In this document: positions 1 through 44,011 of the stretch, one piece after another
Layout: the number at the start of each line of letters is the position of its first letter
How positions within the stretch are numbered: position 1 is the stretch's first letter
Source: Bacteroidia bacterium
GTDB lineage: Bacteria > Bacteroidota > Bacteroidia > AKYH767-A > OLB10
Reading direction: 5' to 3'
DNA length: 44,011 bases
NCBI GenBank assembly: GCA_035275625.1
Contig: DATEMK010000564.1
Span: 1-44,011, forward strand
The notes under the pieces: model-generated
What the model was told of the DNA's origin: nothing
What the model saw: the letters and a program-made list of their open reading frames with translations, nothing else
Databases searched by the model: none
Translations under genes and position numbers: made by a program

Positions 1-24
1 CTGGTTCGAGCCCAGGAGGGGGAG
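1..24 (+). tRNA. 3' end of a tRNA gene (T-arm plus acceptor 3' strand; the rest is off-window)
   Basis: The window opens in a T-arm: stem CTGG / loop TTCGAGC / stem CCAG(G). This is followed by the 7-nt acceptor strand AGGGGGA and discriminator G. No CCA is encoded. A terminator hairpin follows directly. The anticodon is off-window, so the identity is unknown. Confidence 0.5.
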
Positions 25-27
25 CAA

Positions 28-56
28 CCGTAGTAATTCGTTACTGCGGTTTTTTT
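28..56 (+). terminator. Rho-independent terminator after the tRNA
   Basis: Stem CCGTAGTAA / TTACTGCGG (9 bp including one G-U pair), loop TTCG, then a run of 7 T. Confidence 0.7.
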
Positions 57-119
57 ATTGCAAAAAAATTTAAGAAGAATTTTTAAAGGGGTGCATCCCG
101 GTTGTTATCGGGAGGGTCC

Positions 120-145
120 CTGATTCGAGCCTTGGAGAGGGAGCT
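120..145 (+). repeat. Degenerate direct copy of the tRNA 3' end (not a functional tRNA)
   Basis: CTGATTCGAGCCTTGGAGAGGGAGCT aligns without gaps to positions 1-26 (CTGGTTCGAGCCCAGGAGGGGGAGCA), 21 of 26 identical. The T-stem pairing is broken and no upstream tRNA body is present. Confidence 0.45.
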
Positions 146-150
146 TAAAT

Positions 151-175
151 CGGTGGCATACTCACCGCTTTTTTC
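151..175 (+). terminator. Possible weak terminator after the tRNA-like copy
   Basis: Stem CGGTG / CACCG (5 bp), 7-nt loop, then CTTTTTTC. Confidence 0.4.
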
Positions 176-176
176 T

Positions 177-184
177 TAGCTTTG
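177..184 (+). promoter_or_regulatory. Candidate Bacteroidota -7 box (TAGCTTTG) for the PfkB kinase gene
   Basis: Exact match to the TAnnTTTG consensus, 52 nt upstream of ATG 236. No clear -33 TTG was checked. Confidence 0.35.
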
Positions 185-203
185 CAGGCTTTTTCAAGCT
201 CAA

Positions 204-231
204 AACTTCAAACTTCAAACTTCAAACCCTT
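204..231. repeat. Heptamer stutter (AACTTCA x3 plus one degenerate unit) in the 5' leader
   Basis: AACTTCA AACTTCA AACTTCA AACCCTT, ending 4 nt before ATG 236. Confidence 0.9.
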
Positions 232-235
232 TCAC

Positions 236-1159
236 ATGAGCCTTCTCGTTGTCGGCACCGTAGCCTTTGATGCCATTGAAACACCTTTCGGAAAAACGGA
301 TAAAATAGTTGGCGGAGCTGCCACGTATGCCTCGCTTGCAGCCTCTTATTTTACAAAAAACATAAATCTTGTTTCGGTGGTGGGTGATGATTTTCCGGCT
401 GACGTGATAAAGAAGTTTAACAAGCATGGAATCAATACTGACGGCTTGCAGATCAAGAAAGGCGAAAAATCTTTTTTCTGGAGTGGAAAATACCACAACG
501 ATATGAACACAAGGGATACGCTTGACACACAATTGAATGTCCTTGCCGATTTTGATCCCCTTATTCCTGAACTTTACCAGGATTGCGAGTTTTTAATGCT
601 GGGTAATTTAATGCCACGCGTTCAGCAGCAAGTGATGGATCGTATGACGAAACGTCCTAAGCTTATTGTGATGGATACAATGAATTTCTGGATGGAAATT
701 GCCTGGGATGAATTAATGAATACCATAAAACGTGTGGATGTGCTTACTGTTAACGATGCAGAAGCACGCCAGCTTACCAATGAATATTCACTTGTAAAAG
801 CTGCGCAAAAAATTCTGCAGATGGGTCCCCGGTATCTTGTCATAAAAAAAGGCGAACACGGTGCTTTACTGTTTTTTGAAGAACAGGTTTTTTTCGCACC
901 TGCGCTGCCGTTAGAAGATGTATTTGATCCCACCGGAGCCGGTGATACCTTTGCCGGAGGCTTTATAGGTTATCTTGCCCGCACAAAAGATGTTTCTTTT
1001 GAAAACATGAAACGCGGAATTATTTACGGCTCTGCAATGGCATCTTTTTGCGTGGAAAAATTCGGCACCGAACGTATCATTGAACTTAAGCAGGAAGAAG
1101 TGGAAGAGCGCGTGCAGGAATTTGTAGATTTGGTGCAGTTTGATATCACGCTGGTGTAA
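236..1159 (+). CDS. PfkB-family carbohydrate/nucleoside kinase
   Basis: ORF 182..1159. The first ATG is at 236 (MSLLVVGTVAFD...). PfkB signature DPTGAGDTFAGGFIGYLA lies near the C-terminus. Confidence 0.88.
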   Translation: MSLLVVGTVAFDAIETPFGKTDKIVGGAATYASLAASYFTKNINLVSVVGDDFPADVIKKFNKHGINTDGLQIKKGEKSFFWSGKYHNDMNTRDTLDTQLNVLADFDPLIPELYQDCEFLMLGNLMPRVQQQVMDRMTKRPKLIVMDTMNFWMEIAWDELMNTIKRVDVLTVNDAEARQLTNEYSLVKAAQKILQMGPRYLVIKKGEHGALLFFEEQVFFAPALPLEDVFDPTGAGDTFAGGFIGYLARTKDVSFENMKRGIIYGSAMASFCVEKFGTERIIELKQEEVEERVQEFVDLVQFDITLV

Positions 1160-1196
1160 GCCATCAACGAATTTTCCAAATTTCAATTTCTATCTT

Positions 1197-1817
1197 CTAA
1201 AAATAATATCCTGCATATAACTGGAAAGAAGATGTTTTTGAATTCCTGAAAATGTTCAGATTTTTTTCGGATGTATATGGTTTCCCGATTTCATACATTC
1301 CGTGATTGAAACGAATTCCTAAATCCCATCTTTTAAGCTGCAATCCCCCGGAATAGATAAGGCCGTAATCAATATCATAAAAGTTTTTCCGGTTCATTGC
1401 ATCATTGATGTTATTGTTTGATATGGTTGAATTTGCAAGGTAAGAAATGTAAGGCCCTGCCTGCAGATATACTTTTCTGCAACTTACTCTTCCTGTTATT
1501 GCTAATTCAACGTACGATAGCAGCAAATTATATTGTGAATTACTTAATTCATTGTTTACATTAATATTAACATTCTGGATATTCAGATTTATTTCAGGCT
1601 GCAGTGAAAAATGCTTTGAGAGTGCCGCATTACTGAATATTCCCAGGTTAAACCCGGGCGCAGTTTTTAAGTTTGCTTCCTTAATATTGTAGTTTGTAAC
1701 ATTGACGCCAAATTTTACTCCCAATGATGCGCCTTCATCATGAGATTGTGCAGGCAGATTGTAACCTGGAAGCAAGCTGGCGAACAATAACCAAATGGAT
1801 TTTTTTAAATGCTTCAT
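1197..1817 (-). CDS. Small outer-membrane beta-barrel (porin-family) protein
   Basis: N-terminal signal peptide (MKHLKKSIWLLFASLL...AQ), alternating beta-strand pattern, and an aromatic C-terminus ...QLYAGYYF typical of OMP barrels. Confidence 0.65.
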   Translation of the reverse strand: MKHLKKSIWLLFASLLPGYNLPAQSHDEGASLGVKFGVNVTNYNIKEANLKTAPGFNLGIFSNAALSKHFSLQPEINLNIQNVNINVNNELSNSQYNLLLSYVELAITGRVSCRKVYLQAGPYISYLANSTISNNNINDAMNRKNFYDIDYGLIYSGGLQLKRWDLGIRFNHGMYEIGKPYTSEKNLNIFRNSKTSSFQLYAGYYF

Positions 1818-2037
1818 GTGATATTAAATTTAACTTTCCTGTATTTTCAGGCTATTATATCCAACGTCAGTTTTTACCTTTTGTTATTAAAGAGTTTTTA
1901 TTATAATTCTAAAAAAACATGCCATTGAAAATTGTTTAAAGCCTGAAACTTGCTTAAATATTGAATTACAGCGATTCAGGCGGGTTTTAAACTTAAACCA
2001 TTGCTTTTTATTATTTAAGATTAAAGCTTCAAACTTT

Positions 2038-2045
2038 TATCTTTG
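2038..2045 (+). promoter_or_regulatory. Candidate -7 box (TATCTTTG) for xth
   Basis: Exact TAnnTTTG match 15 nt upstream of ATG 2061. Confidence 0.3.
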
Positions 2046-2060
2046 GAAAAAAATTCAATT

Positions 2061-2840
2061 ATGCCCAACGGAAACTTCCGAATTCTCTGCTGGAATATTA
2101 ACGGCATCCGCGCTGCCTGGAAAAAAGATTTCCCGGCATGGTTTGCCAAAGAATCGCCTGATATTCTTTGCTTGCAGGAAACCAAAGCACAGCAGGATCA
2201 GCTTGCCGCTGAGATTATCAACTTTGGCGGTTACAAAAGCTATTTTTTTGCTGCCGAGAAAAAGGGATATTCAGGAGTTGGTGTTTACACAAAGCATAAA
2301 CCGCTGAAAGCAAAAGCCGGTTTTAAGAACCCGGTTTTTGATGCTGAAGGAAGGGTGATTGAATTGGAATTTGAAAAATTTGTTTTGTTCAATGTTTATT
2401 TTCCAAACGGAGGACGGGGACCTGAACGTGTAAAGTACAAGCTTGATTTTTATGCTGAGCTTTTCAAGCGGTGTGAAGAAATCCGCAAGACAAAAAAGAA
2501 CATTATAATCTGCGGGGATTATAACACAGCACATAAAGAAATTGATTTAGCCCGTCCAAAGGAAAACCAGTTTACTTCAGGGTTCTTGGCTGAAGAGAGA
2601 GCCTGGATTGACAAGATTGTTGAAATGAATTATATTGATATTTTCAGGGAATACAACAAAGAGCCTGCTCAATACACTTACTGGGATCAGATTACCCGTG
2701 CCCGTGAAAGAAATGTCGGCTGGCGGATTGATTATTTTTTTATTTCAAAAGAAGCGCGCGACCTTGTTACCAATGCTAAGATTCATTCAAGTGTTATGGG
2801 AAGTGATCACTGCCCAATTGAACTGGAGCTTAGTCTTTAA
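2061..2840 (+). CDS. xth: Exodeoxyribonuclease III
   Basis: Motifs WNINGIRA, LCLQETK, GDYNTAH and SDHCP of the ExoIII/APE1 family. ATG at 2061 (MPNGNFRIL...) lies inside the longer TTG-initiated ORF. Confidence 0.93.
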   Translation: MPNGNFRILCWNINGIRAAWKKDFPAWFAKESPDILCLQETKAQQDQLAAEIINFGGYKSYFFAAEKKGYSGVGVYTKHKPLKAKAGFKNPVFDAEGRVIELEFEKFVLFNVYFPNGGRGPERVKYKLDFYAELFKRCEEIRKTKKNIIICGDYNTAHKEIDLARPKENQFTSGFLAEERAWIDKIVEMNYIDIFREYNKEPAQYTYWDQITRARERNVGWRIDYFFISKEARDLVTNAKIHSSVMGSDHCPIELELSL

Positions 2841-2871
2841 TATCTATTGCAAAATTGTTAAATGATACCAT

Positions 2872-2910
2872 AACAATTTAACAATTTAGCAATTTGACAA
2901 TCATTCAATC
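2872..2910. repeat. Octamer stutter (AACAATTT family)
   Basis: AACAATTT AACAATTT AGCAATTT GACAATCA TTCAATC, between convergent xth and the SET-domain gene. The same word recurs at 13103-13142. Confidence 0.85.
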
Positions 2911-3370
2911 AAACATTCTTCTTTTTCAACTTTTCCCTTTTTTCACTTGCCTCAAGTCTTCTATTATATTTGATATCACTCCAGTATTCCGCTCCGTAGC
3001 CAACAAGTATCTCAGAATACGGTGGAATATTTTTGAATGAATAGATATAGCATTTGTTCCCGACAATTTTATAAGAAGAATTATTTAAAAGCCCTTTTTG
3101 TGTTTTTATTCCTTTTGCATCATTTGCGTAACGCGCTAATGCTTCAGGATGATTGTATGCATCTATACAACGGTTTTTATTTATGTAAAATAAATACCCG
3201 TAGCGGTTTTTTTGTACACGCTCATCATATTCTTTATAAGAAATTATATCGCCCGTATATTCCACAATGCGGGTTCCTTTCTTAATGAATTTATCCGTAA
3301 ACAATCCTTTTCCTGCATGAGGCAAAGAAGATTTTTTTACATAAAGCATGCAAAGATTTTTTATCTCCAA
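2909..3370 (-). CDS. SET-domain protein (putative protein-lysine methyltransferase)
   Basis: GKGLFT...GTRIVEYTGDIISYKEY, ...ARYANDA..., ...ILVGYGAEYW match the SET core and post-SET pattern. Confidence 0.8.
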   Translation of the reverse strand: MEIKNLCMLYVKKSSLPHAGKGLFTDKFIKKGTRIVEYTGDIISYKEYDERVQKNRYGYLFYINKNRCIDAYNHPEALARYANDAKGIKTQKGLLNNSSYKIVGNKCYIYSFKNIPPYSEILVGYGAEYWSDIKYNRRLEASEKREKLKKKNV

Positions 3371-3380
3371 TGGTAAATTT

Positions 3381-4028
3381 TTATACTGAATAAAATTCCA
3401 TGACCATCAGCTCGATTGCAAATCCTATAAACAGCCCGGCATAAATCTGCATTTGCGTATGTGTTCCGCGAATGAGCCGTGCCGTCCCGATCAATCCTGA
3501 AAGTAAGATCAAAATTATAAATGGTATTGTAACCGGGATGTATAATATTTCGGATAGCCCCCATGTGAGTCCTAACACGCCTCCTATTCCCATCGTATGA
3601 ACGCTGACTTTCCATTTCAGATTGATGAAAAATCCTGCAACGATAACTAACGCAGCGCCTAAAATAATGAGGGGGAAAAAAGCCGGAACCGGAAGCATTT
3701 TCAGCAAATAAAAAGCAATGAGATAAAAAAATATGGTTGCGATATAGGGTATTTTCCTTTCTTCTTTCTTTTCCAATTCAAGAGAGCCGACTATTTTTTT
3801 TTGTACAAGAAACATGGTAAACAAAACCGGCATCACAAAAGTGGTGATGAATACAACGATGAAAATGATCCGTTGCAGTTGCGGAGAAATACTGTAAGAA
3901 ATATAAGCCGGCAAATTAAAAATTAACAGCATCGAATAAAAAGGCATCATCAACGGATGAAATACATAAGATAAAATATTTGCTGCAGTACGGGACAAAG
4001 GAAAGTTAATGTTAAAATCGGGGTGCAA
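3381..4028 (-). CDS. Polytopic membrane protein, PAP2-like (tentative)
   Basis: About 6 hydrophobic helices. SVHTMG and ARLIRGTHTQMQ resemble the PSGH and SRxxxxxH motifs of PAP2 phosphatases. The first motif is unclear. Confidence 0.5.
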   Translation of the reverse strand: MHPDFNINFPLSRTAANILSYVFHPLMMPFYSMLLIFNLPAYISYSISPQLQRIIFIVVFITTFVMPVLFTMFLVQKKIVGSLELEKKEERKIPYIATIFFYLIAFYLLKMLPVPAFFPLIILGAALVIVAGFFINLKWKVSVHTMGIGGVLGLTWGLSEILYIPVTIPFIILILLSGLIGTARLIRGTHTQMQIYAGLFIGFAIELMVMEFYSV

Positions 4029-4073
4029 TATGAAATAAGAGGCGCAAAAATAGAGAATATGAGCCTGAAAAAG

Positions 4074-5585
4074 TTAAAGCTCTTTTCTTAACCTTGCAAC
4101 AGGAATATTCAATTGTTCGCGATATTTGGCAATAGTTCTCCGGGCGATATTATAGCCTTTATCTTTAAGAAGTTTTGCAAGCTTGTCATCCGGGAGCGGT
4201 TTCATTTTGTCTTCGTTTGAAATAGCATCGCTGAGAATTTTCTTCACTTCGCGGCTGGAAACTTCTTCTCCGGCCTCAGTTGACATGCCTTCTGAAAAAA
4301 AAGTTTTCAATAAAAAAGTTCCGAAAGGAGTTTGCACATATTTACTGTTTGCCACCCGTGAAACGGTAGAAATATCCAGTCCCACAATCTCTGCAATATC
4401 TTTAAGGATCATCGGCTTCAATAGCTTTTCATCTCCTTCGAGAAAATATTCTTTCTGGTAATTCATGATGGCCGACATGGTGTTCATGAGTGTAAACTGG
4501 CGCTGCTGTATAGCATCAATAAACCATTTGGCCGCATCTACTTTTTGCTTTACAAATGTCAATGCTTCCCTGTTTGTTTTTTTATGGGTTTTATCTTTAG
4601 AATAGGTCTGCAGCATTTCCATATAAGCTTTGCTCAAATGAAGATCAGGCGCATTTTTGGAATTCAGGCTCAGATCAAGTATCCCGTCATTATTTGCAAT
4701 CAGGAAATCGGGGATGACCGCCTCGCTTGATTTGCTGTCAATGGCAAAATTGCTTCCCGGCCGGGGATTTAATTTTAATATTTCATGAATGGCATCTTTT
4801 AAATGTTCATCATCCAGGTTAAGGGCGCTTGCAATTTTTGTATAATGCTTTTTAGAAAATTCATCCATGTATTCACGCACAATTCTTTTTGCAATAACAG
4901 CAATTTTATCATGCTCATCCTTTCGCTCCAGCTGAAGCATCAGGCATTCCTGCAAATCGCGTGCACCCACGCCTGCCGGATCAAAAGTTTGGATTACTTT
5001 CAACACTTCCAGCAGTTCCTCTTTTGTGGCGGTAACGTTTTGTGAAAATGCAAGATCATCAACAATGGCATCAAGGTCTCTTCTCAAATATCCGTCATCA
5101 TCAAGACTGCCGATCAGTTGCAGTCCTACCTGGTAAGTGCGGTCATCCAATTCGCAAATTCCTAATTGTGCAATCTGGTTTTCCTGGAAAGAGCCTAAAG
5201 CGCTGATAGGGATTTCGGTACGTTCTTCATCAGGAGAAGTATTATTTACATTGGTTTTATAATAAGGAACATCTTCATCCACCATGTATTCATCAATGTC
5301 AAAATCATCCTTGCGCTGATCGTCACCTGAATCGGCATCAAAATCTGTTTCAAAATCTTTTACTTCTTCTTCATCCTTCTCCTCAATATCTTCCAATGAA
5401 TCTTCTTCGTTTTGCAATTCCTGTTCCTCCTCATCCATTCCTTCTTCCAAAGCAGGATTGATTTCCAGCTCTTCTTTGATGCGTTGCTCTAAAGCAGCAG
5501 CCGGCACCTGCAACAGCTTCATAAGCTGAATCTGCTGTGGCGAAAGCTTTTGTAATAACCGTTGCTGAAAGCCTTGTTTTAACAT
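4074..5585 (-). CDS. rpoN: RNA polymerase sigma-54 factor
   Basis: N-terminal Gln-rich region, an acidic region, and a C-terminal RpoN box ARRTIAKYREQL. Confidence 0.95.
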   Translation of the reverse strand: MLKQGFQQRLLQKLSPQQIQLMKLLQVPAAALEQRIKEELEINPALEEGMDEEEQELQNEEDSLEDIEEKDEEEVKDFETDFDADSGDDQRKDDFDIDEYMVDEDVPYYKTNVNNTSPDEERTEIPISALGSFQENQIAQLGICELDDRTYQVGLQLIGSLDDDGYLRRDLDAIVDDLAFSQNVTATKEELLEVLKVIQTFDPAGVGARDLQECLMLQLERKDEHDKIAVIAKRIVREYMDEFSKKHYTKIASALNLDDEHLKDAIHEILKLNPRPGSNFAIDSKSSEAVIPDFLIANNDGILDLSLNSKNAPDLHLSKAYMEMLQTYSKDKTHKKTNREALTFVKQKVDAAKWFIDAIQQRQFTLMNTMSAIMNYQKEYFLEGDEKLLKPMILKDIAEIVGLDISTVSRVANSKYVQTPFGTFLLKTFFSEGMSTEAGEEVSSREVKKILSDAISNEDKMKPLPDDKLAKLLKDKGYNIARRTIAKYREQLNIPVARLRKEL

Positions 5586-5743
5586 GTTTCAAAAATAATG
5601 AATTAAAGATAATTTTTTGGTTGTACGATGAATACAGCTTTTGGTTTTTATCTTATACCTTTTAAGTACAAAAAAAATGTAATTGTGTAAGATTATTAAT
5701 AAATTGAATTAAAAGTAAAGATTTTGATCTGCAAAAGTTGATT

Positions 5744-7129
5744 TCAAAATTCAGCATTCATCGGAGTACGTGGAAAAGGAATCACATCACGAATGTTGGT
5801 CATCCCGGTGACAAATAATATAAGGCGTTCAAAACCCAGGCCGAAACCAGCATGAGGTACTGTTCCATATTTACGTGTTTCAAGATACCACCACATGCTT
5901 TCTTCAGGAATTTTCATTTCCTTAATTCTGCTGTACAGCCTGTCATAATTTTCTTCCCGCTGCGATCCTCCGATGATTTCTCCTATCCATGGAAATAAAA
6001 TATCCATTGCCCGCACTGTTCTTCCATCTTCATTCTGCTTCATGTAAAATGCTTTAATCTCTTTCGGATAATCGGTGAGGATAACAGGGCATTTGAAATG
6101 ATCTACCAAAAAATTTTCGTGTTCCTTCTGCAGATCAGTTCCCCAACTGACCGGAAATTCAAATTTTTTATCCGATCCTTTTAATATTTCAACGGCTTCT
6201 GTATAAGTGAGTCGCTGGAAATCTTTGCTGACAACCGATTGTAATCTTGTGATCAATTCCTTGTCATACATTTTATTTAAGAATTGCAAATCATCCATGC
6301 AGTTGTCAAGAGCATATTGGACAAGATATTTTAACATGTCTTCGGCAAGATCCATGTTGTCCTTGATATCATAAAAAGCCATTTCGGGTTCAATCATCCA
6401 GAATTCTGCAAGATGGCGCGGTGTGTTTGAATTCTCCGCACGAAATGTCGGACCGAAGGTGTAAACCAATCCCAGGGCAAGCGCGGCAAGTTCTCCTTCT
6501 AATTGTCCTGAAACAGTAAGGTTGGTTTCTTTTCCAAAAAAATCTTTTTTAAAATCAATTCCCCCATTTTCGTTTCGCGGGATTTTATCCAGGTCAAGAG
6601 TGGTAACATGAAACATTTCTCCTGCACCTTCGGCATCTGAACCGGTAATGATGGGAGAATGCAAATAAAAAAATCCGCGGTCGTTAAAATATTTATGAAT
6701 TGCAAAAGCCATTGCATGGCGAATGCGGAATATCGCTCCAAAGGTGTTTGTGCGTGGACGCAGATGTGCAATCTCACGAAGAAATTCAAGCGTGTGTCCT
6801 TTTTTCTGCAAAGGAAATTTTTCAGGATCGGCAGTTCCATACACTTCAATTTCTGTTGCCTGGATTTCTACCGGCTGCTCCTGCCCCTTAGATTCTACCA
6901 AAGTTCCGGTAACTGAGACGGATGCACCGGTGGTAATTTGTTTTAAAAGTTCTTCATTAAATTTATTCGGATCGGCAACTACCTGGATGTTATGAATAAC
7001 GGAGCCGTCATTCACTGCAATAAATGCCACGTTCTTGTTGCCGCGTTTGGTACGCACCCAGCCTTTTACATTTACACTGCTGTTAAATGCAGTTGATTTT
7101 AATAATTCTTTAATAAATGTTCGTTTCAC
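5744..7129 (-). CDS. asnS: Asparagine--tRNA ligase
   Basis: Class II aaRS motifs [27 protein letters not shown] and GFGLGFERL. The ORF starts with GTG (cac on the + strand at 7127-7129). Confidence 0.95.
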
Positions 7130-7138
7130 TTTAAAAAA

Positions 7139-7201
7139 GTTTAGGGTTTAGCGTTTAAAGTTTGGGGTTAACTCTAAACCCTCAGCTCTAAACTCCAGAC
7201 A
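7139..7201. repeat. Nine phase-locked heptamers forming the asnS leader
   Basis: GTTTAGG GTTTAGC GTTTAAA GTTTGGG GTTAACT CTAAACC CTCAGCT CTAAACT CCAGACA. The two halves are imperfectly complementary. Confidence 0.85.
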
Positions 7202-7207
7202 AATTTA
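7200..7207 (-). promoter_or_regulatory. Candidate -7 box (TAAATTTG on the minus strand) for asnS
   Basis: CAAATTTA on the + strand. It overlaps the stop codon of the upstream gene and lies immediately upstream of the stutter leader. Confidence 0.3.
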
Positions 7208-8011
7208 ATTATTAAATTTTCGTTGAATTAAAGACATCAGCGATTGGTAAACTCCGGAATCTTTTTTCCAGTTGAATTTTGGGGTCAATGACTGTTCAAT
7301 AAAATTCTGAGCTTCTTCAATTGTTTTGCAATTGTTCAGAAAATCTATGCTTTCATTATAATCCTGCAAATGTCCGTCAAAAAGCTCATTTACGAATTTG
7401 AATTTTTCATTGATGCCGATTGACTTTTTCAAGTCCACCACAGGTTGGCTTTGCAATTTTTCATTCCAGCTTTTATCTTCTTTTGATTTCGTAATTTTAT
7501 CGTGAACCGTTTGCTTGCCTTCAAACTTATTTGTCACAACTGTTGCTTCTTCAAAAAGATTTCCGCTTTTAGAAACCGGTTTTGAAGTTTTATTAATTAC
7601 AAGCGTTCTTTCTTCCATAATTTTCTGATCAACAGGAGCAGAAATTTTTTCTTCCACTTCTTCCATCTTTATTTCCTGTATAATTTCCGGAGCTGTTTTT
7701 ATTTCATCATGCCTTGATTCAATTTCTGCAATGATTTCTTTTTTTTCAGGTTCAGTAATTTGTATTTCCGGAATTTTTAAATCTTCCGGTTTCATTTCAT
7801 CAATAATCAATTCTTGCTTTTGAATTACAGTTTCTGAACTATTGATTTTGTTCAATTGCAATAATGCTTCATAAAGATTGCGTGTGTTGCTTAAAAGAAT
7901 ATCCAGTTCAATTTGGGGGAGCTTTCCTTCCTTAGTTCTGATAAGTTGATATTGCTCCTGCAGTGTTTCAAGCAATGCAGCGATTTGTTGTTTTGTTAAT
8001 TCAGCAGTCAT
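7205..8011 (-). CDS. Hypothetical acidic/coiled-coil protein
   Basis: 268-aa ORF, Glu/Lys/Ile-rich central region, no recognised motif. Confidence 0.55.
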   Translation of the reverse strand: MTAELTKQQIAALLETLQEQYQLIRTKEGKLPQIELDILLSNTRNLYEALLQLNKINSSETVIQKQELIIDEMKPEDLKIPEIQITEPEKKEIIAEIESRHDEIKTAPEIIQEIKMEEVEEKISAPVDQKIMEERTLVINKTSKPVSKSGNLFEEATVVTNKFEGKQTVHDKITKSKEDKSWNEKLQSQPVVDLKKSIGINEKFKFVNELFDGHLQDYNESIDFLNNCKTIEEAQNFIEQSLTPKFNWKKDSGVYQSLMSLIQRKFNN

Positions 8012-8145
8012 TTGTTCTTTTTAATTATAACCTGAAAACCTTCAATTTATTATTTCATTCATCGAAAACCCTGAAGAATGTGCGAATTTGTAAAAAAATC
8101 CTGAGGATTTTAGCAGAATTCCGAAGGAATAAAAAAATAAATCCT

Positions 8146-8153
8146 TAGGTTTG
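8146..8153 (+). promoter_or_regulatory. Candidate -7 box (TAGGTTTG) for the radical SAM gene
   Basis: Exact TAnnTTTG match 27 nt upstream of ATG 8180. Confidence 0.3.
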
Positions 8154-8179
8154 CTTTATAAAGTCCCTCATCCTGCACC

Positions 8180-9721
8180 ATGCGTATCCTGCTCGTTTAT
8201 CCTGAAATGCCCGATACCTTTTATGCCATGAAGCATTTTATGGAAGTGGTGGATAAAAAAGCTGCGTATCCTCCTCTCGGGTTGCTCACCGTTGCATCGC
8301 TGCTGCCGGGCGAATGGGAAAAGAAGCTGGTTGATCTTAACGTAAATCCTCTTGAAGATAAAGAGCTCCGGTGGGCAGACTATGTTTTTCTTTCTGCCAT
8401 GAACGTGCAGGAAAATTCTGTGCGCGAAATTATGGCACGCTGTAAAAAAGCAAGGGTAAAAATTGTCGCAGGCGGGTCGCTGTTCACCCATGAATACGAA
8501 CGCTTTCCGGGCATTGAACATTTTGTGCTCAATGAAGCTGAAATAACATTGCTCCCGTTTTTGAACGACCTCAAAAATGGAAACCCTAAGCACCTTTATC
8601 AATCCCCTGATTATGCCAATGTGGAAACTTCACCGTTGCCATCTTTTGAACTGGTTGATATGAGCAAATATCTTTATGCAATTGTGCAGTATTCAAGAGG
8701 CTGTCCTTATATGTGTGATTTCTGTGATGTCACTGCGCTGTTCGGAAGACGCCCGCGCACAAAAACAGCAGAGCAGATTATTGCAGAGCTGGAAGAAATT
8801 AACAAAAACGAGGACATGCAGCTCATTCTTTTTGCTGACGACAACCTCATTGGCAATAAAAAAATTTTAAAAGACGAATTGCTGCCTGCGCTCATTGAAT
8901 GGCGAAAGAAAAAAAATCCCGGATTTTTCTTTGCCACACAGCTCACCATCAATCTCGCTGACGATGAAAAATTAATGCAGCTCATGATTGATGCCGGATT
9001 CAGGCATATATTCATCGGCATTGAAACACCGAGCGAAGAAACCCTTCACGCATCCCATAAAAATCAAAACATGAAGCGCGACATGCTCGATAACATTCAT
9101 GTGCTGCATCAAAAAGGATTTATCATCTCAGCCGGTTTCATTGTTGGTTTTGATTCTGACGATGCATCCATCTTTAACCGGCAGGTTAATTTCATTCAGC
9201 AAAGCGGCATTCCGCTTCCTATTGTAAACATATTGAAAGCGCCACCGGGAACTGATTTATACAAACGTATCAAATCCGAAAACCGTTTATCAAAACCTTT
9301 CGCTTTTGCGGAAGGCGACACCAATATAATTCCTATCATGGGTGAAAAGGAACTCTACAACGGGTTCCTGCATGTTATAGACAACATTTACCAGCCCGAC
9401 AAATCTTTTTACCGCATCAAACAATTTTTTCTCAACTACCGCTTTCCGAAAACTTCTGTAAAAATCCGCACAAGGTATAATTTAAAGCACCTTCAAATGT
9501 TGCTGATGATTATTTACAAACTCGGAATCAGGGACACCAACAGGAAATATTTCTGGAAGCTGATTTGGTGGACATTCTTTTATAATCGGAAATTTTTAGA
9601 CAAATCCATTTTCTACGGCATCATGATTTACCAGGTTTATCAAACTTATCTTAATATCCTCAGCCAGGTATCTGTTCAATTGCAGCAGGAAGCGAAAAGG
9701 GAGGAAGCGATTGCGGTTTAG
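8180..9721 (+). CDS. B12-binding domain-containing radical SAM protein
   Basis: N-terminal Rossmann-like B12-binding region, the CxxxCxxC cluster motif in YSRGCPYMCDFCDV, and a long C-terminal extension. Confidence 0.88.
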   Translation: MRILLVYPEMPDTFYAMKHFMEVVDKKAAYPPLGLLTVASLLPGEWEKKLVDLNVNPLEDKELRWADYVFLSAMNVQENSVREIMARCKKARVKIVAGGSLFTHEYERFPGIEHFVLNEAEITLLPFLNDLKNGNPKHLYQSPDYANVETSPLPSFELVDMSKYLYAIVQYSRGCPYMCDFCDVTALFGRRPRTKTAEQIIAELEEINKNEDMQLILFADDNLIGNKKILKDELLPALIEWRKKKNPGFFFATQLTINLADDEKLMQLMIDAGFRHIFIGIETPSEETLHASHKNQNMKRDMLDNIHVLHQKGFIISAGFIVGFDSDDASIFNRQVNFIQQSGIPLPIVNILKAPPGTDLYKRIKSENRLSKPFAFAEGDTNIIPIMGEKELYNGFLHVIDNIYQPDKSFYRIKQFFLNYRFPKTSVKIRTRYNLKHLQMLLMIIYKLGIRDTNRKYFWKLIWWTFFYNRKFLDKSIFYGIMIYQVYQTYLNILSQVSVQLQQEAKREEAIAV

Positions 9722-9748
9722 ATTATTTGAACTTACTAATTTGAAGCA

Positions 9749-11383
9749 TCATTGTATCAGGATCTTCTCATAATAAATTTTATTTTCTGCAATCAATCTT
9801 ATGTAATACATTCCTTTTGCAAGCGGTCGTAAGTCAACATCAAGATTTTTTTTATTGCGGAAGCTGTAGGAAAAAACATGCTGCCCGAATGAATTGAATA
9901 CTTGCACATAATTTGCTTTGACATTCGCGCTGTGTATTGTAAAAATGCCATGAGAAGGATTGGGAAAAACAGAAATATCAGCAGGAGAAAAAATTTCTTC
10001 AACAGCAGTAGCCTGCGAAATCTTCGCTACAAAAACATCCTGTATTCCAAACGAAGTTACTGAATATGGTCCAAAAGCAGCGGTATTGCGGATGATTCCT
10101 GTAACATATAAATTCTGCATGGCATCGGGCTGAATTCCGTAGCCGATGTCGCGGTCAAAAGTATTAGTCGCGGGGCTGCCTCCTGACATTACCCATTGAA
10201 AAACTCCTGCGGAAGAATATTTTGCTATGAAAACATCCCATGCTCCTGCGCTTGTAACTGTAACAGTGTTAAACTGTGCAACACTGTCAAACGAGCCTGT
10301 TACATATATATTTCCCGGCACATCTGTACAAATGCCATAACCCTGGTCGTAACCTGCACCGCCTGCTTTATTAGCCCAAAGGCTGTTTCCTGAAGTGTCT
10401 ATAGCTGCAACAAAAATTTCATCCAGCCCTGCACTTATCAGTGTGGTGCTTCCGAAAGTCGCATTGCCATTAAACCATCCTGTATAGCCAATTATATTAT
10501 TGCGCGAAGCAATTTTCAATCCGCGGTCTAACCCTGTTCCACCGTAACGATGCGCAAACTGAATTGTTCCCTGTGTATTATATTTTGCAATGAACACATC
10601 ATCATCCCCGGCTGATGTAACAGTTTGTGTTCCGAATGTGGCAGTTCCCGCAATATCCCCGGTGATGTATGCATTGCCTGAAGCATCCGTGCAGACGCTG
10701 TAGCAATTGTCATAGCTTGTTCCTCCGCCAGTCTGAATCCACAGCGGTGTACTATTCATGGCAGCTATGGTATCGTATTTTGCAATGAACACATCGCTGT
10801 TGCCGCTGCTTGTTACCGGTATCGAACCAAAATTAGCAGTGGTTTTAAAATACCCGCTTATATAAATTTTAGAGGATGCTTTATCCACTGCAATAGCCTG
10901 TGCCTGGTCATCGGTTGCAGAACCTGCCTGCTGCACCCAAAGAGGATTTCCAGCGGGATCATATCGTGCAACAAAAATATCTGGTGAGCCGGCTGAACTT
11001 GTTACGGTAATGCCTCCGAACGCTGCAACCCCTTGAAAAGTTCCTGCTATATAAATATTTCCGTTAGCATCGAGATCAATACCATAGCCGATATCCGTAC
11101 CTGATCCTCCGGCTTTTTTCAACCAAATTATCTGACCGGCAGGGTCGTATTTGGCAATGAAAATATCATATTGCCCCGCACTGGTAATTGAAATTCCTCC
11201 GAAAGTTGCGGTGTTTTGAAACCATCCTGTGACGTAGCTGTGACCTGCGGGATCCACAGCTATGGCGTTTCCATAGTCACCGCTGTTGCCTCCTCCATTC
11301 ACAACCCATTCATAAGATTGAGAAAATGTTTGTTTTGGAAAAAGTAATGTTAATAAAGCAAGAAGGCGGAGAGTTGTTTTCAT
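9749..11383 (-). CDS. Secreted beta-propeller (SBBP-type) repeat protein with a T9SS C-terminal sorting domain
   Basis: Signal peptide. About 9 repeats of the ...G.YITG.F.GTA.FG...VTS.G..DVFIAKY... type. The C-terminus VFPNPSHGIFTI...GMYYIRL...KILIQ is typical of type-A T9SS CTDs. Confidence 0.85.
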   Translation of the reverse strand: MKTTLRLLALLTLLFPKQTFSQSYEWVVNGGGNSGDYGNAIAVDPAGHSYVTGWFQNTATFGGISITSAGQYDIFIAKYDPAGQIIWLKKAGGSGTDIGYGIDLDANGNIYIAGTFQGVAAFGGITVTSSAGSPDIFVARYDPAGNPLWVQQAGSATDDQAQAIAVDKASSKIYISGYFKTTANFGSIPVTSSGNSDVFIAKYDTIAAMNSTPLWIQTGGGTSYDNCYSVCTDASGNAYITGDIAGTATFGTQTVTSAGDDDVFIAKYNTQGTIQFAHRYGGTGLDRGLKIASRNNIIGYTGWFNGNATFGSTTLISAGLDEIFVAAIDTSGNSLWANKAGGAGYDQGYGICTDVPGNIYVTGSFDSVAQFNTVTVTSAGAWDVFIAKYSSAGVFQWVMSGGSPATNTFDRDIGYGIQPDAMQNLYVTGIIRNTAAFGPYSVTSFGIQDVFVAKISQATAVEEIFSPADISVFPNPSHGIFTIHSANVKANYVQVFNSFGQHVFSYSFRNKKNLDVDLRPLAKGMYYIRLIAENKIYYEKILIQ

Positions 11384-11548
11384 GATATTTAAGGATAAGG
11401 TTATTTAATTCAAGACGTAGAAAATGCTGCGAACGTTGCAGGCATTTTTCAAATCAAAAAACATAATTTAATTTTTTTTCATTTGATATTTATTTCTTTG
11501 CATTGCTGATGCAATTATCATATTTCAAAGTCAGCCGCAAATAAATTT

Positions 11549-11833
11549 ATGATTCTCTTCCGTATTCTTTGGGTTATTGATGCAATCGTTGCACTAATCG
11601 TTTTATATTTTTTCATTATCGGGCTGGGAGATGGCAGCGTGTCTTCTTATAACAGCACACTGTGGGGTGGAATTCTCGCTGCATTGGCAGGAATACTCGG
11701 AGGAAGCATTTTATTAAAATCGGCAGGGCAGTTAAAAATTGCAAAAGCTTTGCTTTGGGTATTAGCAATACCAGCGCTGTTGTATGGCTTGTTTATTTTA
11801 GTTTTTGTTTTTTCCGGTGCAAAGTGGAATTAA
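11549..11833 (+). CDS. Small membrane protein (3 predicted helices)
   Basis: 94-aa hydrophobic ORF; no family recognised. Confidence 0.45.
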   Translation: MILFRILWVIDAIVALIVLYFFIIGLGDGSVSSYNSTLWGGILAALAGILGGSILLKSAGQLKIAKALLWVLAIPALLYGLFILVFVFSGAKWN

Positions 11834-11954
11834 TACCGATACGGTATCTGTAATAGTCCAATACGCCTTCCGGCTTTTGTACTATAACCGCTACTCTATC
11901 GGTATTATACCAGAAACATTATTGGATTATTTTAAACTGAGTAATGGTATAATT

Positions 11955-12965
11955 TCAATTCCCCATCATCCGCTTCCATAAACTTTTAAAAGCTTCCTTA
12001 AACGAAACGTCCAGTTCAGTTCTTTTAATCAGCACAACATTATCAGCAACATTTTTCAACCGGTAACTGAACACAAAGCGTGAATCAGGTTTTGCCCACC
12101 CGGCAGCCTGCCCGAAACGGAGGTCATTGAAATAAATTTCATCAGCATCTTTTTTATTAATGGAATAGAAACCGTTTGAAAAAAACTTCAGCTTTTCAAT
12201 AACCGGATCATCAGGAAAATTTTCAAGCAGCCTTTCATTTGTCGGAAGCTTACGGAACGGGATTTTTTTGTCAGAATCAAAAATGGAATAATAGCCTGTG
12301 TAATAGTCGCTGTCATTTTTTGCAATCATGTACCACAATGCATTGTTCAGCGGTGCAGGAGTGGTCATGTATTCAGTATAAAAAATATTTTGCTCCTGCA
12401 AATTCTGCTTCATGACGTGATCAACATTTATTTTATTGATGAAAGTTAAAAGAAGATAAACGGAGCTTAAAATAATTCCCACATTGTTCACCATTCGCCT
12501 TTTGTTTGAATTTCTTTTCAGGATTAGCAAAGTGATGAAAGAAATTATCAGCGGCAATGTGTACAAAGGGTCAGCCACAAAAATTGAATTGGCCGCAAAC
12601 CGGTGATGGCTGAATGGCTCCAGCAGGCCCGTACCGTAAGCTGTAAAAACATCAATGACATCATGAACGATTATTGCAACAAGGAAAAAAAAGAAACAAT
12701 TTTTGTAGCTTAACAATTTTGAATGTGTTTTATAAAAAAAATAAGCAAGCAGGGGAGAAATTATCAATGCAAAGAAGAAAGAATGTGTAATGCCCCTGTG
12801 TATCAACAAGGCACTTACAGGGTCAGCAAAAAAATTTGCAATTACATCAATGTCGGGCAGGCTGTTGGCGAGTGCGCCCCATAACATCCCTTTCTTCCCG
12901 ATCTTCTTTCCGAGCATTGCCTCACCTATGGCTGCACCCAGGACTATATGAGTAATCGAATCCAT
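11955..12965 (-). CDS. Membrane-bound metal-dependent hydrolase (YdjM/DUF457-like)
   Basis: N-terminus MDSITHIVLGAAIGEA and the His-rich membrane segments (GITHS, VHDVID) are typical of this family. Confidence 0.7.
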   Translation of the reverse strand: MDSITHIVLGAAIGEAMLGKKIGKKGMLWGALANSLPDIDVIANFFADPVSALLIHRGITHSFFFALIISPLLAYFFYKTHSKLLSYKNCFFFFLVAIIVHDVIDVFTAYGTGLLEPFSHHRFAANSIFVADPLYTLPLIISFITLLILKRNSNKRRMVNNVGIILSSVYLLLTFINKINVDHVMKQNLQEQNIFYTEYMTTPAPLNNALWYMIAKNDSDYYTGYYSIFDSDKKIPFRKLPTNERLLENFPDDPVIEKLKFFSNGFYSINKKDADEIYFNDLRFGQAAGWAKPDSRFVFSYRLKNVADNVVLIKRTELDVSFKEAFKSLWKRMMGN

Positions 12966-13045
12966 GTTACATCAACAATTGCCTGCCTGCCGTCAGGCAG
13001 GCGAATGGGTACGAATATACGAATGAGTTTGCAGTAATCGGTGTT

Positions 13046-13066
13046 CAGTGATCAGTAAACAGTAAA
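13046..13066. repeat. Heptamer stutter CAGTGAT CAGTAAA CAGTAAA
   Basis: Read directly. The same CAGTAAA word recurs at 15595-15615. Confidence 0.85.
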
Positions 13067-13102
13067 CCGTTCGGAGAAAAGCCGGAAAGCAAACAACAAA
13101 AA

Positions 13103-13178
13103 CAATTTAGCAATTCAGCAATTTAACAATAATGCAATTTCAAATCGTACATCGTACATCTTACATCGTACATCTTTG
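13103..13178. repeat. Octamer stutter (CAATTTAG family x5) followed by heptamer stutter (ATCGTAC family x5) in the MMPL leader
   Basis: CAATTTAG CAATTCAG CAATTTAA CAATAATG CAATTTCA / ATCGTAC ATCGTAC ATCTTAC ATCGTAC ATCTTTG. Confidence 0.9.
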
Positions 13179-13205
13179 CGTAATTTTACCCGCTAATCGA
13201 AAAGG

Positions 13206-15614
13206 ATGTTTTTATTTATTTCAAAGTTCATTTTACGCAATCGGATTCCACTACTTATTTTCATGTCAGTGATAACGGCTTTTTTTGCTTACCAGGCAAC
13301 CAAAATTCAGTTAAGCTATGATTTTGCAAAAGTGCTGCCCGAAACGGATAAGTATTTTATCGAATACGAAAAATTTAAGCGGCAGTTTGGTGAAGATGGC
13401 AGCGTGCTTGTGATTGGAGTGAAGGATAAAGATTTTTTTCAGCTCAAAAAATTCAATGAATGGTTTACTCTCGGAAACGAAATAAAAAGCATTGACGGCA
13501 TTGAAGCGGTGGTTTCAGCAGCCAATATTTACAACATCACAAAAAATGAAGAAGCAAAAAAGTTTGATGTAAAACCGCTTGTCACGCACACACTGAGCTT
13601 GCAGCGGGAAGTAGACAGCATCAAAAATATTTTGGATCATCTTGTATTTTACCAGGGGTTTATCATCAACAAAGAAACAGATGCAACATTGATGGCAATC
13701 ACTTTTGACAAGAAAAAATTAAATACCAAAAACCGGATAGAAATTGTAAATATCATCAAAGAGAAAGCGCTGGCTTTCGGTAAGTCAAATAATGTGGAGG
13801 TTCATTTATCTGGCTTGCCATATATCAGGACTGCTGTGACAAAAATGGTGTCGGATGAACTTAAATTGTTTTTACTGCTCGCTCTCGGAGTTTGTTCTGT
13901 CATCCTTCTATTCTTTTTTAAAAATGTCCGGGTAGTTTTGTTTTCGCTTTTAGTCGTGATTGCCGGAGTAGTATGGTCTCTCGGCACATTATCTTTAATG
14001 GGATTCAAGATAACTATTCTTTCCTCTCTCATTCCTCCGCTGATCATTGTTATCGGAATTCCCAACAGCATTTTTTTTCTGAATAAATATCACACAGAAT
14101 ATCGCCTGCACCGGAATAAAATAAAAGCGCTGCAGCAAATGGTGCAGCGGATAGGGCTTACAACTTTTCTGGCCAATACAACATCAGCCATCGGCTTTGG
14201 TGTTTTCTATTTTACAAACAGCAATATATTGATGGAGTTTGGATTAATTGCGGCTATCAATGTAATGTCCACTTACCTGATCTCTTTAATTTTAATTCCG
14301 ATTATGTTCAGCTTTTTGCCTGCGCCTTCCATTAAGCATACAGAACATTTGCAGGGGAAAAAAATAAGCTTCCTTTTAGAATCCATTGACAAATGGGTTC
14401 ATCATAAAACAAAAATTATTTATGCTGTTGTGATTGCATTGCTGCTGGTTTCTTTTTATGGCATGAGCAAGCTGAATACGATAGGATATGTGGTGGATGA
14501 TCTTCCCAAAAAAAATCCTGTGTATCTTGATTTGAAATTTTTTGAAAGCAATTTTCACGGAGTGCTGCCTTTTGAAATTTCAATTGACGCTAAAGAAAAA
14601 GGCAAAGCGCTTCAGCATGTCACCTTGCAAAAAATAAACCGGCTTACCAAAGAATTAAATACGCATGCAGAATTTGCAAAACCGCTTTCAGTTGTTGATA
14701 TTATCAAATTTGTCAACCAGGCATACAATGACGGTGAGCCGAAATATTATATTTTACCGGGAAGCATTGAGTTAGGGCAGATCGCTGAATACCTCGGAGA
14801 AATGAAAAATAAGCAAAGCATGTTTCGTTCATTTATTGACAGCACGAAACAAATCACCCGTGTGAGTGTGCAAATGGCAGATGTTGGTTCCGTGCGAATG
14901 AAACAATTGGTGAATGAGCTCAAACCAAAAATTGATTCTATTTTCCCCCCGGCTAAATACAAAACAACCATTACCGGCAACAGCCTGATCTTTTTGAAAG
15001 GAAACGATTACCTTTTTACAAATCTTTTGGAAAGTGTTTTCCTTGCCATCTTTTTAATTTCAATCATTATGTTTCTTTTGTTTATGTCATTCCGCATGAT
15101 AGCTCTCAGCATTTTACCGAGCGTGATCCCTTTATTTATTACTGCCGGACTGATGGGTTATTTTCATATTCCTTTAAAACCTTCTACCATACTTATTTTC
15201 AGCATTGCATTTGGAATTGCCTCAGACGGAACCATTTATTTTCTTACAAAATACAGGCAGGAAATGCGTCATAAGCACATGAGCATTTCAAAAGCGGTTT
15301 CACTCACCATTAAAGAAACGGGAGTAAGCATGATCTACACTGCAGTGATTTTGTTTGCAGGATTTTTTATTTTCACGGCTTCCAGCTTTGGGGGGACTGC
15401 ATCGCTGGGTGTTTTAATTTCAATAACTTTATTGGTTGCCATGTGTTCCAACTTAATTTTGCTTCCTGCATTTCTTATTTCGCTTGAAAGAAAAATGACT
15501 ACCAAAGCATTCCTGCAGGAGCCGTTGTTACAATTTCTCAATGAAGACGAAGATATTGAGCTTGATGAGTTGGAGATAAGGAAGAACGAAAACACAGTAA
15601 ACAGTAAACAGTAA
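13206..15614 (+). CDS. RND-superfamily exporter of the MMPL/HpnN-like type
   Basis: 802 aa, with two blocks of about 6 TM helices each preceded by a large soluble loop. Sterol-sensing-like TM block. Confidence 0.8.
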   Translation: MFLFISKFILRNRIPLLIFMSVITAFFAYQATKIQLSYDFAKVLPETDKYFIEYEKFKRQFGEDGSVLVIGVKDKDFFQLKKFNEWFTLGNEIKSIDGIEAVVSAANIYNITKNEEAKKFDVKPLVTHTLSLQREVDSIKNILDHLVFYQGFIINKETDATLMAITFDKKKLNTKNRIEIVNIIKEKALAFGKSNNVEVHLSGLPYIRTAVTKMVSDELKLFLLLALGVCSVILLFFFKNVRVVLFSLLVVIAGVVWSLGTLSLMGFKITILSSLIPPLIIVIGIPNSIFFLNKYHTEYRLHRNKIKALQQMVQRIGLTTFLANTTSAIGFGVFYFTNSNILMEFGLIAAINVMSTYLISLILIPIMFSFLPAPSIKHTEHLQGKKISFLLESIDKWVHHKTKIIYAVVIALLLVSFYGMSKLNTIGYVVDDLPKKNPVYLDLKFFESNFHGVLPFEISIDAKEKGKALQHVTLQKINRLTKELNTHAEFAKPLSVVDIIKFVNQAYNDGEPKYYILPGSIELGQIAEYLGEMKNKQSMFRSFIDSTKQITRVSVQMADVGSVRMKQLVNELKPKIDSIFPPAKYKTTITGNSLIFLKGNDYLFTNLLESVFLAIFLISIIMFLLFMSFRMIALSILPSVIPLFITAGLMGYFHIPLKPSTILIFSIAFGIASDGTIYFLTKYRQEMRHKHMSISKAVSLTIKETGVSMIYTAVILFAGFFIFTASSFGGTASLGVLISITLLVAMCSNLILLPAFLISLERKMTTKAFLQEPLLQFLNEDEDIELDELEIRKNENTVNSKQ

Positions 15615-15650
15615 ACAATTGGTCAACCTCAAACTTCAAACCTCAAACCT
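15595..15650. repeat. Eight phase-locked heptamers spanning the MMPL stop codon and the rfbA leader
   Basis: CAGTAAA x3, CAATTGG, TCAACCT, CAAACTT, CAAACCT x2. It ends 3 nt before ATG 15654. The MMPL TAA stop (15612-15614) lies inside the third CAGTAAA. Confidence 0.9.
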
Positions 15651-15653
15651 TTT

Positions 15654-16514
15654 ATGAAAGGCATTATCCTCGCAGGTGGTTCCGGCACACGGCTCCACCC
15701 TTTAACACTTGCCATGAGCAAACAGCTCATGCCCATCTATGATAAGCCGATGATTTATTATCCTCTTTCTGTGCTTTTGATTGCAGGAATCAAAGAAATT
15801 CTTATCATTTCCACCCCCCATGACCTTCCTCATTTTAAAAAACTGCTTGGTGATGGGAAAAATTTAGGCTGTGATTTTCAATACGCAGAACAGTCCGTTC
15901 CGAATGGCCTGGCACAGGCATTTGTGATCGGTGAAAAATTTATCGGGAAAGAAAAAGTGGCTTTAATTCTTGGCGATAATATTTTTTACGGAACAGACAT
16001 GGCTGGGCTTTTACAAAGAAATAATGATCCGGAAGGGGGAGTGGTATTTGCCTATCATGTTTCCGATCCGGATCGTTATGGAGTAGTTGAATTTGATAAA
16101 AATAGAAAAGTTCTTTCCATAGAAGAAAAACCTAAGCAGCCTAAATCAAATTATGCAGTTCCGGGATTATATTTTTATGATAACGATGTGGTGGAAATTG
16201 CTAAAAATTTACAACCAAGTCCGCGCGGAGAATATGAAATTACGGATGTTAACAGAGAATATCTGAAAAGAGGCAAATTAAAAGTAGGAATACTCGGGCG
16301 CGGAACTGCCTGGTTAGATACAGGTACATTTGCTTCACTGATGCAGGCCTCACAGTTTGTATATGTAATCGAAGAAAGGCAGGGATTAAAAATCGGCTGC
16401 ATTGAAGAAATAGCCTACCGCATGGGTTTTATCACCCTTGAACAATTGCGTGTATTAGCGCAGCCGTTAGTCAAAAGCGGGTATGGAGCATACTTGCTAA
16501 AAATTACAGATTGA
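15654..16514 (+). CDS. rfbA: Glucose-1-phosphate thymidylyltransferase
   Basis: [11 protein letters not shown] nucleotide-binding motif and full-length similarity to RmlA/RfbA as recalled. Confidence 0.95.
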
Positions 16515-16522
16515 TGGAGATT

Positions 16523-16662
16523 GTTATTAGTTATTAGTTATTAGTTATTAGTTAATTGTTAATTGTCAGTTACTGGTTGTCGGTCCTGAATTGTGAATTG
16601 TGAATTATAAATTGTACTTTGTACTTTGTAAATCTTAAATCGTATATCTTAAATCATACATC
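16523..16662. repeat. Twenty heptamers in perfect register, filling almost the whole rfbA-epimerase spacer
   Basis: GTTATTA x4, GTTAATT x2, GTCAGTT, ACTGGTT, GTCGGTC, CTGAATT, GTGAATT x2, ATAAATT, GTACTTT x2, GTAAATC, TTAAATC, GTATATC, TTAAATC, ATACATC. AAAAAG and ATG 16669 follow. Confidence 0.95.
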
Positions 16663-16668
16663 AAAAAG

Positions 16669-17610
16669 ATGGAAAATAAAATTTTAGTAACGGGCGGGGC
16701 AGGTTTTGTCGGAAGCAGCCTTGTAGAAAAGCTGGCTGAAAACAAAAATAATTTTGTAGTAATTGCAGATAACATGCAAACAGGTACCCATGCAAAGATC
16801 CCCAAAGCAAAACTTGAAAATGTGCGTTTTATTAAAGCCGATGTAAATTACTTCAAGGACATTTCGAGTATTTTCTTTGCTCACCAGTTTGATTATGTTT
16901 TTCACTATGCCGCTCTTGTGGGGGTAAAAAGGACGCTTGCCAATCCCGCTTTGGTATTACGCGACCTGGAAGGAATTAAAAATATTCTTACGCTTTCTAA
17001 AAACACAGGCGTAAAGAGAGTGTTTTATTCTTCCTCCTCTGAAGTTTACGGAGAGCCTGTAGAGTTTCCTCAAAATGAACACACAACTCCTCTTAACTCA
17101 CGGTTGCCTTATGCAATTGTGAAAAATGTTGGAGAAGCATATCTCCGTGCATTCAAACAAGAATACGATTTAGATTTCACCATCTTTCGTTTCTTCAACA
17201 CTTACGGACCAAAGCAGAGTAATGACTTTGTAATGTCCCGGTTTCTGCATGCTGCCATACACAATAAAGACATTACTATATATGGTGATGGAATGCAGAC
17301 ACGTACCTTCTGCTATATTGACGACAACATTGATGCAACGGTGAATGCGTTTTATAAAAATAAATTTGTCAATGATGTGGTAAATGTTGGCAGCGACAAT
17401 GAAATCACTGTTCTTGATCTTGCGAAAAAAGTAATCAAGCTTGCTGACAGTAAATCAAAAATGATTCATCTTCCCGCATTAAAGGAAGGCGACATGACGC
17501 GAAGATGCCCTGACATTCACAAAATGAATAAGCTGCTTAACCGAAAAATGACCACGCTTGACGAAGGCATCAAAAAACTCATCAAATCATTCAGGCATAA
17601 TGAACATTGA
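16669..17610 (+). CDS. NAD-dependent epimerase/dehydratase (extended SDR; UDP-sugar decarboxylase/epimerase-like)
   Basis: GGAGFVGS Rossmann motif, SSSEVYG, and the YxxxK catalytic pair in PYAIVKNVGE. Confidence 0.88.
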   Translation: MENKILVTGGAGFVGSSLVEKLAENKNNFVVIADNMQTGTHAKIPKAKLENVRFIKADVNYFKDISSIFFAHQFDYVFHYAALVGVKRTLANPALVLRDLEGIKNILTLSKNTGVKRVFYSSSSEVYGEPVEFPQNEHTTPLNSRLPYAIVKNVGEAYLRAFKQEYDLDFTIFRFFNTYGPKQSNDFVMSRFLHAAIHNKDITIYGDGMQTRTFCYIDDNIDATVNAFYKNKFVNDVVNVGSDNEITVLDLAKKVIKLADSKSKMIHLPALKEGDMTRRCPDIHKMNKLLNRKMTTLDEGIKKLIKSFRHNEH

Positions 17611-17750
17611 TTTTTTATGATGGACAAAATAAAATGATGGTGGACTTGATGGTTACCTTTTATATGCTGCCTTTAAACCCCAAATTCTTTAATCTCATTT
17701 TTTGAACTGTAAACTGTAAATTTCTGCTCCTCACCCCGATCCCTGACCAA

Positions 17751-18728
17751 ATGCACAGCCCCGCAGACTTAAAATCGAAAATCGAAAATGCATTAGCCAA
17801 ATTAGCATTGAATAACAATCCTGCAGAATTATACGATTCTATACGCTATATGCTTTCGTTTGGAGGCAAAAGAATGCGCCCGGTACTTGTTATGATGGGG
17901 TGTGATATGTTTAGCGGTGATGTTGAAAAAGCAATTCCGGCTGCGCTCGGAATCGAGCTGTTCCACAATTTTACTTTGTTGCATGATGATATCATGGACA
18001 ATGCTCCGTTGCGGAGATCCAGGCAAACGGTGCATGAAAAATGGAATGTCAGCACTGCTATTCTTTCCGGGGATGCTATGTTTGTCAAATCGTATCAGCT
18101 AATGATGATGGCGGAAAATAAAATTGTAAAAGATATTCTTGATATTTTTTCGCGTACGGCCATAGAAGTTTGCGAAGGCCAGCAGCTGGATATGAATTTT
18201 GAACAGCATAATGATATTTGCATAGCAGATTATATAAATATGATAAGCTGCAAAACAGCTGTGCTGCTTGGGGCGAGCTTGCAGATAGGAGCCATCGTTG
18301 CCGGGGCATCTTCCCCGGATGCCGGACATTTATACAACTTTGGAAAAAATATCGGAATTGCATTTCAGCTCCGGGATGATTTGCTCGATGTATATGCGGA
18401 TAAAACCAAATTCGGAAAACAGGTGGGAGGAGACATTCTTTCCGGTAAAAAAACTTTTTTGTTTCTCAAAGCGGCCGAAGTTCTTGATGAACAATCGCGC
18501 AAGATGCTTGAACAACTTTACGTTAAATCGTCAACTGTTAATAAAGATGAAAAGCTAAAATCAGTTATTTCTCTTTTTGATAAAGCACATGTTAAACAAT
18601 TAGCGAAAGACGAAATGCAGCATTTTCATAACAATGCATTGCAGCATTTTGCCGAAATAAACCTTCCGGCAGAAAATAAAAAACCATTGCTTGATTTTTG
18701 TGAAAACCTGATGGTGAGAGAGATTTGA
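17751..18728 (+). CDS. Polyprenyl diphosphate synthase (trans-isoprenyl diphosphate synthase family)
   Basis: First and second Asp-rich motifs LLHDDIMD and FQLRDDLLD. Confidence 0.9.
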   Translation: MHSPADLKSKIENALAKLALNNNPAELYDSIRYMLSFGGKRMRPVLVMMGCDMFSGDVEKAIPAALGIELFHNFTLLHDDIMDNAPLRRSRQTVHEKWNVSTAILSGDAMFVKSYQLMMMAENKIVKDILDIFSRTAIEVCEGQQLDMNFEQHNDICIADYINMISCKTAVLLGASLQIGAIVAGASSPDAGHLYNFGKNIGIAFQLRDDLLDVYADKTKFGKQVGGDILSGKKTFLFLKAAEVLDEQSRKMLEQLYVKSSTVNKDEKLKSVISLFDKAHVKQLAKDEMQHFHNNALQHFAEINLPAENKKPLLDFCENLMVREI

Positions 18729-18735
18729 ATGCAGT

Positions 18736-19314
18736 CTATTCCTTTAGTGCCTTTTCAATATTCTGATCCGGAATTATCCAGAGCACAGCAACTGTGACAA
18801 TAAGCAGAGCAGAAACCACAGGATAGAATAATGCTGTTGGAACAGCAACAGTATAAAGTGCGCTTGAAATCATTCCTTTCTTTTTTTGCTTTTTCAGCGC
18901 TTCAATAAGCGAAGTGCTGTGCACATGATGTGCCATGATAGTTTGATGAAGTATATAATAAGCAACGCTGCACAATAACATTAATATTGCATAGACAGCT
19001 ACCGGCTGGTTGGCAAAATGATTTTCTCCCATCCATGCTGTGGCGAACGGAATCAATGACAACCAAAACAATAAATGCAGGTTTGCCCAGATAATTTTAC
19101 TGGTCACATGATGCACCGTGTGTAACAAATGATGATGGTTTCCCCAGTAAATCCCGATAAAGATAAAACTCATCACGTAGCTCAGAAAAACCGGCAACAG
19201 CAGTTTTAAATCTTCAATGTCTGTACTATGCGGAACTTTTAATTCCAGCACCATGATGGTGATAATAATTGCAAGCACTCCATCGCTGAATGCTTCTAAA
19301 CGCGCTTTGGTCAT
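18736..19314 (-). CDS. TMEM175-family (DUF1211) potassium channel-like membrane protein
   Basis: Signature RLEAFSDGVLAIIITIMVLEL at the N-terminus; 6 TM helices. Confidence 0.82.
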   Translation of the reverse strand: MTKARLEAFSDGVLAIIITIMVLELKVPHSTDIEDLKLLLPVFLSYVMSFIFIGIYWGNHHHLLHTVHHVTSKIIWANLHLLFWLSLIPFATAWMGENHFANQPVAVYAILMLLCSVAYYILHQTIMAHHVHSTSLIEALKKQKKKGMISSALYTVAVPTALFYPVVSALLIVTVAVLWIIPDQNIEKALKE

Positions 19315-19403
19315 TCTGAAAATTAATAAAGAAAATAAAGTGTCTCAAATTTGTTTGCACAATAATAAATAATTTTTGTATCATTGTTGTTAAATAAAAC
19401 ACG

Positions 19404-20522
19404 ATGAAAAAACTTCTGCTCCTCGCATCATTCATTTTTGCTTTAACAGGAAAAAATTTCGGACAGGCAGGGATTAAGCATATCCTGCTTGAAGAATTTT
19501 CCACAGCTCCCTGTGGCTTTTGCCCTGACGGGGATTTAGTGGCCGCGCAATTAATCATTGACCATCCCCAGGTCTTCTGGGTTACGCACCACGCAGGTTT
19601 CGGAACAGATTCCATGACGGTTCCTGAAAGCATTACTATAGCCAATGCATTTACCACATTTGCACCGGGAGCAACAATAGACAGGGGTGATTACCCGATT
19701 CCTGTTTATACATCCCCGCCTTATATTGCTATCTCGCGCCAAAAATGGGACAGTGTTTGCGTGGCTCATTTGAATGATCCCCCGGTGGTTGATGTGTTCA
19801 TCACAAATCAATATGACTCGGTCACACGCCTGTTAAACTGTACGGTTGATGCTTCGTTTTTAACAACACCTGCACCTGGAGATTTACGTTTGAATTTATT
19901 TCTCGTTGAAGACAGTGTAACGGGATTTGGTTTCGGGTATGATCAGACAAATTATTATAACACTGCTGTCGGGCATCCATATTACGGAGCCGGAGACCCG
20001 ATAGTGGGTTATGTACATCACCGGGTGATTCGCAAAGTGCAAACAGGCGCATGGGGCATGACAGGAGTGATTCCGAACTCACCTCTTGCAGGAAACACTT
20101 ACTCGCACACCTTTACAAATATTCCAGTCCCTGCTTCCTGGAAAGATTTTGATATGGACGTTATTGCCTTTGTTTCCTATTATAACCCAAGCGCAAATCT
20201 CCGGCAGATTATTAATTCCAATCAGAAAAAATTAACAGATGTTTCTACAAATGTAAATGTTGTTGATAATAATCCTTCCTCTCAGATTTCTGTTTATCCA
20301 AATCCAGCGTCAGATAAAATTTATATCAGCCTGGTAAAAAAACAAAATTCAGAAAGCAAAATCATTGTTACTGATTTTTCCGGCAAGGAAGTTTTGATCT
20401 CTTCGTTACAGCAAAACAATTCCATAATCGAAACAAAAAATATTTCAGACGGGATTTACTTTTACAAAGTAATTTCAGGAAATGAAATGATTGGCAGGGG
20501 GAAAATTGTGGTGGTGCATTAA
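19404..20522 (+). CDS. Omp28-related secreted protein with a T9SS C-terminal sorting domain
   Basis: Signal peptide, EEFSTAPCGFCPDG motif, and C-terminus SVYPNPASDKIYI...GIYFYKV...GKIVVVH. Confidence 0.7.
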   Translation: MKKLLLLASFIFALTGKNFGQAGIKHILLEEFSTAPCGFCPDGDLVAAQLIIDHPQVFWVTHHAGFGTDSMTVPESITIANAFTTFAPGATIDRGDYPIPVYTSPPYIAISRQKWDSVCVAHLNDPPVVDVFITNQYDSVTRLLNCTVDASFLTTPAPGDLRLNLFLVEDSVTGFGFGYDQTNYYNTAVGHPYYGAGDPIVGYVHHRVIRKVQTGAWGMTGVIPNSPLAGNTYSHTFTNIPVPASWKDFDMDVIAFVSYYNPSANLRQIINSNQKKLTDVSTNVNVVDNNPSSQISVYPNPASDKIYISLVKKQNSESKIIVTDFSGKEVLISSLQQNNSIIETKNISDGIYFYKVISGNEMIGRGKIVVVH

Positions 20523-20551
20523 TAACAATTTTATCAGCCGTTACTTGTCAA

Positions 20552-20992
20552 ATGCTTAAAGAAACACTCATTGAAATTTTTGAGCGTGATTTGCTTCAAT
20601 TGAAAAAAGAAATTGAAGGCTATTCTGATGAAAATAAATTATGGATTGTTAAAGATGGGATCAGCAATTCTGCCGGAAATTTATGTTTACATTTAACCGG
20701 CAACCTGAATCATTTCATAGGAGCCACGCTTGGCAATACGGGATATATAAGAAACCGTGACAATGAATTCTCATTAAAAAATATTCCCCGAAAAGATTTG
20801 CTTCAGGATATTGATAAAACAATTTCAGTGGTAAAAGACACCTTAAACAAAATGCCCCCGGGTGATTTTGAGAAAACCTACCCGCTTGAAAAACACGGAA
20901 AAATCGTAACCACAGATTTTATGCTGCTTCACCTTGTAACGCATTTCAACTATCATTTAGGCCAGATCAATTACCACCGGAGGATGATATAG
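20552..20992 (+). CDS. DinB-family (DinB_2/DUF1572-like) four-helix-bundle protein
   Basis: His triad context HLTGNLNHF ... HLVTHFNYHLGQINYHRR. Confidence 0.78.
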   Translation: MLKETLIEIFERDLLQLKKEIEGYSDENKLWIVKDGISNSAGNLCLHLTGNLNHFIGATLGNTGYIRNRDNEFSLKNIPRKDLLQDIDKTISVVKDTLNKMPPGDFEKTYPLEKHGKIVTTDFMLLHLVTHFNYHLGQINYHRRMI

Positions 20993-21502
20993 TTATTCTG
21001 CTTTGCAAACAATAATATTGGCAAGTCCTTTTATATTTCTCTTCCCTGTTTTAATGTCGCTGGTAGTCAGCAGCAATATCCGGTTCTCCATTTCGCTAAT
21101 AACTTTTCCGTCTTTTTCTGTAACGATGTACATATTATTGCCCGTTTCGGTATTGTAAATTTCATTGAAGGAATACACGATGGTGTATCCGTCAGAAGCA
21201 ACAAATTTAAAATAGAACTCATTTAACATGCGCGGAGTTTCATATAGAAAGGCAACACTGTCTAAAATGTCTTTCAACAGGACAGCTTTCACTTCTTTTG
21301 CCACTTCCTTTTGCTTTGCAGTACAGCTTGTATTTATATTTTGCAGTGTTATGCTTTTATAATTTTTTAAATCGGCAAGTGCGATTGTTTTTTCGTTTTT
21401 CACTTTGCCGGATATTTTAAATGCATCGGTAGGTTCAATGTCTGTTTGAGCAAACGTTATCCGGGCAATAAAGAATAAAATGACAATACTTATGTTTCTC
21501 AT
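20993..21502 (-). CDS. Hypothetical secreted protein
   Basis: Signal peptide MRNISIVILFFIARITFAQ; no confident family. Confidence 0.5.
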   Translation of the reverse strand: MRNISIVILFFIARITFAQTDIEPTDAFKISGKVKNEKTIALADLKNYKSITLQNINTSCTAKQKEVAKEVKAVLLKDILDSVAFLYETPRMLNEFYFKFVASDGYTIVYSFNEIYNTETGNNMYIVTEKDGKVISEMENRILLLTTSDIKTGKRNIKGLANIIVCKAE

Positions 21503-21559
21503 TTCCCCGAAGATTTTTTCTGGAAGCGGAAAGGTAGGAAAAATAATTCCCCGGGCGAA

Positions 21560-22468
21560 TTAATCTTTAGAAAAATAATCCAGGTTCTGGTAAACACCCG
21601 AAGCTTCTTTTACAAGCTGCATGAGCAGATCATTTGCAAGAGAGCTGGCGCCAAAACGAAAGTAATCAGGAGAGAGCCAGGCATTTCCCAGGGTTTCTTT
21701 TAAGACAACAAGGTATTGCAAAGCCAGCTTCGCAGTTGCAATCCCGCCAGCAGGTTTCATCCCGATCATTTTTCCTTCTTTATAATAAAAATCGCGAATA
21801 GCTTCGAGCATTACTAACGTAACAGGCAGCGTAGCCGCAGGCTGAATTTTCCCGGTGGATGTTTTAATAAAATCAGCGCCTGCATGCATGGCAATGTCGC
21901 TTGCCAGGCGAACGTTATCAAGGGTGCTTAGTTCACCGGTTTCTAAAATCACTTTGAGATGCGCCTCGCCACACGCTTCTTTCACTGCCGCTATTTCATC
22001 AAATACAAAATTGTAATCCCCGTTCAGGAATTTCCCTCTCGAAATCACCATGTCTATTTCATCAGCTCCTTCATTTACAGCAAATTTTGTTTCCTCTAAT
22101 TTTACTTTCCTGGTTGACATGCCGCTCGGGAATGCAGTTGCAACTGCCGCCACTTTTACTTTGCTTCCTTTCAAAGCTTCTTTTGCCACACGAACTAAGT
22201 TCGGATACACACATACGGCAGCTGCAGATGGAATATCCGGGAATGATTCATGAGGACGCAGAGCTTTGGCGCAAAGCTGCCGCACCTTTCCGGGGGTATC
22301 GCGCGCTTCAAGCGTGGTGAGGTCCATCATGCTGATTGCCATTTTCAACCCGGCCACTTTCGATTCTTTTTTAATGCTGCGCTTTGTCAAACGCGAAACC
22401 CGCTCTTCCACCCCGGTCTGGTCAATGGGAACAATGTCTATTGCGTTTAAATTAAAAGTTGTGTTCAT
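21560..22468 (-). CDS. deoC: Deoxyribose-phosphate aldolase (long, DERA-like form)
   Basis: DMVI, KVILETGEL, and the Schiff-base lysine context FIKTSTGK. Confidence 0.9.
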   Translation of the reverse strand: MNTTFNLNAIDIVPIDQTGVEERVSRLTKRSIKKESKVAGLKMAISMMDLTTLEARDTPGKVRQLCAKALRPHESFPDIPSAAAVCVYPNLVRVAKEALKGSKVKVAAVATAFPSGMSTRKVKLEETKFAVNEGADEIDMVISRGKFLNGDYNFVFDEIAAVKEACGEAHLKVILETGELSTLDNVRLASDIAMHAGADFIKTSTGKIQPAATLPVTLVMLEAIRDFYYKEGKMIGMKPAGGIATAKLALQYLVVLKETLGNAWLSPDYFRFGASSLANDLLMQLVKEASGVYQNLDYFSKD

Positions 22469-22620
22469 GGTTTAAGGGTTTAACGTTTATGCCGTCCCGA
22501 TAACTATCGGGATCGGGAAAGTCAAAGGTTACCGGCAGGTTTTAAATCAGGTTTATTTTTATCAAAGTTAGAAAAATTGTATTAAAGAATACGAATTAAG
22601 AAGCTCCTTAAAATTTTTGC

Positions 22621-23022
22621 TCAGAGTCCGAACCCAAAAAGTTTCAGTTCTTTTCTCTTCAGGTAATTGTTGATGATAATTCCCAAGATGCATCCTGTAA
22701 CATTTGCAATTAAATCAAACCAGCTTCCGGTGCGGTCTGCCAGGCAATAGTTCTGCATCAGTTCCAGCAAGCCACCATAAATAACAGAAAATAAAAAAAT
22801 AAGAGTAAGCGTATGCACATTTAAAAAAGAGAACCGGGTTTGTCTTTTAAAGCCGCGTATAAGCAGCAGCGTTAATATAATGAATAAAAAAGCGTGAATG
22901 ATTTTATCTATTGAAAGCAGGTCTGTCCACCTATAGTGAGGAATGGCGGACCCGGGAAGAACACAAAGAATTAAAATAAGAATCGCCCAAAGTATTCCGG
23001 CAATATTATGACGAAGAAACAT
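22621..23022 (-). CDS. VanZ-family membrane protein
   Basis: 4 TM helices, with the DKIIHAFLF and C-terminal D...N..G patterns of VanZ-like proteins. Confidence 0.75.
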   Translation of the reverse strand: MFLRHNIAGILWAILILILCVLPGSAIPHYRWTDLLSIDKIIHAFLFIILTLLLIRGFKRQTRFSFLNVHTLTLIFLFSVIYGGLLELMQNYCLADRTGSWFDLIANVTGCILGIIINNYLKRKELKLFGFGL

Positions 23023-23025
23023 GCA

Positions 23026-23412
23026 TCATGCTTTCGGTGTAATGAGCGCCTTGTATTCATCTGCTTTCAGCAGGCTGCTCACTTCTGAGGGATTGGTTAT
23101 TTTTATTTTTATCATCCACCCATTGCCGTAAGGATCCTTATTCACAGAGTCAGGCTGCGAGTCAAGTCCGGAATTCAGTTCAAGCACTTCACCTGACAAA
23201 GGCATAAAAAGATCAGAAACAGTTTTTACCGCCTCGACCGTTCCAAAAACGGCTTCTTTGTCGAGGATTTCACCGATGGTATCTGCCTCCACGTATACAA
23301 TGTCTCCCAGTTCGCTTTGGGCAAAATCAGTAATGCCTATTACAGCATGATCGCCTTCTATGCGAATCCATTCATGTTCTTTTGTATAAAGCAGGTCGTC
23401 AGGTATGTTCAT
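23026..23412 (-). CDS. gcvH: Glycine cleavage system protein H
   Basis: Lipoyl-lysine motif VEAVKTVSDLFMPLSGEV; 128 aa. Confidence 0.95.
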   Translation of the reverse strand: MNIPDDLLYTKEHEWIRIEGDHAVIGITDFAQSELGDIVYVEADTIGEILDKEAVFGTVEAVKTVSDLFMPLSGEVLELNSGLDSQPDSVNKDPYGNGWMIKIKITNPSEVSSLLKADEYKALITPKA

Positions 23413-23501
23413 GATAGTTAGTTTGAAGTTTAAAATTAGATATTAGAAAATCAATTTTTGCTATTCGTAAATTCGAATTGATTCGTATTCGTTGATGATG
23501 A

Positions 23502-26500
23502 TTATTGCGCTAATGTAAACCGCAGAATGAATCCGAATTCTGTGCTTGTGTTTGGAAACGAAGTAGAAATGAGCGGTGTAGTTCCGTCTCTTTTGAAATA
23601 TGCTTTAATATTAAATCGTTCACTTACTGCGTAATCAGCGCCAATATCAAAACTATAAGATTTCAGTCCCGCTGTAGGCTGATCTATTTGTTCCTGGAGC
23701 TTTCGCAAAATGGTGGTATTCTTTCTGAAAGAAACATCAGCCGTAATATTCAGATCATTGTTCATGGACTGCTGTTTTCCTGCAATCTTTAATTTGAATT
23801 TGGGCTTAAAGCGATAGCCGGCCCCGATAGTAAGTTCCGTTCCCTTGATTTCGGTCAGCTGAATACCTGCGAAATCTAAGGACAGGTTGCGGTCTCTTTT
23901 AAATTCAACCCGTGTGGATAATGTATTTTTATTGACTTTCCATCCGATATCAATTCCTAACAGCGGGCTGAACTCTTCGGTAATTGAAATCTGCCCGAAT
24001 TCATAGCGCGATATAAAATTATTTACCTGGTCACGCGCACTTCCGTCCTGTTTGAACAGCAGGCTTGTTGCATACGTATTAATGCTGTACGATGAACGGT
24101 AACCATGGGTTAAGCTCACATTTTGAAATAGTTTTTTAGCAAAAGCCAATTTGGATAATCCGTCATACGTAATGCGCCAGTTCGGCAAGGGAGTTGATGG
24201 AAACGGATTCAGGCTGATCTTGTTTGCATCTTTTCCCGAGTAGGCAGAAAGAAAAGCGAAGGTGAGCACCTGCTGTGATGTGGCTCCAAACCCGTCACGA
24301 TATACATCTGTACTATCAAATCCATTTGACAATGAGTTTTGCTCTGCAAGTCTTTTGGATATTATCCTCCGGTTCTCGTTAAACTTATTAAACACATCAG
24401 AAGTATAATCTTTATTATCCTTTGTGAAAGCCGTATTTATAGTAAGCCACGAGATGCTGAAATTTCCTGCATCAATCGAACTGAAAGAATTAAATCCTTC
24501 TTCTCCGGTCAATGTTTTGAAATAACGGAAATACTCAGAATGATTTTGCGCACGGCTTCTCATTGCATTAAGCTCAATACGCAAGCCGGATGCGGGTTCG
24601 ATGGTGCTTCGCAATGTTAAATTCCGTGTCAGGGTATTGGTGAACTGGTTATTCATAGTAGAGTCACGCGTAATCCACCTGTTATTTGCCGCCCTGTATT
24701 TAAACAGGGAATCCTGCTGGCCAAATACAAATCCCCATCCCGGTGCAGGTCCGCCACTGTAAAGGTCTTGTCCCAACAACTCGGATGTTCGTATATAACC
24801 CGGTAATAATGTTCCCTTTGTTTCAGTATAATTAAGCGTGAAATTTTTTATACTTAAAAATACTTTTGCAATACCTCTTACCACGGCCCCGTATTCTTTT
24901 TCTTTTGGCACTGGCGGTTTCTTAACTGTTGCCGAATCTTTCGGTGCATTTTCATCCACCTTCGGTTTAGGCTGTGCTTTTGGTTTTGGTTTTGGAGGAC
25001 TTAATAATTTTTTGAATAAAGGAACTTTATTATACAACGAGGAAAATGTGAATGTTCCGTTTACCTGTTTGCTATTTGAATTTTGAATGGTATTTCCCAG
25101 TGCGGGATTAATCCGGGGCGCTAATGAAACCGGGTCATAGATCAGGGAAGAAGCGGTCCAGTGGTAATCAAAACCGTAGCGCGTGTTCACACTCACCCAA
25201 TCGGTGATGGGTAACTTGTTTAAAGGAACATTATAAGAAAGATTTCCCGAATGGTGATAATCGGTATTGCGTCCGCCTCTCCAGAAGTTTGACCACATAG
25301 AGTCTCTTTTTGCCGGAGTATCCAGCCGTCCGGGCGGTTCATCAATGCGTGCAATATTGTTTGCATCAAAATCAAACTTCAAAGATTTTGTCAGGTCCCA
25401 TGTGAGGGCATATTGACGCGACATCAAAAACCGCTTATCATAAGTAGGCGGGGGAGCGAACTGATCGTCATTTATATTTCTGAGCTTGAGTTCACCGTAA
25501 TGCCTGTTCACATCGGTTCGGAAGCTGAAGTTGGAAGGGATAAAATTGATATTGAAATCTTTTATTGGCTTTGCATATTTTGATTTGAACCCTTTGGATT
25601 TTGCAAACGGAGAAAATCCTTTTGCCGTTGAAAAATAGTTGTAGCCGATAGCGGCAAGATAATCTTTCTGCAAATCATATTCAGTGTTCACATTTCTCCT
25701 GTAAATTTCACTGTACCCATAGGTAAAATTAAAATTCTCGATGTCATAGACATGAGATTTTGTGGCGTTCCCTGTTTTATTTTTCCTGACGTTAGTAAAA
25801 TTGTAGCTATTTCTTCGTGTGTAATCCTGCGTTATTTTTTTCAGTTCATTTCGCTGGGCATCGTCCGGAAGATTATCCAGCGCATCATTAAATCTCACGT
25901 CAGGATCAAGCGGGTTGTAATAAGGATTTGCAATGGCTTTTGAATAGCCAATATAAAAAGGAATAGAAAGACCGATTTTCTGAGGAAAGAATTTTCCCAG
26001 CTCCAATGATGATGCAATATCGTATTGCTCCCTGTTATCCTGCTGCCGTTCATTTATTTTACTTTCAAGCGGACCAAAACCATACGTGCTTTTTGCTCCG
26101 GAAATTGTCACATTACCCAGATCAGCTAATTTAGCCTGTACCCGTGCAGTTGCTGCCCATCCGCCTTTTTCATTGAAATTGGTCATGCGTAATTCGTTGA
26201 CCCATATTTCCACACATTTTGGTTGTCCATCATCATCCGGGCTGTAAGGATTAAAAAATGTAGCATCAGGATTTTTTATACCGATCATTATTGACTTAAC
26301 ATTACTTAAACTTGGGTTACCAACAACACGGATTAATCTTCCATTACCATCAATAACTGTATCAGGAATTGAATATAATGTGGTATTAAAATTAACTTTT
26401 TTATCTCGTGCAAGTTTGTAATTAACCAATGCTGCAATCTCAATATCCAACTCATTTGCCGTTGGCCAGATTCCTTCAGCGCTGGTAGTGCCGGGAGTTG

Positions 26501-29500
26501 TTAATTTTAATGGGATATTATATTCATAGTAATTTGCGCTGAAATCGGTTCCGAGACGAACAAAGACAACGGCATCATTATCCCTCGTTGTTGTTGCACA
26601 TTGACCGCAGCCCCATTCTTCAGCATGAATAAACATTTTTATATTCTTATAATTCCGCACATCAAACTGGGTGGATTTGTATGCCGCGCGTGATTCTCCA
26701 TCCGGCATATTGCATACTTTTATTGCCAGCGATTGTTCATTTAATTGCTGGTTATTGGTCGTACCAACATTTATTTCTCTTTCAATTCCCGGTGGTATAA
26801 CATAAGGGATAGGTGAGCGTTTTCCGTTTTCCTCCAGGTTTACCACCGTTACATCAAAATCGAAGGCCTGTAAATCCAAAGATATTGATTGATCCTGAAG
26901 GTCAATCGGGAAACCATACCTTCTCCATTCTCCTCTTAAAAATTCCAATTTCCCAAAGCGTAATATTACCGGATTTTCCCATTCTCTCATATACATGCGA
27001 ACAAAGTTTACGGATTTTAAATTAGCTCCATGGTTTATAAGAATTGCATCCGGATCATTGATGGGAATTTTGAATTGATACCATTTAACAGTTCTGCCAA
27101 GTCCATCAGGAGTTTGTGCAGGATTAGATGTAGAATCCACCACATATTTCCAGGATGAAGATGGCAGGCTGAAATCTATTTCATATTCATTATAACTTTC
27201 ATCCTGGTCTGTCTGGAAATCCCTGTTGATATCTTCATTATCAGGAATAGTAGTGGCTGAAATAGAATAACCTTCCGGTGTATCTGAATTTGAGTTGCCC
27301 TCAGTGCCATTGTATTTTTTATAACGGTCAAGAACGCCAAGAGAAAGATTATCAAAATCAGAGCCGCGGAAATAATGAAAGTCATCCGATGAAGGATCCC
27401 GCTGAGCAGTATCTATTACGGCAGTTGATGCACCGAAAGCATTCAGCCTGTCCAGGAATGACTGTTGAAAAAATGATTGTTCCTGTGTTGTGGATAATCC
27501 GTCCAGGCCCACATCCTGCAATTTTCTTGAAGCAGGATCATTGTCAAAGGCGTTTAGTAAATATTCGGTTGTCGGAAATAATCCCCATGAGCTGGTATCC
27601 ACTGAAAAGTTATTTGTTGCTGCGGGCAAACCGTTTTCAAAAAACTGCTGACCATCACTTAAAATATCTTCTGAAATATTCCCCAGGTCAAAGTACAATT
27701 TTCCACCATCCTTGTCTAAGCTTTCATTATTTTTAGGGTCCATTATCCAAAACTGGATAAACTGTACGTTCGAGGATTCAAAATCGCTGGTTTCAATTCT
27801 TCGCATAATTCCGCCCCACCTGCTTTTATGATTAAGCAATTCTCCTGTAGTTGGACTTATACCCGCTGATATTGATGTTGGTTCAACATCATAATTATAA
27901 GGACCACGTTCGCCAGGGTAAAATGCCAGGTTAAGAACCGATAATTCTGTCTGAACATTATTTGGATTTTCTTTGTTTGGAAAAATTTCGTTTTCAAGAA
28001 CTGCTCTTACGTTATTGTTAGAAAGTTCGGCATTGGAAATATTGGGTGGCAGCAGGCTGGCGTTAGCCCTGTAAAAAACGGAAGGATCAATCGTGTACCA
28101 TGCAAATTTTGCGCGGTTGAAGCCATATCGCAGACTGTCAATAAACATTCCCTGCGTTTCTTCAAATCTGCCCGGTATTCCCTGGGGAGTGCTTGCTAAA
28201 AACCAGGTGTTCGCATTGCGAATATCAATGGTTGACTGGCTGCCTTCGAAGTCATCAATATAAGCATTGCCCCCGCTTCCAATGGCGCTTGAATGTCCGG
28301 GGATTAACTGTGCAAATTCACCGGAAACGGTAACCGTTGATTTTTCTTTTGTTGCAAGAAAAGGCAGCTTGTCCACCCATTTGGTGATGAACCGTGAATC
28401 CGTTCTGTATGTTCCGTCAACTCCCCAGATAGTATTTGAAATGGGCTCATCACCGATATTTACTTTTTGAGTGATGGGGCGTTCATTGAGATGAAGGTAG
28501 GTTCCTCCAACGGTAAAATCCTTTGAAATAGCATAGTCGAACCTGGCGCCTAATAGCGTTTTGGACTGTATGCTGAATAAGGATTGGCTCTCCACAGAAA
28601 CTTGAATGGGAGTATTTGATGCAAGGATACCCGCATTGATAATTTTAACGCGCCCTAAATTATAATCAACTGTAAAGTCAGTGTTCTCTGTCAGAGGCAC
28701 TCCCCCGGCTGTAACGGTAACCGAACCCTGCGGGATATTAATTGCGTTCAGTGAAATTTCAGCACCGCTTGCGCTCTGGTAGCTTCCTGCAATGCTGAAT
28801 TTATTTTTTATGGCAAACTGTTGCGCAACTGTAAGTGTGGAATCATATAATTCCTGGTAAATATATTTTGAGGATGGCCCTGCCGGGGTTTGATCATTAA
28901 ACTTAGATTTCAGGTAACTTCCGAATGGTTCTCTTTCAGGAAAAATAATTCTGCCGTTTTGTGTATTAATGGTAATGCCCTCTACAAAATCAAACACGCC
29001 ATCTCCACCTGCATCCCCATTAGAATTAAGTGTATCCAGGCCAAAAATCTTGATCAGCGGATTCCCGTTTATAAAAGATTCTGTTGCACCAGCGGAAATG
29101 TATCTTTTCTTCTTGCCTCCGTCAGCATCATCGGCATATAGCACATCGAGCTTGAAATTTTCCTTTTGGATCTGGTACCCGTTGAGCGAATAAATATTTT
29201 TCATCATCAGATCCCACGTAGGCAACTCAGGGATTTGAGACTTACTTCGAATCAGCTTTAATATTAAAGTATTCGGTGGCTCCACACCCGAAGTGCTTAA
29301 TTCACCTACCCGGTAAACAGTGTTTCCGATTGTGTATTCAAAAGCTACCGCAATGGCTTCGTCAGGATTTAAAGCAGAGTTAAGTGAAATATATCCTAAC
29401 CGCGGATTGAAAACGTATTCTGTAGATTCTAATTTTTTTGCATTCCTGATGACCACATAATCCTGCTGCGCGTCAAAATTGGTCGGGGCACTGCTTAATC

Positions 29501-30779
29501 CGCTTAAAATGGAAGCTGCATTGTCCCCGCTCCTGATTCCTTTATAAGTGGTTGTCATCAGCTTATAAAGATTGTTTGATAAGCTGTCAGATGGATACAC
29601 GGAGGTTCCCTGTGAAATTAAATTTAAAGAAAAATAATTGTATTCGCCTAAATCCATAAAGGCTACCACATCGCGGTTGGCTTCAGATGCAGCGGTCCTG
29701 TTTGTTTTCCAAACTTCAATCTTAGTGATGTTAATCGGGGAATTAATAACGGGAAGATTTTTTAATGCCTTATCATAATTGTCTTTGAAATATTGTGCAA
29801 GGAAAAAATGCTTGTTAGCTTCATATTGGTCTGCCAGTATTTCATAATTTGTAATCTGGCCTCCACCGGGCGGGACATTAATCGTTGAACGTTGTCCTTT
29901 CTGCTGGGAGAAAACAGTGGTAACGTTCATTCTTCCGAATTTCAGGGCAGTCTTGATTCCGAAAAGTGTTTGTGTTCCCTGTATCAATGAACCTGTCAGC
30001 GGAAGCGTAATATTCCCTGCTTCAATTTTCTGGATGATCTCGTCTTCTTTGCCCGTATATTCCAGCTTCATTTTATTTTCGAAATCAAAACCCGCTTCTG
30101 TGTTGTAATTCACGCCAAGCTTCATTTTTTCGCCAATGTTTCCAATTACATTCATCTGAATTTGTTCATTGAATTCAAATGAAGTATTGGTGCGCTGTTT
30201 AACAGGTACAGCAGGGTTTTCACTGTGCTGAATCTTGAGCCCGAATTTCAGGCTTGCGGAACCCTGCGGACGAATGTCAATGGTGTTGCCTCCGAAAATA
30301 CGGTCAAAAACATCGCTGCCTATATAGATTTTTGGATTGAATCCTTTTCGCTGCAAAATGTCATTTTCGCTGCTTCGCTGCTCCCAGTATTTTTTTGTGG
30401 AATTTTTAAATTGTGCTTCCTTGAACTCTTCAAAAGTCATGTAAGTGGGGTCGCGGTAAAACATATCACCCATCCGCTCATTGATGTCGTATTGTTTTTC
30501 GTCAGGATTATATTCAATGGTGGTTTTAATATTTTCCGGATCATCCAGGTACAAAGGGGTGTTGTTATACTGGCTGGAATATGGATCAGAATAACGGTCA
30601 TGAAAAGGATATTTTAAAGAATCTGTGAGCGGAGTATCAACAGGTACCGGAATGGTGGGTGTGCCTGAAAGATCGCTGTAGCCGCTGAATTCTGCAGGCT
30701 TAGTTCCCCAAACAATGCTAAACACAGGAACGACCAATGCAGCGCTTAAAGTAAATTGTACAAGTTTTTTTAATTGCAC
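23502..30779 (-). CDS. sprA: T9SS outer-membrane translocon SprA/Sov
   Basis: 2425-aa ORF with an N-terminal signal anchor. Its size and sequence character match giant beta-barrel SprA, and it sits next to ruvA, an arrangement I recall in Bacteroidota. Confidence 0.93.
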   Translation of the reverse strand: MQLKKLVQFTLSAALVVPVFSIVWGTKPAEFSGYSDLSGTPTIPVPVDTPLTDSLKYPFHDRYSDPYSSQYNNTPLYLDDPENIKTTIEYNPDEKQYDINERMGDMFYRDPTYMTFEEFKEAQFKNSTKKYWEQRSSENDILQRKGFNPKIYIGSDVFDRIFGGNTIDIRPQGSASLKFGLKIQHSENPAVPVKQRTNTSFEFNEQIQMNVIGNIGEKMKLGVNYNTEAGFDFENKMKLEYTGKEDEIIQKIEAGNITLPLTGSLIQGTQTLFGIKTALKFGRMNVTTVFSQQKGQRSTINVPPGGGQITNYEILADQYEANKHFFLAQYFKDNYDKALKNLPVINSPINITKIEVWKTNRTAASEANRDVVAFMDLGEYNYFSLNLISQGTSVYPSDSLSNNLYKLMTTTYKGIRSGDNAASILSGLSSAPTNFDAQQDYVVIRNAKKLESTEYVFNPRLGYISLNSALNPDEAIAVAFEYTIGNTVYRVGELSTSGVEPPNTLILKLIRSKSQIPELPTWDLMMKNIYSLNGYQIQKENFKLDVLYADDADGGKKKRYISAGATESFINGNPLIKIFGLDTLNSNGDAGGDGVFDFVEGITINTQNGRIIFPEREPFGSYLKSKFNDQTPAGPSSKYIYQELYDSTLTVAQQFAIKNKFSIAGSYQSASGAEISLNAINIPQGSVTVTAGGVPLTENTDFTVDYNLGRVKIINAGILASNTPIQVSVESQSLFSIQSKTLLGARFDYAISKDFTVGGTYLHLNERPITQKVNIGDEPISNTIWGVDGTYRTDSRFITKWVDKLPFLATKEKSTVTVSGEFAQLIPGHSSAIGSGGNAYIDDFEGSQSTIDIRNANTWFLASTPQGIPGRFEETQGMFIDSLRYGFNRAKFAWYTIDPSVFYRANASLLPPNISNAELSNNNVRAVLENEIFPNKENPNNVQTELSVLNLAFYPGERGPYNYDVEPTSISAGISPTTGELLNHKSRWGGIMRRIETSDFESSNVQFIQFWIMDPKNNESLDKDGGKLYFDLGNISEDILSDGQQFFENGLPAATNNFSVDTSSWGLFPTTEYLLNAFDNDPASRKLQDVGLDGLSTTQEQSFFQQSFLDRLNAFGASTAVIDTAQRDPSSDDFHYFRGSDFDNLSLGVLDRYKKYNGTEGNSNSDTPEGYSISATTIPDNEDINRDFQTDQDESYNEYEIDFSLPSSSWKYVVDSTSNPAQTPDGLGRTVKWYQFKIPINDPDAILINHGANLKSVNFVRMYMREWENPVILRFGKLEFLRGEWRRYGFPIDLQDQSISLDLQAFDFDVTVVNLEENGKRSPIPYVIPPGIEREINVGTTNNQQLNEQSLAIKVCNMPDGESRAAYKSTQFDVRNYKNIKMFIHAEEWGCGQCATTTRDNDAVVFVRLGTDFSANYYEYNIPLKLTTPGTTSAEGIWPTANELDIEIAALVNYKLARDKKVNFNTTLYSIPDTVIDGNGRLIRVVGNPSLSNVKSIMIGIKNPDATFFNPYSPDDDGQPKCVEIWVNELRMTNFNEKGGWAATARVQAKLADLGNVTISGAKSTYGFGPLESKINERQQDNREQYDIASSLELGKFFPQKIGLSIPFYIGYSKAIANPYYNPLDPDVRFNDALDNLPDDAQRNELKKITQDYTRRNSYNFTNVRKNKTGNATKSHVYDIENFNFTYGYSEIYRRNVNTEYDLQKDYLAAIGYNYFSTAKGFSPFAKSKGFKSKYAKPIKDFNINFIPSNFSFRTDVNRHYGELKLRNINDDQFAPPPTYDKRFLMSRQYALTWDLTKSLKFDFDANNIARIDEPPGRLDTPAKRDSMWSNFWRGGRNTDYHHSGNLSYNVPLNKLPITDWVSVNTRYGFDYHWTASSLIYDPVSLAPRINPALGNTIQNSNSKQVNGTFTFSSLYNKVPLFKKLLSPPKPKPKAQPKPKVDENAPKDSATVKKPPVPKEKEYGAVVRGIAKVFLSIKNFTLNYTETKGTLLPGYIRTSELLGQDLYSGGPAPGWGFVFGQQDSLFKYRAANNRWITRDSTMNNQFTNTLTRNLTLRSTIEPASGLRIELNAMRSRAQNHSEYFRYFKTLTGEEGFNSFSSIDAGNFSISWLTINTAFTKDNKDYTSDVFNKFNENRRIISKRLAEQNSLSNGFDSTDVYRDGFGATSQQVLTFAFLSAYSGKDANKISLNPFPSTPLPNWRITYDGLSKLAFAKKLFQNVSLTHGYRSSYSINTYATSLLFKQDGSARDQVNNFISRYEFGQISITEEFSPLLGIDIGWKVNKNTLSTRVEFKRDRNLSLDFAGIQLTEIKGTELTIGAGYRFKPKFKLKIAGKQQSMNNDLNITADVSFRKNTTILRKLQEQIDQPTAGLKSYSFDIGADYAVSERFNIKAYFKRDGTTPLISTSFPNTSTEFGFILRFTLAQ

Positions 30780-31006
30780 CTCGGGGAAGAATGGTTTAAG
30801 GTAAGGTTTAAAGTTTAAGGTTTTCGGATCCTTGTGGATTTAAAATCCTTAAATAATTATTCTGAATGTGAATTTTTAAACCAAACCCTGATTATTTTTT
30901 TTAATTTTTTAATTTCCGGCTTAGAAAGTCGGCTAAAATAAAACAAAATTTAATACGAATACGAGTGAATGCGAACTGCATCTGCACGTTTTCACAGTGA
31001 ATTAGT

Positions 31007-31591
31007 TTAAAGACTGCCCAATGCTGATTTAATTAATTCTTCCACGCTCAGGTCTGTGCCTTTAGATTTGATGGCATGGTCCAATGATTTTTCAGCAGCA
31101 TTTTTTGCAAATCCTAAAGTTAATAAAGCACTTAACGCTTCATCGCGGTTTGTATTGTGGATAATGGAAATCATCTTTGTGTTTGCATCGGTTTTTGCCA
31201 GCTTGTCTTTGAGATCAATGATGATGCGCTGCGCAGATTTTGAACCGATGCCTTTTATATTTTGCAATACGGGCGCATTACCGGTTACGATTGCCTGCGC
31301 AATTTCAACGGGCGTTAAGGAAGAGAGCATCATGCGTGCAGTGGCAGCGCCCACGCCTGAAACGCTGATGAGGTTGCGGAACATCCTGCGCTCGTCTTCA
31401 TCGGCAAAGCCATACAGGGTATGCGCATCTTCTTTAATTGCAAGATGCGTAAATATTTTGCAGTGGCTTCCTTCCTGTACTTTACTGTAGGTATTTAACG
31501 AAATATTTACCTGGTACCCGATGCCTGCACATTCGAGCACAATGTGCGTGGCGGTTTTTGAAATTATTTTTCCTGAGATGTAATCGTACAT
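31007..31591 (-). CDS. ruvA: Holliday junction branch migration complex subunit RuvA
   Basis: MYDYISGKI... OB-fold N-terminus and two HhH motifs (ISVSGVGAATA, IKGIGSKSAQRI). Confidence 0.95.
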   Translation of the reverse strand: MYDYISGKIISKTATHIVLECAGIGYQVNISLNTYSKVQEGSHCKIFTHLAIKEDAHTLYGFADEDERRMFRNLISVSGVGAATARMMLSSLTPVEIAQAIVTGNAPVLQNIKGIGSKSAQRIIIDLKDKLAKTDANTKMISIIHNTNRDEALSALLTLGFAKNAAEKSLDHAIKSKGTDLSVEELIKSALGSL

Positions 31592-31601
31592 TTGGCAATT
31601 A

Positions 31602-31625
31602 GTAATTGGGTAATTGGGTAATTGG
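31602..31625. repeat. Octamer stutter GTAATTGG x3 in the ruvA leader
   Basis: Read directly. It is preceded by the degenerate unit GCAATTA and begins 11 nt upstream of the ruvA ATG. Confidence 0.9.
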
Positions 31626-31668
31626 TGAATCCTGTAAGCTGTATGGGTAAATAATTGGAGAATGATTG

Positions 31669-31676
31669 CAAAAGTA
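31669..31676 (-). promoter_or_regulatory. Candidate -7 box (TACTTTTG on the minus strand) for ruvA
   Basis: CAAAAGTA on the + strand, 78 nt upstream of the ruvA ATG. The stutter lies between the box and the ATG. Confidence 0.3.
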
Positions 31677-31721
31677 ATTTATTGCTGATTAACTTTTTGC
31701 TGAATGCAATAACCTTTACAT

Positions 31722-32225
31722 GATCTGTTGAGCCCGCATGGCTTGCGATGGAGGTATTTTTATAATCACCTGCGCACTTTCTTTAATCACTTGTGACATT
31801 ACTGCAATCTGTTGCGCTCCCGCTGTGATCTGTTGTGACAAATTTGTAATCTGTGGTTTCCGCGCGGGGATCAACAGCCGCCTCGACACAATCAGTTGTT
31901 TATTTATTGCAATCACAGGTTCCTTTACGAAAATCAGTGGTTTGCTTTCCGAAATCAGAGGTTATCTCTCCTGGATTGCTGGTGTGCTTTAAGGAATCGT
32001 TGGTTGTCTTTACGGGGTTGGGGGTTCTCTCTCCGGGATCGTTGGCAGGCTCTTGGTGATTTTTAGTCGCCTTTCAAAAATTCGCAGTGTGCTTACGAGG
32101 ATGATGAGTTCCCTCTCCGGGATTCGAGGTGTGCTTTTGAAAATTCGTGGTGCCCCCGCGACAATTTGCGGCCACCTCGTGGAGATTGCTGGTAATTTCC
32201 TTGTGGGTGGAGGTGAGTTCTTGGT
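31722..32225. repeat. Array of 24 tandem 21-bp units in perfect phase (diverged, no indels)
   Basis: An RATY core (GATC/AATC/GATT/AATT) sits at 31722+21n for nearly every n from 0 to 22. Consensus is about RATCnnTGGTnnnCTYTCnnn. Confidence 0.9.
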
Positions 32226-32229
32226 TTGA
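31738..32229 (+). pseudogene. Conceptual heptad-repeat ORF (I-x-G/C/S-x-L-x-x, 22 heptads) interrupted by one TAA; coding status unproven
   Basis: ATG 31738 to TGA 32227-32229 is open except for TAA at 31990-31992. Synonymous-type variation occurs at the conserved Ile, Gly and Leu codons. There is no family match and the antisense frame is also largely open. Confidence 0.3.
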
Positions 32230-32549
32230 ACATGGGATTTGTAAGGTTTCGGGAGGAATTTATTGTTTTTGGAGGAAGTGTTTCAGGAGAATTTTGGAAA
32301 GGTTCTGATGTTGAATGAGTTTGGATTTTGAGTGGTGCTGACGGTGAGGGGATTTGTGGTGTAAGGGATTTAGGGAAGGAGTTTTTGGAAAAAGGGAAGT
32401 TGAATTGATCGGTTAATTGCAAGTTTTGAGCCAGAAAAAAGTAAATTGTCTGAACCTTGATTAAATGGATTAAGAGATTAGTATGATTAAAAATGAAACA
32501 GATTTTGAAATCCTTTTCATAGTCTTATGAGAAATGAGAGGTTATGAAA

Positions 32550-33992
32550 CTACATTACGTCAATGAGAGTACCATCTCCGAACGCTCCGACAAGTTCTGA
32601 TTCAATAGGGCGGCAAATGTCTCTTTCATCCAAAATGGGTTCAAAACTTTTCCCATATTTATCAGGATTACGATAAAGATGTGACTCACCGAAATTGAGT
32701 ATGGTATACCAACTATTTGGTGAAAAGGAATTGTGATCTTCAGCAATCTGCTGAATAAAACAACCTAATGCATAACAAGACATTTTGCTTGCAGGCATTT
32801 TTAATTCCTCATAAATTATTTTTGCAAATGAGTGATATTTCTTTGAAGTAACAATTACTGATTTATCTTCTACGTGATTTATGACAGTTGCTTTTTCTTC
32901 TCTTGCGCCAATTATTTGCAATTTGCTTAATCTGGAAAGGTCAATTTTTTTTGATTTGCAGGCTTCAGGATTTCGCTTTAATTCATTACGCTTCCTGGTA
33001 AGGCTTTTTAACATGTCTCCAGAAGTGCAAAAAGGAATATATAAAAAATCGGCATAGCTGTTGAACAACTCCTCGTAAAGGGCGTTTTTATTTGTCAATT
33101 TATTTTCCGCAAAATATTCCTGATCCTTAATGTAGTATCCATTTCTGTTAAAAGTTAAATCCAAAACCTCAGTGGTTGTCAATTTATTAAAATTAACATC
33201 AGAATAATCATATTGTACAACACAACCAATTTTTTCTAATTTTCCACCATCTGCTCTCTCAGATTCTTTACATAATACCCGTAATGGCGCCATTCCAAAA
33301 CTGGATAAAAAATATTGGAGACTGAAAGCAAGTTTGCATTTGAAGACTGTGCTTAAAACAGGCAACGCAGTTTTTTGCAGTAAATTTTTTTCTATCAACG
33401 ACCTGTAGATATTAAATATATCAATTGCTTCGCGATCATTGAAATGTCCCGTTGGAAGGGTGGATTCATCTTTTATATAAACATTTTTAAATGGTATTAA
33501 TTTACTTATAATTGGCATTAGTTCATTTAATATTTTTTTGATAATTTTTATATCATCTTTAACCTCCTGTATACTATTTAAATTTTCTAACTTTTTTTCG
33601 AATTTGCTGAGTATATCCACAAAATTTATGCGGAAGTTATTTGTAGCTGGGTTTGGAAATTCATAGAGAAAATTTTCATATTCAGGCATAGGAAAGTTTT
33701 CTATGGCTTGCGAAAAAGGTTTGCCTGTACTGTAAGTATTTAAGGCTGTCAGAATATTATAACTACATCCATGTTTTTTAAAACTACTTTCTAATGATTT
33801 ATAATAATAGGTCTGAAAAACCGTGGAGTAAGACAGTTTATAATCCAAGTCGGAATTTGAATTAATGTGGTTTACGAGCGCTTTAAAACTTTCCTCATCA
33901 TTTTTCCACTTATAACCAGGATTTTCAAACAGGAATCGTTTAATGGCTTGTTTTAATAAATCGCTAATTGTCTGGGATGTAACTTGAGGCAT
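32550..33992 (-). CDS. Fold-type-II PLP-enzyme-like protein (Trp-synthase-beta/threonine-synthase superfamily) lacking the Schiff-base lysine, with an unknown N-terminal domain of about 160 aa
   Basis: Residues 171-188 VYIKDESTLPTGHFNDRE align with the family motif K-x-E-x-x-N-P-T-G-S-F-K-D-R, but with N184 where the PLP lysine belongs. About 300 aa follow, which is the expected domain length. IPFCTSGDM sits where the phosphate-binding Gly loop is expected. AT-rich gene. Confidence 0.55.
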   Translation of the reverse strand: MPQVTSQTISDLLKQAIKRFLFENPGYKWKNDEESFKALVNHINSNSDLDYKLSYSTVFQTYYYKSLESSFKKHGCSYNILTALNTYSTGKPFSQAIENFPMPEYENFLYEFPNPATNNFRINFVDILSKFEKKLENLNSIQEVKDDIKIIKKILNELMPIISKLIPFKNVYIKDESTLPTGHFNDREAIDIFNIYRSLIEKNLLQKTALPVLSTVFKCKLAFSLQYFLSSFGMAPLRVLCKESERADGGKLEKIGCVVQYDYSDVNFNKLTTTEVLDLTFNRNGYYIKDQEYFAENKLTNKNALYEELFNSYADFLYIPFCTSGDMLKSLTRKRNELKRNPEACKSKKIDLSRLSKLQIIGAREEKATVINHVEDKSVIVTSKKYHSFAKIIYEELKMPASKMSCYALGCFIQQIAEDHNSFSPNSWYTILNFGESHLYRNPDKYGKSFEPILDERDICRPIESELVGAFGDGTLIDVM

Positions 33993-34322
33993 TTCTTTAA
34001 AATTTAGGAGTTAAAATTATTTTTCACGATTTTCATTCTCATAATATAAAGGTAGTAAAAGTTTGCAAAGGAAACAAATTTTTTTTATCAAATTAAAGTT
34101 GTCTGAGCATTAAATTTTTATTTTTTTTTATTTTTTATCAACAATTTTTGTTTAATAAGTATTAATAATGCGGTAAATTAAATAAATATGCCATCCCTTG
34201 TCCAGATATTTCTTTTTGCTTCTCTTCAAAAGATTTGCAATAATATGTCAAATATAACTTTCATGCAAATATAAAAAAGTAAATATGTGATAAACGTGAA
34301 AAAACGTTGGACGTAATGAAAT

Positions 34323-34340
34323 ATCATACTTTAGTATGAT
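34323..34340. promoter_or_regulatory. Perfect 8-2-8 palindrome ATCATACT-TT-AGTATGAT (operator-like)
   Basis: Read directly. It is centred about 45 bp upstream of the candidate -7 box of the 374-aa/CHASE2 operon, inside the 432-bp divergent intergenic region. Confidence 0.4.
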
Positions 34341-34376
34341 TTTACGAAATTACTTTTTTTTCATGTTTCTCTTTCA

Positions 34377-34384
34377 TAGATTTG
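34377..34384 (+). promoter_or_regulatory. Candidate -7 box (TAGATTTG) for the 374-aa/CHASE2 operon
   Basis: Exact TAnnTTTG match 40 nt upstream of ATG 34425. Confidence 0.35.
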
Positions 34385-34424
34385 GTGGTGTTAAAATACT
34401 GAAACCATTAAAAACATTAAAAAA

Positions 34425-35549
34425 ATGAAAAACGTTTACTCTAACCCCGTGAAGATTTTCTTCGTCCGGGCGGCCAGTGGCAAATTGTTATTATTTGTTG
34501 TCTTGTTTATTTTCTCCGGCTTTTCCTTGCATCCTCAATGCATTTTACCGGATTCTATCTTGCAACAGGTCAAAATTATTGAATTTCCACCAGAATGGTG
34601 TGATCAACTTTTGCCTGTCGTATATGACATGCGAAAGAATAATATGGCTTCGTGCAGAGATATTAAAGACTACCTTGATTCAAATATCCGTGGTGGGGCA
34701 AAATTCGAAATTGAAGTTTTGTTTGGAACAAAATGGGTTACAATAAAATCGTGTACTTCCTATCAAGAGGAAAAAAACCAAGTCCCAGGACGAATTGATT
34801 TGGCTACTGAAGAAATAACTTTTAATTCTGATGCGCGCTATTCCAAAGCAAAATCTTTGCTGGAAAATGAAATCAGCCGATTTTGTTTTAAATTGGATTC
34901 GATAACCGTGGAGGACTCATCCGTAATGCCTTTGCTTAATATGTTTTCACAATTTTTAGCAACAAGGTTTACAGAAAAAGGGGACATCATTCAAATAGAT
35001 TCAACAGTTTCCAGCCAGGTTCTACTTAAGGATAGTTCATATGAACAATTCACCGGACTTAATGACTTGTCAATAGCACCGGTTGTTACAGTATTGCTTT
35101 CCGACAATGATTTGTCGGACAAAAAACGCCTGCAAGATTACAACGATTGGCTGAATACAAAATATGTTGCAGAAATGTCTTCATTAACAGGTTTAATATT
35201 TGAAGATATGAAAAAAGCAAAATCAGAAATTCTACATTCCGAACAACCGTTTGAAAGCGGACAAAATGTTAATGTTAAAAAAAATAAAGTGAATAAAACA
35301 GATACGGTTTCTGTTAGGACATGCCCTTTTTTAAACAGTCTGCCAAAAGAAAATAAAGCCTCTTTAAAATTTGAACTAAGATTTTTATCGTATAAAGAAA
35401 AAACGGAAGTTATTCAATTAATCAGTGTTTTAAAATCAATTTGTCCAGATATTACTCCAGAAGAATTACTCATAGAGGTAAAAAATCATTTGCGGAAGAA
35501 GTATGATTTTGTTAATGATGCTATGGTTGATTCATTGGTAATAAAATAA
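34425..35549 (+). CDS. Hypothetical exported or membrane-anchored protein
   Basis: N-terminal hydrophobic segment KLLLFVVLFIFSGFSL, no recognised domain. Its stop lies 33 nt before the next ORF on the same strand. Confidence 0.65.
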   Translation: MKNVYSNPVKIFFVRAASGKLLLFVVLFIFSGFSLHPQCILPDSILQQVKIIEFPPEWCDQLLPVVYDMRKNNMASCRDIKDYLDSNIRGGAKFEIEVLFGTKWVTIKSCTSYQEEKNQVPGRIDLATEEITFNSDARYSKAKSLLENEISRFCFKLDSITVEDSSVMPLLNMFSQFLATRFTEKGDIIQIDSTVSSQVLLKDSSYEQFTGLNDLSIAPVVTVLLSDNDLSDKKRLQDYNDWLNTKYVAEMSSLTGLIFEDMKKAKSEILHSEQPFESGQNVNVKKNKVNKTDTVSVRTCPFLNSLPKENKASLKFELRFLSYKEKTEVIQLISVLKSICPDITPEELLIEVKNHLRKKYDFVNDAMVDSLVIK

Positions 35550-35582
35550 ATTTTCAAAAAATCTAAAAAACTCAAAATCGAA

Positions 35583-37034
35583 ATGCATACTCTTTCCATA
35601 ATAATATTAAAAACTGAAGAGAAGTATAATGCCTGGCGCGAAAAAACGAAAAAAAATTTCGGTGTAATTTTTTTGGGATCATTGTTTTTTACTGCAGCAA
35701 CTTTATTAGTTACCGTTTATTTAAGCTATTGGTTTAGCGTTGAATCTTTATATGGTGAGTTTACAGGAATAAAGCGTTGGGGGATTTTTGGCAATCATTT
35801 TAAACAACGTGATTTTATTGAAAGCAATTTTCTTTTATTGGATGTGAATCATGATATTTCAGCGGCATATTCCGATTTTGACATTTCTGATAAAGACATT
35901 GATAAAATTCCTTTGGTGGGCGTACCAAACAGGAAAAAATTGGCTACTGTATTAAAATGGCTTTATGCTAATCAAAATTTATACGAAGTGATAATCAGCG
36001 ATGTCCTATTCACCAAAAAATCATTGGCTTATCCTGAAAAATTACCGAAGCATTATTATGATTCATTATCAAAATCATATCGAGATACAGTACTCTTGAC
36101 TTATATAAATTATGATGACAGTATTATACGATATTTTGATTTGCTTGATTCAAAACGCAAAATTATTGCAGCCGGAGAGTATAATGGAAATGCATTCGAA
36201 AAGGATATTTTATCCGGATCCCACTTTAATCCTGATAGCAGAGGATACGTAAATTGCAGTGATGATGAACAAACCCGGTTCCTGAATTATAAATTAGCAC
36301 GTTGCAATTCGAAAAATAAAACATTTTTGAGCTTACCACTTAAAATGTATGAAAGGATAAATCATAAAACAATTTCAGCTAATGGCAGGGAATTGACACT
36401 TAATATTGCTGACTCAGATAACCGGAAAAAAAAATTTAAATTTTGGGGCTTTTATTTGAATCAATTTGTTCCTGAATTTTATTATAATCAAAAGGATATT
36501 GATAATTTGTTAACTTATGCAAAGTCTGAATTCCCAGATTCAGAAAGAGTATCCTTAATTACCTTAAATGAATCTTATGTTTATCCAGAGCGTATTAAAA
36601 AAATCCTTTTAAGTGATCAAGGGAATAGAAAAAGCATATTTATCGGCTCGTTTGACCGCAATCAATCCGATAAGCATGATGTTTTACAGGCGGGAATGAT
36701 GAATGGATCATCTATCATATTGAATGTATATTACAATTTGCGGAAACAGCAGAACAAATTAAGTATCGTTTTGATTATTTCGCTTATCGTCTTATATTTT
36801 ATAATTCTTTCTATTTACGTAAGCCAAACCATAAATAATATTATTCTAACCATTGTAGCACATATTGGGCATGAATTGCATTATTATGGCCTCGCTTTTT
36901 TGTTAATCATTGTATCATTTTGTTTTAATGTTACTATGAGAATTATTGTACTTGAAGTTTTGCTATTTATTGCAGGATTACTTTTAAGGGGATTTAAAAT
37001 AGTTATTAAGAAAAAGCAAAGTCATGGGGAGTAA
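35583..37034 (+). CDS. CHASE2-like extracytoplasmic sensor-domain membrane protein without any output domain
   Basis: One N-terminal TM, an ectodomain of about 330 aa, then 3 C-terminal TMs and a stop. Ectodomain blocks match CHASE2 as I recall it: FLLLDVNHD...VPNRKKLATVLKWL...VIISDVLF, then GYVNCSDDEQTRFLNYKL...FLSLPLKMY, then SIFIGSFDRNQSDKHDV...MMNGSSIILNVYYNL. Confidence 0.6.
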   Translation: MHTLSIIILKTEEKYNAWREKTKKNFGVIFLGSLFFTAATLLVTVYLSYWFSVESLYGEFTGIKRWGIFGNHFKQRDFIESNFLLLDVNHDISAAYSDFDISDKDIDKIPLVGVPNRKKLATVLKWLYANQNLYEVIISDVLFTKKSLAYPEKLPKHYYDSLSKSYRDTVLLTYINYDDSIIRYFDLLDSKRKIIAAGEYNGNAFEKDILSGSHFNPDSRGYVNCSDDEQTRFLNYKLARCNSKNKTFLSLPLKMYERINHKTISANGRELTLNIADSDNRKKKFKFWGFYLNQFVPEFYYNQKDIDNLLTYAKSEFPDSERVSLITLNESYVYPERIKKILLSDQGNRKSIFIGSFDRNQSDKHDVLQAGMMNGSSIILNVYYNLRKQQNKLSIVLIISLIVLYFIILSIYVSQTINNIILTIVAHIGHELHYYGLAFLLIIVSFCFNVTMRIIVLEVLLFIAGLLLRGFKIVIKKKQSHGE

Positions 37035-37347
37035 CCGCTGAAAAAAAATAATTTGATTTTTTAAATCCGTTTTATAGCCTTTATGAAAAATGAAGTATTT
37101 GCAACTTTATTCAGATAAACTTCAATCTTCCGGCAAAATGAATTGATCAGTGTATGATTCCTCACGAATTATTTTTGATATAAAAGAGAGATCATCAGGA
37201 TTGATTCTTTTTAAAAATAAATTTGACACCCGTTTGGGATTTTTATCCTGTATTACAATCTCTGTCGCTTTGATTAACGACTGAAATATGGATCTGTCAA
37301 TTATTCGATTGTAATATGGAAACGAATACCCGGGAGCTACCCAGTTT

Positions 37348-37674
37348 ATGGAAACAGCACCAGATTTTTACAATGAGCTGATTGCGTCATTTGAAATTAA
37401 CGATTACCCGACTCATTATACTGAGTTTGATATCCTGACAAGAGATAAAGCAACGGGAGAAGCATTGGGCGGAGTGAAAATTACTGCTACTTGTACAAAG
37501 GGCAGCATGGAGCAATTTTCGAACCCGGAAGGTGCCGCAGATTTTATCCAGTTTAAGCCGACCTGGTGGACGCTTACTTACGAATGTCCCGGTTATGAAA
37601 AACTGGTAATGCCAAACCAGAAGGCTGAAAAAGGAGTCAAGATGAGCCTTGTGGCTGAACTTGTAAAGATTTAA
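37348..37674 (+). CDS. Small protein with a carboxypeptidase-regulatory-like (prealbumin-fold) segment; possibly a gene fragment
   Basis: ILTRDKATGEALGGVKITAT...NPEGAADF resembles the CarboxypepD_reg pattern. No signal peptide. A strong terminator follows. Confidence 0.45.
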   Translation: METAPDFYNELIASFEINDYPTHYTEFDILTRDKATGEALGGVKITATCTKGSMEQFSNPEGAADFIQFKPTWWTLTYECPGYEKLVMPNQKAEKGVKMSLVAELVKI

Positions 37675-37698
37675 GTGATTTTAATTTGTTAAATTGTT

Positions 37699-37728
37699 AA
37701 TCCCGGGGTAGTGCCCGGGATTTTTTTT
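37699..37728 (+). terminator. Rho-independent terminator
   Basis: Stem TCCCGGG / CCCGGGA (7 bp), loop GTAGTG, then 8 T. Flanking A residues allow bidirectional function. Confidence 0.85.
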
Positions 37729-37781
37729 ACACCCATGACCCAAAAAGAGGACTGAACAGAAAATCCAGAAAACGGTTTCTT

Positions 37782-38072
37782 TTAATTAATAGCCGGATTG
37801 GGAAAACGTGTGTTATTTTCCCAGCAATAAACAAGATTGTTCAGCAAACTGCGCATCCAACTGGATCCGCGGTTGATTAAATCTTTGCCGGTTGCCTGGA
37901 GGCGGATGCGGAATTTAAACCTGTCGAGGTCAATTTCGGGTTGTGACAAATCGGGATCAATGAGCACTTCTCCGTCATAGTCAACAACTAAATTGTGGTT
38001 GGGTGTGGAAGCATCACACTGGCTCAGCAGCTTGTTTAGCTCCTGGATGGATGGATTGATGAACAGATTCAT
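37782..38072 (-). CDS. Hypothetical 96-aa protein
   Basis: ORF only; no motif recognised. Confidence 0.35.
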   Translation of the reverse strand: MNLFINPSIQELNKLLSQCDASTPNHNLVVDYDGEVLIDPDLSQPEIDLDRFKFRIRLQATGKDLINRGSSWMRSLLNNLVYCWENNTRFPNPAIN

Positions 38073-38243
38073 AGATGTGTTGTTTTAAAAATGTGAAATG
38101 TTAAGAACGGTTGTTAAAAACACATACGGAAAAATTATGCCAGAAGTTTTTAAGCTGGAAAAAATACAGGTTATTATTTATTGAGTGCCATATTCCACAG
38201 TTATCATCAGCAAGTGTGAACATTCATCCTCAAAATAGACGAT

Positions 38244-38285
38244 AGACCAAAGACCAAAGACCATTGACGAGTGACAAAAGTGAGT
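38244..38285. repeat. Six phase-locked heptamers (AGACCAA family)
   Basis: AGACCAA AGACCAA AGACCAT TGACGAG TGACAAA AGTGAGT, downstream of the beta-helix gene. Confidence 0.85.
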
Positions 38286-38305
38286 TTTGATCCTGAACCT
38301 TCACT

Positions 38306-40015
38306 TTAAAAATCTTTTATTTGAAATACATATCCATACTTCCATGCAGGATTATTCTGAACGCGGCAGAATTTATTTCCGTTCAAACCATTTTGCGGTG
38401 CAAATGTATTGTTGCTGTCGGATGAGTTCTCGTTCAAATCTATTTCAATAAAATAAAGCCTTTCATTTTTTCTTGAGGGAGATTTTTCATTGAACGTATT
38501 GCTGATGAAAGTACAGCCCATAAATCTTCCGAGGAAACCTCTCAGGGGAGAATCAGGGAATTGAGGAATTATTTTAACAAGGTCATTCACATAAAATTTC
38601 CAGTTGCAATGATTGAAGATTCTCTCCGAATTTCCATCTTTACTTTCAACAGTAGTTATTGCCAGTGTTTTATGAATTTCAAAATTGCAGTAATTGAATT
38701 CATAAAAATGGTCATCGGGTGGATCAATTCCGAAATCAATCAAATAACCGCCCCAAAAAGAAAGTGTGTCTTTAGCCCCTTTTCTCCAGTCAGTGATGGT
38801 ACAGTTATTAAATTTCATACGGTCAGCAGAATCAATTCCGGCCACATGTGTAAATCTTCCCCTGATAATGCAATCATTGAAAACAGTTCGAATCATTCCT
38901 TTGGGCCAGATGCTCCACGAACCGGCATGAGAAGCGGAAAACTCGCAATCATTAAAAGTGATGTCCGAAACATAGGGAAAATGATTGTCAGAAATCAGTC
39001 CGCAAAACATGTTATCCAGAAATTTACAATTGGCAAATTTGATGTTCACACAACTTCCACCGGCTTCCGGCTCAATGTCAACGCCTGCTCCCGGGTTGTT
39101 GTAAAATACGGTTCCCGTATTTGAAAAGATGCCGTTAACGACATTAATATTGGTCCCCGCAGTAATGCTCAGGCCCTGCCTTGAATTGGCGGAGCAGGTA
39201 ATATTTTCAAGATGTATGCAGTCAGGATTGCCATTTGAGTAGCAAAGCATGATACCGTCACGCCCGAAATTATTGCACGTAATATTTTTTACTGTTATAT
39301 TCTTAGAACCAAATACGTCAATGCCATCATGACCTATTTGATAACCGTTGCATTCGCCAAAAAATCCTCCAAGTTTCATTTTAGTATTGTTGCCATTCAT
39401 TTCAATCTGCTCAATCGTTATGCAGGAACTGTTCTTTATGTGAATAAAAGTTCCCAGCGTGGCATAGGCGTTGTAATCCTTAGTGGTGCTGCAGGCTTCG
39501 TTTGAGGGTATATACGAAACCGGTTGCATCTGCTTATCATATCCGCCAAAAGGCAAACCGTTTTTGTATTTGATAACGGTTCGTTTGCTCCCTGAAATAA
39601 TTATGTTTTTTGCATTCTCCAATTCCATCATGTTTACACCCTTACGGGTAATGCGGATGTCATTCACAAAACTTTGCTCATTGCGCAGAGGATTGGTTAT
39701 TTTCTGACCAGGTTCAAGCTGCAATCCTACAAGATAAGTTCCCGGTGGAATGTATAATTTAAGTATAAAAGAATCGCTGCAATTTTTATTGAGCCAGTCA
39801 GAGGCAGCGAGGAAAGAAAAGGAGTCGTCATGTTTATTATTGCCTTTCGCGCCAAAGTCTGCTTTAAGATCTTTTGTGATGATCTGTAAAGGTGTTTTGC
39901 ATTGGCAATTGTTTTCAAACGCAGCCTGCTCTCCCGATTTTGCAGAGATAAAAGCTGCGACCAGGAATGTTCCGCAAATAATAACCGTGAATACTAAGAG
40001 CAGGTTTCTTTTCAT
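38306..40015 (-). CDS. Secreted right-handed parallel beta-helix protein (pectate-lyase-superfamily / tailspike-like glycanase fold)
   Basis: Signal anchor; DFGAKGNNKHDDSFSFLAA N-terminal motif. Successive PbH1-type coils: ITVKNITCNNFGRDGI, IHLENITCSANSRQGL, INVVNGIFSN, IKFANCKFLDN, ITFNDCEFS, MKFNNCTITD. Confidence 0.78.
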   Translation of the reverse strand: MKRNLLLVFTVIICGTFLVAAFISAKSGEQAAFENNCQCKTPLQIITKDLKADFGAKGNNKHDDSFSFLAASDWLNKNCSDSFILKLYIPPGTYLVGLQLEPGQKITNPLRNEQSFVNDIRITRKGVNMMELENAKNIIISGSKRTVIKYKNGLPFGGYDKQMQPVSYIPSNEACSTTKDYNAYATLGTFIHIKNSSCITIEQIEMNGNNTKMKLGGFFGECNGYQIGHDGIDVFGSKNITVKNITCNNFGRDGIMLCYSNGNPDCIHLENITCSANSRQGLSITAGTNINVVNGIFSNTGTVFYNNPGAGVDIEPEAGGSCVNIKFANCKFLDNMFCGLISDNHFPYVSDITFNDCEFSASHAGSWSIWPKGMIRTVFNDCIIRGRFTHVAGIDSADRMKFNNCTITDWRKGAKDTLSFWGGYLIDFGIDPPDDHFYEFNYCNFEIHKTLAITTVESKDGNSERIFNHCNWKFYVNDLVKIIPQFPDSPLRGFLGRFMGCTFISNTFNEKSPSRKNERLYFIEIDLNENSSDSNNTFAPQNGLNGNKFCRVQNNPAWKYGYVFQIKDF

Positions 40016-40196
40016 AAGACCGGGACTAAATTAATGAATTGGAATTGTCCCGAAGACAATGTCATTAAGTTAAGCCCGTTAAATGAAATTCGATCATATG
40101 CGTCAGCATCCCTCCCCTCCGGGGAGGTCAGGTGGGGCTTGATCAATTGTTAATTGTTTACAATTTGCTCCCGCCTCCCGGCTCCCGACTCCTGTC

Positions 40197-40204
40197 TATA
40201 TTTG
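40197..40204 (+). promoter_or_regulatory. Candidate -7 box (TATATTTG) for the AhpD-like gene
   Basis: Exact TAnnTTTG match 14 nt upstream of ATG 40219. A second ATG lies at 40228. Confidence 0.3.
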
Positions 40205-40218
40205 CTTAAATAAAATAA

Positions 40219-40569
40219 ATGATTCACATGAACATACTCGTAAAGCAATTTAACGACTACCGGCAGCGGATGAATGAAAAAATCCTTGCGGCTGATAACA
40301 CAGTTATTAAACGTTTGTATAATTTAGATACAAACACTTACCTGGAAGGGGCTCTTTCAGTAAAATCAAAAGAAATGATGGGGCTGGTGGCTTCGCTCGT
40401 TTTGCGTTGTGATGATTGTGTAAAATACCATCTTGGAAAATGCAAAGAATGTAATGTCACCACGGAGGAACTTTTTGAGATTTTTGCCGTTTGTAATATT
40501 GTAGGTGGCACAATTGTTATTCCCCATACGCGAAGAGCGGTGGAGTATTGGGAAGCGCTTGGGGATTGA
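40219..40569 (+). CDS. Carboxymuconolactone decarboxylase / AhpD-like family protein
   Basis: 116 aa with the CxxC motif in LRCDDCVKYHL, typical of the AhpD core. Confidence 0.82.
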   Translation: MIHMNILVKQFNDYRQRMNEKILAADNTVIKRLYNLDTNTYLEGALSVKSKEMMGLVASLVLRCDDCVKYHLGKCKECNVTTEELFEIFAVCNIVGGTIVIPHTRRAVEYWEALGD

Positions 40570-43112
40570 AAAATATCAGCGAATACGAATTAACAAACAG
40601 AACTTTGAACTTTAAACTTAACTCGTACATTGTAAATTGTACATCGTACATAATTAAAAAGTTTTTACTTGTCCTTTTTGGAATATTATTTTTTTCCACA
40701 ATAAGCAATGCGCAAACCTGGAGCATTTCGGGAAAAGTTATTGACGCCTTAACACGCGACCCGGTTGATTATGCGTATGTCACCGCAACGGGTGATTCAG
40801 CTTTTGCAGTTACTGATGCAGATGGAAACTATACCATATATATAAGCAGTTCTGCAAAGGCTATCGCTGTTTTAGCAGACGGCTATGCAAAATTTACCAT
40901 ACCGGTAAAAAATATTATCAGGATGACTCTGAATGTGGAGCTTACAGCCAATGCATCACGGGTGACAACTGAAGCAAATAAAGCAGGGGAGAAACCGGTG
41001 GAATATCTTGTGGAAAAAATAATTGAAAACAGGGATAAGAACGATCCTGTAAATAATGATTATTTCAGCTATCGCACGTATGAAAAAATAGAATTTGACC
41101 TTGCAAATGTTTCAGATAAGATCAAAGAAAAAAAAGTCATGAAACCGTTTGCATTTATTTTTGATAACATGGATTCCGTTACCACTAACGGGAAACCATT
41201 CCTGCCTTTCTTTTTTACTGAAACCCTTTCCGATGTATATTATGAGCATAAGCCAAAACAAAAGCGTGAAATAGTTATTGCAAGCAAAACAGCCGGGGTT
41301 GAAAACTTAACCCTGATTCAATTGCTCAAAGACATTTACCGCGACATAACAATTTATGATAATTACATCAATGTTTTCGGAAAAAGCTTTATCAGCCCTG
41401 TTTCAAATGAAGGGTTGAAACATTATGATTATTTAATCAGGGATACTACCATTATTGACGGGAAAACGTGTTATAAAATTATTTTTTCGGCAAAGAAAAA
41501 ATTCGATCTCACGTTTAATGGTGAGTTCTGGTTTCACGACACTACGTTTGCTGTTCAGCGCATCACTATGTATCTTAATAAAGATGCCATGATAAATTTT
41601 GTAGACGATTTTAAATTTGTAAAAGTTTTCAAAAATATTGATGACAATAAATGGGTGTCTGACCGTGAACAATTAGTGGTGCAGTTCTCCAACCGCGAAA
41701 AGGGAATGAGCATCATCGGGCGAAAATCACAATATTATGCAGACACAAAAATCAATCAGCCTCCGGCTGATTCAGTTTTCAAAATAACATCCACCATTCG
41801 TTTTGATCCAATGGCGTATGATCAGCCCAACAAGTTCTGGAGAGACGAACGGCTTGAAAAACTTACAGACCGTGAAAAAGATATATATGATTTAGTGGAC
41901 ACCTTAAAAAAACTGCCTGCATTCCAGATCTATGTAGGTTCGGTGGTGGTTGCATTAACCGGTTATGTGCCTTATGGCAAAATTGACTATGGCCCTTATT
42001 ATCATTTAATCACTAACAACACTTTAGAAGGAATCAGGTTCCGTTTTGGCGGGCGAACAAATGAAAAATTCAGCACGCGCTGGCAATTTGAAGGCTATGG
42101 CGCTTATGGCACATTGGACGGAACTTTCAAATACATGGGAGGGATACGTTATGCTATTAAAAGAAAACCTTTTAAGGCAATAGGCTTCCAGTATAAAAAT
42201 GATGTGGTGCAACCCGGCTTGTATGAAGGATATTTTAAAGACGAAGGATGGATTGTAATTTTATTTAAACGCAATCCTTCCGACAAAATGTGTAAAGTTG
42301 AATCTCAAAAAGTTTACTATGATGCAGCCTACCGTTCGGGATTGTCCTTTCGCCTGCAGTATCTTAAAAATCATTACACCACTGTTGGCAACATTAATTT
42401 TGATTATTATGCCAATGACAGCAGAACGATAATAAAAAATGATTTGCACACCTCGGAATTCTGGCTGAGCGCAAGATATTCTTACGGAGAAAAATTTATT
42501 GAAAAAAAATACAAGCGGTATTCGCTGGGTTCTGATAATCCTGTTTTCCAGCTAAACTACATAAAGGGTTTGAAAAATTTCCTGGATGGCGAATTCAGTT
42601 ATTCTAAAATTGCAGCGAGATTGACTGACAAGCTTAATTTATTTCCTTACGGACATTTGAATTATTCCTTTGAAGCGGGAAAAGTTTTTGGAAATGTTCC
42701 CTATCCGCTGCTGTATGTGCATCGCGGCAATGAATCGCGGCTTTTTGATTACACAGCATTTAATTTAATGAATCATTACGAGTTTGTTTCTGACAGGTAT
42801 GCAGGCGCAAGTGCTGAACATCATTTTGACGGTTTTGCTTTGCGCAGAATTCCATTGATAAGAAAATTGGACTGGCGCGAAATTGTTTCAGCCAGGATAT
42901 TGTTCGGCCATCTGTCACAGAAAAACAAAGAGATTTTATTTGATCCGGCTAATGTCTCTAACATACGTACCACACCCTATATAGAAGCCGGTGTTGGCCT
43001 TGAAAATATTTTGAAACTGATACGAATTGATGCGCTTTGGCGTTTAACCTATCTTAATAATCCCGTTGCGTCAAACTTTGGCGTACGTGCAAGCCTTCAG
43101 TTATTGTTCTGA
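40548..43112 (+). CDS. Carboxypeptidase-regulatory-like domain plus DUF5686-like outer-membrane-associated protein
   Basis: SGKVIDALTRDPVDYAYVT CarboxypepD_reg pattern after the signal peptide (I)KKFLLVLFGILFFSTISNAQ. The coordinates give the maximal ORF from TTG 40548, which overlaps the previous gene. The real start is probably TTG 40605, or ATT 40653 directly after the stutter leader. Confidence 0.78.
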   Translation: MGSAWGLKNISEYELTNRTLNFKLNSYIVNCTSYIIKKFLLVLFGILFFSTISNAQTWSISGKVIDALTRDPVDYAYVTATGDSAFAVTDADGNYTIYISSSAKAIAVLADGYAKFTIPVKNIIRMTLNVELTANASRVTTEANKAGEKPVEYLVEKIIENRDKNDPVNNDYFSYRTYEKIEFDLANVSDKIKEKKVMKPFAFIFDNMDSVTTNGKPFLPFFFTETLSDVYYEHKPKQKREIVIASKTAGVENLTLIQLLKDIYRDITIYDNYINVFGKSFISPVSNEGLKHYDYLIRDTTIIDGKTCYKIIFSAKKKFDLTFNGEFWFHDTTFAVQRITMYLNKDAMINFVDDFKFVKVFKNIDDNKWVSDREQLVVQFSNREKGMSIIGRKSQYYADTKINQPPADSVFKITSTIRFDPMAYDQPNKFWRDERLEKLTDREKDIYDLVDTLKKLPAFQIYVGSVVVALTGYVPYGKIDYGPYYHLITNNTLEGIRFRFGGRTNEKFSTRWQFEGYGAYGTLDGTFKYMGGIRYAIKRKPFKAIGFQYKNDVVQPGLYEGYFKDEGWIVILFKRNPSDKMCKVESQKVYYDAAYRSGLSFRLQYLKNHYTTVGNINFDYYANDSRTIIKNDLHTSEFWLSARYSYGEKFIEKKYKRYSLGSDNPVFQLNYIKGLKNFLDGEFSYSKIAARLTDKLNLFPYGHLNYSFEAGKVFGNVPYPLLYVHRGNESRLFDYTAFNLMNHYEFVSDRYAGASAEHHFDGFALRRIPLIRKLDWREIVSARILFGHLSQKNKEILFDPANVSNIRTTPYIEAGVGLENILKLIRIDALWRLTYLNNPVASNFGVRASLQLLF
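40600..40655. repeat. Eight phase-locked heptamers (GAACTTT to CATCGTA family)
   Basis: GAACTTT GAACTTT AAACTTA ACTCGTA CATTGTA AATTGTA CATCGTA CATAATT, followed by AAAAAG as at 16663-16668. Confidence 0.88.
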
Positions 43113-43166
43113 ATGGATACCGGAAAAAATGTAAAATTAATTTATACTATTTTCGTTCCCGTTTTA

Positions 43167-43201
43167 GTAATCAGTGATCAGTAGCCAGTAGTCAGTTGAG
43201 A
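43167..43201. repeat. Five phase-locked heptamers (GTNNTCA family) in the lptB leader
   Basis: GTAATCA GTGATCA GTAGCCA GTAGTCA GTTGAGA. The same TCAGTGATCAGTA word occurs at 13045-13057. Confidence 0.85.
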
Positions 43202-43262
43202 TAAAATTATAAATTGCTCCGAAGGAGTTCCTTCGGGATAAATCCTAAATCGTACATTCTTC

Positions 43263-44011
43263 ATGCGTTTGCGTTCAGAAAACTTAGTCAAGATTTACAA
43301 AAAGAGAACTGTTGTTGACCATGTTTCTGTTTATGTTGATCGCGGAGAAATTGTCGGGCTTCTTGGTCCTAATGGTGCCGGGAAGACGACAACCTTTTAT
43401 ATGATTGTCGGGTTGATTCGTCCTGTTGAAGGGAAAATTTTTCTGGATGAAACCGATATTACCAAAGTGCCGATGTACAAACGCGCACAAAGGGGAATCG
43501 GCTATCTTGCCCAGGAAGCATCTGTATTCAGAAAATTAAGTGTGGAGGATAATATTAAAGCTGTTTTGGAAATGACCATCCTTTCAAATAACGAACAAAA
43601 CATAAAACTTGAAGCATTGCTTGATGAATTCGGATTACAGAAGGTAAGAAAAAACCGTGGCGATCTTTTATCAGGAGGCGAAAGAAGGCGCACGGAAATT
43701 GCCCGTGCACTTGCCGTAGATCCCAAATTCATTTTGCTTGATGAGCCTTTTGCCGGTGTAGATCCTATTGCGGTGGAAGATATCCAATCCATTGTTGCCA
43801 GGCTCAAATTTAAAAATATCGGTATCCTTATTACGGATCACAACGTAAATGAAACATTGTCTATTTGCGACAGGGCCTATCTCCTGATTGATGGTAAAAT
43901 CTTCAAACACGGCTCTGCCGAAGAACTGGCCGGCGATGAACAGGTGAGAAGATTATACCTCGGCCGTAATTTTGAATTGAAACGCAAGGATTACCTGCAC
44001 GAAGAAGCGGC
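43263..44011 (+). CDS. lptB: LPS export ABC transporter ATP-binding protein (partial; the 3' end is off-window)
   Basis: Not in the ORF track because no stop is reached. ATG 43263 gives [51 protein letters not shown]..., with Walker [13 protein letters not shown] signature LSGGERRR, and Walker [12 protein letters not shown]. Confidence 0.92.

What the first reader, a model, noticed from the sequence alone, without database searches (positions are those of the whole stretch)
204..43201. The same few stutter words recur at many loci, usually between a -7 box and the start codon
Phase-locked 7-nt (sometimes 8-nt) stutters occur at 204-231, 2872-2910, 7139-7201, 13046-13066, 13103-13178, 15595-15650, 16523-16662, 17705-17718, 31602-31625, 38244-38285, 40600-40655 and 43167-43201. 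Words are shared between distant loci. CAGTAAA is at 13053 and 15595. TCAGTGATCAGTA is at 13045 and 43171. The (C)AATTTAGCAATT word is at 2883 and 13103. The ATCGTAC/CGTACAT family is at 13144, 16640, 40622, 40642 and 43250. The CAAACTT/TCAAAC family is at 204 and 15630. GTTTAAG/GTTTAGG is at 7139, 22470 and 30795. For pfkB, asnS and ruvA an exact TAnnTTTG box lies just upstream of the tract and the start codon 4-11 nt downstream, so the tracts would form the 5' UTR. Established knowledge says Bacteroidota largely lack Shine-Dalgarno pairing and favour unstructured A/U-rich leaders. My inference is that these tracts are leader or spacer modules generated by slippage, possibly tunable in length. 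I do not recognise them as a named repeat family.
Basis: partly seen in the sequence, partly recalled or inferred. Interest (0 to 1): 0.6.

Follow-up and report, generated by a model that had tools for sequence, protein, structure and literature searches.

The report
Polar heptamer repeats at gene boundaries
The short 7- or 8-base stutters between the genes of this uncultured Bacteroidota bacterium are real and number about 750 across the genome, but they belong to a class of bacterial heptamer repeats that was described years ago and is still unexplained, so this is a new example and not a new kind of element.

Summary
The stutters are real. All listed sites are 7- or 8-nt tandem tracts, and the shared words check out. 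Genome-wide (5.45 Mb MAG) there are 745 tracts. Perfect period-7 arrays of 3 or more copies number 157, against 1 in a Markov control. Only 13-29% of tract bases lie in ORFs, against 89% of the genome.

1. **Polarity.** The G-bearing strand reads 5'->3' away from the nearest gene. Leaders are therefore G-free (80:13) and trailers G/T-rich (77:28). Every window tract with a clear G/C bias obeys this.
2. **Hairpins.** About a quarter of tracts are arms of G-first hairpins (64:4, including 10:0 between convergent genes).
3. **IVP genes.** All 8 PF05635 four-helix-bundle genes of the genome sit between such arms.

The "-7 box" claim holds for four window genes but for only 19% of near-start tracts genome-wide. 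Many tracts lie after stop codons, so "leader module" is only part of the story.

The class, the near-start placement, the polarity and the inverted pairs are published (Mrazek 2007; MacGregor 2015; Rehm 2015; cyanobacterial STRR). This scan has already reported the same thing on other DNA (at least 80 notes).

Verdict: new member of a known, unexplained kind.

The parts
203..231 (+). (AAACTTC)x3.6 followed by AAACCC. It forms the leader of a pfkB-family kinase gene (ATG at 236). An exact -7 box, TAGCTTTG, lies at 177-184.
   Evidence: TRF score 50; box position; RNA fold gives 0 kcal/mol.
2846..2901 (.). Octamer-word hairpin (AAATTGTT / AACAATTT) between convergent genes. Arms are 2846-2863 and 2876-2893, with the G-bearing arm first.
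   Evidence: arms 94% complementary; fold -14.6 and -16.0 kcal/mol on the two strands, z -4.4 and -3.1. The same-genus genome G001 has no spacer here.
7138..7187 (-). asnS leader. On the + strand a GTTTAGG-type array faces an inverted CTAAACC arm. In the mRNA sense this forms a hairpin whose C-type arm ends 9 nt before the GTG start. The -7 box TAAATTTG is at 7200-7207.
   Evidence: fold -21.3 kcal/mol, z -2.8. G001 has GTTTAAA x3 at the same place with a different second arm.
13045..13178 (+). Divergent spacer holding three arrays: CAGTGAT/CAGTAAA (13045-13067), AACAATTT octamers (13095-13140) and ATCGTAC x4.4 (13144-13174). The last two are C-type in the sense of the RND transporter gene (ATG at 13206). 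A GC-rich palindrome lies at 12981-13002.
15594..15650 (+). (ACAGTAA)x3.4, which contains the stop codon of the RND gene, followed by (AACCTCA)x3.7 ending 3 nt before the rfbA ATG. This is an intercistronic spacer with no exact -7 box.
   Evidence: fold 0 kcal/mol. Relatives without tracts have spacers of 3-39 nt here.
16523..16662 (+). A continuous array of 20 heptamer units that fills the rfbA-rfbB spacer. The word drifts from G/T-type (GTTATTA) just after the stop codon to C/A-type (TAAATCT, TACATCA) just before the start codon.
   Evidence: lag-7 identity 0.72 over 154 nt. G001 has 87 nt with ATTCGTAA words and G009 has 457 nt with TTTTAGT words.
17705..17720 (+). (AACTGTA)x2.3, a minimal tract in the spacer upstream of the polyprenyl synthase gene.
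   Evidence: G001 has an AATTCC/AACTTC tract in this spacer instead.
22469..22512 (-). GGTTTAAG/GGTTTAAC tract. In gene sense it reads ...AAACGTTAAACCCTTAAACC directly before the ATG. It abuts the palindrome TCCCGATAACTATCGGGA (22495-22512). The -7 box TAACTTTG is at 22563-22570.
   Evidence: The palindrome belongs to a family of 64 copies in the genome.
30793..30823 (-). (GGTTTAA)x4.7, which is C-type (AAACCTT) in the sense of the 2425-aa gene whose GTG start is at 30779.
31602..31625 (-). (GTAATTGG)x3, which reads CCAATTAC x3 in the sense of ruvA (ATG at 31591). The -7 box TACTTTTG is at 31669-31676. The same word forms the arms around the IVP gene on contig C473.
38235..38285 (-). (ATAGACC/AAGACCA) array just downstream of the stop codon of the minus-strand gene 38306-40015. 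In that gene's sense it is G-type (GGTCTTT).
40168..40192 (+). (CTCCCGA)x3.6. It lies upstream of the -7 box TATATTTG (40197-40204) of the CMD-family gene, so it sits in promoter DNA and not in the leader.
40600..40655 (+). GAACTTT x2.9 followed by TCGTACA/TTGTAAA x4.1, after the stop codon at 40569. The TTGTACA word also forms the arms around the IVP gene on contig C235.
43166..43262 (+). A G-type array after the stop codon (AGTAATC/CAGTGAT, 43166-43196), then a GC hairpin (43217-43237), then a C-type tract AAATCCT AAATCGT ACATTCT (43240-43262) running up to the ATG at 43263.
   Evidence: G001 keeps the tract before the start codon but has a different module after the stop codon.

Best explanation
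The tracts are heptanucleotide (and some octanucleotide) long simple-sequence repeats. They are the AT-rich Bacteroidota counterpart of cyanobacterial STRR, the TAACTGA repeats of Beggiatoaceae, and the GGGAATC repeats of Xanthomonas.

**Proposed working (inferred).** Short seed words at gene boundaries are multiplied and remodelled in place by unit-wise duplication and loss (slipped-strand mispairing). From general knowledge, 7-8-nt loops escape mismatch repair. The arrays turn over quickly between species.

**What survives is strongly polar (shown).** The G-bearing strand runs 5'->3' away from the nearest gene.
- Before a start codon the mRNA therefore carries a G-free, structure-free A/C/U run that ends about 4-10 nt from the start. 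This fits the Shine-Dalgarno-poor, A-rich initiation regions of Bacteroidota.
- After a stop codon the mRNA carries a G/U-rich run with stop codons in several frames.

**Pairs and spread (shown).** About a quarter of tracts are paired into G-first hairpins. A few word families are spread around the genome together with small conserved palindromic modules.

**Not shown.** A regulatory role in translation or in transcript processing is possible but is not demonstrated.
For: **Class features**
- Period 7 is uniquely enriched. Perfect arrays of >=3 copies: period 7, 157 vs 1 in the control; period 8, 23 vs 0; period 5, 28 vs 8; period 6, 19 vs 0. TRF rows with score >=40: 363 vs 1.
- Tracts are intergenic. 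29% of period-7 and 13% of period-8 tract bases lie in ORFs, against 89% of the genome.
- Intergenic lag-identity peaks at 7, 14 and 21.

**Polarity**
- Tracts within 10 nt of a start codon are C>G in gene sense 80:13. Tracts within 10 nt after a stop codon are G>C 77:28. In convergent spacers the ratio is 43:13.
- The same double-stranded words are flipped between the two positions. AAACTTT:AAAGTTT is 14:1 before starts and 3:6 after stops. AAACCTT:AAGGTTT is 11:0 and 2:8.
- Every window tract with a clear G/C bias obeys the rule.
- Genes without tracts also have G-poor leaders (G = 0.10 at -20..-1), so the leader orientation fits a general constraint.

**Local duplication**
- Unit divergence rises from 0.175 for neighbours to about 0.22 at separation 3-4.
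- The 16515-16668 spacer drifts stepwise.

**Turnover**
- In the same-genus genome G001, spacers without tracts keep their length (31/30, 45/46, 158/166 nt). Spacers with tracts differ in length and word.

**Placement**
- 91 genes have at least two AAACYTY units within 60 nt upstream. In 62 of them the last AAAC lies 6-16 nt before the ATG, with no fixed register.

**Published parallels**
- Same placement: MacGregor 2015 (PMC4679880), which also reports indels in 7-nt increments between Cyanothece strains.
- Same polarity rule and convergent inverted pairs: Rehm 2015 (PMC4692102).
Against: - No direct evidence of slippage. The nearest genome is only about 75-84% identical in genes, so gain or loss of 7-nt units cannot be told apart from replacement.
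- Word use is much more concentrated than slippage of random seeds predicts. AAACTTT makes up 54 of 71 tracts among 20 words of equal composition. AATGACC makes up 22 of 30 among 60.
- Hairpin polarity is G-first 10:0 even between convergent genes, where no leader constraint acts. Selection on leaders therefore cannot be the whole cause of the polarity.
- Part of the bias after stop codons may come from C-type words that lack stop codons and are read through into ORF tails. Counting those, the ratio falls to 166:102.
- Some arrays are linked to conserved loops or hairpin elements and to IVP genes. This points to a dedicated generating or spreading mechanism.
- Gene calls here are my own crude ORF calls.
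Confidence: 0.55

Rival explanations
1. The arrays are the arms, or leftover single arms, of a family of periodic palindromes. The gene-carrying form of this family holds a PF05635 ('23S rRNA intervening-sequence protein', Avd-like four-helix-bundle) gene in its loop. The arrays and their G-first polarity come from that element's own mechanism of formation or spread, not from ordinary replication slippage. One possibility is repeat addition at 3' ends on both sides of a break, followed by fill-in. The window's unpaired tracts would then be decayed or half copies.
For: - All 8 PF05635 genes over the cut-off in this genome have 7/8-nt tracts within about 100 nt. Five have TRF-scored tracts at both ends, and two more have a short second arm. 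The two arms carry the same word, inverted.
- Background for genes of 95-165 aa is 14.4% with a tract at any end and 1.8% at both ends.
- In 29 IVP loci from 29 related genomes, inverted arms of >=12/14 occur in 15, against 1 in the control.
- Five of the eight strong pairs separated by more than 150 nt enclose an IVP gene.
- 175 of 745 tracts have an inverted partner of >=13/14 within 600 nt, against 14 in the control. The G-arm comes first 64:4 within one spacer, and 10:0 between convergent genes.
- AAGGTTT...AAACCTT palindromes share the loop GTTCTTAGTCGCGTCAGCCAAC in about 9 copies.
- Window words GTAATTGG and TTGTACA are also IVP arm words.
- Neither 2015 paper mentions this gene.
Against: - There are only 8 IVP genes against 745 tracts.
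- The commonest words (AAACYTY, about 130 sites) have no IVP cassette in this assembly, which is 94% complete.
- No recombinase, reverse transcriptase or target-site duplication was identified.
- In the window only 2 of about 14 loci are paired, and no IVP gene is present.
- The continuous drifting array at 16523-16662 looks like growth in place, not like an inserted arm.
- The association could run the other way: IVP genes may simply land in, or be tolerated in, hairpin loops.
Confidence: 0.25
2. The C-type tracts are dedicated cis-acting leader elements. They would be arrays of binding sites for a single-strand RNA-binding protein (ribosomal protein S1, or a cold-shock-type OB-fold protein covering about 7 nt each) that promote or tune translation. 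Copy number would serve as an evolvable dial.
For: - Tight placement. The last AAAC lies 6-16 nt before the ATG in 62 of 91 genes.
- Extreme orientation bias before start codons: 25:1 for the two main words.
- Avoiding the C-type orientation in trailers would make sense if such tracts drive initiation.
- The leaders have no predicted structure.
- The words recur in scattered Bacteroidota families. AAACYTY x3 is present in 14 of 150 sampled genomes.
- MacGregor 2015 proposes S1, Csp or CsrA and cites heptamer-wise binding by CspB.
Against: - Many unrelated words are used, so there is no single motif.
- There is no fixed register to the start codon.
- The same words occur flipped after stop codons and between convergent genes.
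- Orthologous genes in relatives do without the tracts, with spacers of 2-50 nt.
- The downstream genes in the window are unrelated housekeeping genes.
- G-poor leaders are general in this genome.
- No expression data are available.
Confidence: 0.15
3. The tracts are contingency loci. On this view they are simple-sequence repeats that switch specific genes on and off (phase variation) by changing promoter spacing or leader length.
For: The repeats are tandem and lie upstream of genes. One tract (40168-40192) lies in promoter DNA just upstream of a -7 box.
Against: - There are hundreds of loci next to housekeeping genes (asnS, ruvA, rfbA), not next to surface or restriction genes.
- Half of the tracts are downstream of genes.
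- Units of 7-8 nt between the box and the start codon do not change promoter spacing.
- Rehm 2015 reached the same negative conclusion for Xanthomonas.
Confidence: 0.03

Closest known systems
Long simple-sequence repeats with 5-11-nt units, heptanucleotides predominating (Mrazek, Guo and Shah 2007; known here only through its citation in PMC4679880 and PMC4692102)
   Same: Head-to-tail arrays longer than chance allows. Period 7 is by far the commonest. The arrays are intergenic and have a scattered phylogenetic distribution. Polymerase slippage is the proposed origin.
   Different: That survey did not include this lineage. Here the words are AT-rich, a few word families dominate, and a strict gene-relative polarity is seen.
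GGGAATC and GGGGA(C/T)T heptamer repeats of Xanthomonas and Nostoc PCC 7120 (Rehm et al. 2015, PMC4692102)
   Same: The polarity rule is identical: the G-rich strand lies on the antisense strand within 50 bp upstream of an ORF, or on the sense strand within 50 bp after (or overlapping) the stop codon. Convergent inverted pairs are frequent. The repeats have no link to IS elements and are not phase-variation loci.
   Different: Those repeats are G-rich and form G-quadruplexes in vitro, which the authors took as the functional clue. The words here (AAACCTT, AACAATTT, ATCGTAC and others) cannot form G4 yet follow the same rule. This argues that G4 formation is not the common cause.
TAACTGA direct repeats of marine Beggiatoaceae, Cyanobacteria and five Bacteroidetes (MacGregor 2015, PMC4679880)
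   Same: Heptamer direct repeats in 'forward' orientation ending a few nucleotides before start codons. Occasional reverse copies follow stop codons. The downstream genes share no functional theme. Translational control through S1, Csp or CsrA was proposed.
   Different: That work concerns one word only, and TAACTGA itself is not among the common words here. The nearest window word is TCAGTGA, whose complement TCACTGA differs from TAACTGA by one base. This genome uses dozens of words plus octamers.
STRR (short tandemly repeated repetitive) heptamers of heterocystous cyanobacteria (described in PMC2670836; the word list CCCCAGT, TTGGTCA, CAACAGT is from my memory of Mazel et al. 1990)
   Same: 7-bp units, intergenic location, ability to form hairpins between genes (hupS-hupL), unknown function. 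The longest arrays of this genome (up to 32 copies, C200:1570-1795) are rotations of TTGGTCA.
   Different: A different phylum. Whether the shared word reflects common descent, transfer or convergence was not tested.
REP/BIME elements and MITEs
   Same: Small intergenic palindromes present in many copies. Here these include CCCGATAGCTATCGGG (64 copies), CCTGCCGGCAGG (72), CCGCCTNAGGCGG (81) and a roughly 65-nt GCCAC...GTGGC hairpin, often embedded in the word arrays.
   Different: The tracts themselves are tandem arrays of variable word and length. They have no conserved ends, no target-site duplications and no RAYT or transposase partner identified.
ORF-bearing intervening sequences of 23S rRNA (the PF05635 family)
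   Same: A small four-helix-bundle gene sits in the loop of a long stem formed by inverted flanks.
   Different: Here the cassettes lie between protein-coding genes and not inside rRNA, and the stems are built of heptamer repeats. RNase III processing was not tested.

Membership tests
Heptanucleotide long simple-sequence repeats (LSSR) | Head-to-tail tandem copies of a 5-11-nt unit, longer than expected from genome composition. | tested here: met
   TRF rows with score >=40: period 7, 363 vs 1; period 8, 155 vs 3 in a 3rd-order Markov genome. Perfect arrays of >=3 copies: 157 vs 1.
Heptanucleotide long simple-sequence repeats (LSSR) | Period 7 predominates over neighbouring periods. | tested here: met
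   Perfect arrays of >=3 copies for periods 5, 6, 7, 8 and 9: 28, 19, 157, 23 and 4. Intergenic lag-identity peaks at 7, 14 and 21.
Heptanucleotide long simple-sequence repeats (LSSR) | Units that are not a multiple of 3 are excluded from coding DNA. | tested here: met
   29% of period-7 and 13% of period-8 tract bases lie in ORFs, against 89% of the genome. For periods 6 and 12 the figure is 81-96%.
Xanthomonas/Nostoc-type polar heptamer repeats (Rehm 2015) | The G-bearing strand is antisense just upstream of ORFs and sense just after stop codons. | tested here: met
   80:13 before starts, 77:28 after stops, 43:13 in convergent spacers. Still 166:102 after adding tracts read through into ORF tails.
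Xanthomonas/Nostoc-type polar heptamer repeats (Rehm 2015) | Convergent inverted pairs are frequent. | tested here: met
   175 of 745 tracts have an inverted partner of >=13/14, against 14 in the control. The G-arm comes first 64:4.
Xanthomonas/Nostoc-type polar heptamer repeats (Rehm 2015) | G-runs able to form G-quadruplexes. | tested here: not met
   Tracts near start codons are 6.5% G. The dominant words (AAACCTT, AAACTTT, AACAATTT, AAATCGT) have no GGG run.
TAACTGA repeats (MacGregor 2015) | The unit is TAACTGA. | tested here: not met
   TAACTGA (canonical form AACTGAT) is not among the 50 commonest units. One related locus, L006, has GTTATCA x3.5.
TAACTGA repeats (MacGregor 2015) | Forward orientation, ending within a few nucleotides of a start codon. 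| tested here: met
   For the AAACYTY family, 62 of 91 arrays end with the last AAAC 6-16 nt before the ATG.
Phase-variation (contingency) SSRs | Association with surface, restriction-modification or host-interaction genes, and frame or promoter-spacing switching. | tested here: not met
   The neighbouring window genes are asnS, ruvA, rfbA, an epimerase, an RND transporter and a polyprenyl synthase. Half of the tracts are downstream of genes.
Phase-variation (contingency) SSRs | Copy-number heterogeneity within a population. | not testable with these tools
REP/BIME or MITE | A conserved element sequence with defined ends, present in many copies. | tested here: inconclusive
   The tracts themselves have no conserved ends. 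However, subsets are tied to conserved modules: the loop GTTCTTAGTCGCGTCAGCCAAC in about 9 copies, and the GCCAC...GTGGC hairpin of which about 40 of the 75 pattern hits are bona fide copies. None of these modules is in the window, apart from GC palindromes at 12981-13002 and 22495-22512.
REP/BIME or MITE | A cognate transposase (RAYT or IS) or target-site duplications. | not tested
   No search for RAYT or IS partners was made.
IVP (PF05635) periodic-palindrome cassette | A PF05635 gene lying between inverted arrays of the same 7/8-nt word. | tested here: not met
   No PF05635 gene lies in the window (on the small ORFs; all hits lie on other contigs). The cassette exists elsewhere in the genome at 8 of 8 IVP genes, and two window words match cassette arms.

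The most novel reading that the evidence does not exclude
The heptamer arrays are made or spread by a dedicated system, not by generic slippage. That system's gene-carrying form would be the cassette [G-arm]-[PF05635 Avd-like four-helix-bundle gene]-[C-arm]. The gene-independent G-first polarity would be the footprint of that mechanism. One example is templated repeat addition to the 3' ends on both sides of a break, which would automatically give inverted arms of the same word with the G-strand pointing away from both flanking genes. If so, the decades-old STRR / heptamer-repeat puzzle would have a protein partner. Earlier agents of this scan raised this link on other genomes. Here it held at 8 of 8 IVP genes in this genome and in 15 of 29 loci from relatives.
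Probability: 0.2. Interest if true: 0.75.

Novelty: new member of a known kind. Interest (0 to 1): 0.35.

Why it matters
Heptamer repeats have been known in cyanobacteria since about 1990, and in Xanthomonas and Beggiatoaceae since 2015, with no accepted origin or function. This genome is a very rich, AT-rich example.

- It follows the same polarity rule without any G-quadruplex potential, which weakens the G4 explanation offered for Xanthomonas.
- The polarity holds between convergent genes, so it is not only a by-product of leader selection.
- In Bacteroidota, which initiate translation largely without Shine-Dalgarno pairing, the arrays place ready-made G-free leaders directly on start codons. 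That effect on translation is testable.
- The tight link to PF05635 genes, if it holds widely, would give a first candidate protein partner.

For annotation, such tracts explain odd C-terminal tails (for example KLQTSNF repeats) and inflated spacers.

Tried and rejected
- **Rfam and tRNA scans of the window:** nothing found.
- **Chance or composition:** rejected by the Markov control and by the test of word concentration among words of equal composition.
- **Cyanobacterial origin of the genome** (suggested by the STRR-like words): rejected. The best relatives are uncultured Bacteroidota/Bacteroidia MAGs.
- **Artefact of my ORF calls as the cause of the polarity after stop codons:** partly real. 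C-type words without stop codons are read through into ORF tails. The bias survives when these are counted, at 166:102.
- **Fixed spacing or register to the start codon:** not found.
- **A preferred array size of about 4 units:** perfect arrays decline monotonically in number with copy count (99, 45, 6, 4, 3). The apparent mode at 4 is at least partly a TRF threshold effect.
- **Cargo genes other than IVP inside long-separation pairs:** C355:2822-3313 looks, from its sequence and by eye only, like an ordinary PurE-like gene with an upstream hairpin. C23:5865-6110 is a spurious ORF in repeat DNA.
- **Literature search for the STRR words:** returned only primer noise.
- **Literature search for PF05635 together with heptamer repeats:** found no paper making the link.

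Full report
**1. Observation**

Reading the sequence confirms them.

The shared words are exact:
- CAGTAAACAGTAAA at 13053 and 15595
- TCAGTGATCAGTA at 13045 and 43171
- CAATTTAGCAATT at 2882 and 13103
- ATCGTACAT at six sites, including 31583
- CAAACTTCAAAC at 209, 216 and 15630

The rfbA-rfbB spacer (16515-16668) keeps lag-7 identity of 0.72 over its whole 154 nt while the word drifts stepwise. Exact TAnnTTTG boxes lie upstream of the tract for pfkB, asnS and ruvA, and also for the 21560-22468 gene.

**2. Genome-wide picture**

The window is contig C564 of a 5.45-Mb MAG with 643 contigs and 38.7% G+C. The closest relatives of its RND transporter are uncultured Bacteroidota/Bacteroidia MAGs at about 70% amino-acid identity.

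| Measure | Real genome | 3rd-order Markov genome |
|---|---|---|
| Period-7 TRF rows, score >=40 | 363 | 1 |
| Period-8 TRF rows, score >=40 | 155 | 3 |
| Perfect arrays >=3 copies, period 7 | 157 | 1 |
| Perfect arrays >=3 copies, period 8 | 23 | 0 |
| Perfect arrays >=3 copies, period 6 | 19 | 0 |
| Perfect arrays >=3 copies, period 5 | 28 | 8 |

Using my own crude ORF calls (4356 ORFs, 88.9% of the genome coding), only 29% of period-7 and 13% of period-8 tract bases lie in ORFs. Intergenic DNA shows lag-identity peaks at 7, 14 and 21. After removing overlaps there are 745 tracts, of which 487 have their midpoint in an intergenic spacer.

**3. Words**

Usage is concentrated far beyond what composition predicts:
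- AAACTTT accounts for 54 of the 71 tracts of its base composition, out of 20 possible circular words.
- AAACCTT plus AAACTTC account for 68 of 100, out of 30 possible words.
- AATGACC (= TTGGTCA) accounts for 22 of 30, out of 60 possible words.

The pattern AAACYTY x3 occurs in 128 windows in this genome, against 12 for the backwards control. It occurs 1-10 times in 14 of 150 other Bacteroidota genomes sampled, and was not found in the rest.

**4. Polarity**

In spacers between same-strand genes, tracts within 10 nt of a start codon are C>G in gene sense 80:13. Tracts within 10 nt after a stop codon are G>C 77:28. Convergent spacers give 43:13 G-type in the sense of the nearer gene, and divergent spacers give 72:29 C-type.

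The same double-stranded words are simply flipped between the two positions:

| Word pair | Before starts | After stops |
|---|---|---|
| AAACTTT : AAAGTTT | 14:1 | 3:6 |
| AAACCTT : AAGGTTT | 11:0 | 2:8 |

Put another way, in any spacer the + strand reads G-type on the left and C-type on the right. Every window tract with a clear G/C bias obeys this.

Genes without tracts also have G-poor leaders (G = 0.10 at -20..-1) but show no skew after the stop codon. The leader half of the rule therefore fits a general Bacteroidota constraint. The trailer half does not.

One caveat. C-type words that lack stop codons get read through into ORF tails; 119 tracts lie inside ORFs, mostly 60-260 nt before the called stop codon. 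Counting them, the bias at gene 3' ends falls to 166:102 but persists.

**5. The -7 box claim**

Genome-wide, 27 of 140 genes with a near-start tract (19%) have an exact TAnnTTTG within 200 nt upstream, against 34% of genes without tracts. When a box is present it lies upstream of the tract in 24 of 27 cases, and the median box-to-start distance is 68 nt instead of 29 nt. Tracts do sit in predicted 5' UTRs when a promoter is nearby. Most tract-bearing spacers, however, look intercistronic, or are 3' or convergent spacers. The word 'usually' is not supported.

**6. Hairpins**

175 of 745 tracts have an inverted match of >=13/14 within 600 nt (reversed-sequence control: 14). At 14/14 the count is 102, against 1. 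Where both arms lie in one spacer, the G-arm is 5' in 64 of 68 cases. That includes 10:0 between convergent genes, where no start codon can select the orientation.

In the window only two loci are paired:
- 2846-2893: hairpin on both strands, z -4.4 and -3.1
- 7138-7187: the asnS leader, -21.3 kcal/mol, z -2.8

The pfkB and rfbA leaders fold at 0 kcal/mol.

**7. Turnover**

For the RND-rfbA-rfbB block, relatives without tracts have spacers of 2-50 nt. This genome has 39 and 154 nt. The same-genus genome G001 has 90 and 87 nt with other words. G009 has 457 nt with yet other words.

Against G001 across the window:

| Spacer | This genome (nt) | G001 (nt) | Note |
|---|---|---|---|
| 3350-3380 | 31 | 30 | no tract |
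| 4029-4073 | 45 | 46 | no tract |
| 5586-5743 | 158 | 166 | no tract |
| 2841-2908 | 68 | no spacer (genes overlap) | tract |
| asnS leader | 75 | 59 | tract |
| rfbB-GGPPS | 140 | 76 | tract |
| 43113-43262 | 150 | 98 | tract |

In the tract spacers the words are partly kept and partly replaced.

Within arrays, neighbouring units differ less (0.175 per site) than units 3-4 apart (about 0.22). This is the expected signature of local duplication.

**8. Links to other repeats and to a gene**

Following a lead from earlier notes of this scan, I searched the genome for PF05635 (23S_rRNA_IVP). There are eight genes over the cut-off.

- All eight have 7/8-nt tracts within about 100 nt. Five have TRF-scored tracts at both ends, and two more have a short second arm. 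The two arms carry the same word, inverted.
- Background for genes of 95-165 aa is 14.4% with a tract at any end and 1.8% at both ends.
- In 29 IVP loci from 29 related genomes, inverted arms of >=12/14 occur in 15, against 1 in the control. By eye about 22 loci have flanking arrays.
- The IVP gene sits in the loop, in the order G-arm, gene, C-arm.
- The window holds no IVP gene. Its words GTAATTGG and TTGTACA are arm words of the C473 and C235 cassettes.

Other linked repeats:
- About nine AAGGTTT...AAACCTT palindromes share the loop GTTCTTAGTCGCGTCAGCCAAC.
- A roughly 65-nt hairpin element, GCCACGAATTACAC...AATTAGTGGC, with octamer-periodic arms, is embedded in AAACCTT arrays directly upstream of start codons. 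About 40 of the 75 pattern hits look like genuine copies. None is in the window.
- GC-rich palindromes CCCGATAGCTATCGGG (64 copies), CCTGCCGGCAGG (72) and CCGCCTNAGGCGG (81) are often set inside word arrays. Window copies lie at 22495-22512 and 12981-13002.

**9. What is known**

- MacGregor 2015 (PMC4679880) describes TAACTGA heptamer repeats ending a few nucleotides before start codons in Beggiatoaceae, Cyanobacteria and five Bacteroidetes, with reverse copies after stop codons. The paper proposes S1, Csp or CsrA binding. It also summarises Mrazek 2007: heptanucleotides are the commonest long SSR class, with a polymerase-slippage hypothesis.
- Rehm 2015 (PMC4692102) reports for GGGAATC and GGGGAYT repeats exactly the polarity rule found here, 70-75 convergent inverted pairs per genome, transcription of the repeats, and no link to IS elements or phase variation.
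- STRR hairpins of 7-bp repeats between cyanobacterial genes are described in PMC2670836.
- Neither 2015 paper mentions PF05635. A full-text search found no paper linking PF05635 to heptamer repeats.
- This scan has already reported the class on other DNA: 80 notes in at least 77 genomes.

**10. Reading**

Class membership is secure. On mechanism, I favour growth and drift in place by unit duplication, combined with strong orientation-dependent retention (0.55).

The G-first polarity in convergent spacers, the word concentration and the IVP link keep open a dedicated generating or spreading mechanism (0.25). A specific translational leader function is possible but unshown (0.15). Phase variation is unlikely (0.03).

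The AT-rich words following the Xanthomonas rule argue against G-quadruplexes as the common cause.

**11. Verdict**

The finding is real and quantitatively striking, but it is a new member of a known and unexplained kind.

Noticed in passing
G000 contigs C336:5125-5573, C473:880-1504, C89:4128-4616, C235:2736-3214, C346:22060-22549, C128:589-967, C140:2083-2520, C500:10517-11081: Every PF05635 ('23S rRNA intervening-sequence protein', four-helix bundle) gene of the genome lies between inverted arrays of one 7/8-nt word, a different word for each cassette. The same holds for about half or more of 29 such genes in related genomes.
   Followed up: partly
window 31722-32229: A 21-bp periodic array (TRF period 21 at 31911-31963) lies next to the ruvA leader. 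Genome-wide, period-21 TRF rows number 137, against 4 in the Markov control, and 58% of their bases are in ORFs. Its relation to the heptamers (3 x 7) was not examined.
   Followed up: no
G000, e.g. C30:7405-7530, C169, C315, C421, C641: A roughly 65-nt hairpin element GCCACGAATTACACCAATTAACACGAATATTTTAATTAGTGTAATTAGTGAAATTAGTGGC, with octamer-periodic arms. About 40 of the 75 pattern hits look like genuine copies. It is often inserted within AAACCTT arrays 10-30 nt upstream of start codons, sometimes with a CCTGCCGGCAGG palindrome in its loop.
   Followed up: partly
window 12981-13002, 22495-22512, 43217-43237; genome-wide: Families of GC-rich short palindromes resembling REP elements: CCCGATAGCTATCGGG (64 copies), CCTGCCGGCAGG (72) and CCGCCTNAGGCGG (81). 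They are frequently set inside or beside the word arrays.
   Followed up: partly
G000 C200:1570-1795, C484:6305-6477, C501:518-678, C415:10218-10343, C217:5139-5244: The longest arrays of the genome (15-32 copies) are all rotations of TTGGTCA. From memory, this is the cyanobacterial STRR2 word. Whether this reflects transfer or convergence is unknown.
   Followed up: no
G000, e.g. C157:5266-5298, 6468-6514, 7692-7725; C290:26875-27052; C556:2499-2529; C27:2480-2518: 119 tracts lie inside long ORFs, mostly 60-260 nt before the called stop codon, and encode peptide repeats such as KLQTSNF. SSQWSVVSGQ recurs in several proteins of about 900 aa. The tracts may have been built into C-terminal tails, or the true stop codons may have been displaced.
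   Followed up: partly
window 11831-11907: An inverted repeat with 31-nt arms, 81% complementary and not heptamer-periodic, lies in a spacer between my ORF calls 11549-11833 (+) and 11955-12965 (-).
   Followed up: no
L048 (G009:C3) 3006-3464: The orthologous rfbA-rfbB spacer of a relative in another genus is 457 nt. It holds TTTTAGT/TAGTTCA heptamers after the stop codon, followed by about 8 copies of a roughly 35-nt repeat (GAAGAACAAGGCTCACAGTGAACGTAACTAAGAAC).
   Followed up: no

Follow-up and report, generated by a model that had tools for sequence, protein, structure and literature searches.

A drifting heptanucleotide array in the rfbA-epimerase spacer of a Bacteroidota genome, probably a neutral product of slippage

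The spacer between rfbA and a sugar epimerase gene in a Bacteroidota metagenome-assembled genome (5.45 Mb, 643 contigs, 38.7% G+C, with a T9SS sorting domain present) is occupied by a tract of 20 heptamers that share one register while the word itself changes. We interpret this tract, with a probability of roughly 0.7, as a neutral, slippage-generated heptanucleotide filler array of the STRR/LSSR class, most likely without a dedicated function. It lies in a 44,011-nt stretch of DNA that was analyzed as a whole (here called the window), between two coding sequences, as an earlier note on this DNA had placed it; Pfam identifies the flanking genes, both on the same strand, as rfbA and a NAD-dependent epimerase (Table 1).

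We infer that the array grew in a spacer that was ancestrally about 10 to 20 nt long, between the co-oriented rfbA and epimerase genes. Slipped-strand mispairing or unequal exchange would have duplicated one or two 7-nt units per event, with point mutations building up between duplications. The perfect block of four GTTATTA units is presumably the youngest expansion, and the degenerate units would be older. The product is probably co-transcribed within the rfbA-epimerase messenger, where it would form a 154-nt intercistronic spacer, rich in U, poor in C, and without structure, and would serve as neutral or near-neutral filler without a sequence-specific function.

Register and internal anatomy of the tract

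Re-parsing of the sequence divides positions 16523 to 16662 (140 bp) into 20 heptamers with zero insertions or deletions. The letters agree exactly with the 20 units listed in the earlier note, and the perfect register described there shows no phase break. The entire rfbA-epimerase spacer measures 154 nt, which is 22 x 7. Autocorrelation of the spacer reaches 0.72 at lag 7, 0.65 at lag 14, and 0.57 at lag 21, with the remaining lags at 0.2 to 0.35; within the tract, identity at multiples of seven is about 0.5 up to lag 105, compared with about 0.3 at adjacent lags. In the register of the earlier note, the heptamer consensus is G-T-n-A-w-T-y, with T6 present in all 20 units, T2 in 19, and G1 and A4 in 14 each. 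When each of six sub-blocks was rotated to a random phase over 20,000 trials and scored for column information, only 0.055% of the rotated versions equaled the observed value (p = 5.5e-4), indicating that a single register common to different words is statistically sound. Further, TRF called five overlapping period-7/14 arrays in the tract independently. All six frames hold stops, three to seven each, and the tract is outside any ORF, which agrees with its earlier description as noncoding.

The tract is made up of one perfect x4 block, three x2 blocks, one 14-nt two-unit duplication, and degenerate units, and identity within it decays as the distance between units grows. These blocks, the two-unit duplication, and the decay with distance fit the earlier proposal of repeated local duplication with mutation. 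That adjacent units differ by 1 to 3 bases, as had also been stated, is too narrow; the actual range is 0 to 5. The middle four units are far more degenerate than the rest, with 4 to 5 differences from their neighbors, and keep the register mainly through T2 and T6. These two columns are near-invariant and the other columns vary (chi-square on column counts, p ~0.004, a value inflated by inherited changes). Such near-invariance might reflect some constraint acting on the unit and counts against the slippage-filler reading.

Between the rfbA stop codon and the array, the bases GGAGATT are in register and match the array consensus at four of seven positions. They also resemble GCAGATT, which is found directly 5' of the ATG in a relative (G004). 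Speculatively, and from sequence likeness, GGAGATT may be the seed unit of the array.

Table 1. Features of the rfbA-epimerase locus and other repeats of the window and the genome (positions refer to the window unless a contig, C, or another locus, L, is given)
Feature	Location	Strand	Basis or remark
AACCTCA/AACTTCA heptamer array, sense-oriented, AAACYTY family	15625-15650	+	TRF; ends 3 nt before the rfbA ATG
rfbA, glucose-1-phosphate thymidylyltransferase-type nucleotidyl transferase (upstream gene)	15654-16514	+	Pfam PF00483, E = 1.5e-72
Eight bases TGGAGATT between rfbA stop codon and array	16515-16522	+	
GTTATTA x4, perfect block	16523-16550	+	TRF; Logan contigs break here
GTTAATT x2	16551-16564	+	Heptamer parse
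GTCAGTT ACTGGTT GTCGGTC CTGAATT, four degenerate units	16565-16592	+	Heptamer parse, phase test
GTGAATT x2, then ATAAATT	16593-16613	+	TRF, heptamer parse
GTACTTT x2	16614-16627	+	TRF, heptamer parse
GTAAATC TTAAATC GTATATC TTAAATC ATACATC	16628-16662	+	TRF period 14 x2.0, 92% matches (two-unit higher-order duplication)
AAAAAG, A-rich, outside the repeat, immediately 5' of the start codon	16663-16668	+	
NAD-dependent sugar epimerase/dehydratase (downstream gene)	16669-17610	+	Pfam PF01370, E = 1.6e-51
AAAC[CT]T[CT] arrays in the window, examples	203-227, 7139-7169, 15625-15650, 30793-30823, 40600-40619		
MMPL transporter gene	13206-15614		
ACAGTAA x3.4	15594-15617		
21-bp phase-locked array	31722-32229		
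TTGGTCA/GACCAAT arrays	C142:2343-2830, C200:1570-1794, C638:8831-9025, C501:523-691, C484:6313-6484, C391:1-105		About 15 more contigs
ATTCGT element, examples in this genome	C56:1331, C82:4580, C139:27492		
ATTCGT element, other loci	L082 (G001) ~1462, L149 ~1467, L154 ~877 and ~2487, L010 ~4045		
S23p genes in this genome	C336:5204-5509, C473:1039-1356, C89:4207-4512, C235:2821-3126		PF05635; four or five more

Because the genome was assembled from metagenomic data into 643 contigs and short-read assembly is error-prone at repeats, the tract could in principle be an assembly or consensus artefact, absent as such from the organism. We consider this extremely unlikely. Two Logan contigs of run SRR5195143, an independent assembly, jointly match the tract at every base, and a k141 contig from ENA, reached by exact-protein look-up, is identical across 5.8 kb. 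Two further assemblies from different assemblers thus give the same sequence, which makes an assembler artefact unlikely; one of them is interrupted only inside GTTATTA x4, and the degenerate units are distinctive enough to be assembled without ambiguity. The two Logan contigs end and begin within GTTATTA x4 and overlap consistently by 28 nt. A break at this place is expected from the limit of 31-mers on a 32-nt periodic stretch, though a copy-number branch could also produce it. All assemblies retrieved by exact-protein look-up apparently belong to one and the same population. In metagenome contigs, a degenerate 30-mer from the 3' end of rfbA had no match, and a scan with the epimerase protein found relatives of at most 74% identity and no close strain.

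Heptamer arrays across the genome and in known repeat classes

Tandem repeats in this genome are dominated by period 7. TRF reports 981 arrays of period 7, compared with 298 of period 6 and 598 of period 8, and strict lag-p segments number 319, 23, and 98 for the same three periods, with none in a Markov shuffle. The genome-wide scan for tandem 7- and 8-mers suggested in the earlier note returns hundreds of arrays, with period 7 in excess. About 73% of the high-scoring lag-7 windows sit in the 13% of the DNA outside long ORFs, and arrays of periods 5 to 24 cover 7.3% of noncoding DNA versus 1.1% of coding DNA; the gene calls behind these genome-wide statistics are crude longest-ORF calls.

The 319 period-7 arrays carry 108 different major units. 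Identity between units of the long arrays declines continuously with distance, being 0.86 for adjacent units and 0.73 for units eight apart, and a stepwise change of word like that in the tract is also seen in arrays on C211, C313, C431, and C320. Period-7 arrays are likewise present in sampled DNA from other genomes of the same order. In one of these genomes, which belongs to a different family, there are 11 period-7 arrays per 100 kb, among them composites such as AGTGAAC x3 / AGTGAAT x2 / AGCGAAT x4. Since other arrays drift in the same way, in-register drifting is their ordinary appearance, and the tract is not special in its genome. The constraint on period or length that the earlier note had proposed is accordingly not needed. 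Slippage or exchange changes whole units only, and point mutations keep the phase, so the register persists without selection on the period and phase-locking is the expected mutational outcome.

The preference for 7 nt is real and is visible already at the two-copy stage. In noncoding DNA, exact two-copy tandem duplications of 7 nt number 412 against 66 expected, with corresponding values of 215 against 18 for 8 nt and 322 against 191 for 6 nt. The share of these duplications that reaches at least three copies is 25% for 7 nt, 9% for 8 nt, and 0% for 6 nt. Both mutS and mutL were found in the genome, and we therefore rejected loss of mismatch repair as the cause of the arrays. Loops of more than about 4 nt are missed by MutS, and the presence of heptamer arrays despite mutS and mutL fits this limit.

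TTGGTCA/GACCAAT, the unit also found in the Nostoc recO repeat, makes up the longest arrays of the genome, which reach 488 bp. Three tandem copies of TTGGTCA, allowing at most one mismatch, have 127 matches in this genome and none in the same-genus genome (G001). Across the family the same query is present in only 10 of 83 genomes and 3 of 23 genera, a patchy distribution like that published for TAACTGA. Cyanobacterial contamination was rejected as the source of TTGGTCA, because the gene next to the C200 array shares 90% identity with the same-genus genome.

Two further repeats were observed within the window. A repeat of ACAGTAA, x3.4, makes up the final codons and the stop of an MMPL transporter gene, where slippage would change the C terminus of the transporter. 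A 21-bp phase-locked array shows a lag-7 value of 0.25 versus 0.51 at lag 21. It has no 7-nt sub-period, and a link to the tract was rejected on that basis; it seems to be a separate phenomenon rather than a higher-order heptamer array.

The properties of the tract place it near previously described heptamer repeats. As summarized in PMC4679880, LSSR (Mrazek 2007) have units of 5 to 11 nt, with 7 nt the most abundant, are mostly intergenic and phylogenetically sporadic, and are attributed to polymerase slippage, with the 7-nt preference ascribed to the interaction between polymerase and template. Compared with that summary, this genome has the same period spectrum, whereas the tract is a strongly diverged mosaic and not a long homogeneous repeat. 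As far as can be told, the uncultured Bacteroidota family to which the genome belongs is outside the genomes of the LSSR survey. Like LSSR and STRR-like repeats, the tract consists of head-to-tail 7-nt units, is intergenic, belongs to a genome with a general excess of period 7, and has turned over rapidly. It does not have the features of a contingency-locus simple-sequence repeat, an inverted heptamer stem-loop or S23p cassette, or a known structured RNA in Rfam. The earlier statement that it is "not a simple microsatellite" holds in degree, given how degenerate the units are, but the tract still falls within a known class of heptanucleotide simple-sequence repeats.

Cyanobacterial STRR heptamers are 7-bp tandem units located between operon genes or upstream of starts, with a putative function (PMC2670836), and the tract similarly consists of 7-bp tandem units between genes. 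It differs in the phylum of its host, in its units (GTTATTA, GTGAATT, TTAAATC, and others), which are not STRR units, and in that no hairpin potential was found in it. Its units depart from the canonical STRR units and its host is a member of the Bacteroidota, so that it is not an STRR in the strict sense. A second point of comparison is the intergenic heptamers, TAACTGA and others, that occur in Beggiatoaceae, cyanobacteria, and five Bacteroidetes, often directly 5' of starts (MacGregor 2015, PMC4679880). Repeats of the TAACTGA type consist of one heptamer, in forward orientation, a few nucleotides from the start; the tract stops 6 nt short of the ATG, but its units are idiosyncratic and not TAACTGA, and its polarity is opposite to that of the start-proximal arrays in its own genome.

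History of the spacer among relatives

The order of rfbA followed by the epimerase gene is conserved across the family, and epimerase orthologues were found in all 31 genomes searched (this genome and 30 relatives). At 70 syntenic rfbA-epimerase loci, drawn from both genomes and metagenomes, the spacer has a median length of about 18 nt and is often shorter than 12 nt, which argues that the ancestral junction was tight, as is typical of operons. In the same-genus genome, the epimerase is 89% identical and the spacer is 87 nt long. Local alignment of the tract to this spacer gave p = 0.15 and unit sharing gave p = 0.17, and unrelated control spacers scored equally; we therefore rejected homology between the two. 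At the same junction in G009 and in the metagenome locus L146 there are heptamer arrays of unrelated units (TTTTAGT and TAGnnAA, respectively). As judged from these sequence comparisons, the tract is young and lineage-specific, and heptamers have expanded independently at this junction at least three times. Exactly this pattern of arrays versus short spacers has been described in Gramella and Aequorivita, whose spacers are filled by several heptamer repeats while close relatives with the same gene order have short, repeat-free ones (PMC4679880).

The G009 spacer (locus L090) is about 457 nt long. It has TTTTAGT-type heptamers directly after the rfbA stop and, before the epimerase, about seven tandem copies of a unit of about 36 nt, GAACAAGGCTCACAGTGAACGTAACTAAGAACGAA.

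Two other kinds of repeat were observed in the genome. The first is a dispersed intergenic element with the consensus ttATTCGTAAATTCGTA.a.ATTCGT.tTc.tTg, in which four ATTCGT hexamers are spaced 8/10/7. It is present in 97 exact copies, almost never inside ORFs; 54 of 91 copies have a same-sense start downstream, at a median of 29.5 nt, and the TAAATTCG part of the element differs from the Bacteroidota -7 box by a single mismatch. The second is associated with S23p/23S-rRNA-IVS-protein genes. The flanks of four of eight such genes align as inverted, largely heptamer-built arms with a local score of at least 25, and the flank score of a fifth (on C140) is just under this cutoff. Units of these arms include AGTAGAA/AGCAGAA, GGGTAAT, and ATGTACA.

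These elements bear on whether the tract is itself a decayed mobile or dispersed element, either a former ATTCGT element or one arm of an S23p-type cassette with inverted heptamer arrays. The dispersed ATTCGT element (ATTCGTAAATTCGT) occupies the rfbA-epimerase spacer in the same-genus genome (G001), whose 87-nt spacer holds a copy, and in two distant lineages (L149 and L154); the tract itself has no TTCGTAAATTCG copy. Its units GTAAATC and GTTATTA are loosely like GTAAATTC and GTTATTC of the G001 spacer, although the similarity between the two spacers is not significant, as noted above. Half of the S23p genes do carry inverted heptamer-built arms, but the tract has no inverted partner array, the inverted pairs seen being weak, ascribed to chance, and over 1.6 kb distant, and there is no S23p gene near it, these genes being on other contigs. 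An origin from a decayed element is very unlikely in light of these comparisons.

Function of the tract and polarity of start-proximal arrays

Several searches for functional signals in the tract were negative. The predicted RNA fold is less stable than those of shuffled sequences (z = +1.14), no Rfam family matched the tract at E <= 1, and neither a terminator-like site nor a plus-strand promoter consensus of the sigma-70 type was found in or around it. In this genome the Bacteroidota -7 box, TAnnTTTG, occurs 334 times at 20 to 39 nt upstream of starts versus about 60 times per antisense bin, and the tract is without TAnnTTTG even when one mismatch is allowed. A minus-strand sigma-70-like site, TTTACA-17-TATAAT, was set aside because it points antisense into rfbA and is a product of the AT-rich repeat, and also because the promoters of the organism follow the TAnnTTTG pattern. 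The simplest reading is that the epimerase would still be transcribed from upstream and that the tract would be an untranslated intercistronic segment. Hundreds of comparable arrays adjoin genes of all kinds, and array density is 0.43 per kb in tandem spacers, 0.36 in divergent spacers, and 0.33 in convergent spacers. This near-equal density across spacer types argues against a general role as promoter, leader, or terminator.

Simple-sequence repeats in promoters and 5' untranslated regions underlie phase variation at the contingency loci of Haemophilus and Neisseria (PMC12721329). The tract resembles such loci in that tandem repeats lie beside a surface-polysaccharide-type gene and in having slippage as its probable mutational mechanism. 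Gain or loss of GTTATTA units might then alter promoter spacing or leader length and switch epimerase expression between cells. Sugar-nucleotide and surface-polysaccharide genes are a common target of phase variation, a perfect x4 block is present, and the Logan contigs break exactly in that block, which could mark a copy-number branch in the read graph, although the 31-mer limit accounts for the break equally well. Against this, there are no -33/-7 promoter elements in or beside the tract whose spacing it could set; four perfect units are a weak slippage substrate beside classical contingency loci; and a 7-nt step outside the coding region has no effect on frame. The tract is also one of a genome-wide population of arrays that is indifferent to placement, with hundreds of like arrays beside genes of every kind. 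Taken together, this makes phase variation at the locus highly improbable.

A subset of heptamer arrays does show a preferred orientation relative to genes. The AAAC[CT]T[CT] family comprises 103 of the 319 period-7 arrays, about a third, and reads RGTTTAA/GTTTGAR on the other strand. Beside gene starts its arrays are oriented with the A-rich strand as the sense strand in 55 cases and antisense in 21, and the median distance from the end of a sense copy to the start codon is 8 nt. Among the other start-proximal arrays, too, those with an A-rich sense strand predominate, by 81 to 31 (p = 2.5e-6) and, within 20 nt of the start, by 41 to 12; all of these polarity counts rest on crude longest-ORF gene calls. 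A diverged AAACCTC array is found at the same place before rfbA in the same-genus genome. These start-proximal arrays resemble the TAACTGA repeats of Beggiatoaceae (PMC4679880). The start-proximal polarity suggests that some heptamer arrays may be under selection as leaders, and the AAAC[CT]T[CT] family is a candidate Shine-Dalgarno-independent leader element, in a phylum whose translation starts without such pairing, or else reflects a mutational bias. Strand composition of the arrays in tandem spacers was rejected as evidence for RNA function, with C versus G unbiased and the excess of A over T mild; the stronger polarity is confined to arrays close to starts. The tract has an AT skew of -0.24 and a GC skew of +0.26 (T-rich, with G exceeding C), the polarity opposite to that of the start-proximal arrays; this, together with its unique units, places it outside the polarized subset.

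The tract could nevertheless act as a functional leader or intercistronic RNA, or as a single-stranded DNA platform, for an OB-fold protein (CSP- or S1-like, at about 7 nt per monomer) that tunes translation or stability of the epimerase message, with initiation that does not rely on Shine-Dalgarno pairing. Six nucleotides separate it from the ATG and its RNA is predicted to lack structure, polarized start-proximal heptamer arrays exist in the genome, and the leader array of rfbA is itself kept, in diverged form, in the same-genus genome. Binding of TAACTGA repeats by S1, Csp, or Csr proteins has been suggested (MacGregor 2015, PMC4679880), and the same paper cites the binding of CspB at one heptamer per protein. 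In Nostoc, heptamer repeats lie upstream of recF and recO, and their deletion had modest effects on reporters, shifting recO promoter-reporter responses about two-fold (bioRxiv 10.1101/2022.06.06.494920). The tract, however, is polarized opposite to the start-proximal arrays of its genome and is built from idiosyncratic units, and it is not conserved even between members of its genus. Convergent spacers, which have no leader, hold arrays at about the same density, and a spacer of 20 nt or less suffices in most relatives. We regard a leader function for the tract as unlikely for these reasons. A broader proposal is that a process that takes DNA or RNA in steps of 7 nt, for example through an OB-fold cold-shock or S1-type protein or a property of the replicase, writes or maintains the heptamer arrays of this clade of Bacteroidota. 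Start-proximal arrays would then be Shine-Dalgarno-independent leaders with AAACYTY as their functional core, and the oppositely polarized, T-rich tract would possibly be repressive or insulating and uncouple the epimerase from rfbA. We view this proposal as distinctly unlikely.

The individual locus carries little weight, being one more, rather tidy, heptanucleotide array expanded in a bacterial spacer. Its value is that of a clean natural record of array growth, in which an operon junction that measures about 10 to 20 nt in most relatives has grown to 154 nt in one lineage and has been inflated independently, by unrelated heptamers, in two others.

Follow-up and report, generated by a model that had tools for sequence, protein, structure and literature searches.

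A phase-locked 21-bp repeat array with a C-depleted tail between ruvA and an orphan gene of a Bacteroidia bacterium

The spacer between ruvA and an orphan gene on a contig of an uncultured Bacteroidia bacterium (DATEMK010000564.1) holds an array of 21-bp units whose phase is real and beyond chance, whose unit positions are individually constrained, and which runs directly into a C-depleted tail. An array joined to a comparable tail recurs in a second lineage of Bacteroidota. In our reading, array and tail form a composite element that does not code and works at the level of the nucleic acid, possibly by offering a series of evenly phased binding sites; we give this reading a probability of about 0.35. 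We infer further that a protein binds the element, and that it binds DNA and not a transcript. The array is best filed as an unusual variant of the bacterial tandem-repeat or iteron-like arrays; judged by sequence, it appears to belong to no described family among those tested. The whole stretch of DNA analysed, 44,011 nucleotides long, is called the window below, and the coordinates of its relevant features are collected in Table 1.

Table 1. Features of the ruvA spacer and its surroundings (window coordinates)
Feature	Position	Strand	Remarks
ruvA (RuvA_N, HHH_5, RuvA_C)	31007..31591	-	last gene syntenic with the nearest related genome
GTAATTGG x3 octamer repeat	31602..31625	+	in the leader of ruvA, whose start codon is 11 nt away
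candidate ruvA -7 box TACTTTTG	31669..31676	-	78 nt upstream of the ruvA ATG
21-bp array	31722..32225	+	autocorrelation, core pattern, weight matrix
mechanical 84-aa ORF, heptad frame	31738..31992	+	ATG to TAA; judged not a gene
degenerate slot	31743..31763	+	leave-one-out score -7.4; unit model not matched, length still 21 bp
tail	32230..32440	+	4% C, 36% G, 35% T; GC skew +0.81
orphan 480-aa gene, NCBI VJY62_19735	32550..33992	-	its end lies 120 nt from the tail

Structure of the array and its genomic setting

The array consists of 24 contiguous 21-bp slots, 23 of which are recognisable as units, and extends over 504 bp without an indel. Autocorrelation of positions 31722-32229 reaches 0.507, 0.513 and 0.481 at lags of 21, 42 and 63, and stays at 0.20-0.30 at the remaining lags, 20 and 22 included; recoding to purine/pyrimidine raises the lag-21 value to 0.73, over a base value of 0.49. 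No sub-period at 7 or 10-11 bp was found by autocorrelation of the array, in purine/pyrimidine code either. A pattern of six RATY....G cores spaced exactly 21 bp apart has seven matches, all of them in the array and none elsewhere in the window, and 100 shuffles of the window gave 0.00 matches. With a leave-one-out weight matrix, offset 0 was the best within +/-10 bp for 23 of the 24 units. These results bear out the phase-locked, indel-free array that a sequence-only reading of this DNA had proposed, and also its estimate that the units are about half identical, since mean pairwise identity is 0.45 (0.51 for neighbours, 0.35 for units that lie 20 apart). This divergence is too great for TRF, which detects just 2.5 copies (31911-31963).

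On the + strand the unit has the consensus R-A-T-Y-n-(G)-(T)-G-G-Y-n-n-n-C-T-Y-n-Y-n-R-n, and its RATY core, taken as a degenerate pattern, is self-complementary. Position 9 is G in all units, position 2 is A in 21 and position 3 is T in 22 of the 24; positions 1, 4, 10, 16, 18 and 20 are restricted to purine or pyrimidine, and positions 5, 12 and 21 are free. Variation at the conserved positions consists of transitions only, within the R or Y classes. Counts of non-consensus bases range from 0 to 17 of 24 between unit positions, a spread of roughly four times the binomial variance by our own arithmetic. The conserved positions form three blocks (2-4, 8-10 and 14-16).

The GC content of the array is 45-51%. 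From left to right its C content drops and its G content climbs, and the GC skew rises gradually toward the tail, where base depletion is stronger than anywhere else in the 44-kb window. Within the tail, GGRATTT motifs recur at irregular intervals and resemble remnants of the unit core that have fallen out of phase. Array and tail (32230-32440) are treated here as one composite element because the tail directly adjoins the array, its GGRATTT motifs are core-like, and the skew rises across the array into it. The curvature predicted by a wedge model is ordinary (ratio of end-to-end distance to contour length 0.845 for the array, 0.826 +/- 0.098 for shuffles).

The element sits in a spacer of 958 bp. 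On the ruvA side, the octamers of the ruvA leader carry both half-motifs found in the array unit, RATY and, after it, GG(G)T. The candidate box TACTTTTG fits the Bacteroidetes -7 promoter motif, TAnnTTTG, and the surrounding sequence, TTGCAAAAGTAATTTA, is conserved in the nearest genome (L002; RuvA 88% identical); the region 31669-31676 is likely to be the ruvA promoter and marks the end of homology with that genome. The sequence-only reading had proposed a comparison with the ruvA flanks of related genomes. The nearest genome shares sprA, ruvA and the ruvA promoter region, and homology to it ceases about 30 bp before the first array unit, which marks a synteny break. Upstream of its ruvA lie genes for an SMR transporter and a DnaJ-like protein, with no array, and nothing of its upstream 4 kb was found in the window.

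To the right of the array, VJY62_19735 is the first gene in an island of orphan genes with about 30% GC, and the neighbouring genes bear NCBI locus tags of the series VJY62_197xx. The three largest island proteins gave no match in Pfam, NCBIfam, PHROG or PADLOC scans, and in the protein collection the island proteins find only themselves or single near-identical copies. The 480-aa gene has no relative but itself in viral contigs, JGI metagenomes and 5.8 billion protein clusters. No tRNA genes and no convincing flanking repeats were seen at the island edges. The array shows no sequence similarity to plasmid and phage records. The sole further assembly of the source organism, a Logan contig, is identical in sequence. 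A replication origin was considered and rejected, as DnaA boxes occur at chance level without clustering and there is no skew switch.

Coding potential of the heptad frames

The array can be read as heptads, and the sequence-only reading had described a nearly open + frame. This frame is open from the ATG at 31738 to the TGA at 32227-32229 with a single stop in 163 codons (TAA, 31990-31992), and the complementary frame carries the three clustered stops described for it. The array could be the gene of a heptad-repeat protein, or a recently inactivated one, encoded in the + frame (I-x-G-x-L-S-x) or in the minus frame (x-x-[KE]-x-[TA]-T-[DN]). The alignment of the conserved blocks 2-4, 8-10 and 14-16 with codons of the + frame favours such a gene and counts against a non-coding element, and in the minus frame unit positions 5 and 8 are the freely varying third positions of ACN/RCN codons. 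We nevertheless find the coding reading unsupported and a coding array rather unlikely: the array is probably not a gene, and most likely it is the repeat that brings about the heptad frame as a by-product.

Stops are not depleted beyond composition, with 2 observed in the + heptad frame against 3.3 +/- 1.7 expected from column-shuffled units, and the near-openness of this frame is explained by the unit consensus together with low A content. The minus frame, with its three stops, has no usable start. Codon structure is negative in every frame (-0.25 in the + heptad frame, -0.12 to -0.47 over all six), whereas the comparison genes score positively in their true frames, host genes at +0.26 +/- 0.07 and island orphans at +0.11 to +0.24.

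The clearest of the coding tests is the pattern at four-fold sites of the + heptad frame, which are bound by nucleotide class: codons 3, 5 and 7 show 13Y:1R, 17Y:0R and 2Y:13R, respectively. As the restriction runs in opposite directions at different codons, it is explained neither by codon bias nor by strand composition nor by amino-acid selection. GGT accounts for 11 of the 14 GGN codons in this frame versus 18% in host genes, the "Ser" of codon 3 is invariably AGY, and ATA is never used. The interchanges of G/C/S at codon 3 and of L/P/F at codon 5 would be drastic in a protein, yet they are single-base neighbours around the fixed G9 and T15. The wobble variation that had been taken as a trace of protein-level selection is therefore misread, being made up of transitions within R/Y classes and departing from the synonymous expectation. 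Counting substitutions by codon position, another proposed check, does not single out a coding frame: pN/pS is 0.72-0.92 across frames and none stands out. It is 0.60 and 0.63 in the true frame of two real heptad genes. Two further measures carry little weight. The BLOSUM column-shuffle test, which worked on one control (z 6.7, true frame), is weak because unit subfamilies confound it in other arrays; information by codon position (0.63/0.81/0.59 in the array, 0.98/1.28/0.50 in the heptad gene P0014) discriminates weakly and does not reliably separate coding from non-coding arrays.

Homology and structure tests are equally unsupportive of the heptad protein. The conceptual products of three frames match nothing in Pfam or NCBIfam beyond a sub-threshold DUF3519, a word-based search among 5.8 billion clusters returned no homologue of the array product, and the AlphaFold model of the conceptual product has a pLDDT of 52.8. 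The candidate array ORFs are absent from the protein collection, in which the neighbouring genes are present with NCBI accessions. The sole gene call within the array, made on the Logan contig, is a 66-aa minus-strand ORF (31716-31916) that does not use the heptad frame.

Support for a heptad protein comes from a search of 1.84 billion proteins with a profile of the + frame, for which four pieces of 35 residues were used. Of its 27 matches, about half are junk ORFs consisting of perfect repeats; the others, with E-values down to 7e-12, belong to a genuine family, so far unannotated, of small phage proteins of 81-154 aa (P0004-P0009, P0017, P0018, P0020, P0022, P0023) plus longer forms (P0014, P0016). 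Their heptad is I-[RST]-G-[DN]-[LV]-[ST]-G, framed by a conserved N-terminus (MKKxLxRI..WYY..G.KI.GAP) and a conserved C-terminus (DCxITxEERxKGIxVxDLI), and one member (L203) lies among phage early genes with ERF and YqaJ. The family has in common with the window frame a 21-bp DNA period without indels and the I, G, L and S/T positions of the heptad, and its heptad HMM scores the window + frame highest among 200 loci (19.7 bits over 22 heptads). The phage genes differ in their terminal modules, in a D/N that hardly varies, in an uninterrupted ORF and in wobble positions that are free to vary. In the six-frame translation of the whole window, the HMM of the C-terminal module found no match and that of the N-terminal module only noise outside the array (E 0.12 and above), and the fourth heptad position of the window is V, A, D, R, S, G, L, Y, C, H, N or E, so that D/N is not kept. 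Membership of the array in the phage family was consequently rejected on the missing modules, the lost D/N, the low heptad-HMM score for the array as a whole, the TAA and the R/Y-bound four-fold sites. The earlier statement that the array has no family match holds for Pfam and NCBIfam, but the profile does reach this family. The unannotated small phage heptad-repeat family is a real by-find of the search.

A second array with a depleted tail

Among 80 ruvA loci of other Bacteroidota examined for arrays, one, from a distant lineage (L007; RuvA 59% identical), carries an array of 21-bp units that lies 3.6 kb from ruvA. The related loci L326 and L327 show the order hppD, perfect terminator hairpin, array, AT-rich spacer, gyrA. 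The L007/L326 units are 91-94% identical (YCAGGTYAGMACCRATTGTTG), read AATY-GGT....CTG on the opposite strand, and three of their four polymorphic positions are transitions. These near-identical strains differ in copy number by whole 21-bp steps, L007 having 17.5 units and L326 having 20.5.

This array resembles the one in the window in its 21-bp period, in RATY followed by GGT, in the prevalence of transitions, in its intergenic position beside a housekeeping gene, and in a C-depleted stretch of about 200 nt in matching orientation whose words are partly common to both tails. In L326 these ~200 nt follow the array on the RATY-GGT strand, contain 5% C and are the most skewed stretch of the 10-kb locus. 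The two arrays differ in unit identity (91-94% vs 45%), in the placement of GGT (directly after RATY vs 3 nt later), in the terminator hairpin at the border, in the two fully open frames of the second array, and in locus. A match between the units themselves at 13 of 21 positions has no significance on its own when rotations and strands are allowed for, the score of the L007 unit against the window matrix is 4.8 bits, and homology was rejected on this ground; a single exact L007 unit in viral contigs is one chance match.

In 735 kb of related Bacteroidota DNA there are three independent places with 5% or less C or G over 150 nt, and two of the three abut a 21-bp array; the flanks of unrelated 21-bp arrays (n=349) have a median minimum base fraction of 0.145. 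The tails of the window and of L326 have 12 8-mers in common, TGGGATTTG, TTTTGGAAA, TGGTGCTGAC and TGAATTGAT among them, against 3.5 +/- 2.3 in shuffles (P=0.003), and it is this k-mer excess that is significant, a global alignment of the two tails being unconvincing. The second instance supports a recurrent array-plus-tail module, coding or not.

On the coding side, the L326 frame CCQV[SR]T[ND], with which the minus frame of the window is comparable, is open from a TTG start with pN/pS 0.46. The antisense frame TIGSDLA is open as well and lacks a start codon, and it scores 32.5 bits, above threshold, on the Pfam model Hydro_N_hd, a helical heptad domain. A coding origin is kept alive by these two open frames, one of them above the Pfam threshold.

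The same locus bears on a transcript from the minus strand, which would begin with a G-depleted, C/A-rich leader of about 200 nt and continue into the repeats, serving either as an unstructured RNA (one that sponges a protein, for example) or as a zone past the 480-aa gene where Rho loads and transcription terminates. Rho utilisation sites are typified by unstructured RNA rich in C and poor in G, and the tail on the minus strand has 4% G and 36% C and starts 120 nt past the stop of the 480-aa gene. In the second lineage a G-poor leader, the array and a perfect intrinsic terminator hairpin follow each other in the same orientation. Neither strand folds better than shuffles, as would be expected of unstructured RNA, and a tolerance of transitions only is what G-U wobble pairing would allow. 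The array itself, however, is not G-poor, prediction across the window yields neither a promoter nor a terminator for a transcript of this kind, and we know of no meaning that a 21-nt period would have for Rho or for known sponge RNAs. We consider this transcript improbable. A structured RNA finds no support, with fold z-scores of the two strands at +1.5 and +0.8, slightly worse than shuffles; Rfam 15 gives no gathering-score match anywhere in the window, nor one at E<=1 between 31500 and 32600.

Copy-number steps of 21 are also what a minisatellite would show. The window array might be an old and functionless one, kept in phase mechanically by whole-unit slippage and in-register recombination, with its conserved positions reflecting ancestry. 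Tandem arrays of 21 bp are very common (at least 120 in metagenomes and at least 120 in viral contigs), and some divergent ones, L123 for example, are closed in all frames. The window copies stand head to tail; their similarity decays with distance, as local duplication predicts, and the nearest genome is wholly without the array. Against such an origin, variability between unit positions is uneven (0 to 17 of 24) while the free positions are saturated, the restriction to purine or pyrimidine is position-specific, and 504 bp contain no out-of-phase indel whereas the adjoining tail has lost phase. A functionless array is unlikely in our judgement. In scans for phased RATY....G cores, the matches listed are unrelated 21-bp arrays, and among these matches only the coding phage heptad genes L247 and L233 come near the window matrix.

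Constraint on nucleotides and comparison with known systems

The preferred reading, a non-coding element acting at the nucleic-acid level, rests on exact spacing combined with saturated free positions, fixed positions and positions confined to R or Y, which together argue for selection on the nucleic acid. The array probably grew by duplication of whole units. Selection would then have acted on nucleotides and not on codons, fixing A2, T3 and G9, binding six positions to R or Y, leaving the rest free and keeping the spacing exact. Two turns of DNA at 10.5 bp per turn make 21.0 bp. In the mechanism that we hold most likely, about 23 equivalent weak sites placed two helical turns apart would face one side of the DNA and could be bound cooperatively by a protein, the whole resembling an oversized iteron or centromere-like array. 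The sequence-only reading had held phased binding sites and a repeat RNA to be equally viable; the class constraint and the spacing agree with a role at the nucleic-acid level, and it is the structured form of the RNA that the folds and Rfam speak against.

In favour of the element are a phase that stays exact over 504 bp despite saturated free positions and its location exactly at the end of homology with the nearest genome. Against it, no orthologous array was found and the nearest genome has none. A binding platform in particular has to contend with conserved blocks about 6 bp apart within the unit, which are not the usual one-face contacts, with 23 sites, far above typical iteron sets, and with the lack of unusual predicted curvature; no DNA-binding, replication or partition gene is recognisable nearby.

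Iteron and centromere-like arrays include the 22-bp iterons of the R6K gamma origin, sopC of F, and parC of R1 and pSK41. The window array resembles them in having direct repeats of about 20 bp in helical phase, fixed and free positions, a place in non-coding DNA and foreign-looking genes alongside; with 23 units of exactly 21 bp, it falls within the range of direct repeats of ~17-22 bp in helical phase that characterises iterons. It is unlike them in its 23-24 units instead of 3-12 and its chromosomal setting, and it lacks a cognate Rep or Par gene, an AT-rich unwinding region and DnaA boxes.

A broader and more doubtful proposal is that Bacteroidota carry an undescribed, fast-evolving composite made of a phase-locked 21-nt RATY/GGT array and a one-base-poor stretch of about 200 nt in fixed orientation, located beside housekeeping promoters (ruvA; gyrA) and serving as a scaffold or encoding start-codon-poor heptad micro-proteins. 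The window copy would be old and the L007/L326 copies young. If the module is a true family, it would constitute a new class of bacterial non-coding element, and two-turn spacing under selection amid drifting sequence would imply a partner that binds DNA or RNA, in a phylum where regulatory elements have been little charted. The recurrent link between an array and an extremely skewed tail is worth a genome-wide survey. For annotation, the array is a warning that a near-open heptad frame can arise from repeat composition alone, and position-specific R/Y constraint at four-fold sites offers a simple discriminator of coding sequence from such a by-product.

A CRISPR array was rejected, as the units are contiguous and conserved and free positions are interleaved inside each 21-mer. 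Tandem repeats of the heptanucleotide TAACTGA upstream of start codons have been described in Beggiatoaceae, Cyanobacteria and a few Bacteroidetes (PMC4679880). The three GTAATTGG copies adjoin the array and have its half-motifs, and 21 equals 3 x 7; unlike the heptanucleotide repeats, which occur in 2-5 copies, the array is a true 21-mer present in 24. A 7-nt repeat of the STRR/TAACTGA type was rejected, with lags 7 and 14 at the background value of 0.25 and no such signal in R/Y code. Tandem repeats of 7-8 bp, of which GTAATTGG x3 is one, abound in the source genome immediately before start codons, a likeness to the TAACTGA repeats.

Possible leader, junction and candidate promoter beside the array

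The stretch that directly follows the array (32230-32440, 200 bp) contains 4% C on the plus strand, so that the minus strand is G-poor and C-rich, and it starts 120 nt past the stop codon of the orphan 480-aa gene. Judged by sequence, this minus-strand composition is as expected for a Rho utilisation site. An ATG lies exactly at the meeting point of the G-poor leader and the array, both in the window and in L326, one of the loci of a second Bacteroidota lineage with a 21-bp array. The first residues of the two ORFs starting there are alike (MFKPRTH... versus MSFPKHT...).

In the other orientation, TACATTTG, the second match in this region to the Bacteroidetes -7 promoter motif TAnnTTTG, would be the sole candidate promoter for any plus-strand transcript; the number of such matches across the whole window is at chance level.

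Repeat arrays of the second lineage and short repeats upstream of genes

The array between hppD and gyrA in the second lineage differs by three units between strains with 99% identical hppD, and its units vary at the same four positions, in reshuffled combinations. In L007, another locus of this lineage, the CCQ frame of the array is closed by TGA in one unit.

Many genes in the genome of the window carry, 4-115 nt ahead of their start codon, a short sense-oriented tandem repeat made up of 2-5 copies of a 7-8-nt unit. The units are G-poor on the mRNA strand, and their sequence is gene-specific rather than common to the genes. These repeats resemble the TAACTGA heptamer repeats (PMC4679880) known from a few Bacteroidetes as well as from Beggiatoaceae and Cyanobacteria, except that here the units vary gene by gene.

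Coordinates of repeats, junction ORFs, candidate promoter and phage heptad-repeat family
Feature	Location	Strand	Remark
7-8-nt tandem repeats	window 203-227, 7139-7169, 13144-13174, 15594-15650, 16523-16655, 17705-17720, 30793-30823, 31602-31625, 40600-40651		others besides
TACATTTG, second TAnnTTTG match	window 31587-31594	+	overlaps ruvA start codon, directed at array
Junction ATG ORF	window 32234-32094	-	46 codons
Junction ATG ORF	L326, leader/array junction	reverse	11 codons
hppD-gyrA 21-bp array	L007:53-420; L326:4246-4686; L327 likewise		
Phage family, proteins	P0004-P0009, P0017, P0018, P0020, P0022, P0023, P0014, P0016		
Phage family, loci	L203:6001-6252, L204:3001-3954, L205:3001-4095, L233, L247		

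Phage heptad-repeat proteins

Small phage proteins with I-[RST]-G-[DN]-[LV]-[ST]-G heptads apparently form an undescribed family, no member of which has a Pfam family. Their 5-20 heptads are flanked by conserved N- and C-terminal segments, the C-terminal one reading DCxITxEERxKGIxVxDLI, and one member adjoins ERF and YqaJ in a phage early region.

Low-GC island and left window edge

The island at 32500-37500 has a low GC content of about 30%, and its genes (480, 374, 483, 108 and 96 aa) have relatives in none of the libraries tried. Inspected by eye, the sequence of the 483-aa product seems to be hydrophobic in stretches at either end; the NCBI annotation places its start further downstream, giving 450 aa.

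At the left edge of the window (positions 1-150), sequence similar to a tRNA 3' end (ggttcgagccc...) occurs twice, both times with a T-run after it. ARAGORN reported zero tRNAs in the window, and the first of the two stretches is probably cut off by the window edge.

Follow-up and report, generated by a model that had tools for sequence, protein, structure and literature searches.

A strain-specific AT-rich islet in an uncultured Bacteroidota chromosome may hold an undescribed module of a PLP-fold pseudoenzyme, an exported protein and a CHASE2-type membrane protein

The window analysed here, i.e., the whole 44,011-nt stretch of contig DATEMK010000564.1 (assembly GCA_035275625.1, Bacteroidia bacterium), carries between ruvA and the conserved gene P5 a strain-specific segment with a strongly AT-rich core (Table 1). 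We consider the evidence evenly balanced on whether this core (32550-37034) forms a self-contained module of three genes within a strain-specific islet of an uncultured Bacteroidota chromosome. Its genes encode P1, a cytoplasmic protein of the fold-type-II PLP (PALP) class without the catalytic lysine, P2, an exported or anchored protein, and P3, a divergent CHASE2-type membrane protein. The three-gene set may represent an undescribed module, since a homologue of P1 was found next to a homologue of P3, in the same arrangement, at a second locus.

Table 1. Coordinates of features in and around the variable segment (positions in the window).
Feature	Position	Strand	Details
ruvA, conserved left flank	31007..31591	-	Pfam RuvA_N, HHH_5, RuvA_C; 95% identity in L083, 88% in L003
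Strain-specific segment	31593..37755, 6163 bp		Missing in L083 (blastn, tblastn, L083 ORF map)
21-bp array	31738..32229	+	23 in-phase heptads x-x-I-x-G/C/S-x-L; 164-codon frame; GC 0.47
P1, 480 aa, cytoplasmic	32550..33992	-	N-terminal helical domain, then fold-type-II PLP (PALP) domain
Divergent intergenic region, 432 bp, AT-rich	33993..34424		Sequence
P2, 374 aa	34425..35549	+	Hydrophobic signal/anchor segment, residues ~9-42 (hydropathy)
P3, 483 aa, divergent CHASE2-type	35583..37034	+	33 bp downstream of P2
P4, 108 aa	37348..37674	+	Host-like GC 0.43; missing in L083
Terminator-like hairpin	37699..37722	+	9-bp stem, 6 G-C pairs, then T run; between convergent P4 and P5
P5, 96 aa, conserved right flank	37782..38072	-	86% identity in L083

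Results

Composition and boundaries of the variable segment

An earlier note, made from the sequence alone, had placed an AT-rich accessory core at 32450-37350 on the basis of spot G+C counts, and our recount returned identical values (12/60 at 33541-33600, 15/60 at 36421-36480, 31/60 at 31261-31320 and 33/60 at 39061-39120). Sliding-window analysis bore out the drop in composition: GC was 0.310 at 32450-37350 compared to 0.393 in the window outside 31593-37755, and the 18 500-bp windows inside had a mean of 0.308 (sd 0.030) against 0.392 (sd 0.032) for the 148 outside (Mann-Whitney p = 4.6e-11). GC3 was 0.28, 0.31 and 0.27 for P1, P2 and P3, respectively, compared to ~0.35-0.47 for most other long genes, with a low value also for a gene elsewhere in the window (7205-8011). 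The core hence has the deviant base composition characteristic of genomic islets (GC 0.31 vs 0.39); its composition-normalised dinucleotide signature was not deviant (delta* of 46.3 vs 44.5 +/- 12.9 for chunks of the same size). Judging from base composition, open reading frames of 374-483 codons at 31% GC are not expected to have arisen by chance.

Synteny with L083, a close relative (RuvA 95%, SprA 87%, P5 86%, P6 74%, CMD 92% and DUF5686 86% identical), showed that the segment is indeed accessory, as the earlier note had proposed: the flanking genes are conserved, nucleotide homology with the window stops at 31592 and restarts at 37756, and 241 unrelated bp (L083 5207-5447) stand in place of the 6163-bp segment. 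This presence or absence between close relatives is a further property of islets. By synteny the variable segment (31593-37755) is wider than the limits proposed in that note and takes in the 21-bp array and P4, both with host-like GC (0.43 each; 0.47 for the array as delimited in Table 1). The islet was also present at 100% identity in L002, a second sample. Within the core, the gene layout was as described previously, i.e., P1 (-), 432 intergenic bp, P2 (+) and P3 (+).

The previously reported absence of hallmarks of mobility or defence held up, as we detected no integrase, transposase or defence hallmark via Pfam, NCBIfam, PADLOC or PHROGs. Direct or inverted repeats at the borders did not exceed chance level and none was convincing, no tRNA/tmRNA target or other RNA gene was found in the window, and the neighbours of the islet in the window are housekeeping genes. 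The most likely origin of the islet is recombination at its flanks, with arrival or exchange having occurred between the conserved ruvA and P5 rather than through a site-specific element.

The 21-bp array and the right-hand edge

The array left of P1 had been proposed as a possible cis element. Its autocorrelation peaked at 0.48, 0.49 and 0.45 at lags of 21, 42 and 63 (background ~0.29), and per-column information content showed that the conserved columns correspond to the first two positions of Ile, Gly/Cys/Ser and Leu codons on the + strand. Because column conservation tracks codon positions in a near-open frame (a single internal TAA at 31990-31992 within 164 codons), we read the array as coding and not as a cis element; its translation had no Pfam match. 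It is probably a gene made of heptad repeats, or else a pseudogene of recent origin. At the opposite edge, the suggestion of gene remnants at 37035-37347 found no support: only ORFs of 34-44 aa occur there, the adjoining P4 matched CarboxypepD_reg below threshold (Pfam, E = 0.0032), and P4 showed no similarity to the DUF5686 protein.

P1 belongs to a PALP-like family and lacks the catalytic lysine

A phmmer search with P1 against 1.84 billion representatives returned 77 hits at E<=1e-3, the best of them at 3e-47. P1 itself scored below the gathering score of Pfam PALP (E = 0.19, 11.5 bits vs 35) and far under the cut-off of NCBIfam threonine synthase (E = 0.0011). At the level of the family, 42 of the 46 aligned members matched Pfam PALP (best E = 2.2e-24), and the family profile hit PDB entries for cysteine synthase, threonine synthase and serine racemase (E ~1e-6 to 1e-4). 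P1 is thus assigned to the fold transitively, via homologues that score above the PALP threshold; the earlier description of a PLP-fold protein without its catalytic lysine stands on this family-level homology, with no direct Pfam match. For the three genes of the AT-rich core, domain assignments hold via remote homology only. Hydropathy detected no TM segment in P1, and its N-terminal helical domain (about 100 aa) is conserved in the family, with a profile that matched no HTH, DNA-binding or other known domain in Pfam or the PDB. Single-sequence AlphaFold2 models had pLDDT values of 36 and 42 and gave no usable structure, P1 included.

The family consensus reads NPTGTHKDRMAWE...SxISSGxAAxAIQ. 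In place of the Schiff-base lysine motif (S/T)xKDR, P1 has TGHFNDR, with N185 at the lysine position. Of the 72 other aligned members, 97% keep K185; N or Q is found in a five-member branch (P1, P0003, P0004, P0005 and P0026) in which H184 is replaced by F/Y, G219 by C (in all five) and G323 by T/H/K/R; the scaffold residues E176, G182, R187, A189, T280, P320 and G325 are retained. Because family-conserved residues were replaced together while scaffold residues were kept, the alignment indicates that this branch is a putative maintained pseudoenzyme rather than a product of decay.

P2, P3 and the divergent intergenic region

As proposed before, P2 appears to be exported or anchored, given its N-terminal signal or anchor segment by hydropathy; no homologues were found in Pfam, NCBIfam, PADLOC, PHROGs, the PDB or phages. 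For P3, a plain Kyte-Doolittle scan (no dedicated topology predictor) predicted a TM segment at residues 25-48, an extracytoplasmic region of ~340 aa and, at 389-477, a bundle of TM segments at the C-terminus. This is the topology of CHASE2 proteins (N-terminal TM, large extracytoplasmic domain, C-terminal TM cluster), a domain reportedly described by Zhulin et al. in 2003. The protein ends ~6 residues past the last predicted TM and carries no fused cytoplasmic output domain. While P3 had no match to Pfam CHASE2 (PF05226; hmmscan at E<=1), BLASTP aligned it, across the extracytoplasmic region, to a 496-aa protein on contig L088 (27% over 327 aa, E = 2e-15), which does pass the Pfam CHASE2 threshold (E = 2.7e-8, 34.1 bits vs a gathering score of 26.3). 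Transitive homology and topology together thus uphold the view of P3 as a CHASE2-type membrane protein without cytoplasmic output, the direct Pfam scan being negative.

A palindrome scan of the 432-bp region found a perfect palindrome, ATCATAC-TTTA-GTATGAT, at 34323-34340; promoter-like sequences were in no excess over shuffles and there was no Rfam match. One could imagine that P1 is a transcription factor which, in the manner of MocR/GabR, uses its dead PALP domain as a small-molecule sensor and its N-terminal domain on the 432-bp region to control P2-P3. We consider this improbable. Divergent genes around a long AT-rich region with a perfect 7+7 palindrome, a fold kept after loss of the catalytic lysine and a conserved alpha-helical N-terminal domain would all fit such a regulator, but the N-terminal profile revealed no HTH or DNA-binding domain, relatives that retain the lysine and share this N-terminal domain are single cargo genes and TIR fusions (unusual for transcription factors), and no convincing operator was common to the window and L088, only one 13-mer in AT-rich DNA.

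A second locus with the same arrangement

The best homologue of P1 (38% identity) is carried by L088, where it is divergent from a gene for a 291-aa exported protein that is followed by the gene for the 496-aa CHASE2 protein, which has no output domain either. Order, orientation and spacing are alike at the two loci, with gaps between the second and third genes of 12 bp in L088 and 33 bp in the window. The L088 module is AT-rich relative to its flanks and lies 280 bp upstream (on the 5' side) of a tmRNA gene. P2 and the 291-aa protein have no sequence similarity and are alike in position and signal peptide only. Co-occurrence of the three genes is therefore partial: P1 and P3 homologues are found together once, on L088, and P2 is unmatched in sequence. 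The module hypothesis rests on n=2 loci, the window and L088, which is an unrelated contig. Among lysine-less members, neighbourhoods were judged for P1, its L088 homologue and P0026 (the contigs of two further members being short), and P0026 had no CHASE2 neighbour.

These observations bear on whether the three genes are simply unrelated, low-GC and strain-specific genes that piled up at a recombination-prone spot by ruvA, with no joint function. As a rule, accessory genes have a higher AT content than the core genome, and the locus varies in several ways: L083 has an extra gene of a different kind between P5 and P6, and in L003, where RuvA is 88% identical, the genes past ruvA are entirely different and include a Mutator transposase. 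The unmatched P2 and the P0026 neighbourhood point the same way. We nevertheless find such an accumulation unlikely, as out of 1.84 billion representatives the best homologue of P1 has a homologue of P3 nearby, with order, orientation and spacing preserved, and chance adjacency should be unlikely because a genome presumably has few CHASE2 genes.

Genomic contexts of the P1 family

In two lineages, members of the P1 family adjoin genes for a relaxase and a T4CP; members are also found as single cargo or accessory genes. TIR_2 fusions were detected in 5 of 46 members, with the domain at the N-terminus in P0014, P0019 and P0042. Neighbouring genes include AbiEii/DUF6088 and SocA_Panacea (P0026), a D12 methyltransferase gene (P0006) and a weakly HEPN-like gene. 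PADLOC (PADLOC-DB 2.0) returned nothing significant for P1-P5 or for ten P1-family members, NCBIfam scores of the family were all well below cut-offs, and a literature search found no paper on the family. The P1 family is widespread yet unannotated, TIR-associated and mobile-element-borne, and lies outside curated libraries (ten members for PADLOC; sub-cut-off scores for NCBIfam). The earlier note had favoured a sensory or regulatory system; this stays a candidate reading, as the contexts of the family suggest mobile-element or phage conflict at least as much.

A specific form of conflict would be abortive-infection-type defence, in which P1 senses infection and the CHASE2 protein together with P2 is a membrane-disrupting effector rather than a sensor. 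The TIR fusions, the AbiE, Panacea and weakly HEPN-like neighbours, the mobilisable elements and the presence/absence polymorphism of the segment are in line with this scenario, and TM proteins are common among known defence effectors. We still regard it as quite unlikely, given that no protein had a PADLOC match, the literature search found no link between CHASE2 and anti-phage defence, the known role of the CHASE2 domain is extracytoplasmic sensing, and the islet lies outside any defence island.

Discussion

In the module reading, P2 and P3 make up an operon that runs divergently from P1. P3, possibly with the exported P2, would perceive an extracytoplasmic cue and, having no fused output, would act via the separately encoded P1, whose former active site may now serve as a pocket for a ligand or partner and whose N-terminal domain may carry the downstream activity. 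This P1-P3 coupling, the sensing of a ligand and the role in conflict are inferred. The role of the module would most likely be in mobile-element or phage conflict or in envelope-stress signalling, not metabolism, because the P1 family is found on mobile elements, fused to TIR and beside Abi and toxin-antitoxin genes. A more far-reaching proposal, which we make tentatively and with well below even confidence, is that the P1 family comprises undescribed mobile-element-borne PLP proteins of fold type II that have a novel N-terminal domain, are in some cases fused to TIR and play a role in phage or mobile-element conflict. In its lysine-less branch the dead enzyme would then be a cytoplasmic partner that supplies the "missing output" for a CHASE2 protein with none of its own and for an exported protein that varies, the three making a new split transmembrane sensing/effector module.

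Should the pairing prove real, it would offer a first functional handle both on signalling by CHASE2 proteins without an output domain and on the role of a TIR-associated, mobile-element-borne PALP-like family, and a PLP-fold pseudoenzyme would join the enzyme folds reused as sensors. If it is not, the segment is an ordinary accessory islet, rich in AT, in a recombination-prone place.

Comparison with known systems

The segment resembles genomic islets and islands in its low GC, its presence or absence in close relatives and its genes without assigned function. It differs from them in being only 6.2 kb long, in having unrelated DNA in its place in L083 (no clean excision), and in that no integrase, tRNA/tmRNA target or direct repeats were detected in the window.

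With fold-type-II PLP enzymes the P1 family has in common the K-D-E-x3-P-T-G-x2-x-D-R motif block and the downstream scaffold, as well as sub-cut-off matches to NCBIfam threonine synthase models. By contrast, P1 has N185 for the Schiff-base lysine, glycines replaced in two loops (that of SSGxAA and the first of GSG) and an extra N-terminal domain of ~160 residues, and the family as a whole is far from any curated enzyme family. MocR/GabR regulators combine a fold-type-I aminotransferase domain, which retains PLP binding, with a winged-helix domain. P1 is similar to them in that its PLP fold apparently does not serve catalysis and its gene is divergent from an adjoining operon, but it is of fold type II and no winged helix was found in Pfam and PDB profile searches. 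The P1-family members with an N-terminal TIR_2 domain and those that are single accessory genes recall TIR conflict and defence proteins (e.g., Thoeris-type effectors), whereas P1 has no TIR domain and no TIR system in PADLOC has this PALP domain.

Finally, CHASE2 is presented as a small-molecule receptor domain in PMC8195603, which cites Zhulin et al. 2003. P3 is like CHASE2 sensor proteins in its TM arrangement and its homology to a threshold-passing CHASE2 protein. Unlike typical members, which have a fused cyclase, kinase or protease output, it has none; it is too divergent for the Pfam model, and it is paired with a separate PALP-like protein.

Composition and boundaries of the islet

The window lies within a 53.9-kb Bacteroidota contig (ENA metagenome contig ERZ27257057 k141_1118118), and its closest genome among GTDB representatives is L003, a metagenome-assembled 'Bacteroidia bacterium' (RuvA 88%, SprA 79%). 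A drop in base composition claimed by an earlier note on this DNA, made from the sequence alone, is real: all four of its spot counts matched exactly and sliding-window GC agrees, with every 500-bp interval within 32501-37500 at a GC of 0.25-0.36, an unbroken drop relative to about 0.39 elsewhere. GC was 0.310 in the core of the locus (32450-37350) vs 0.393 in the rest of the window (Mann-Whitney on sliding windows, p = 4.6e-11), and GC3 was 0.27-0.31 in the genes for P1 (PALP-like), P2 (exported or anchored) and P3 (CHASE2-type) vs about 0.35-0.47 in most other long genes. Given that the dinucleotide signature of the core, normalised for composition, falls within the ordinary range, the anomaly is limited to GC content. 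This fits the usual tendency of accessory genes to be AT-rich, or else a donor belonging to the same broad lineage. Since open reading frames of 374-483 codons are unexpected by chance at 31% GC, judging from stop-codon frequencies, we infer that P1-P3 are real genes. Only one other long ORF in the window, encoding 268 aa, equals them in AT-richness (see table).

To define the variable unit, we compared the window with L083, a contig from a close relative (JGI metagenome contig Ga0134123_10000166). The two share the order of the flanking genes, with identities of 87% for SprA, 95% for RuvA, 86% for P5 (the conserved right flank), 74% for the beta-helix protein, 92% for the CMD protein and 86% for the DUF5686 protein. 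Because nucleotide homology ends at window position 31592 and restarts at 37756, we take the segment in between (the islet) as the variable unit; its 6163 bp correspond to 241 unrelated bp in L083. This empty site between conserved flanks bears out the earlier claim that the locus is accessory. The limits then proposed (32450-37350) do enclose the AT-rich core, but the variable unit is wider, comprising a 21-bp array, P1, P2, P3 and the 108-aa ORF P4. Both the array and P4 have a host-like GC of 0.43, and AT-richness within the unit is confined to P1-P3. We found no integrase, transposase or RNA gene in the segment and no meaningful flanking repeat, in line with the reported lack of mobility genes. 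That L083 has unrelated DNA here, with the flanks on both sides conserved, suggests that the islet is exchanged by homologous recombination in the flanks rather than by site-specific insertion.

L003 was ruled out as an outgroup for distinguishing insertion in the window lineage from deletion in L083, as its synteny breaks exactly at the ruvA start; beyond ruvA it carries SMR efflux, DnaJ/CbpA-like and HD genes plus a Mutator-family transposase. A second indel lies between P5 and the beta-helix gene, where L083 encodes a protein of 514 aa bearing a T9SS sorting domain (Por_Secre_tail) at its C-terminus; the window, without this gene, has about 160 bp with a 7-bp tandem repeat. A perfect tandem repeat just upstream of the ruvA start codon is missing from the matching L083 sequence. 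P4 has no similarity to the nearby DUF5686 gene and is not a piece of it.

Coordinates of features in the window and in related contigs
Sequence	Feature	Position	Strand	Details
Window	ORF, 268 aa	7205-8011	-	GC 0.326, GC3 0.286
Window	Differing 7-bp tandem repeats, intergenic	~16510-16650		TTATTAG, AATTGTG, TACTTTG, others
Window	sprA	23502-30779		T9SS gene
Window	ruvA	31007-31591		
Window	Islet	31593-37755		
Window	Tandem repeat	31602-31625		GTAATTGG x3
Window	21-bp array	31738-32229	+	Stop TAA at 31990-31992
Window	P1	32550-33992	-	480 aa
Window	P2	34425-35549	+	374 aa
Window	P3	35583-37034	+	483 aa
Window	P4	37348-37674	+	108 aa
Window	P5	37782-38072	-	96 aa
Window	Second indel	38151-38307		ATAGACC x4.9 at 38235-38268
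L083	Second indel, 514-aa protein	5841-7722		
L003	Genes on far side of ruvA	1027-1902, 6649-6975		
L008	Regular repeats	~1150-1500, ~5880-6350		
L010	Regular repeats	~690-1050, ~3490-3660		
L088	tmRNA gene	5339-5732		Tag GETSYALAA
L088	Repeats and 78-aa ORF	5735-6010		
L088	Two-gene operon			Signal-peptide protein (291 aa), then CHASE2 protein 12 bp on
L094/L095	PALP gene and divergent operon	1212-8323		
L104/L105	PALP gene and divergent operon	1700-8296		

The 21-bp array resembles coding sequence

Autocorrelation in the array is strong at lags of 21, 42 and 63 bp, and there are 23 perfectly phased units with no indel. Read from the ATG at its start, the plus-strand frame spans 164 codons with a single internal stop, and the conserved columns are positions 1-2 of ATY (Ile), NGY (Gly/Cys/Ser) and CTY (Leu), third positions being C or T. 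The array thus looks like putative coding sequence for a heptad-repeat protein (x-x-I-x-small-x-L), and may represent two ORFs or a gene that recently became a pseudogene; it had no match in Pfam. Because of this coding signature, and because no array was found near the similarly arranged genes on contig L088, we do not take it to be a cis element of the proposed P1-P3 module, a role that had been suggested as possible. The ORF also has a Cys-rich N-terminal part and a strong G-over-C skew from GGT, TGT and AGT codons. Highly regular repeats with a period of 21 bp (or another multiple of 7 bp) occur in two Bacteroidota loci fetched via ruvA (L008 and L010), with lag-21 identity of about 0.6 at L010 ~3490-3660 and reaching at least 0.9 in the other three stretches. 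When the window was scanned for 21-bp periodicity, its intergenic 7-bp repeats elsewhere produced a false signal.

P1 falls in a lysine-less branch of a PALP-like family

P1 matched PALP at E=0.19 and the NCBIfam threonine synthase model at E=0.0011, with no hit above threshold in curated libraries. A word-indexed search, a tool of limited sensitivity, returned the query alone; P1 is no ORFan, as exhaustive HMMER over 1.84 billion representatives recovered 77 relatives at E<=1e-3 (best 3e-47, 38% identity). Pfam PALP is passed by 42 of the 46 aligned members; among the 46, five carry TIR_2 and one a phage-integrase domain. The family, which is distant from every curated enzyme family and absent from PADLOC, has the signature NPTGTHKDRMAWE...SxISSGxAAxAIQ and, at the N-terminus, a conserved domain of about 100 residues, whose profile had no significant match in PDB or Pfam. 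A PEFPxxxPxFPATP linker follows this domain in most lysine-containing members and is poorly conserved in the P1 branch.

This branch comprises P1 and its homologues P0003, P0004, P0005 and P0026; a profile search with the alignment of the branch matched P1 and P0026 only. At the Schiff-base position, which aligns with the lysine of the cysteine synthase SxKDR motif, all five members have N or Q. They also have F or Y in place of the His just before it, Cys in place of the SSG-loop Gly, and a substitution at the first of the two GSG-loop glycines; about 15 scaffold positions are invariant across the branch. This residue pattern indicates that P1 is a putative maintained pseudoenzyme, and the combination of family-level homology, lost lysine and kept scaffold strengthens what had been a guess. 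AlphaFold2, run on single sequences with no family alignment, gave a pLDDT of 36 for P1 and 42 for P3, too low for either model to be of use.

The gene layout recurs at a second locus

P3 has one N-terminal transmembrane (TM) segment, then an extracytoplasmic region of about 340 residues and, near the C-terminus, a TM bundle that is followed by about 6 residues. A Pfam scan reported no CHASE2 domain in P3, and the word-indexed search, of limited sensitivity, again returned only the query. The CHASE2 assignment made earlier is instead upheld through homology to a 496-aa protein on L088 that passes the CHASE2 threshold (27% identity over 327 residues, E=2e-15). P2 has an N-terminal hydrophobic signal or anchor segment and nothing else detected, with no detectable relatives in Pfam, NCBIfam, PADLOC, PHROGs, PDB or phages. 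PDB sequence searches with P1, P2 and P3 gave no match.

Besides this CHASE2 protein, L088 encodes P0003, the best homologue of P1, and the layout is that of the window: a P1-like gene divergent from a two-gene operon across a 379-bp AT-rich spacer. The L088 module has a GC of 0.27-0.35 vs 0.37-0.47 in its flanks and sits on the 5' side of a tmRNA gene, at a distance of 280 bp. Plain co-location of P1, P2 and P3 would agree with the lack of sequence similarity between the middle genes of the two loci; the recurrence of two of the three genes in one layout makes it unlikely, although this is a single additional locus. The earlier note had named the three genes never occurring together elsewhere as evidence against a module; co-occurrence was found on L088 for two of them, P1 and P3. 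At the level of predicted proteins, the comparison establishes a compact AT-rich gene set, present at two loci (n = 2), that encodes a PALP-fold protein of non-catalytic type, a CHASE2 protein with no output domain and an exported protein.

We prefer a reading in which the CHASE2 protein P3 would work through the separately encoded pseudoenzyme P1, forming a split signalling module. The divergent arrangement might also suit P1 as a MocR-like divergent regulator, which we consider quite unlikely; the only candidate for a common operator in both intergenic regions was a 13-mer in AT-rich DNA, judged to be chance. A GC-richer non-coding stretch of about 1 kb, present 3' of the P1 gene at both loci, was likewise rejected as a shared element: on L088 it consists of the tmRNA gene and REP-like repeats, unrelated to the window array. 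There, the tmRNA gene is directly downstream of the P1-like gene; beyond it come REP-like repeats in two pairs (about 60-90 bp) and a GIY-YIG ORF of 78 aa.

Other family members adjoin mobile-element and Abi-type genes

The neighbour comparison of lysine-less members leaves out P0004 and P0005, whose contigs are too short; one gene next to P0005 matches HEPN/AIPR_N weakly. No CHASE2 gene adjoins P0026, which has an AbiEii/DUF6088 pair on one side and an HTH-SocA_Panacea gene on the other. In two lineages, lysine-containing members sit on mobilisable elements, beside the relaxase and T4CP genes; elsewhere, one such member is fused to TIR and lies within a polysaccharide locus as an insertion, one neighbours a D12 methyltransferase and one an amino-acid-type biosynthetic cluster. 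The position of the PALP gene is the same in two different Bacteroidota lineages (L094/L095 and L104/L105), which suggests that one class of mobilisable element regularly carries a P1-family gene as cargo or accessory. In these loci, the lysine-containing PALP gene is divergent from an operon in which genes for two unknown proteins, one of them with TM segments, precede those for a TraG-like coupling protein and a relaxase. Small divergent TM proteins near other family members were rejected as equivalents of P3, having no homology to P3 or to each other. A phage or plasmid origin was also rejected: tblastn was negative for P1 and P3 against plasmids and for P1, P2 and P3 against phages, as were viral contigs.

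Together, the mobile elements, TIR fusions and Abi/toxin-antitoxin neighbours suggest a role of the P1 family in mobile-element or phage conflict. That P1-P3 form an Abi-type system with a membrane effector is nonetheless quite improbable: P0026 adjoins AbiEii and P3 has a TM bundle, yet PADLOC lacks the P1 family.

Comparison with known systems

PADLOC, NCBIfam and the literature searched contained no counterpart of the TIR-linked PALP family, nor of a lysine-less PALP protein paired to an output-less CHASE2 protein, the combination central to the split signalling module that we prefer. In that literature, no paper links CHASE2 with pyridoxal, defence islands or anti-phage function, or TIR with the PALP family of P1. 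The domains of the module are themselves of known kinds, and the islet as such is ordinary.

Follow-up and report, generated by a model that had tools for sequence, protein, structure and literature searches.

What does a protein do that is built like a fold-type-II PLP enzyme and carries an asparagine where the lysine that binds the cofactor is expected? The question is raised by a complete gene in a contig of a Bacteroidia bacterium (DATEMK010000564.1 of assembly GCA_035275625.1), of which we analysed positions 1 to 44,011, termed the window in the following. According to the ORF listing, the gene occupies 32550..33992 on the minus strand and encodes 480 amino acids. A TM scan found no hydrophobic or transmembrane segment in the product, which is therefore predicted to be cytoplasmic.

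Asparagine in the Schiff-base column

A first-pass annotation, made from the letters of the window, had proposed that the PLP lysine is replaced by asparagine. The segment concerned, VYIKDESTLPTGHFNDRE (aa 171-188; 33429..33482, minus strand; placed by translation and column counts), retains K174, D175, E176, S177, G182, D186 and R187 of the usual scaffold. The asparagine is encoded by AAT at 33438..33440 (minus strand) and is residue 185, so that the original numbering as N184 was off by one. Three alignments put it into the lysine column. In the alignment of the 77 family sequences, this column contains K in 70, N in 2, Q in 3 and C in 1. When the Lys-less clade was aligned with 20 Lys-bearing relatives, TGhFqDReA paired with TGTHKDRmA (hhalign probability 100%, E 2.4e-44, 390 columns, covering residues 1-439). 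Finally, the family profile aligned with the PDB cysteine synthase 5xem such that 'thkDR' pairs with 'STKDR' (E 4e-6). The proposed replacement is borne out, as N185 stands in the lysine column in all of these alignments. About 295 residues follow the motif, close to the 300 estimated before.

Fold and domain architecture

Direct searches with the 480-aa protein in Pfam, NCBIfam, PHROGs, PADLOC and the PDB sequences returned nothing significant. Against Pfam PF00291 (PALP) it scored 11.5 bits (E 0.19, cut-off 35) and was not picked up in a genome-wide scan with this model; it also fell far short of every curated cut-off for the threonine synthase and cysteine synthase group (17.6 bits versus 421). 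An exhaustive phmmer search identified 76 relatives (best E 3e-47), resulting in a family of 77 with the protein itself, and 35 of the 39 relatives examined match PF00291 (best 2.2e-24). The PALP assignment made at first pass is thus supported by the homologues and by the fold, but not by the Pfam score of the protein alone. By transitive and profile searches, homology to bona fide PALP proteins can be considered established at the sequence level.

The AlphaFold (AF2) model of the protein has a pLDDT of 86.5. In a Foldseek search against the PDB, the top 50 matches were all OASS, CBS, SbnA, threonine synthase or serine racemase (E ~2e-7, probability 1.0, target-normalised TM 0.5-0.62, alignments of ~300-340 columns), so that this confident model matches fold-type-II PLP enzymes only, as the first-pass annotation had led us to expect. 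Foldseek (OASS, CBS, SbnA, threonine synthase) and the profile alignment delimit the PALP-like catalytic-fold domain to aa 166-445 (32658..33497, minus strand). With threonine synthase (NF004170/PRK05638), OASS, cysteine synthase, CBS and SbnA (4lma, 5xem, 2q3b, 5d85, 2c2b) the protein has in common the two-lobed alpha/beta fold and, in the 5xem alignment, the K-x-E...G-x-x-K-D-R scaffold. It differs from these enzymes in the absence of the lysine and of the canonical Asn/Gly loops and in an additional N-terminal domain, at identities of 10-18%.

This N-terminal domain consists of five helices (aa 1-100; 33693..33992, minus strand) modelled with a pLDDT above 90. The region had been regarded as unrelated to the enzyme family, which does not hold: alignment and hhalign revealed that the first ~100 residues form a domain also present in the Lys-bearing relatives, shared with them together with the PEFP..FPATP..IKDES start of the PALP part. 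For the fold of the N-domain, Foldseek against PDB and BFVD gave no match at E below 0.1, and its profile found nothing credible among the PDB sequences. A sub-threshold Phage_int_SAM_5 match in one relative had suggested an integrase SAM-like domain; this candidate was rejected by hhalign against 12 SAM-like domains (probability 0.6%). A long helical insert of ~40 aa (aa 124-165; 33498..33623, minus strand), visible in the secondary structure of the model and as a gap in the alignments, separates the 'EFP..PAT' start of the PALP part from its first strand and is absent in the Lys-bearing relatives.

Other rewritten active-site motifs

The lysine is not the only active-site element that has changed. 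The 'Asn loop', LSTVFKCKLA in our protein (aa 213-222; 33327..33356, minus strand; from the alignments), reads LSxISSG(S/N)AA in the family, and the 5xem alignment pairs TSGNTG with the ssGsAA of the family profile. In the Lys-less clade SSGSAA has become x-x-C-x-L-A and the glycine is gone; with FKCKLA at the place of SSG(S/N)AA or TSGNTG, the protein lacks a recognizable substrate/O3' Asn loop. Cys219 in this loop is invariant across the Lys-less clade. Its neighbour K220 occupies the position of Asn71 of OASS, adjoining the cofactor site; it is a lysine in three of the five clade members and a serine in P0003 and P0004.

The phosphate-binding loop, LYIPFCTSGDML (aa 317-328; 33009..33044, minus strand; from the alignments), is degenerate as well. 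Compared with VPFGTGDLF in the family and GTGTGGSF in 5xem, our protein retains P320 and G325 only: PFCTSGDM replaces PFGTGDLF, and of the Gly-rich G-T-G-G/D pattern the second glycine alone is left. The loss of the first Gly/Thr of this loop and of the EPSG and NTG motifs extends to the same five Lys-less proteins. At the same time, the five pocket-forming segments, which account for 15% of the length, contain 12 of the 19 residues invariant in the clade (hypergeometric p 1.4e-6). The invariants specific to the clade include C219, D290, F294, N303 and Y306.

A small Lys-less clade within a rare family

Asparagine or glutamine in the Schiff-base column occurs only in the 480-aa protein, P0002, P0003, P0004 and P0025. 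In the tree a branch labelled 95* sets these five apart from the other sequences, and their stems are long. Alignment identities to the 480-aa protein range from 22 to 32% (38% for P0002 over the matched stretch), and all five proteins retain full length, the fold and the 19 invariant residues. With N or Q in each of the five, loss of the lysine is a character of the clade.

Further members were not found: word-indexed homologue searches with the Lys-less and the neighbouring CHASE2-like protein (see below), using single sequences or two-sequence profiles, returned only the queries themselves, and back-translated pattern scans of genome and metagenome contigs yielded no additional Lys-less members. 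The profile of the clade had no match among the PDB sequences. The genes for the two proteins were not found in the related genomes searched (300-460 per gene), and the Lys-less gene was detected neither in the congener G001 nor in 400 genomes of the phylum (bar one Lys-bearing relative). Two canonical PALP genes are present at other places in the source genome, which has no paralogue from this family that bears the lysine. These two genes and the patchy occurrence indicate that the Lys-less gene is not a housekeeping gene.

The Lys-bearing relatives, referred to here as the 'THKDR' family (e.g. HIG51074.1 from Candidatus Marinimicrobia), have the signature IKDESxNPTG(T/S)HKDR. Like the 480-aa protein, they combine the N-domain with a PALP domain and share IKDES, TG and DR. 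Unlike its clade, in which N or Q replaces the lysine and the motifs are rewritten, they retain the Schiff-base lysine as well as SSG(S/N)AA, PFGTGD, EPSG and NTG. The 480-aa protein also differs from these parents by the helical insert and in not being fused to TIR, a TIR_2 fusion being present in five of the ten long Lys-bearing members. Downstream of one Lys-bearing relative are genes for a TM protein, another TIR protein and a protein of the AAA/GerE type. Others are found in polysaccharide or metabolic loci. The distribution of the family is sporadic and context-hopping, as is that of the 480-aa protein; in the Marinimicrobia relatives the gene is likewise divergent from envelope-protein operons. 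Members of the 'THKDR' family, TIR_2-PALP fusions included, are annotated just as 'pyridoxal-phosphate dependent enzyme'.

The AT-rich island and its CHASE2-like operon

The Lys-less gene has an AT-rich setting (GC 0.30-0.31 at 33001-37000 versus ~0.39 elsewhere in the window) and is transcribed divergently from the neighbouring operon; GC content and ORF orientation here agree with the earlier description. The description of a 21-bp array just past its 3' end needs correction, as TRF detected only 2.5 copies of the 21-bp unit, at 31911-31963, ~590 bp from the stop codon. Shared gene order with the congener G001 breaks off precisely at the start codon of ruvA, and the genes on the right-hand side lie on other contigs. 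In the surroundings of the Lys-less gene we detected no Rfam match, tRNA gene or terminator-like site, and the number of promoter-like sites equalled the shuffle expectation.

The divergent intergenic region of 432 bp (33993..34424) is AT-rich and contains a near-perfect palindrome (inverted repeat I18) at 34320-34343. The first gene of the operon (34425..35549, plus strand) encodes a 374-aa orphan protein that is exported or membrane-anchored according to a hydrophobic segment near its N-terminus (9-42) and has no family match in Pfam, NCBIfam, PHROGs or PADLOC. It is followed by the gene for a 483-aa CHASE2-like membrane protein (35583..37034, plus strand), with one N-terminal TM segment, an extracytoplasmic domain of ~340 aa and a C-terminal TM block in the TM scan. 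The protein ends directly after the last TM segment and thus has no cytoplasmic output domain. It has no direct Pfam match to CHASE2 (PF05226) itself; the assignment comes from a homologue (27% identical, E 1e-16) encoded next to the closest Lys-less relative on contig L010, and this homologue matches Pfam CHASE2 with 2.7e-8 (34.1 bits versus a cut-off of 26.3). The topology of the 483-aa protein fits the layout of CHASE2 receptors (TM segment, CHASE2 domain, TM block), which carry cytoplasmic cyclase, kinase or GGDEF outputs, of which it has none.

On L010, the Lys-less gene is divergent from genes for a signal-peptide protein and the CHASE2-like TM protein, the same arrangement as in the window. 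Apart from this module the two loci have no genes in common, and both modules are lower in GC than their flanks; linkage is thus observed in two independent contexts. The 374-aa protein and its positional counterpart on L010, which also has a signal peptide, show no detectable sequence similarity. Co-occurrence with CHASE2-like neighbours, raised as a check at first pass, was confirmed in the sole other contig long enough to reveal it (two in all, the window included), and the pairing holds across 27-38% protein identity.

In two other members of the clade, the gene lying upstream in divergent orientation codes for a short membrane protein (~155 aa) containing several hydrophobic segments. The contig of P0004 shows no membrane-protein gene within 1.4 kb upstream. 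Comparing the exported proteins from the middle of the two modules, and likewise the small TM neighbours, revealed no homology. A 498-aa neighbour of P0025 was considered as CHASE2-like; the comparison was negative.

Possible functions

We consider a non-catalytic role the best explanation: the Lys-less protein would be a cytoplasmic pseudoenzyme, acting as the ligand- or partner-binding component of an envelope module, a reading to which we give even chances. The protein would derive from a branch of fold-type-II PLP enzymes that is rare, uncharacterised and similar to threonine synthase, with the five-helix N-domain and a PALP domain. In one small clade of this branch, the Schiff-base lysine would then have been exchanged for Asn or Gln and the loops holding the phosphate of PLP and the carboxylate of the substrate rewritten. 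Loss of the lysine together with the rewritten loops makes formation of the internal aldimine, and with it PLP catalysis, most likely impossible. The fold is kept and invariant residues are found in the former active-site loops, from which we infer that the pocket has been retained for binding, either of a small molecule or of a peptide from a partner. The first-pass suggestion of a pseudoenzyme or binding module gains from the fact that the glycine of the Asn loop, the first phosphate-loop Gly/Thr, EPSG and NTG have disappeared along with the lysine; the sensor or regulatory role is an inference. Cofactor binding might nevertheless persist, by analogy with 3x44 and 3vsc, Lys-to-Ala mutants of related enzymes that are among the Foldseek matches and hold PLP-amino-acid adducts. 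A precedent for non-enzymatic binding in fold type II is CysK, whose cleft docks a partner peptide (CysE, CdiA-CT). CysK structures (5j43, 8zyc) are among the fold matches; unlike what we propose for the 480-aa protein, CysK stays an active PLP enzyme.

The retained pocket would bind its small molecule or peptide in the soluble sensing or regulatory part of a three-gene module, completed by the exported and the CHASE2-like protein, and the whole AT-rich module may have been acquired horizontally. Adjacency may reflect co-transfer of the island rather than joint function, and the evidence comprises five Lys-less sequences and two contigs showing CHASE2. If the pairing is functional, it would offer a handle on the route by which CHASE2 proteins without an output domain signal, and on the role of the widespread 'THKDR' PLP enzymes, some of them fused to TIR. 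In full-text searches of the literature we found no paper on fold-type-II PLP proteins that naturally lack the lysine and have been maintained in evolution, nor a relevant one on TIR combined with PLP, CHASE2 in anti-phage systems or fold-type-II pseudoenzymes. A bolder version, which we regard as unlikely, is that the Lys-less protein supplies the cytoplasmic output which the CHASE2 receptor itself lacks, in a signalling design not described before. Its pocket, the former PLP/amino-acid site with the invariant Cys, would read a metabolite or the cytoplasmic face of the receptor and pass on signals from the envelope; the TIR fusions would then hint at the 'THKDR' family as a hitherto unrecognised branch of amino-acid- or PLP-linked conflict signalling in bacteria.

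That the locus is a conflict or defence module of the abortive-infection type, with the Lys-less protein as cytoplasmic sensor and the membrane proteins as effectors or triggers, overlaps with the preferred reading in mechanism and differs from it in biological role; we consider this unlikely. It would account for the TIR_2 fusions of the Lys-bearing members and the TM, TIR and AAA/GerE neighbours of one of them, for the very patchy distribution and for the absence of the AT-rich island from the congener. P0025 has AbiEii, DUF6088 and SocA_Panacea among its neighbours, and P0004 adjoins a weakly HEPN/AIPR-like protein. On the other hand, PADLOC and PHROG searches were negative for all three island proteins, and in Pfam the 480-aa protein shows neither TIR, as in Thoeris-like systems, nor any different effector domain. 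In the relatives, PADLOC matches are limited to the TIR parts, and some Lys-bearing members belong to polysaccharide or metabolic loci. Our literature search found no link of CHASE2 to anti-phage defence, and PLP enzymes go unmentioned in a recent survey that covered TIR systems systematically.

Could the protein still be a PLP enzyme, with a relocated lysine (K220 or K218) or with Cys219 as nucleophile? The location of K220 next to O3'/C4' of PLP, its presence in three of five clade members, the invariance of Cys219 and the stronger conservation of the pocket segments than of any other part of the clade are compatible with this, and on sequence grounds K220 might conceivably form the Schiff base. 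The serine in P0003 and P0004 argues against a conserved catalytic residue, the phosphate-binding Gly/Thr, EPSG and NTG are altered too, and the long branches of the clade fit a released catalytic constraint. A persisting PLP enzyme is decidedly unlikely.

Alternatively, the gene could be a functionless passenger, a 'wandering' PLP-enzyme gene drifting after transfer. Its orphan-like, singleton appearance in an AT-rich island, the long branches and a parent family that is itself an unlinked passenger in many contexts would agree with decay. Yet the frame of 480 codons is intact and its model confident, five proteins at 22-32% identity maintain length, fold and 19 invariants, clade-specific ones included, and the pairing with the CHASE2-like gene has been kept at 27-38% protein identity. 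We therefore regard decay as very unlikely.

MocR/GabR regulators couple a wHTH to a fold-type-I aminotransferase-like domain reused as effector sensor; they resemble the 480-aa gene in the PLP-enzyme fold and in divergent transcription, and differ in fold type, in the PLP lysine that GabR keeps and in the N-terminal HTH, as no DNA-binding fold was found in our N-domain. A fold-type-II analogue, in which the N-domain would bind DNA between the divergent genes, for example at the 34320-34343 palindrome, and the dead PALP part would sense an effector, is highly improbable: the divergent layout, repeated by the Marinimicrobia relatives, the palindrome ~80 bp upstream of the operon and faint BFVD matches to a 'SOS-response transcriptional repressor' and HTH proteins (E 0.5-5) are outweighed by the N-domain having no significant fold or PDB sequence match, by the rejected Phage_int_SAM_5 hint and by the common occurrence of palindromes in AT-rich DNA. 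Whichever role the Lys-less protein has, automated annotation would label it 'hypothetical' or, wrongly, a PLP-dependent enzyme.

Fold assignment and domain structure

The open reading frame at 32550..33992 (minus strand) is intact and encodes 480 aa (the window protein). Residues 171-188 read VYIKDESTLPTGHFNDRE, and ORF listing and translation confirm both this segment and the gene boundaries of the first-pass annotation; the Asn which it had numbered N184 is residue 185 counted from Met1 (codon AAT, 33438-33440). The proposed PLP fold-type-II membership did not emerge from a direct search with Pfam PALP (E 0.19, 11.5 bits, cut-off 35; not significant), but was borne out by PF00291 matches of relatives and by structure prediction. 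The best NCBIfam match was a threonine synthase model (17.6 bits, cut-off 421), PDB sequences, PHROGs and PADLOC gave no match, and a word-indexed homologue search returned the window protein alone. Searching 1.84 billion cluster representatives exhaustively with phmmer yielded 76 relatives (best E 3e-47; three besides the query at <=1e-30). PF00291 is matched by 35 of the 39 best relatives (best E 2.2e-24) and TIR_2 by four of these 39. A profile of the relatives matches PDB chains of cysteine synthase, threonine synthase and serine racemase (5xem, E 4e-6). The AlphaFold2 model, calculated on the phmmer-family alignment, is confident (mean pLDDT 86.5, pTM 0.71), and the Foldseek top 50 against the PDB consist entirely of fold-type-II PLP enzymes (OASS, CBS, SbnA, O-ureido-serine synthase, threonine synthase and serine racemase; E ~2e-7 to 6e-6, probability 1.00, target-normalised TM up to 0.62). 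Given these relatives, profile matches and the predicted structure, we consider the assignment secure.

The N-terminal region had been called unrelated, a description that fails for residues ~1-100, which align with the N-termini of Lys-bearing relatives. These first ~100 aa form a confidently modelled five-helix domain, located between TIR and PALP in the TIR fusions; residues 124-165 form a long helix, an insertion relative to the parent family. Comparison of the N-domain with PDB and BFVD structures gave nothing significant (best E 0.49, a phage "SOS-response repressor"), and PDB sequences gave no credible match. One relative had a sub-threshold Phage_int_SAM_5 match (19.5 bits); this hint was rejected because comparison with a profile from 12 genuine SAM-like domains of the window genome and related genomes gave a probability of just 0.6%.

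Loss of the Schiff-base lysine

In an alignment of 77 sequences, one of them truncated at this point, 70 proteins have K in the column of residue 185, two have N (the window protein and its nearest relative, P0002), three further close relatives have Q (P0003, P0004, P0025) and one has C (P0030). The parent-family consensus is IKDESxNPTG(T/S)HKDRMAWE. When the five N/Q proteins were aligned by hhalign with 20 relatives that have the Lys (probability 100%, E 2.4e-44, 390 columns), TGhFqDReA fell on TGTHKDRmA. In the PDB alignment the family "thkDR" falls on "STKDR" of cysteine synthase 5xem, which, as established for OASS, is the Schiff-base lysine motif. All three alignments agree with the earlier reading of an Asn in the PLP-lysine column. 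A single-base sequencing error (AAT versus AAA/AAG) does not account for these results, since four other proteins also lack the Lys and several other motifs have changed alongside.

When 74 PALP domains were placed in a maximum-likelihood tree, the five N/Q proteins fell together on one side of a branch (SH-aLRT 95), with the window protein and P0002 as sisters (96). Branches in this group are long, with stems of 1.05-1.18 each; elsewhere the median end branch is 0.64 and inner branches are mostly 0.05-0.3. In the clade alignment, members share 22-32% identity with the window protein (P0002: 38% over the phmmer-matched stretch). Judging from the tree, loss of the lysine is a clade trait and not that of an isolated mutant; the Lys-less proteins make up a new variant clade within a known superfamily. 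P0030, a metagenomic protein of 444 aa, has lost the lysine independently (K to C, GVHCDR); in the tree it sits among Lys-bearing proteins, beside P0015 and on a long branch.

The Lys-bearing parent family

In their sources, the Lys-bearing relatives are named just "pyridoxal-phosphate dependent enzyme"; NCBIfam models match them far under every cut-off, the nearest being threonine synthase (20-48 bits). Their contexts are varied: an ICE-like region where a 180-aa TM protein is encoded in the same direction, a neighbouring DNA methyltransferase, a neighbouring amino-acid symporter and, for a TIR fusion, a polysaccharide locus. The TIR_2-PALP fusion P0020 is followed by co-directional genes for 226-aa TM, separate 208-aa TIR and 550-aa AAA_31/CbiA-GerE proteins, a conflict-system-like cluster (L028) absent from PADLOC. 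In Candidatus Marinimicrobia (P0080/P0006, L030-L033; 318 members at 90% identity), the gene is divergent from an operon with genes for a lipoprotein-like protein of low complexity (219 aa) and an OMP-like protein with a signal peptide (381 aa). At least three contigs carry this pairing, which has the same layout of PALP against an envelope operon as in the window; in a fourth only the 381-aa gene is seen. P0032 (397 aa, metagenomic) is a chimera of the N-domain and first PALP half with a phage-integrase-like C-terminus (Pfam Phage_integrase, 6e-6), probably a gene broken by integrase insertion or an assembly join.

Genomic context and possible function

As described in the first-pass annotation, the gene lies in an AT-rich island and is divergent from an operon. 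GC is 0.30-0.31 across 33001-37000 and ~0.39 elsewhere in the window, and the two genes of the operon encode a 374-aa exported protein (34425-35549) and a 483-aa CHASE2-like membrane protein (35583-37034). The suggested co-occurrence with CHASE2-like neighbours was found at the P0002 locus (L010, a contig of 7.99 kb), where the Lys-less gene is divergent from that of a 291-aa signal-peptide protein, followed 12 bp on by that of a 496-aa protein with a Pfam CHASE2 match (34.1 bits, cut-off 26.3) and homology to the 483-aa protein (27% identity, E ~1e-16). In both CHASE2-like proteins a single N-terminal TM is followed by a long extracytoplasmic part and a TM block at the C-terminus; a cytoplasmic output domain is missing from both. 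The two loci have only the Lys-less and CHASE2-like genes in common, the "middle" genes encoding exported proteins dissimilar in sequence; GC of module versus flanks is 0.31 versus 0.38 in L010 and 0.30 versus 0.39 in the window. P0003 and P0025, on short contigs, have a divergent upstream gene for a small membrane protein (~155 aa, several hydrophobic segments); no gene of this kind lies within 1.4 kb of P0004. The linkage to CHASE2-like membrane proteins is suggestive but thinly sampled.

The mechanism that we consider most likely, at roughly even chances, is that the protein no longer performs PLP chemistry and that its conserved former active-site pocket binds a small molecule or partner. 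In the three-gene module it would serve as the soluble component for sensing or regulation, alongside the exported protein and the CHASE2-like protein that lacks an output. Sequence and structure prediction, as far as they reach, support the earlier pseudoenzyme or binding-module interpretation. The same mechanics in a conflict or defence setting appear unlikely to us. Toxin-antitoxin-type genes (AbiEii, DUF6088, HTH_3/SocA_Panacea) and an adjoining 498-aa TPR-like protein occur near P0025 (L014/L015), the most divergent Lys-less member, and a weak HEPN/AIPR-like protein near P0004.

Other cofactor motifs have been rewritten as well. SSG(S/N)AA of the family, aligned to the "Asn loop" TSGNTG of 5xem, is x-x-C-(K/S)-L-A in the five Lys-less proteins, with Cys219 invariant; PFGTGDLF, aligned to the phosphate loop GTGTGGSF, is PFCTSGDM in the window protein, G325 alone being kept clade-wide; and EPSGIAGLA and IVNTGK are also altered in the same five. 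Even so, the clade is not drifting freely: all five proteins keep full length and 19 invariant residues (clade-specific ones include C219, D290, F294, N303 and Y306), 12 of which fall in five pocket-forming segments comprising 15% of the sequence (p 1.4e-6). Because motifs are rewritten yet full length and pocket-clustered invariant residues are kept, we read this as lost catalysis with a constrained pocket retained.

Residual catalysis through K220 or Cys219 is improbable. K220 lies beside the cofactor at the position of OASS Asn71; three of the five members have Lys there and two have Ser, so that a relocated lysine is unlikely as a clade-wide feature, though conceivable for the window protein. 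To functionless decay we assign a still lower probability. Least probable, and very much so, is a role like that of GabR, in which the protein would bind DNA and regulate the divergent promoter, e.g. at the near-perfect palindrome AATATCATACT-TT-AGTATGATTTT (34320-34343) between the divergent genes. This palindrome, with the 374-aa ORF ~80 bp downstream of it, is a candidate operator, though its surroundings are very AT-rich.

Rarity and flanking sequence

The module is rare. No relative of the window protein turned up in the congener G001 (90% complete) or in most of 60 close genomes (one real match, in G047, Lys-bearing); 400 other genomes of the phylum gave one, also Lys-bearing, and a search of 300 other genomes of the class did not find the CHASE2-like protein. 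Elsewhere, the window genome carries two canonical PALP genes; it has no paralogue with the Lys for which the protein might serve as a regulatory dead subunit.

Across ruvA and the beginning of sprA, the window is 77.5% identical in nucleotides to G001 (L025, G001:C14). This synteny breaks off precisely at the start codon of ruvA (31592); upstream of ruvA, G001 has nothing that corresponds to 31593-44011. The 950 bp at 31600-32550 are without a convincing gene and show strong G+T skew on the plus strand (GC skew 0.25); TRF detected just 2.5 copies of a 21-bp unit, at 31911-31963.

Follow-up and report, generated by a model that had tools for sequence, protein, structure and literature searches.

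A divergent copy of a recurrent Bacteroidota gene pair encoding a putative output-less CHASE2-type membrane protein and a secreted partner

The window analysed here is the whole 44,011-nucleotide stretch of contig DATEMK010000564.1 from a Bacteroidia bacterium (assembly GCA_035275625.1). In it, two intact and co-directional open reading frames, A374 upstream and B483 downstream, are separated by a 33-nt gap, and a third, C480, is transcribed divergently from them. The features discussed below are the following (positions in the window).

32550..33992, minus strand: C480, divergently transcribed orphan protein (ORF without hydrophobic segment)
33993..34424, no strand: AT-rich divergent intergenic region of 432 bp between C480 and the A374-B483 operon (sequence)
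34425..35549, plus strand: A374, exported partner protein (ORF, 374 aa)
34425..34550, plus strand: A374 N-terminal signal peptide or signal anchor, residues ~1-42 (Kyte-Doolittle windows 9-42)
35292..35519, plus strand: A374 conserved C-terminal module, residues 290-365 (hhalign, 75 columns)
35583..37034, plus strand: B483, putative stand-alone CHASE2-like membrane protein without output domain (ORF, 483 aa)
35661..35726, plus strand: B483 TM1, residues ~27-48 (hydropathy and AlphaFold2 helix 26-46)
35727..36761, plus strand: predicted B483 periplasmic CHASE2-like domain, residues ~49-393 (the hhalign alignment to CHASE2 spans 117-415)
36762..37013, plus strand: predicted B483 C-terminal three-helix membrane bundle, residues ~394-477 (hydropathy and AlphaFold2 helices)

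A preliminary description made from the DNA letters had read A374 and B483 as a very AT-rich two-gene operon, and the reading frames, the spacing and the base composition agree with this: GC is 0.30-0.31 across 33001-37000 and ~0.39 in the remaining window (about 30% against 39%). C480 has the same low GC. The segment at 31600-37330 has no counterpart in a genome of the same genus, where the matching flanks lie on separate contigs, and the pair probably came in on a strain-specific AT-rich island. Scans of the intergenic region for consensus sigma-70 promoters, for terminators and for the Bacteroidota -33/-7 pattern were uninformative. No start codon lies between the preceding in-frame stop and the ATG of B483 at 35583; in the public annotation the gene begins at a TTG (L34) and encodes 450 aa, a start that would truncate TM1. 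Scans of A374, B483 and C480 against Pfam, NCBIfam, PADLOC and PHROGs detected nothing significant, and word-indexed homologue searches returned only self-matches for each of the three.

Hydropathy places three hydrophobic blocks in B483 (25-48, 389-425 and 432-477), and the AlphaFold2 model (pLDDT 85.3, pTM 0.87) has helices at 26-46, 395-414, 432-448 and 454-482. The layout is thus one TM helix, ~345 aa, three TM helices and a basic tail of 6-10 residues past the last hydrophobic block, as in the CHASE2 topology of a TM helix, an extracytoplasmic domain of ~300-350 aa and three TM helices. Both termini are rich in Lys/Arg (REKTKKN; RGFKIVIKKKQSHGE), which by the positive-inside rule predicts a periplasmic location for the large domain. 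In the B483 family the tails are similarly short, with medians of 4 aa (N-terminal) and 13 aa (C-terminal). We found no cytoplasmic output domain after the last TM helix, nor an output-type domain in the downstream ORFs. Both the architecture that had been proposed for this protein and its lack of an output domain were therefore recovered.

CHASE2 is a widespread sensor domain, and we know of no identified ligand for it. B483 did not match the Pfam CHASE2 model (PF05226) even at E <= 1, short of the gathering score of 26.3 bits, and a six-frame search of the whole genome with this model gave no match. The relation became visible at the level of the family, however. Among the homologues of B483 (56 representatives, mostly 420-500 aa), 23 of 44 matched PF05226 at E <= 0.01 (best E 1.3e-9). 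A cultured species, Ferruginibacter profundus, carries the homologue GAB2809086.1. Comparison with hhalign linked the family to 19 CHASE2 cyclases (96.3%, E 1.8e-9, 239 columns) and to five Pfam-positive stand-alone CHASE2 proteins (91.3%, E 9.7e-7), and the B483-family HMM directly matched canonical CHASE2 cyclases (E 2e-6). The motifs are collinear: R..L/VVCD.F pairs with WPWPR/FD.F, and FIG.F..D.H.T.YG..G..ILLN with VGAT..D..PTPF..PGVEIHA. The WPWPR of the cyclases is shortened to VPNR, and the D.H.T.YG..G..ILLN block takes the place of their PTP/PGVE.HA block. B483 retains the motif residues R117, D140, D363, H365, G371, G375 and N381 and 35 of the 44 conserved columns; it has V at position 367, where 98% of homologues have T, and also deviates at P115 and R453. 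These profile comparisons identify B483 as a remote and very divergent CHASE2 relative, so that the CHASE2 identity claimed for it earlier stands for the family while the direct Pfam match is missing.

It is very improbable that B483 is unrelated to CHASE2 and owes its likeness to topology and composition alone. Such a reading would fit the missing Pfam match and the PDB results, since Foldseek found nothing for the B483 model at E < 1 and a PDB sequence search with the B483 family gave no relevant match. No CHASE2 chain was returned by either search, and we found no solved CHASE2 structure there, so these searches could not have tested CHASE2 membership. Against it stand the PF05226 matches of half of the homologues, the two independent profile-profile matches with collinear motifs in common, and the reciprocal HMM matches to canonical CHASE2 proteins.

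The preliminary description had treated a stand-alone CHASE2 protein as unusual, a premise that did not hold. The CHASE2 cyclases sampled in the phylum are 715-760 aa long and carry an output domain, unlike B483, which lacks a cytoplasmic output and has diverged beyond the reach of the Pfam model. In the B483 family, by contrast, the median length is 465 aa and absence of an output domain is the norm, and all five Pfam-positive CHASE2 proteins examined from the same class are output-less as well (380-440 aa). The ending of B483 is therefore probably no assembly artefact.

Kyte-Doolittle analysis of A374 finds a single hydrophobic segment, at the N-terminus (residues 9-42), that may act as signal peptide or signal anchor, and a signal-like segment is present at the N-terminus of all aligned partner proteins from related loci. 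It was the sole genome-wide match of the partner (C3) HMM (E 2.8e-4; E 2.3e-6 in the locus database), with the domain at positions 299-375 of the stop-to-stop frame, and hhalign aligned it with partner profile A6 (72.7%, E 3.2e-5). The alignment covers solely the C-terminal module of ~75 residues (290-365), and the remainder of A374 is unaligned. The AlphaFold2 model, built from a 13-sequence alignment, shows a comparable division, with a pLDDT of 45 overall, 74-86 in the mostly helical residues 320-374 and < 50 in most of the rest. Position and strand match those of the partner gene in the closest relatives, and in the tree B483 falls, on a long terminal branch, in the clade with C3-type partners, in agreement with the preference of A374 for the C3 HMM. 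A374 thus appears to belong to the partner family as a divergent representative, recognised at moderate significance by its ~75 C-terminal residues; the earlier suggestion that it is a tightly linked partner candidate is strengthened by these matches and by the conserved pairing described below. PDB profile and sequence searches with the partner family gave no relevant match. A FecR-like identity of the partner, suggested by a YYVLQVKG..K.GD motif, was rejected after no Pfam FecR match was detected in 17 plus 6 partners.

Related loci were collected with an 11-sequence subset of the closer B483 homologues. In the neighbourhood survey of output-less CHASE2 homologues that had been proposed as a check, a partner gene encoding a signal-peptide protein of 250-390 aa adjoins the CHASE2-like gene in 21/21 informative loci, overlapping or abutting it in 15, usually through overlapping stop and start codons. 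An exported WD40/TPR caspase (C14) or CHAT clan-CD protease is encoded within 8 kb in 17/19 informative loci. The full-length caspase proteins begin with signal-like N-termini, and SGHG and DAC.SG are retained in all 14 aligned caspase modules, leaving the His-Cys dyad intact. The Ferruginibacter and Niastella loci L041-L043 are examples in which partner, CHASE2-like protein and caspase are all encoded. At the five loci of Pfam-positive stand-alone CHASE2 proteins, a partner-like gene is present in 5/5 and a protease in 3/5. From these profile matches and the shared gene order, A374-B483 is best described as a divergent copy of a recurrent Bacteroidota gene pair, comprising an output-less CHASE2-type protein and a secreted partner. 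We found no papers describing a cassette of CHASE2-like protein, partner and protease.

A clan-CD protease is lacking both beside A374-B483 and in the genome, which is 94% complete, so that a protease on an unassembled piece is conceivable. The caspase-module HMM, PF00656 and PF12770 gave no match to this genome, and a search of 31501-38400 for protease remnants found none. A caspase domain hidden in C480 or A374 was considered and dropped, as the caspase-module HMM was negative for both. The exported caspase or CHAT protease as a third component, and its lack here, had been overlooked in the preliminary description. With the usual third component missing, the protease-linked part of any mechanism may not apply to the A374-B483 copy.

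The missing protease also raises the less probable alternative that the locus is a decaying remnant, a three-gene cassette that has lost its protease and its function and whose reading frames are merely still undisrupted. The T367V replacement and the long terminal branch of B483 may reflect relaxed constraint, the deviations at P115 and R453 point the same way, and in a genome of the same taxonomic family (G003) the CHASE2-like gene is frameshifted, which shows that decay of this gene occurs. Both ORFs are full length, however, and neither the TM helices nor the signal segment is disrupted; the retention of 35/44 conserved columns and the confident AlphaFold2 model of B483 also speak against decay. 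Moreover, protease-less pairs are found at four other loci (L014, L050, L066 and L067), which suggests that the pair may function alone.

The 480-aa neighbour C480 lies exactly where the closest relatives have their caspase gene, and in the same orientation. It had been put forward as a PLP-like protein through which B483 could signal, and an improbable model follows in which B483 signals to the cytoplasm via C480 as a PLP-like pseudoenzyme that replaces the protease as effector. The gene slot and the shared low GC of the island would suit this model, as would a short stretch (KDES..PTGHFNDR) that resembles the PLP-lysine motif and a weak match to threonine synthase NF004170 (E 0.0011; 17.6 bits against a cut-off of 421; residues 128-189 only). 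The match to Pfam PALP, however, reached 11.5 bits (E 0.19) against a cut-off of 35 bits, and no PDB sequence matched C480 at E <= 10. Searches of its own genome and of 285 neighbouring ORFs from the related loci detected no homologue of C480, and a word search of 5.8 billion clusters found none beyond itself. C480 has no signal peptide and no hydrophobic segment, while the remaining components all face the periplasm, and B483 would offer for contact in the cytoplasm only ~25 N-terminal and 6-10 C-terminal residues. These comparisons do not support C480 as part of the CHASE2-like system.

The cassette is patchily distributed (4/400 sampled genomes of the class), the protease N-terminal repeats vary, and tandem protease paralogues are present at related loci. 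Together with the strain-specific AT-rich location of the pair, these features would suit a reading in which the cassette serves in anti-phage defence or conflict, its caspase-like protease is the effector and A374-B483 is a fragment of a defence island. There is also a precedent in DdvA of Myxococcus xanthus, a periplasmic TPR-CHAT anti-sigma factor that controls a defence island (PMC11506125). We nevertheless consider this reading unlikely, because PADLOC matched none of A374, B483 and C480, the best PHROG match was not significant (E 0.026), no relative lies on a viral contig, and no recognised defence gene was found among the Pfam-scanned window genes. DdvA is a single-pass protein paired with an ECF sigma factor (PMC11506125); unlike the proteins described here it has no CHASE2 domain, and no sigma/anti-sigma pair lies beside the genes of the window. 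It does provide a precedent for a caspase-fold TPR-CHAT domain at work in the periplasm within an envelope signalling device.

Two other known systems resemble parts of the cassette. MtxA of Magnetospirillum is an exported, signal-peptide-bearing protein of ~300 aa whose N-terminal part is rich in beta structure and whose C-terminal domain is helical; a gene for a CHASE2 adenylate cyclase is the immediate neighbour of its gene (PMC4439547). Layout and gene position beside CHASE2 agree with A374 and the partner family. PDB profile searches gave no sequence link, however, and A374 is longer (374 aa), with only its last ~75 residues aligning to its own family. MtxA_C (PF22121) had no match at E <= 1 in A374 or 16 aligned relatives; it matched once, weakly (E 0.0049), in the partner of a canonical stand-alone CHASE2 protein. 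The second system comprises the metacaspase-CHASE2 fusions of Trichodesmium erythraeum (PMC3501461, PMC2853523) and the EACC2-caspase-CHASE2 architecture (PMC8195603). As in the cassette, a clan-CD protease is tied to a CHASE2 module that ends after three C-terminal TM helices, and the fusions show that a kinase or cyclase is not the only possible outlet for CHASE2. In the B483 family, by contrast, the protease is a separate gene product with a signal peptide, and in the window it is absent. The signal peptide would place the family protease in the same compartment as the CHASE2 domain, whereas the caspase of the fusions is N-terminal to TM1 and predicted to be cytoplasmic (PMC3501461), so that the periplasmic logic is not universal.

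Taken as a whole, the observations are best explained if A374 and B483 form the two-gene core of an envelope cassette that recurs in Bacteroidota (probability about 0.6), likely acting as a periplasm-facing receptor-adaptor complex. B483 would sit in the membrane by four TM helices with both termini in the cytoplasm, expose its ~345-aa domain to the periplasm and carry no cytoplasmic output, and the partner would bind the CHASE2-like ectodomain to form the complex. In most relatives this complex may tether or regulate an exported protease, or be processed by it, which would locate the output to the envelope instead of the cytoplasm. At the present locus, the pair may be protease-independent, as in an apparent minority of relatives, or it may be an orphaned but intact remnant.

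A more specific and tentative form of the envelope-cassette reading is that the pair itself is the conserved unit, in which the secreted adaptor docks on the ectodomain of the output-less CHASE2 protein and the output arises outside the cytoplasm. On this view, what CHASE2 receives would be a protein, either a partner or a protease, instead of a small molecule whose presence is signalled to the cytoplasm. The output could consist in recruiting or gating exported caspase-type proteases at loci that have them, and in a change of the three-helix membrane bundle in protease-less copies such as that in the window. Protease-less copies like A374-B483 would in that case isolate the minimal module.

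An output-less CHASE2 family that invariably has a secreted partner, and in most cases an exported caspase-like protease as well, points to a testable mode of action in the envelope. Because A374-B483 persists in a genome in which no clan-CD protease was found, it illustrates either the minimal form of the cassette as it occurs in nature or the way such cassettes decay, and it gives a measure of the divergence that the pair tolerates without losing the family motifs. The public records of homologues that we looked up are labelled 'hypothetical protein', so this CHASE2-like branch goes unrecognised in current annotation.

The region holds a two-gene operon of A374, an exported protein, and B483, a CHASE2-like membrane protein; as the preliminary description had proposed, both ORFs were found on the forward strand, separated by 33 nt, with a third ORF, C480, transcribed divergently:

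32550..33992, reverse strand: C480, a 480-aa ORF in the slot that a caspase gene fills in related loci
34425..35549, forward strand: A374, an ORF of 374 aa
35583..37034, forward strand: B483, an ORF of 483 aa

The operon is also AT-rich as first described, with a GC content of 0.30-0.31 over positions 33001-37000 vs about 0.39 in the remaining window. A374 and B483 are a genuine copy, intact and very divergent, of a conserved pair, formed by a CHASE2-like protein and a signal-peptide protein encoded beside it (hereafter the partner), and the copy is notable because the usual exported caspase is missing.

The earliest possible start of B483 is the ATG at 35583. The public gene call begins at a TTG (L34) and gives a 450-aa protein in which the basic N-terminal tail is lost and TM1 is truncated (window 35583-35682). 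Since alignment with the homologues sets in at about residue 24-34 and these possess their own TM1, the ATG is the better start. Hydropathy identified hydrophobic blocks at residues 25-48, 389-425 and 432-477, and in a confident AlphaFold2 model built from 44 homologues (pLDDT 85.3, pTM 0.87) the helices 26-46, 395-414, 432-448 and 454-482 surround a mixed alpha/beta domain. Strongly basic N- and C-termini put both ends of the protein on the cytoplasmic side and its domain of about 345 aa on the periplasmic side. The topology thus agrees with the one first described (TM1, a periplasmic domain, C-terminal helices and then a stop), and the C-terminus lies only 6-10 residues past the last hydrophobic block.

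The proposed CHASE2 identity of B483 held at the profile level and not as a direct Pfam match. Direct scans of B483 against Pfam, NCBIfam, PADLOC and PHROGs gave no match, the CHASE2 model (PF05226) had no match anywhere in the six-frame-translated genome, and a word-indexed search across 5.8 billion clusters returned only B483 itself. Exhaustive phmmer against 1.84 billion representatives detected 56 matches at E <= 1e-3 (22 at E <= 1e-10), mostly of 420-500 aa, and 23 of the 44 aligned family members individually match PF05226 (E <= 0.01, best 1.3e-9). Using hhalign, the family aligned with 19 canonical CHASE2 cyclases of the same phylum (715-746 aa) at 96.3% probability (E 1.8e-9, 239 columns), pairing the family blocks ITDR.KL, VVCD.F and FIG.F..D.H.T.YG..G..ILLN with the CHASE2 blocks WPWPR, FD.F and VGAT..D..PTPF..PGVEIHA, respectively. 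The family HMM also matches canonical CHASE2 cyclases directly, and comparison with five Pfam-positive stand-alone CHASE2 proteins of the same class (L063-L067) gave 91.3%. A Foldseek search of the PDB with the B483 model found nothing; because a sequence search of the PDB yielded no CHASE2 chain, the PDB is no test of this fold. From the profile comparisons we conclude that B483 belongs to the CHASE2 superfamily as a remote member, its branch being only partly reached by the Pfam model.

B483 had been described as ending after its membrane anchor without an output domain, and its family agrees: the 44 sequences have a median length of 465 aa, with medians of 4 residues ahead of TM1 and 13 beyond the last hydrophobic block. 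The ORFs 3' of B483 contain no output-type domain, and the missing output appears to be real. The five Pfam-positive proteins are likewise output-less (5/5, 380-440 aa). Given these proteins and the family medians, stand-alone CHASE2 is a common form in this class and not the oddity that it was first taken for. One family member of 722 aa (L054:6989-9157, metagenome contig Ga0307510_10000657) carries about 250 extra residues after the CHASE2-like module, of which residues 505-614 weakly match the multi-TM Ceramidase family (PF05875, E 3.7e-7, below cut-off); it is the sole membrane-embedded extension seen in the family.

To survey the neighbourhoods, ORFs from 22 loci with B483-family genes were clustered and then searched with HMMs. 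One locus came from assemblies with the homologue P0004, four from representative genomes of the same class, four from metagenome contigs and 13 from GTDB genomes, all of the latter Bacteroidota (Chitinophagaceae, Ferruginibacter, Niastella, Cytophagales and Cyclobacteriaceae). The homologues looked up in public records are named "hypothetical protein". Two types of neighbour recur, a protein of 250-390 aa and a large exported repeat protein with a protease module. The first, with an N-terminal signal segment, adjoins the CHASE2-like gene on the same strand in 21/21 informative loci and abuts or overlaps it in 15, so that a conserved partner does accompany output-less CHASE2 homologues. These partners form two BLAST clusters, C3, which always lies upstream, and C2, which is upstream or downstream depending on the locus, together with more divergent singletons joined via the C3 HMM. 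In all five Pfam-positive loci, the next gene downstream encodes a signal-peptide protein of about 300 aa, which in four cases weakly matches the C2 HMM. L066 encodes two partner genes in tandem.

A374, already put forward as a linked candidate, matches this partner family. It occupies exactly the position of a C3-type partner, is matched by the C3 HMM in the locus database (E 2.3e-6) and is the only match of that HMM in the whole genome (E 2.8e-4). With A374 excluded from the partner profile, hhalign aligned the two over residues 290-365 (72.7%, E 3.2e-5). The alignment has a signal segment and an early strand-plus-Cys motif in common, and the middle region of A374 does not align to the family. 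The AlphaFold2 model is poor overall (pLDDT 45); its only confident part is the conserved, mostly helical C-terminal module (residues 320-374, pLDDT 74-86). In a maximum-likelihood tree of the CHASE2-like proteins, clades track partner type and B483 falls within the C3-partner clade on a long branch (support 86/82). Taken together, position, HMM, hhalign, alignment, model and tree give us moderate confidence that A374 is a divergent but real family member.

The large exported protein of the relatives (430-1540 aa) has N-terminal WD40 or TPR repeats and a C-terminal module of about 440 aa containing Peptidase_C14 (PF00656), replaced in one locus by a TPR-CHAT protein (CHAT, PF12770). It lies within 8 kb in 17/19 informative loci, the catalytic motifs SGHG and DAC.SG are kept in 14/14 aligned modules, and full-length proteins have signal-like N-termini. 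Three of the five Pfam-positive loci encode a TPR-CHAT or caspase-TPR protein close by, within the same gene cluster. In the closest relatives (L006, L041-44, L054 and L055), an opposite-strand caspase gene, the partner and the CHASE2-like gene follow in order; this arrangement is repeated in the window, except that C480 takes the place of the caspase gene.

C480 does not appear to replace the protease: it has no hydrophobic segment, no match to the caspase-module HMM and no homologue among 285 neighbour ORFs, in its own genome or by word search. Nor did it bear out the suggestion of a PLP-like partner (PALP E 0.19, no PDB match, no homologue at related loci), a threonine-synthase match reaching E 0.0011 over 60 residues. 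It is a true orphan. Its residues 171-188 look like a fold-type II PLP-lysine motif, with no other support for that fold. The caspase module, PF00656 and PF12770 are without a match in the genome (94% complete), window 31501-38400 holds no decayed remnant, and the protease is probably absent from this genome; it also appears to be lost at L014, L050 and the canonical pairs L066 and L067. Functional decay of the pair is unlikely in our judgement; B483 retains 35/44 well-conserved columns and has V where 98% of homologues have T. Coupling of the pair to C480, the divergently transcribed orphan beside it, would be less likely still.

Window 31600-37330 (31592-37330), including a 21-bp repeat array, C480, A374 and B483, has no counterpart in the same-genus genome (G001:C14, L068), the only exception being short repeats (about 50-80 bp, window 32442-32521), which are also present on several G001 contigs. 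Given this missing counterpart and a similarity boundary that falls exactly at ruvA's start codon, the three AT-rich genes are probably a strain-specific insertion. A defence role of the cassette also ranks below decay; viral contigs contained no B483-family loci.

All components, namely the CHASE2-like ectodomain, the partner and the protease of the relatives, are periplasm-facing, and B483 leaves almost nothing in the cytoplasm. The partner would dock on the ectodomain and the complex would tether, regulate or be processed by the exported protease, so that the output would lie in the envelope. In the present genome, A374 and B483 may function protease-free or may have been orphaned. We give this reading of A374/B483, identity and complex together, a probability of roughly 60%. 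In the closest literature, caspase-CHASE2 fusions, the caspase is placed on the cytoplasmic side (PMC3501461, PMC2853523, PMC8195603), in contrast to the exported, periplasm-facing protease of the B483 relatives. The closest described analogue of the partner in layout and gene position is MtxA, an exported protein whose N-terminal part is rich in beta structure and whose C-terminal domain is helical; its gene adjoins a CHASE2 cyclase gene (PMC4439547). At E <= 1, Pfam MtxA_C (PF22121) matched neither A374 nor its 16 aligned relatives, and PDB profile searches gave no link, but one partner of a canonical stand-alone CHASE2 protein matched MtxA_C weakly (E 0.0049). DdvA sets a precedent in which a TPR-CHAT protein takes part in envelope signalling from the periplasm (PMC11506125). 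Literature searches found no paper combining CHASE2 with "CHAT domain"; with CHAT as a whole word, only a cyanobacterial metacaspase survey was relevant, the rest being two unrelated conference proceedings.

At L018 (8058-9579, reverse strand; G003, same taxonomic family), without synteny to the window, the CHASE2-like gene is split in two frames (HMM positions 9-220 and 223-432), which reflects either a pseudogene with a frameshift or a mistake in assembly, with a faint partner-like remnant upstream (E 0.032). At L015:8919-16999 (G104), the CHASE2-like gene is immediately preceded by a tandem array of three full TPR/Glucodextran_B-like/Peptidase_C14 paralogues (700, 1018 and 749 aa), the last of which overlaps its start, plus the C-terminal part of a fourth gene that extends beyond the retrieved sequence.
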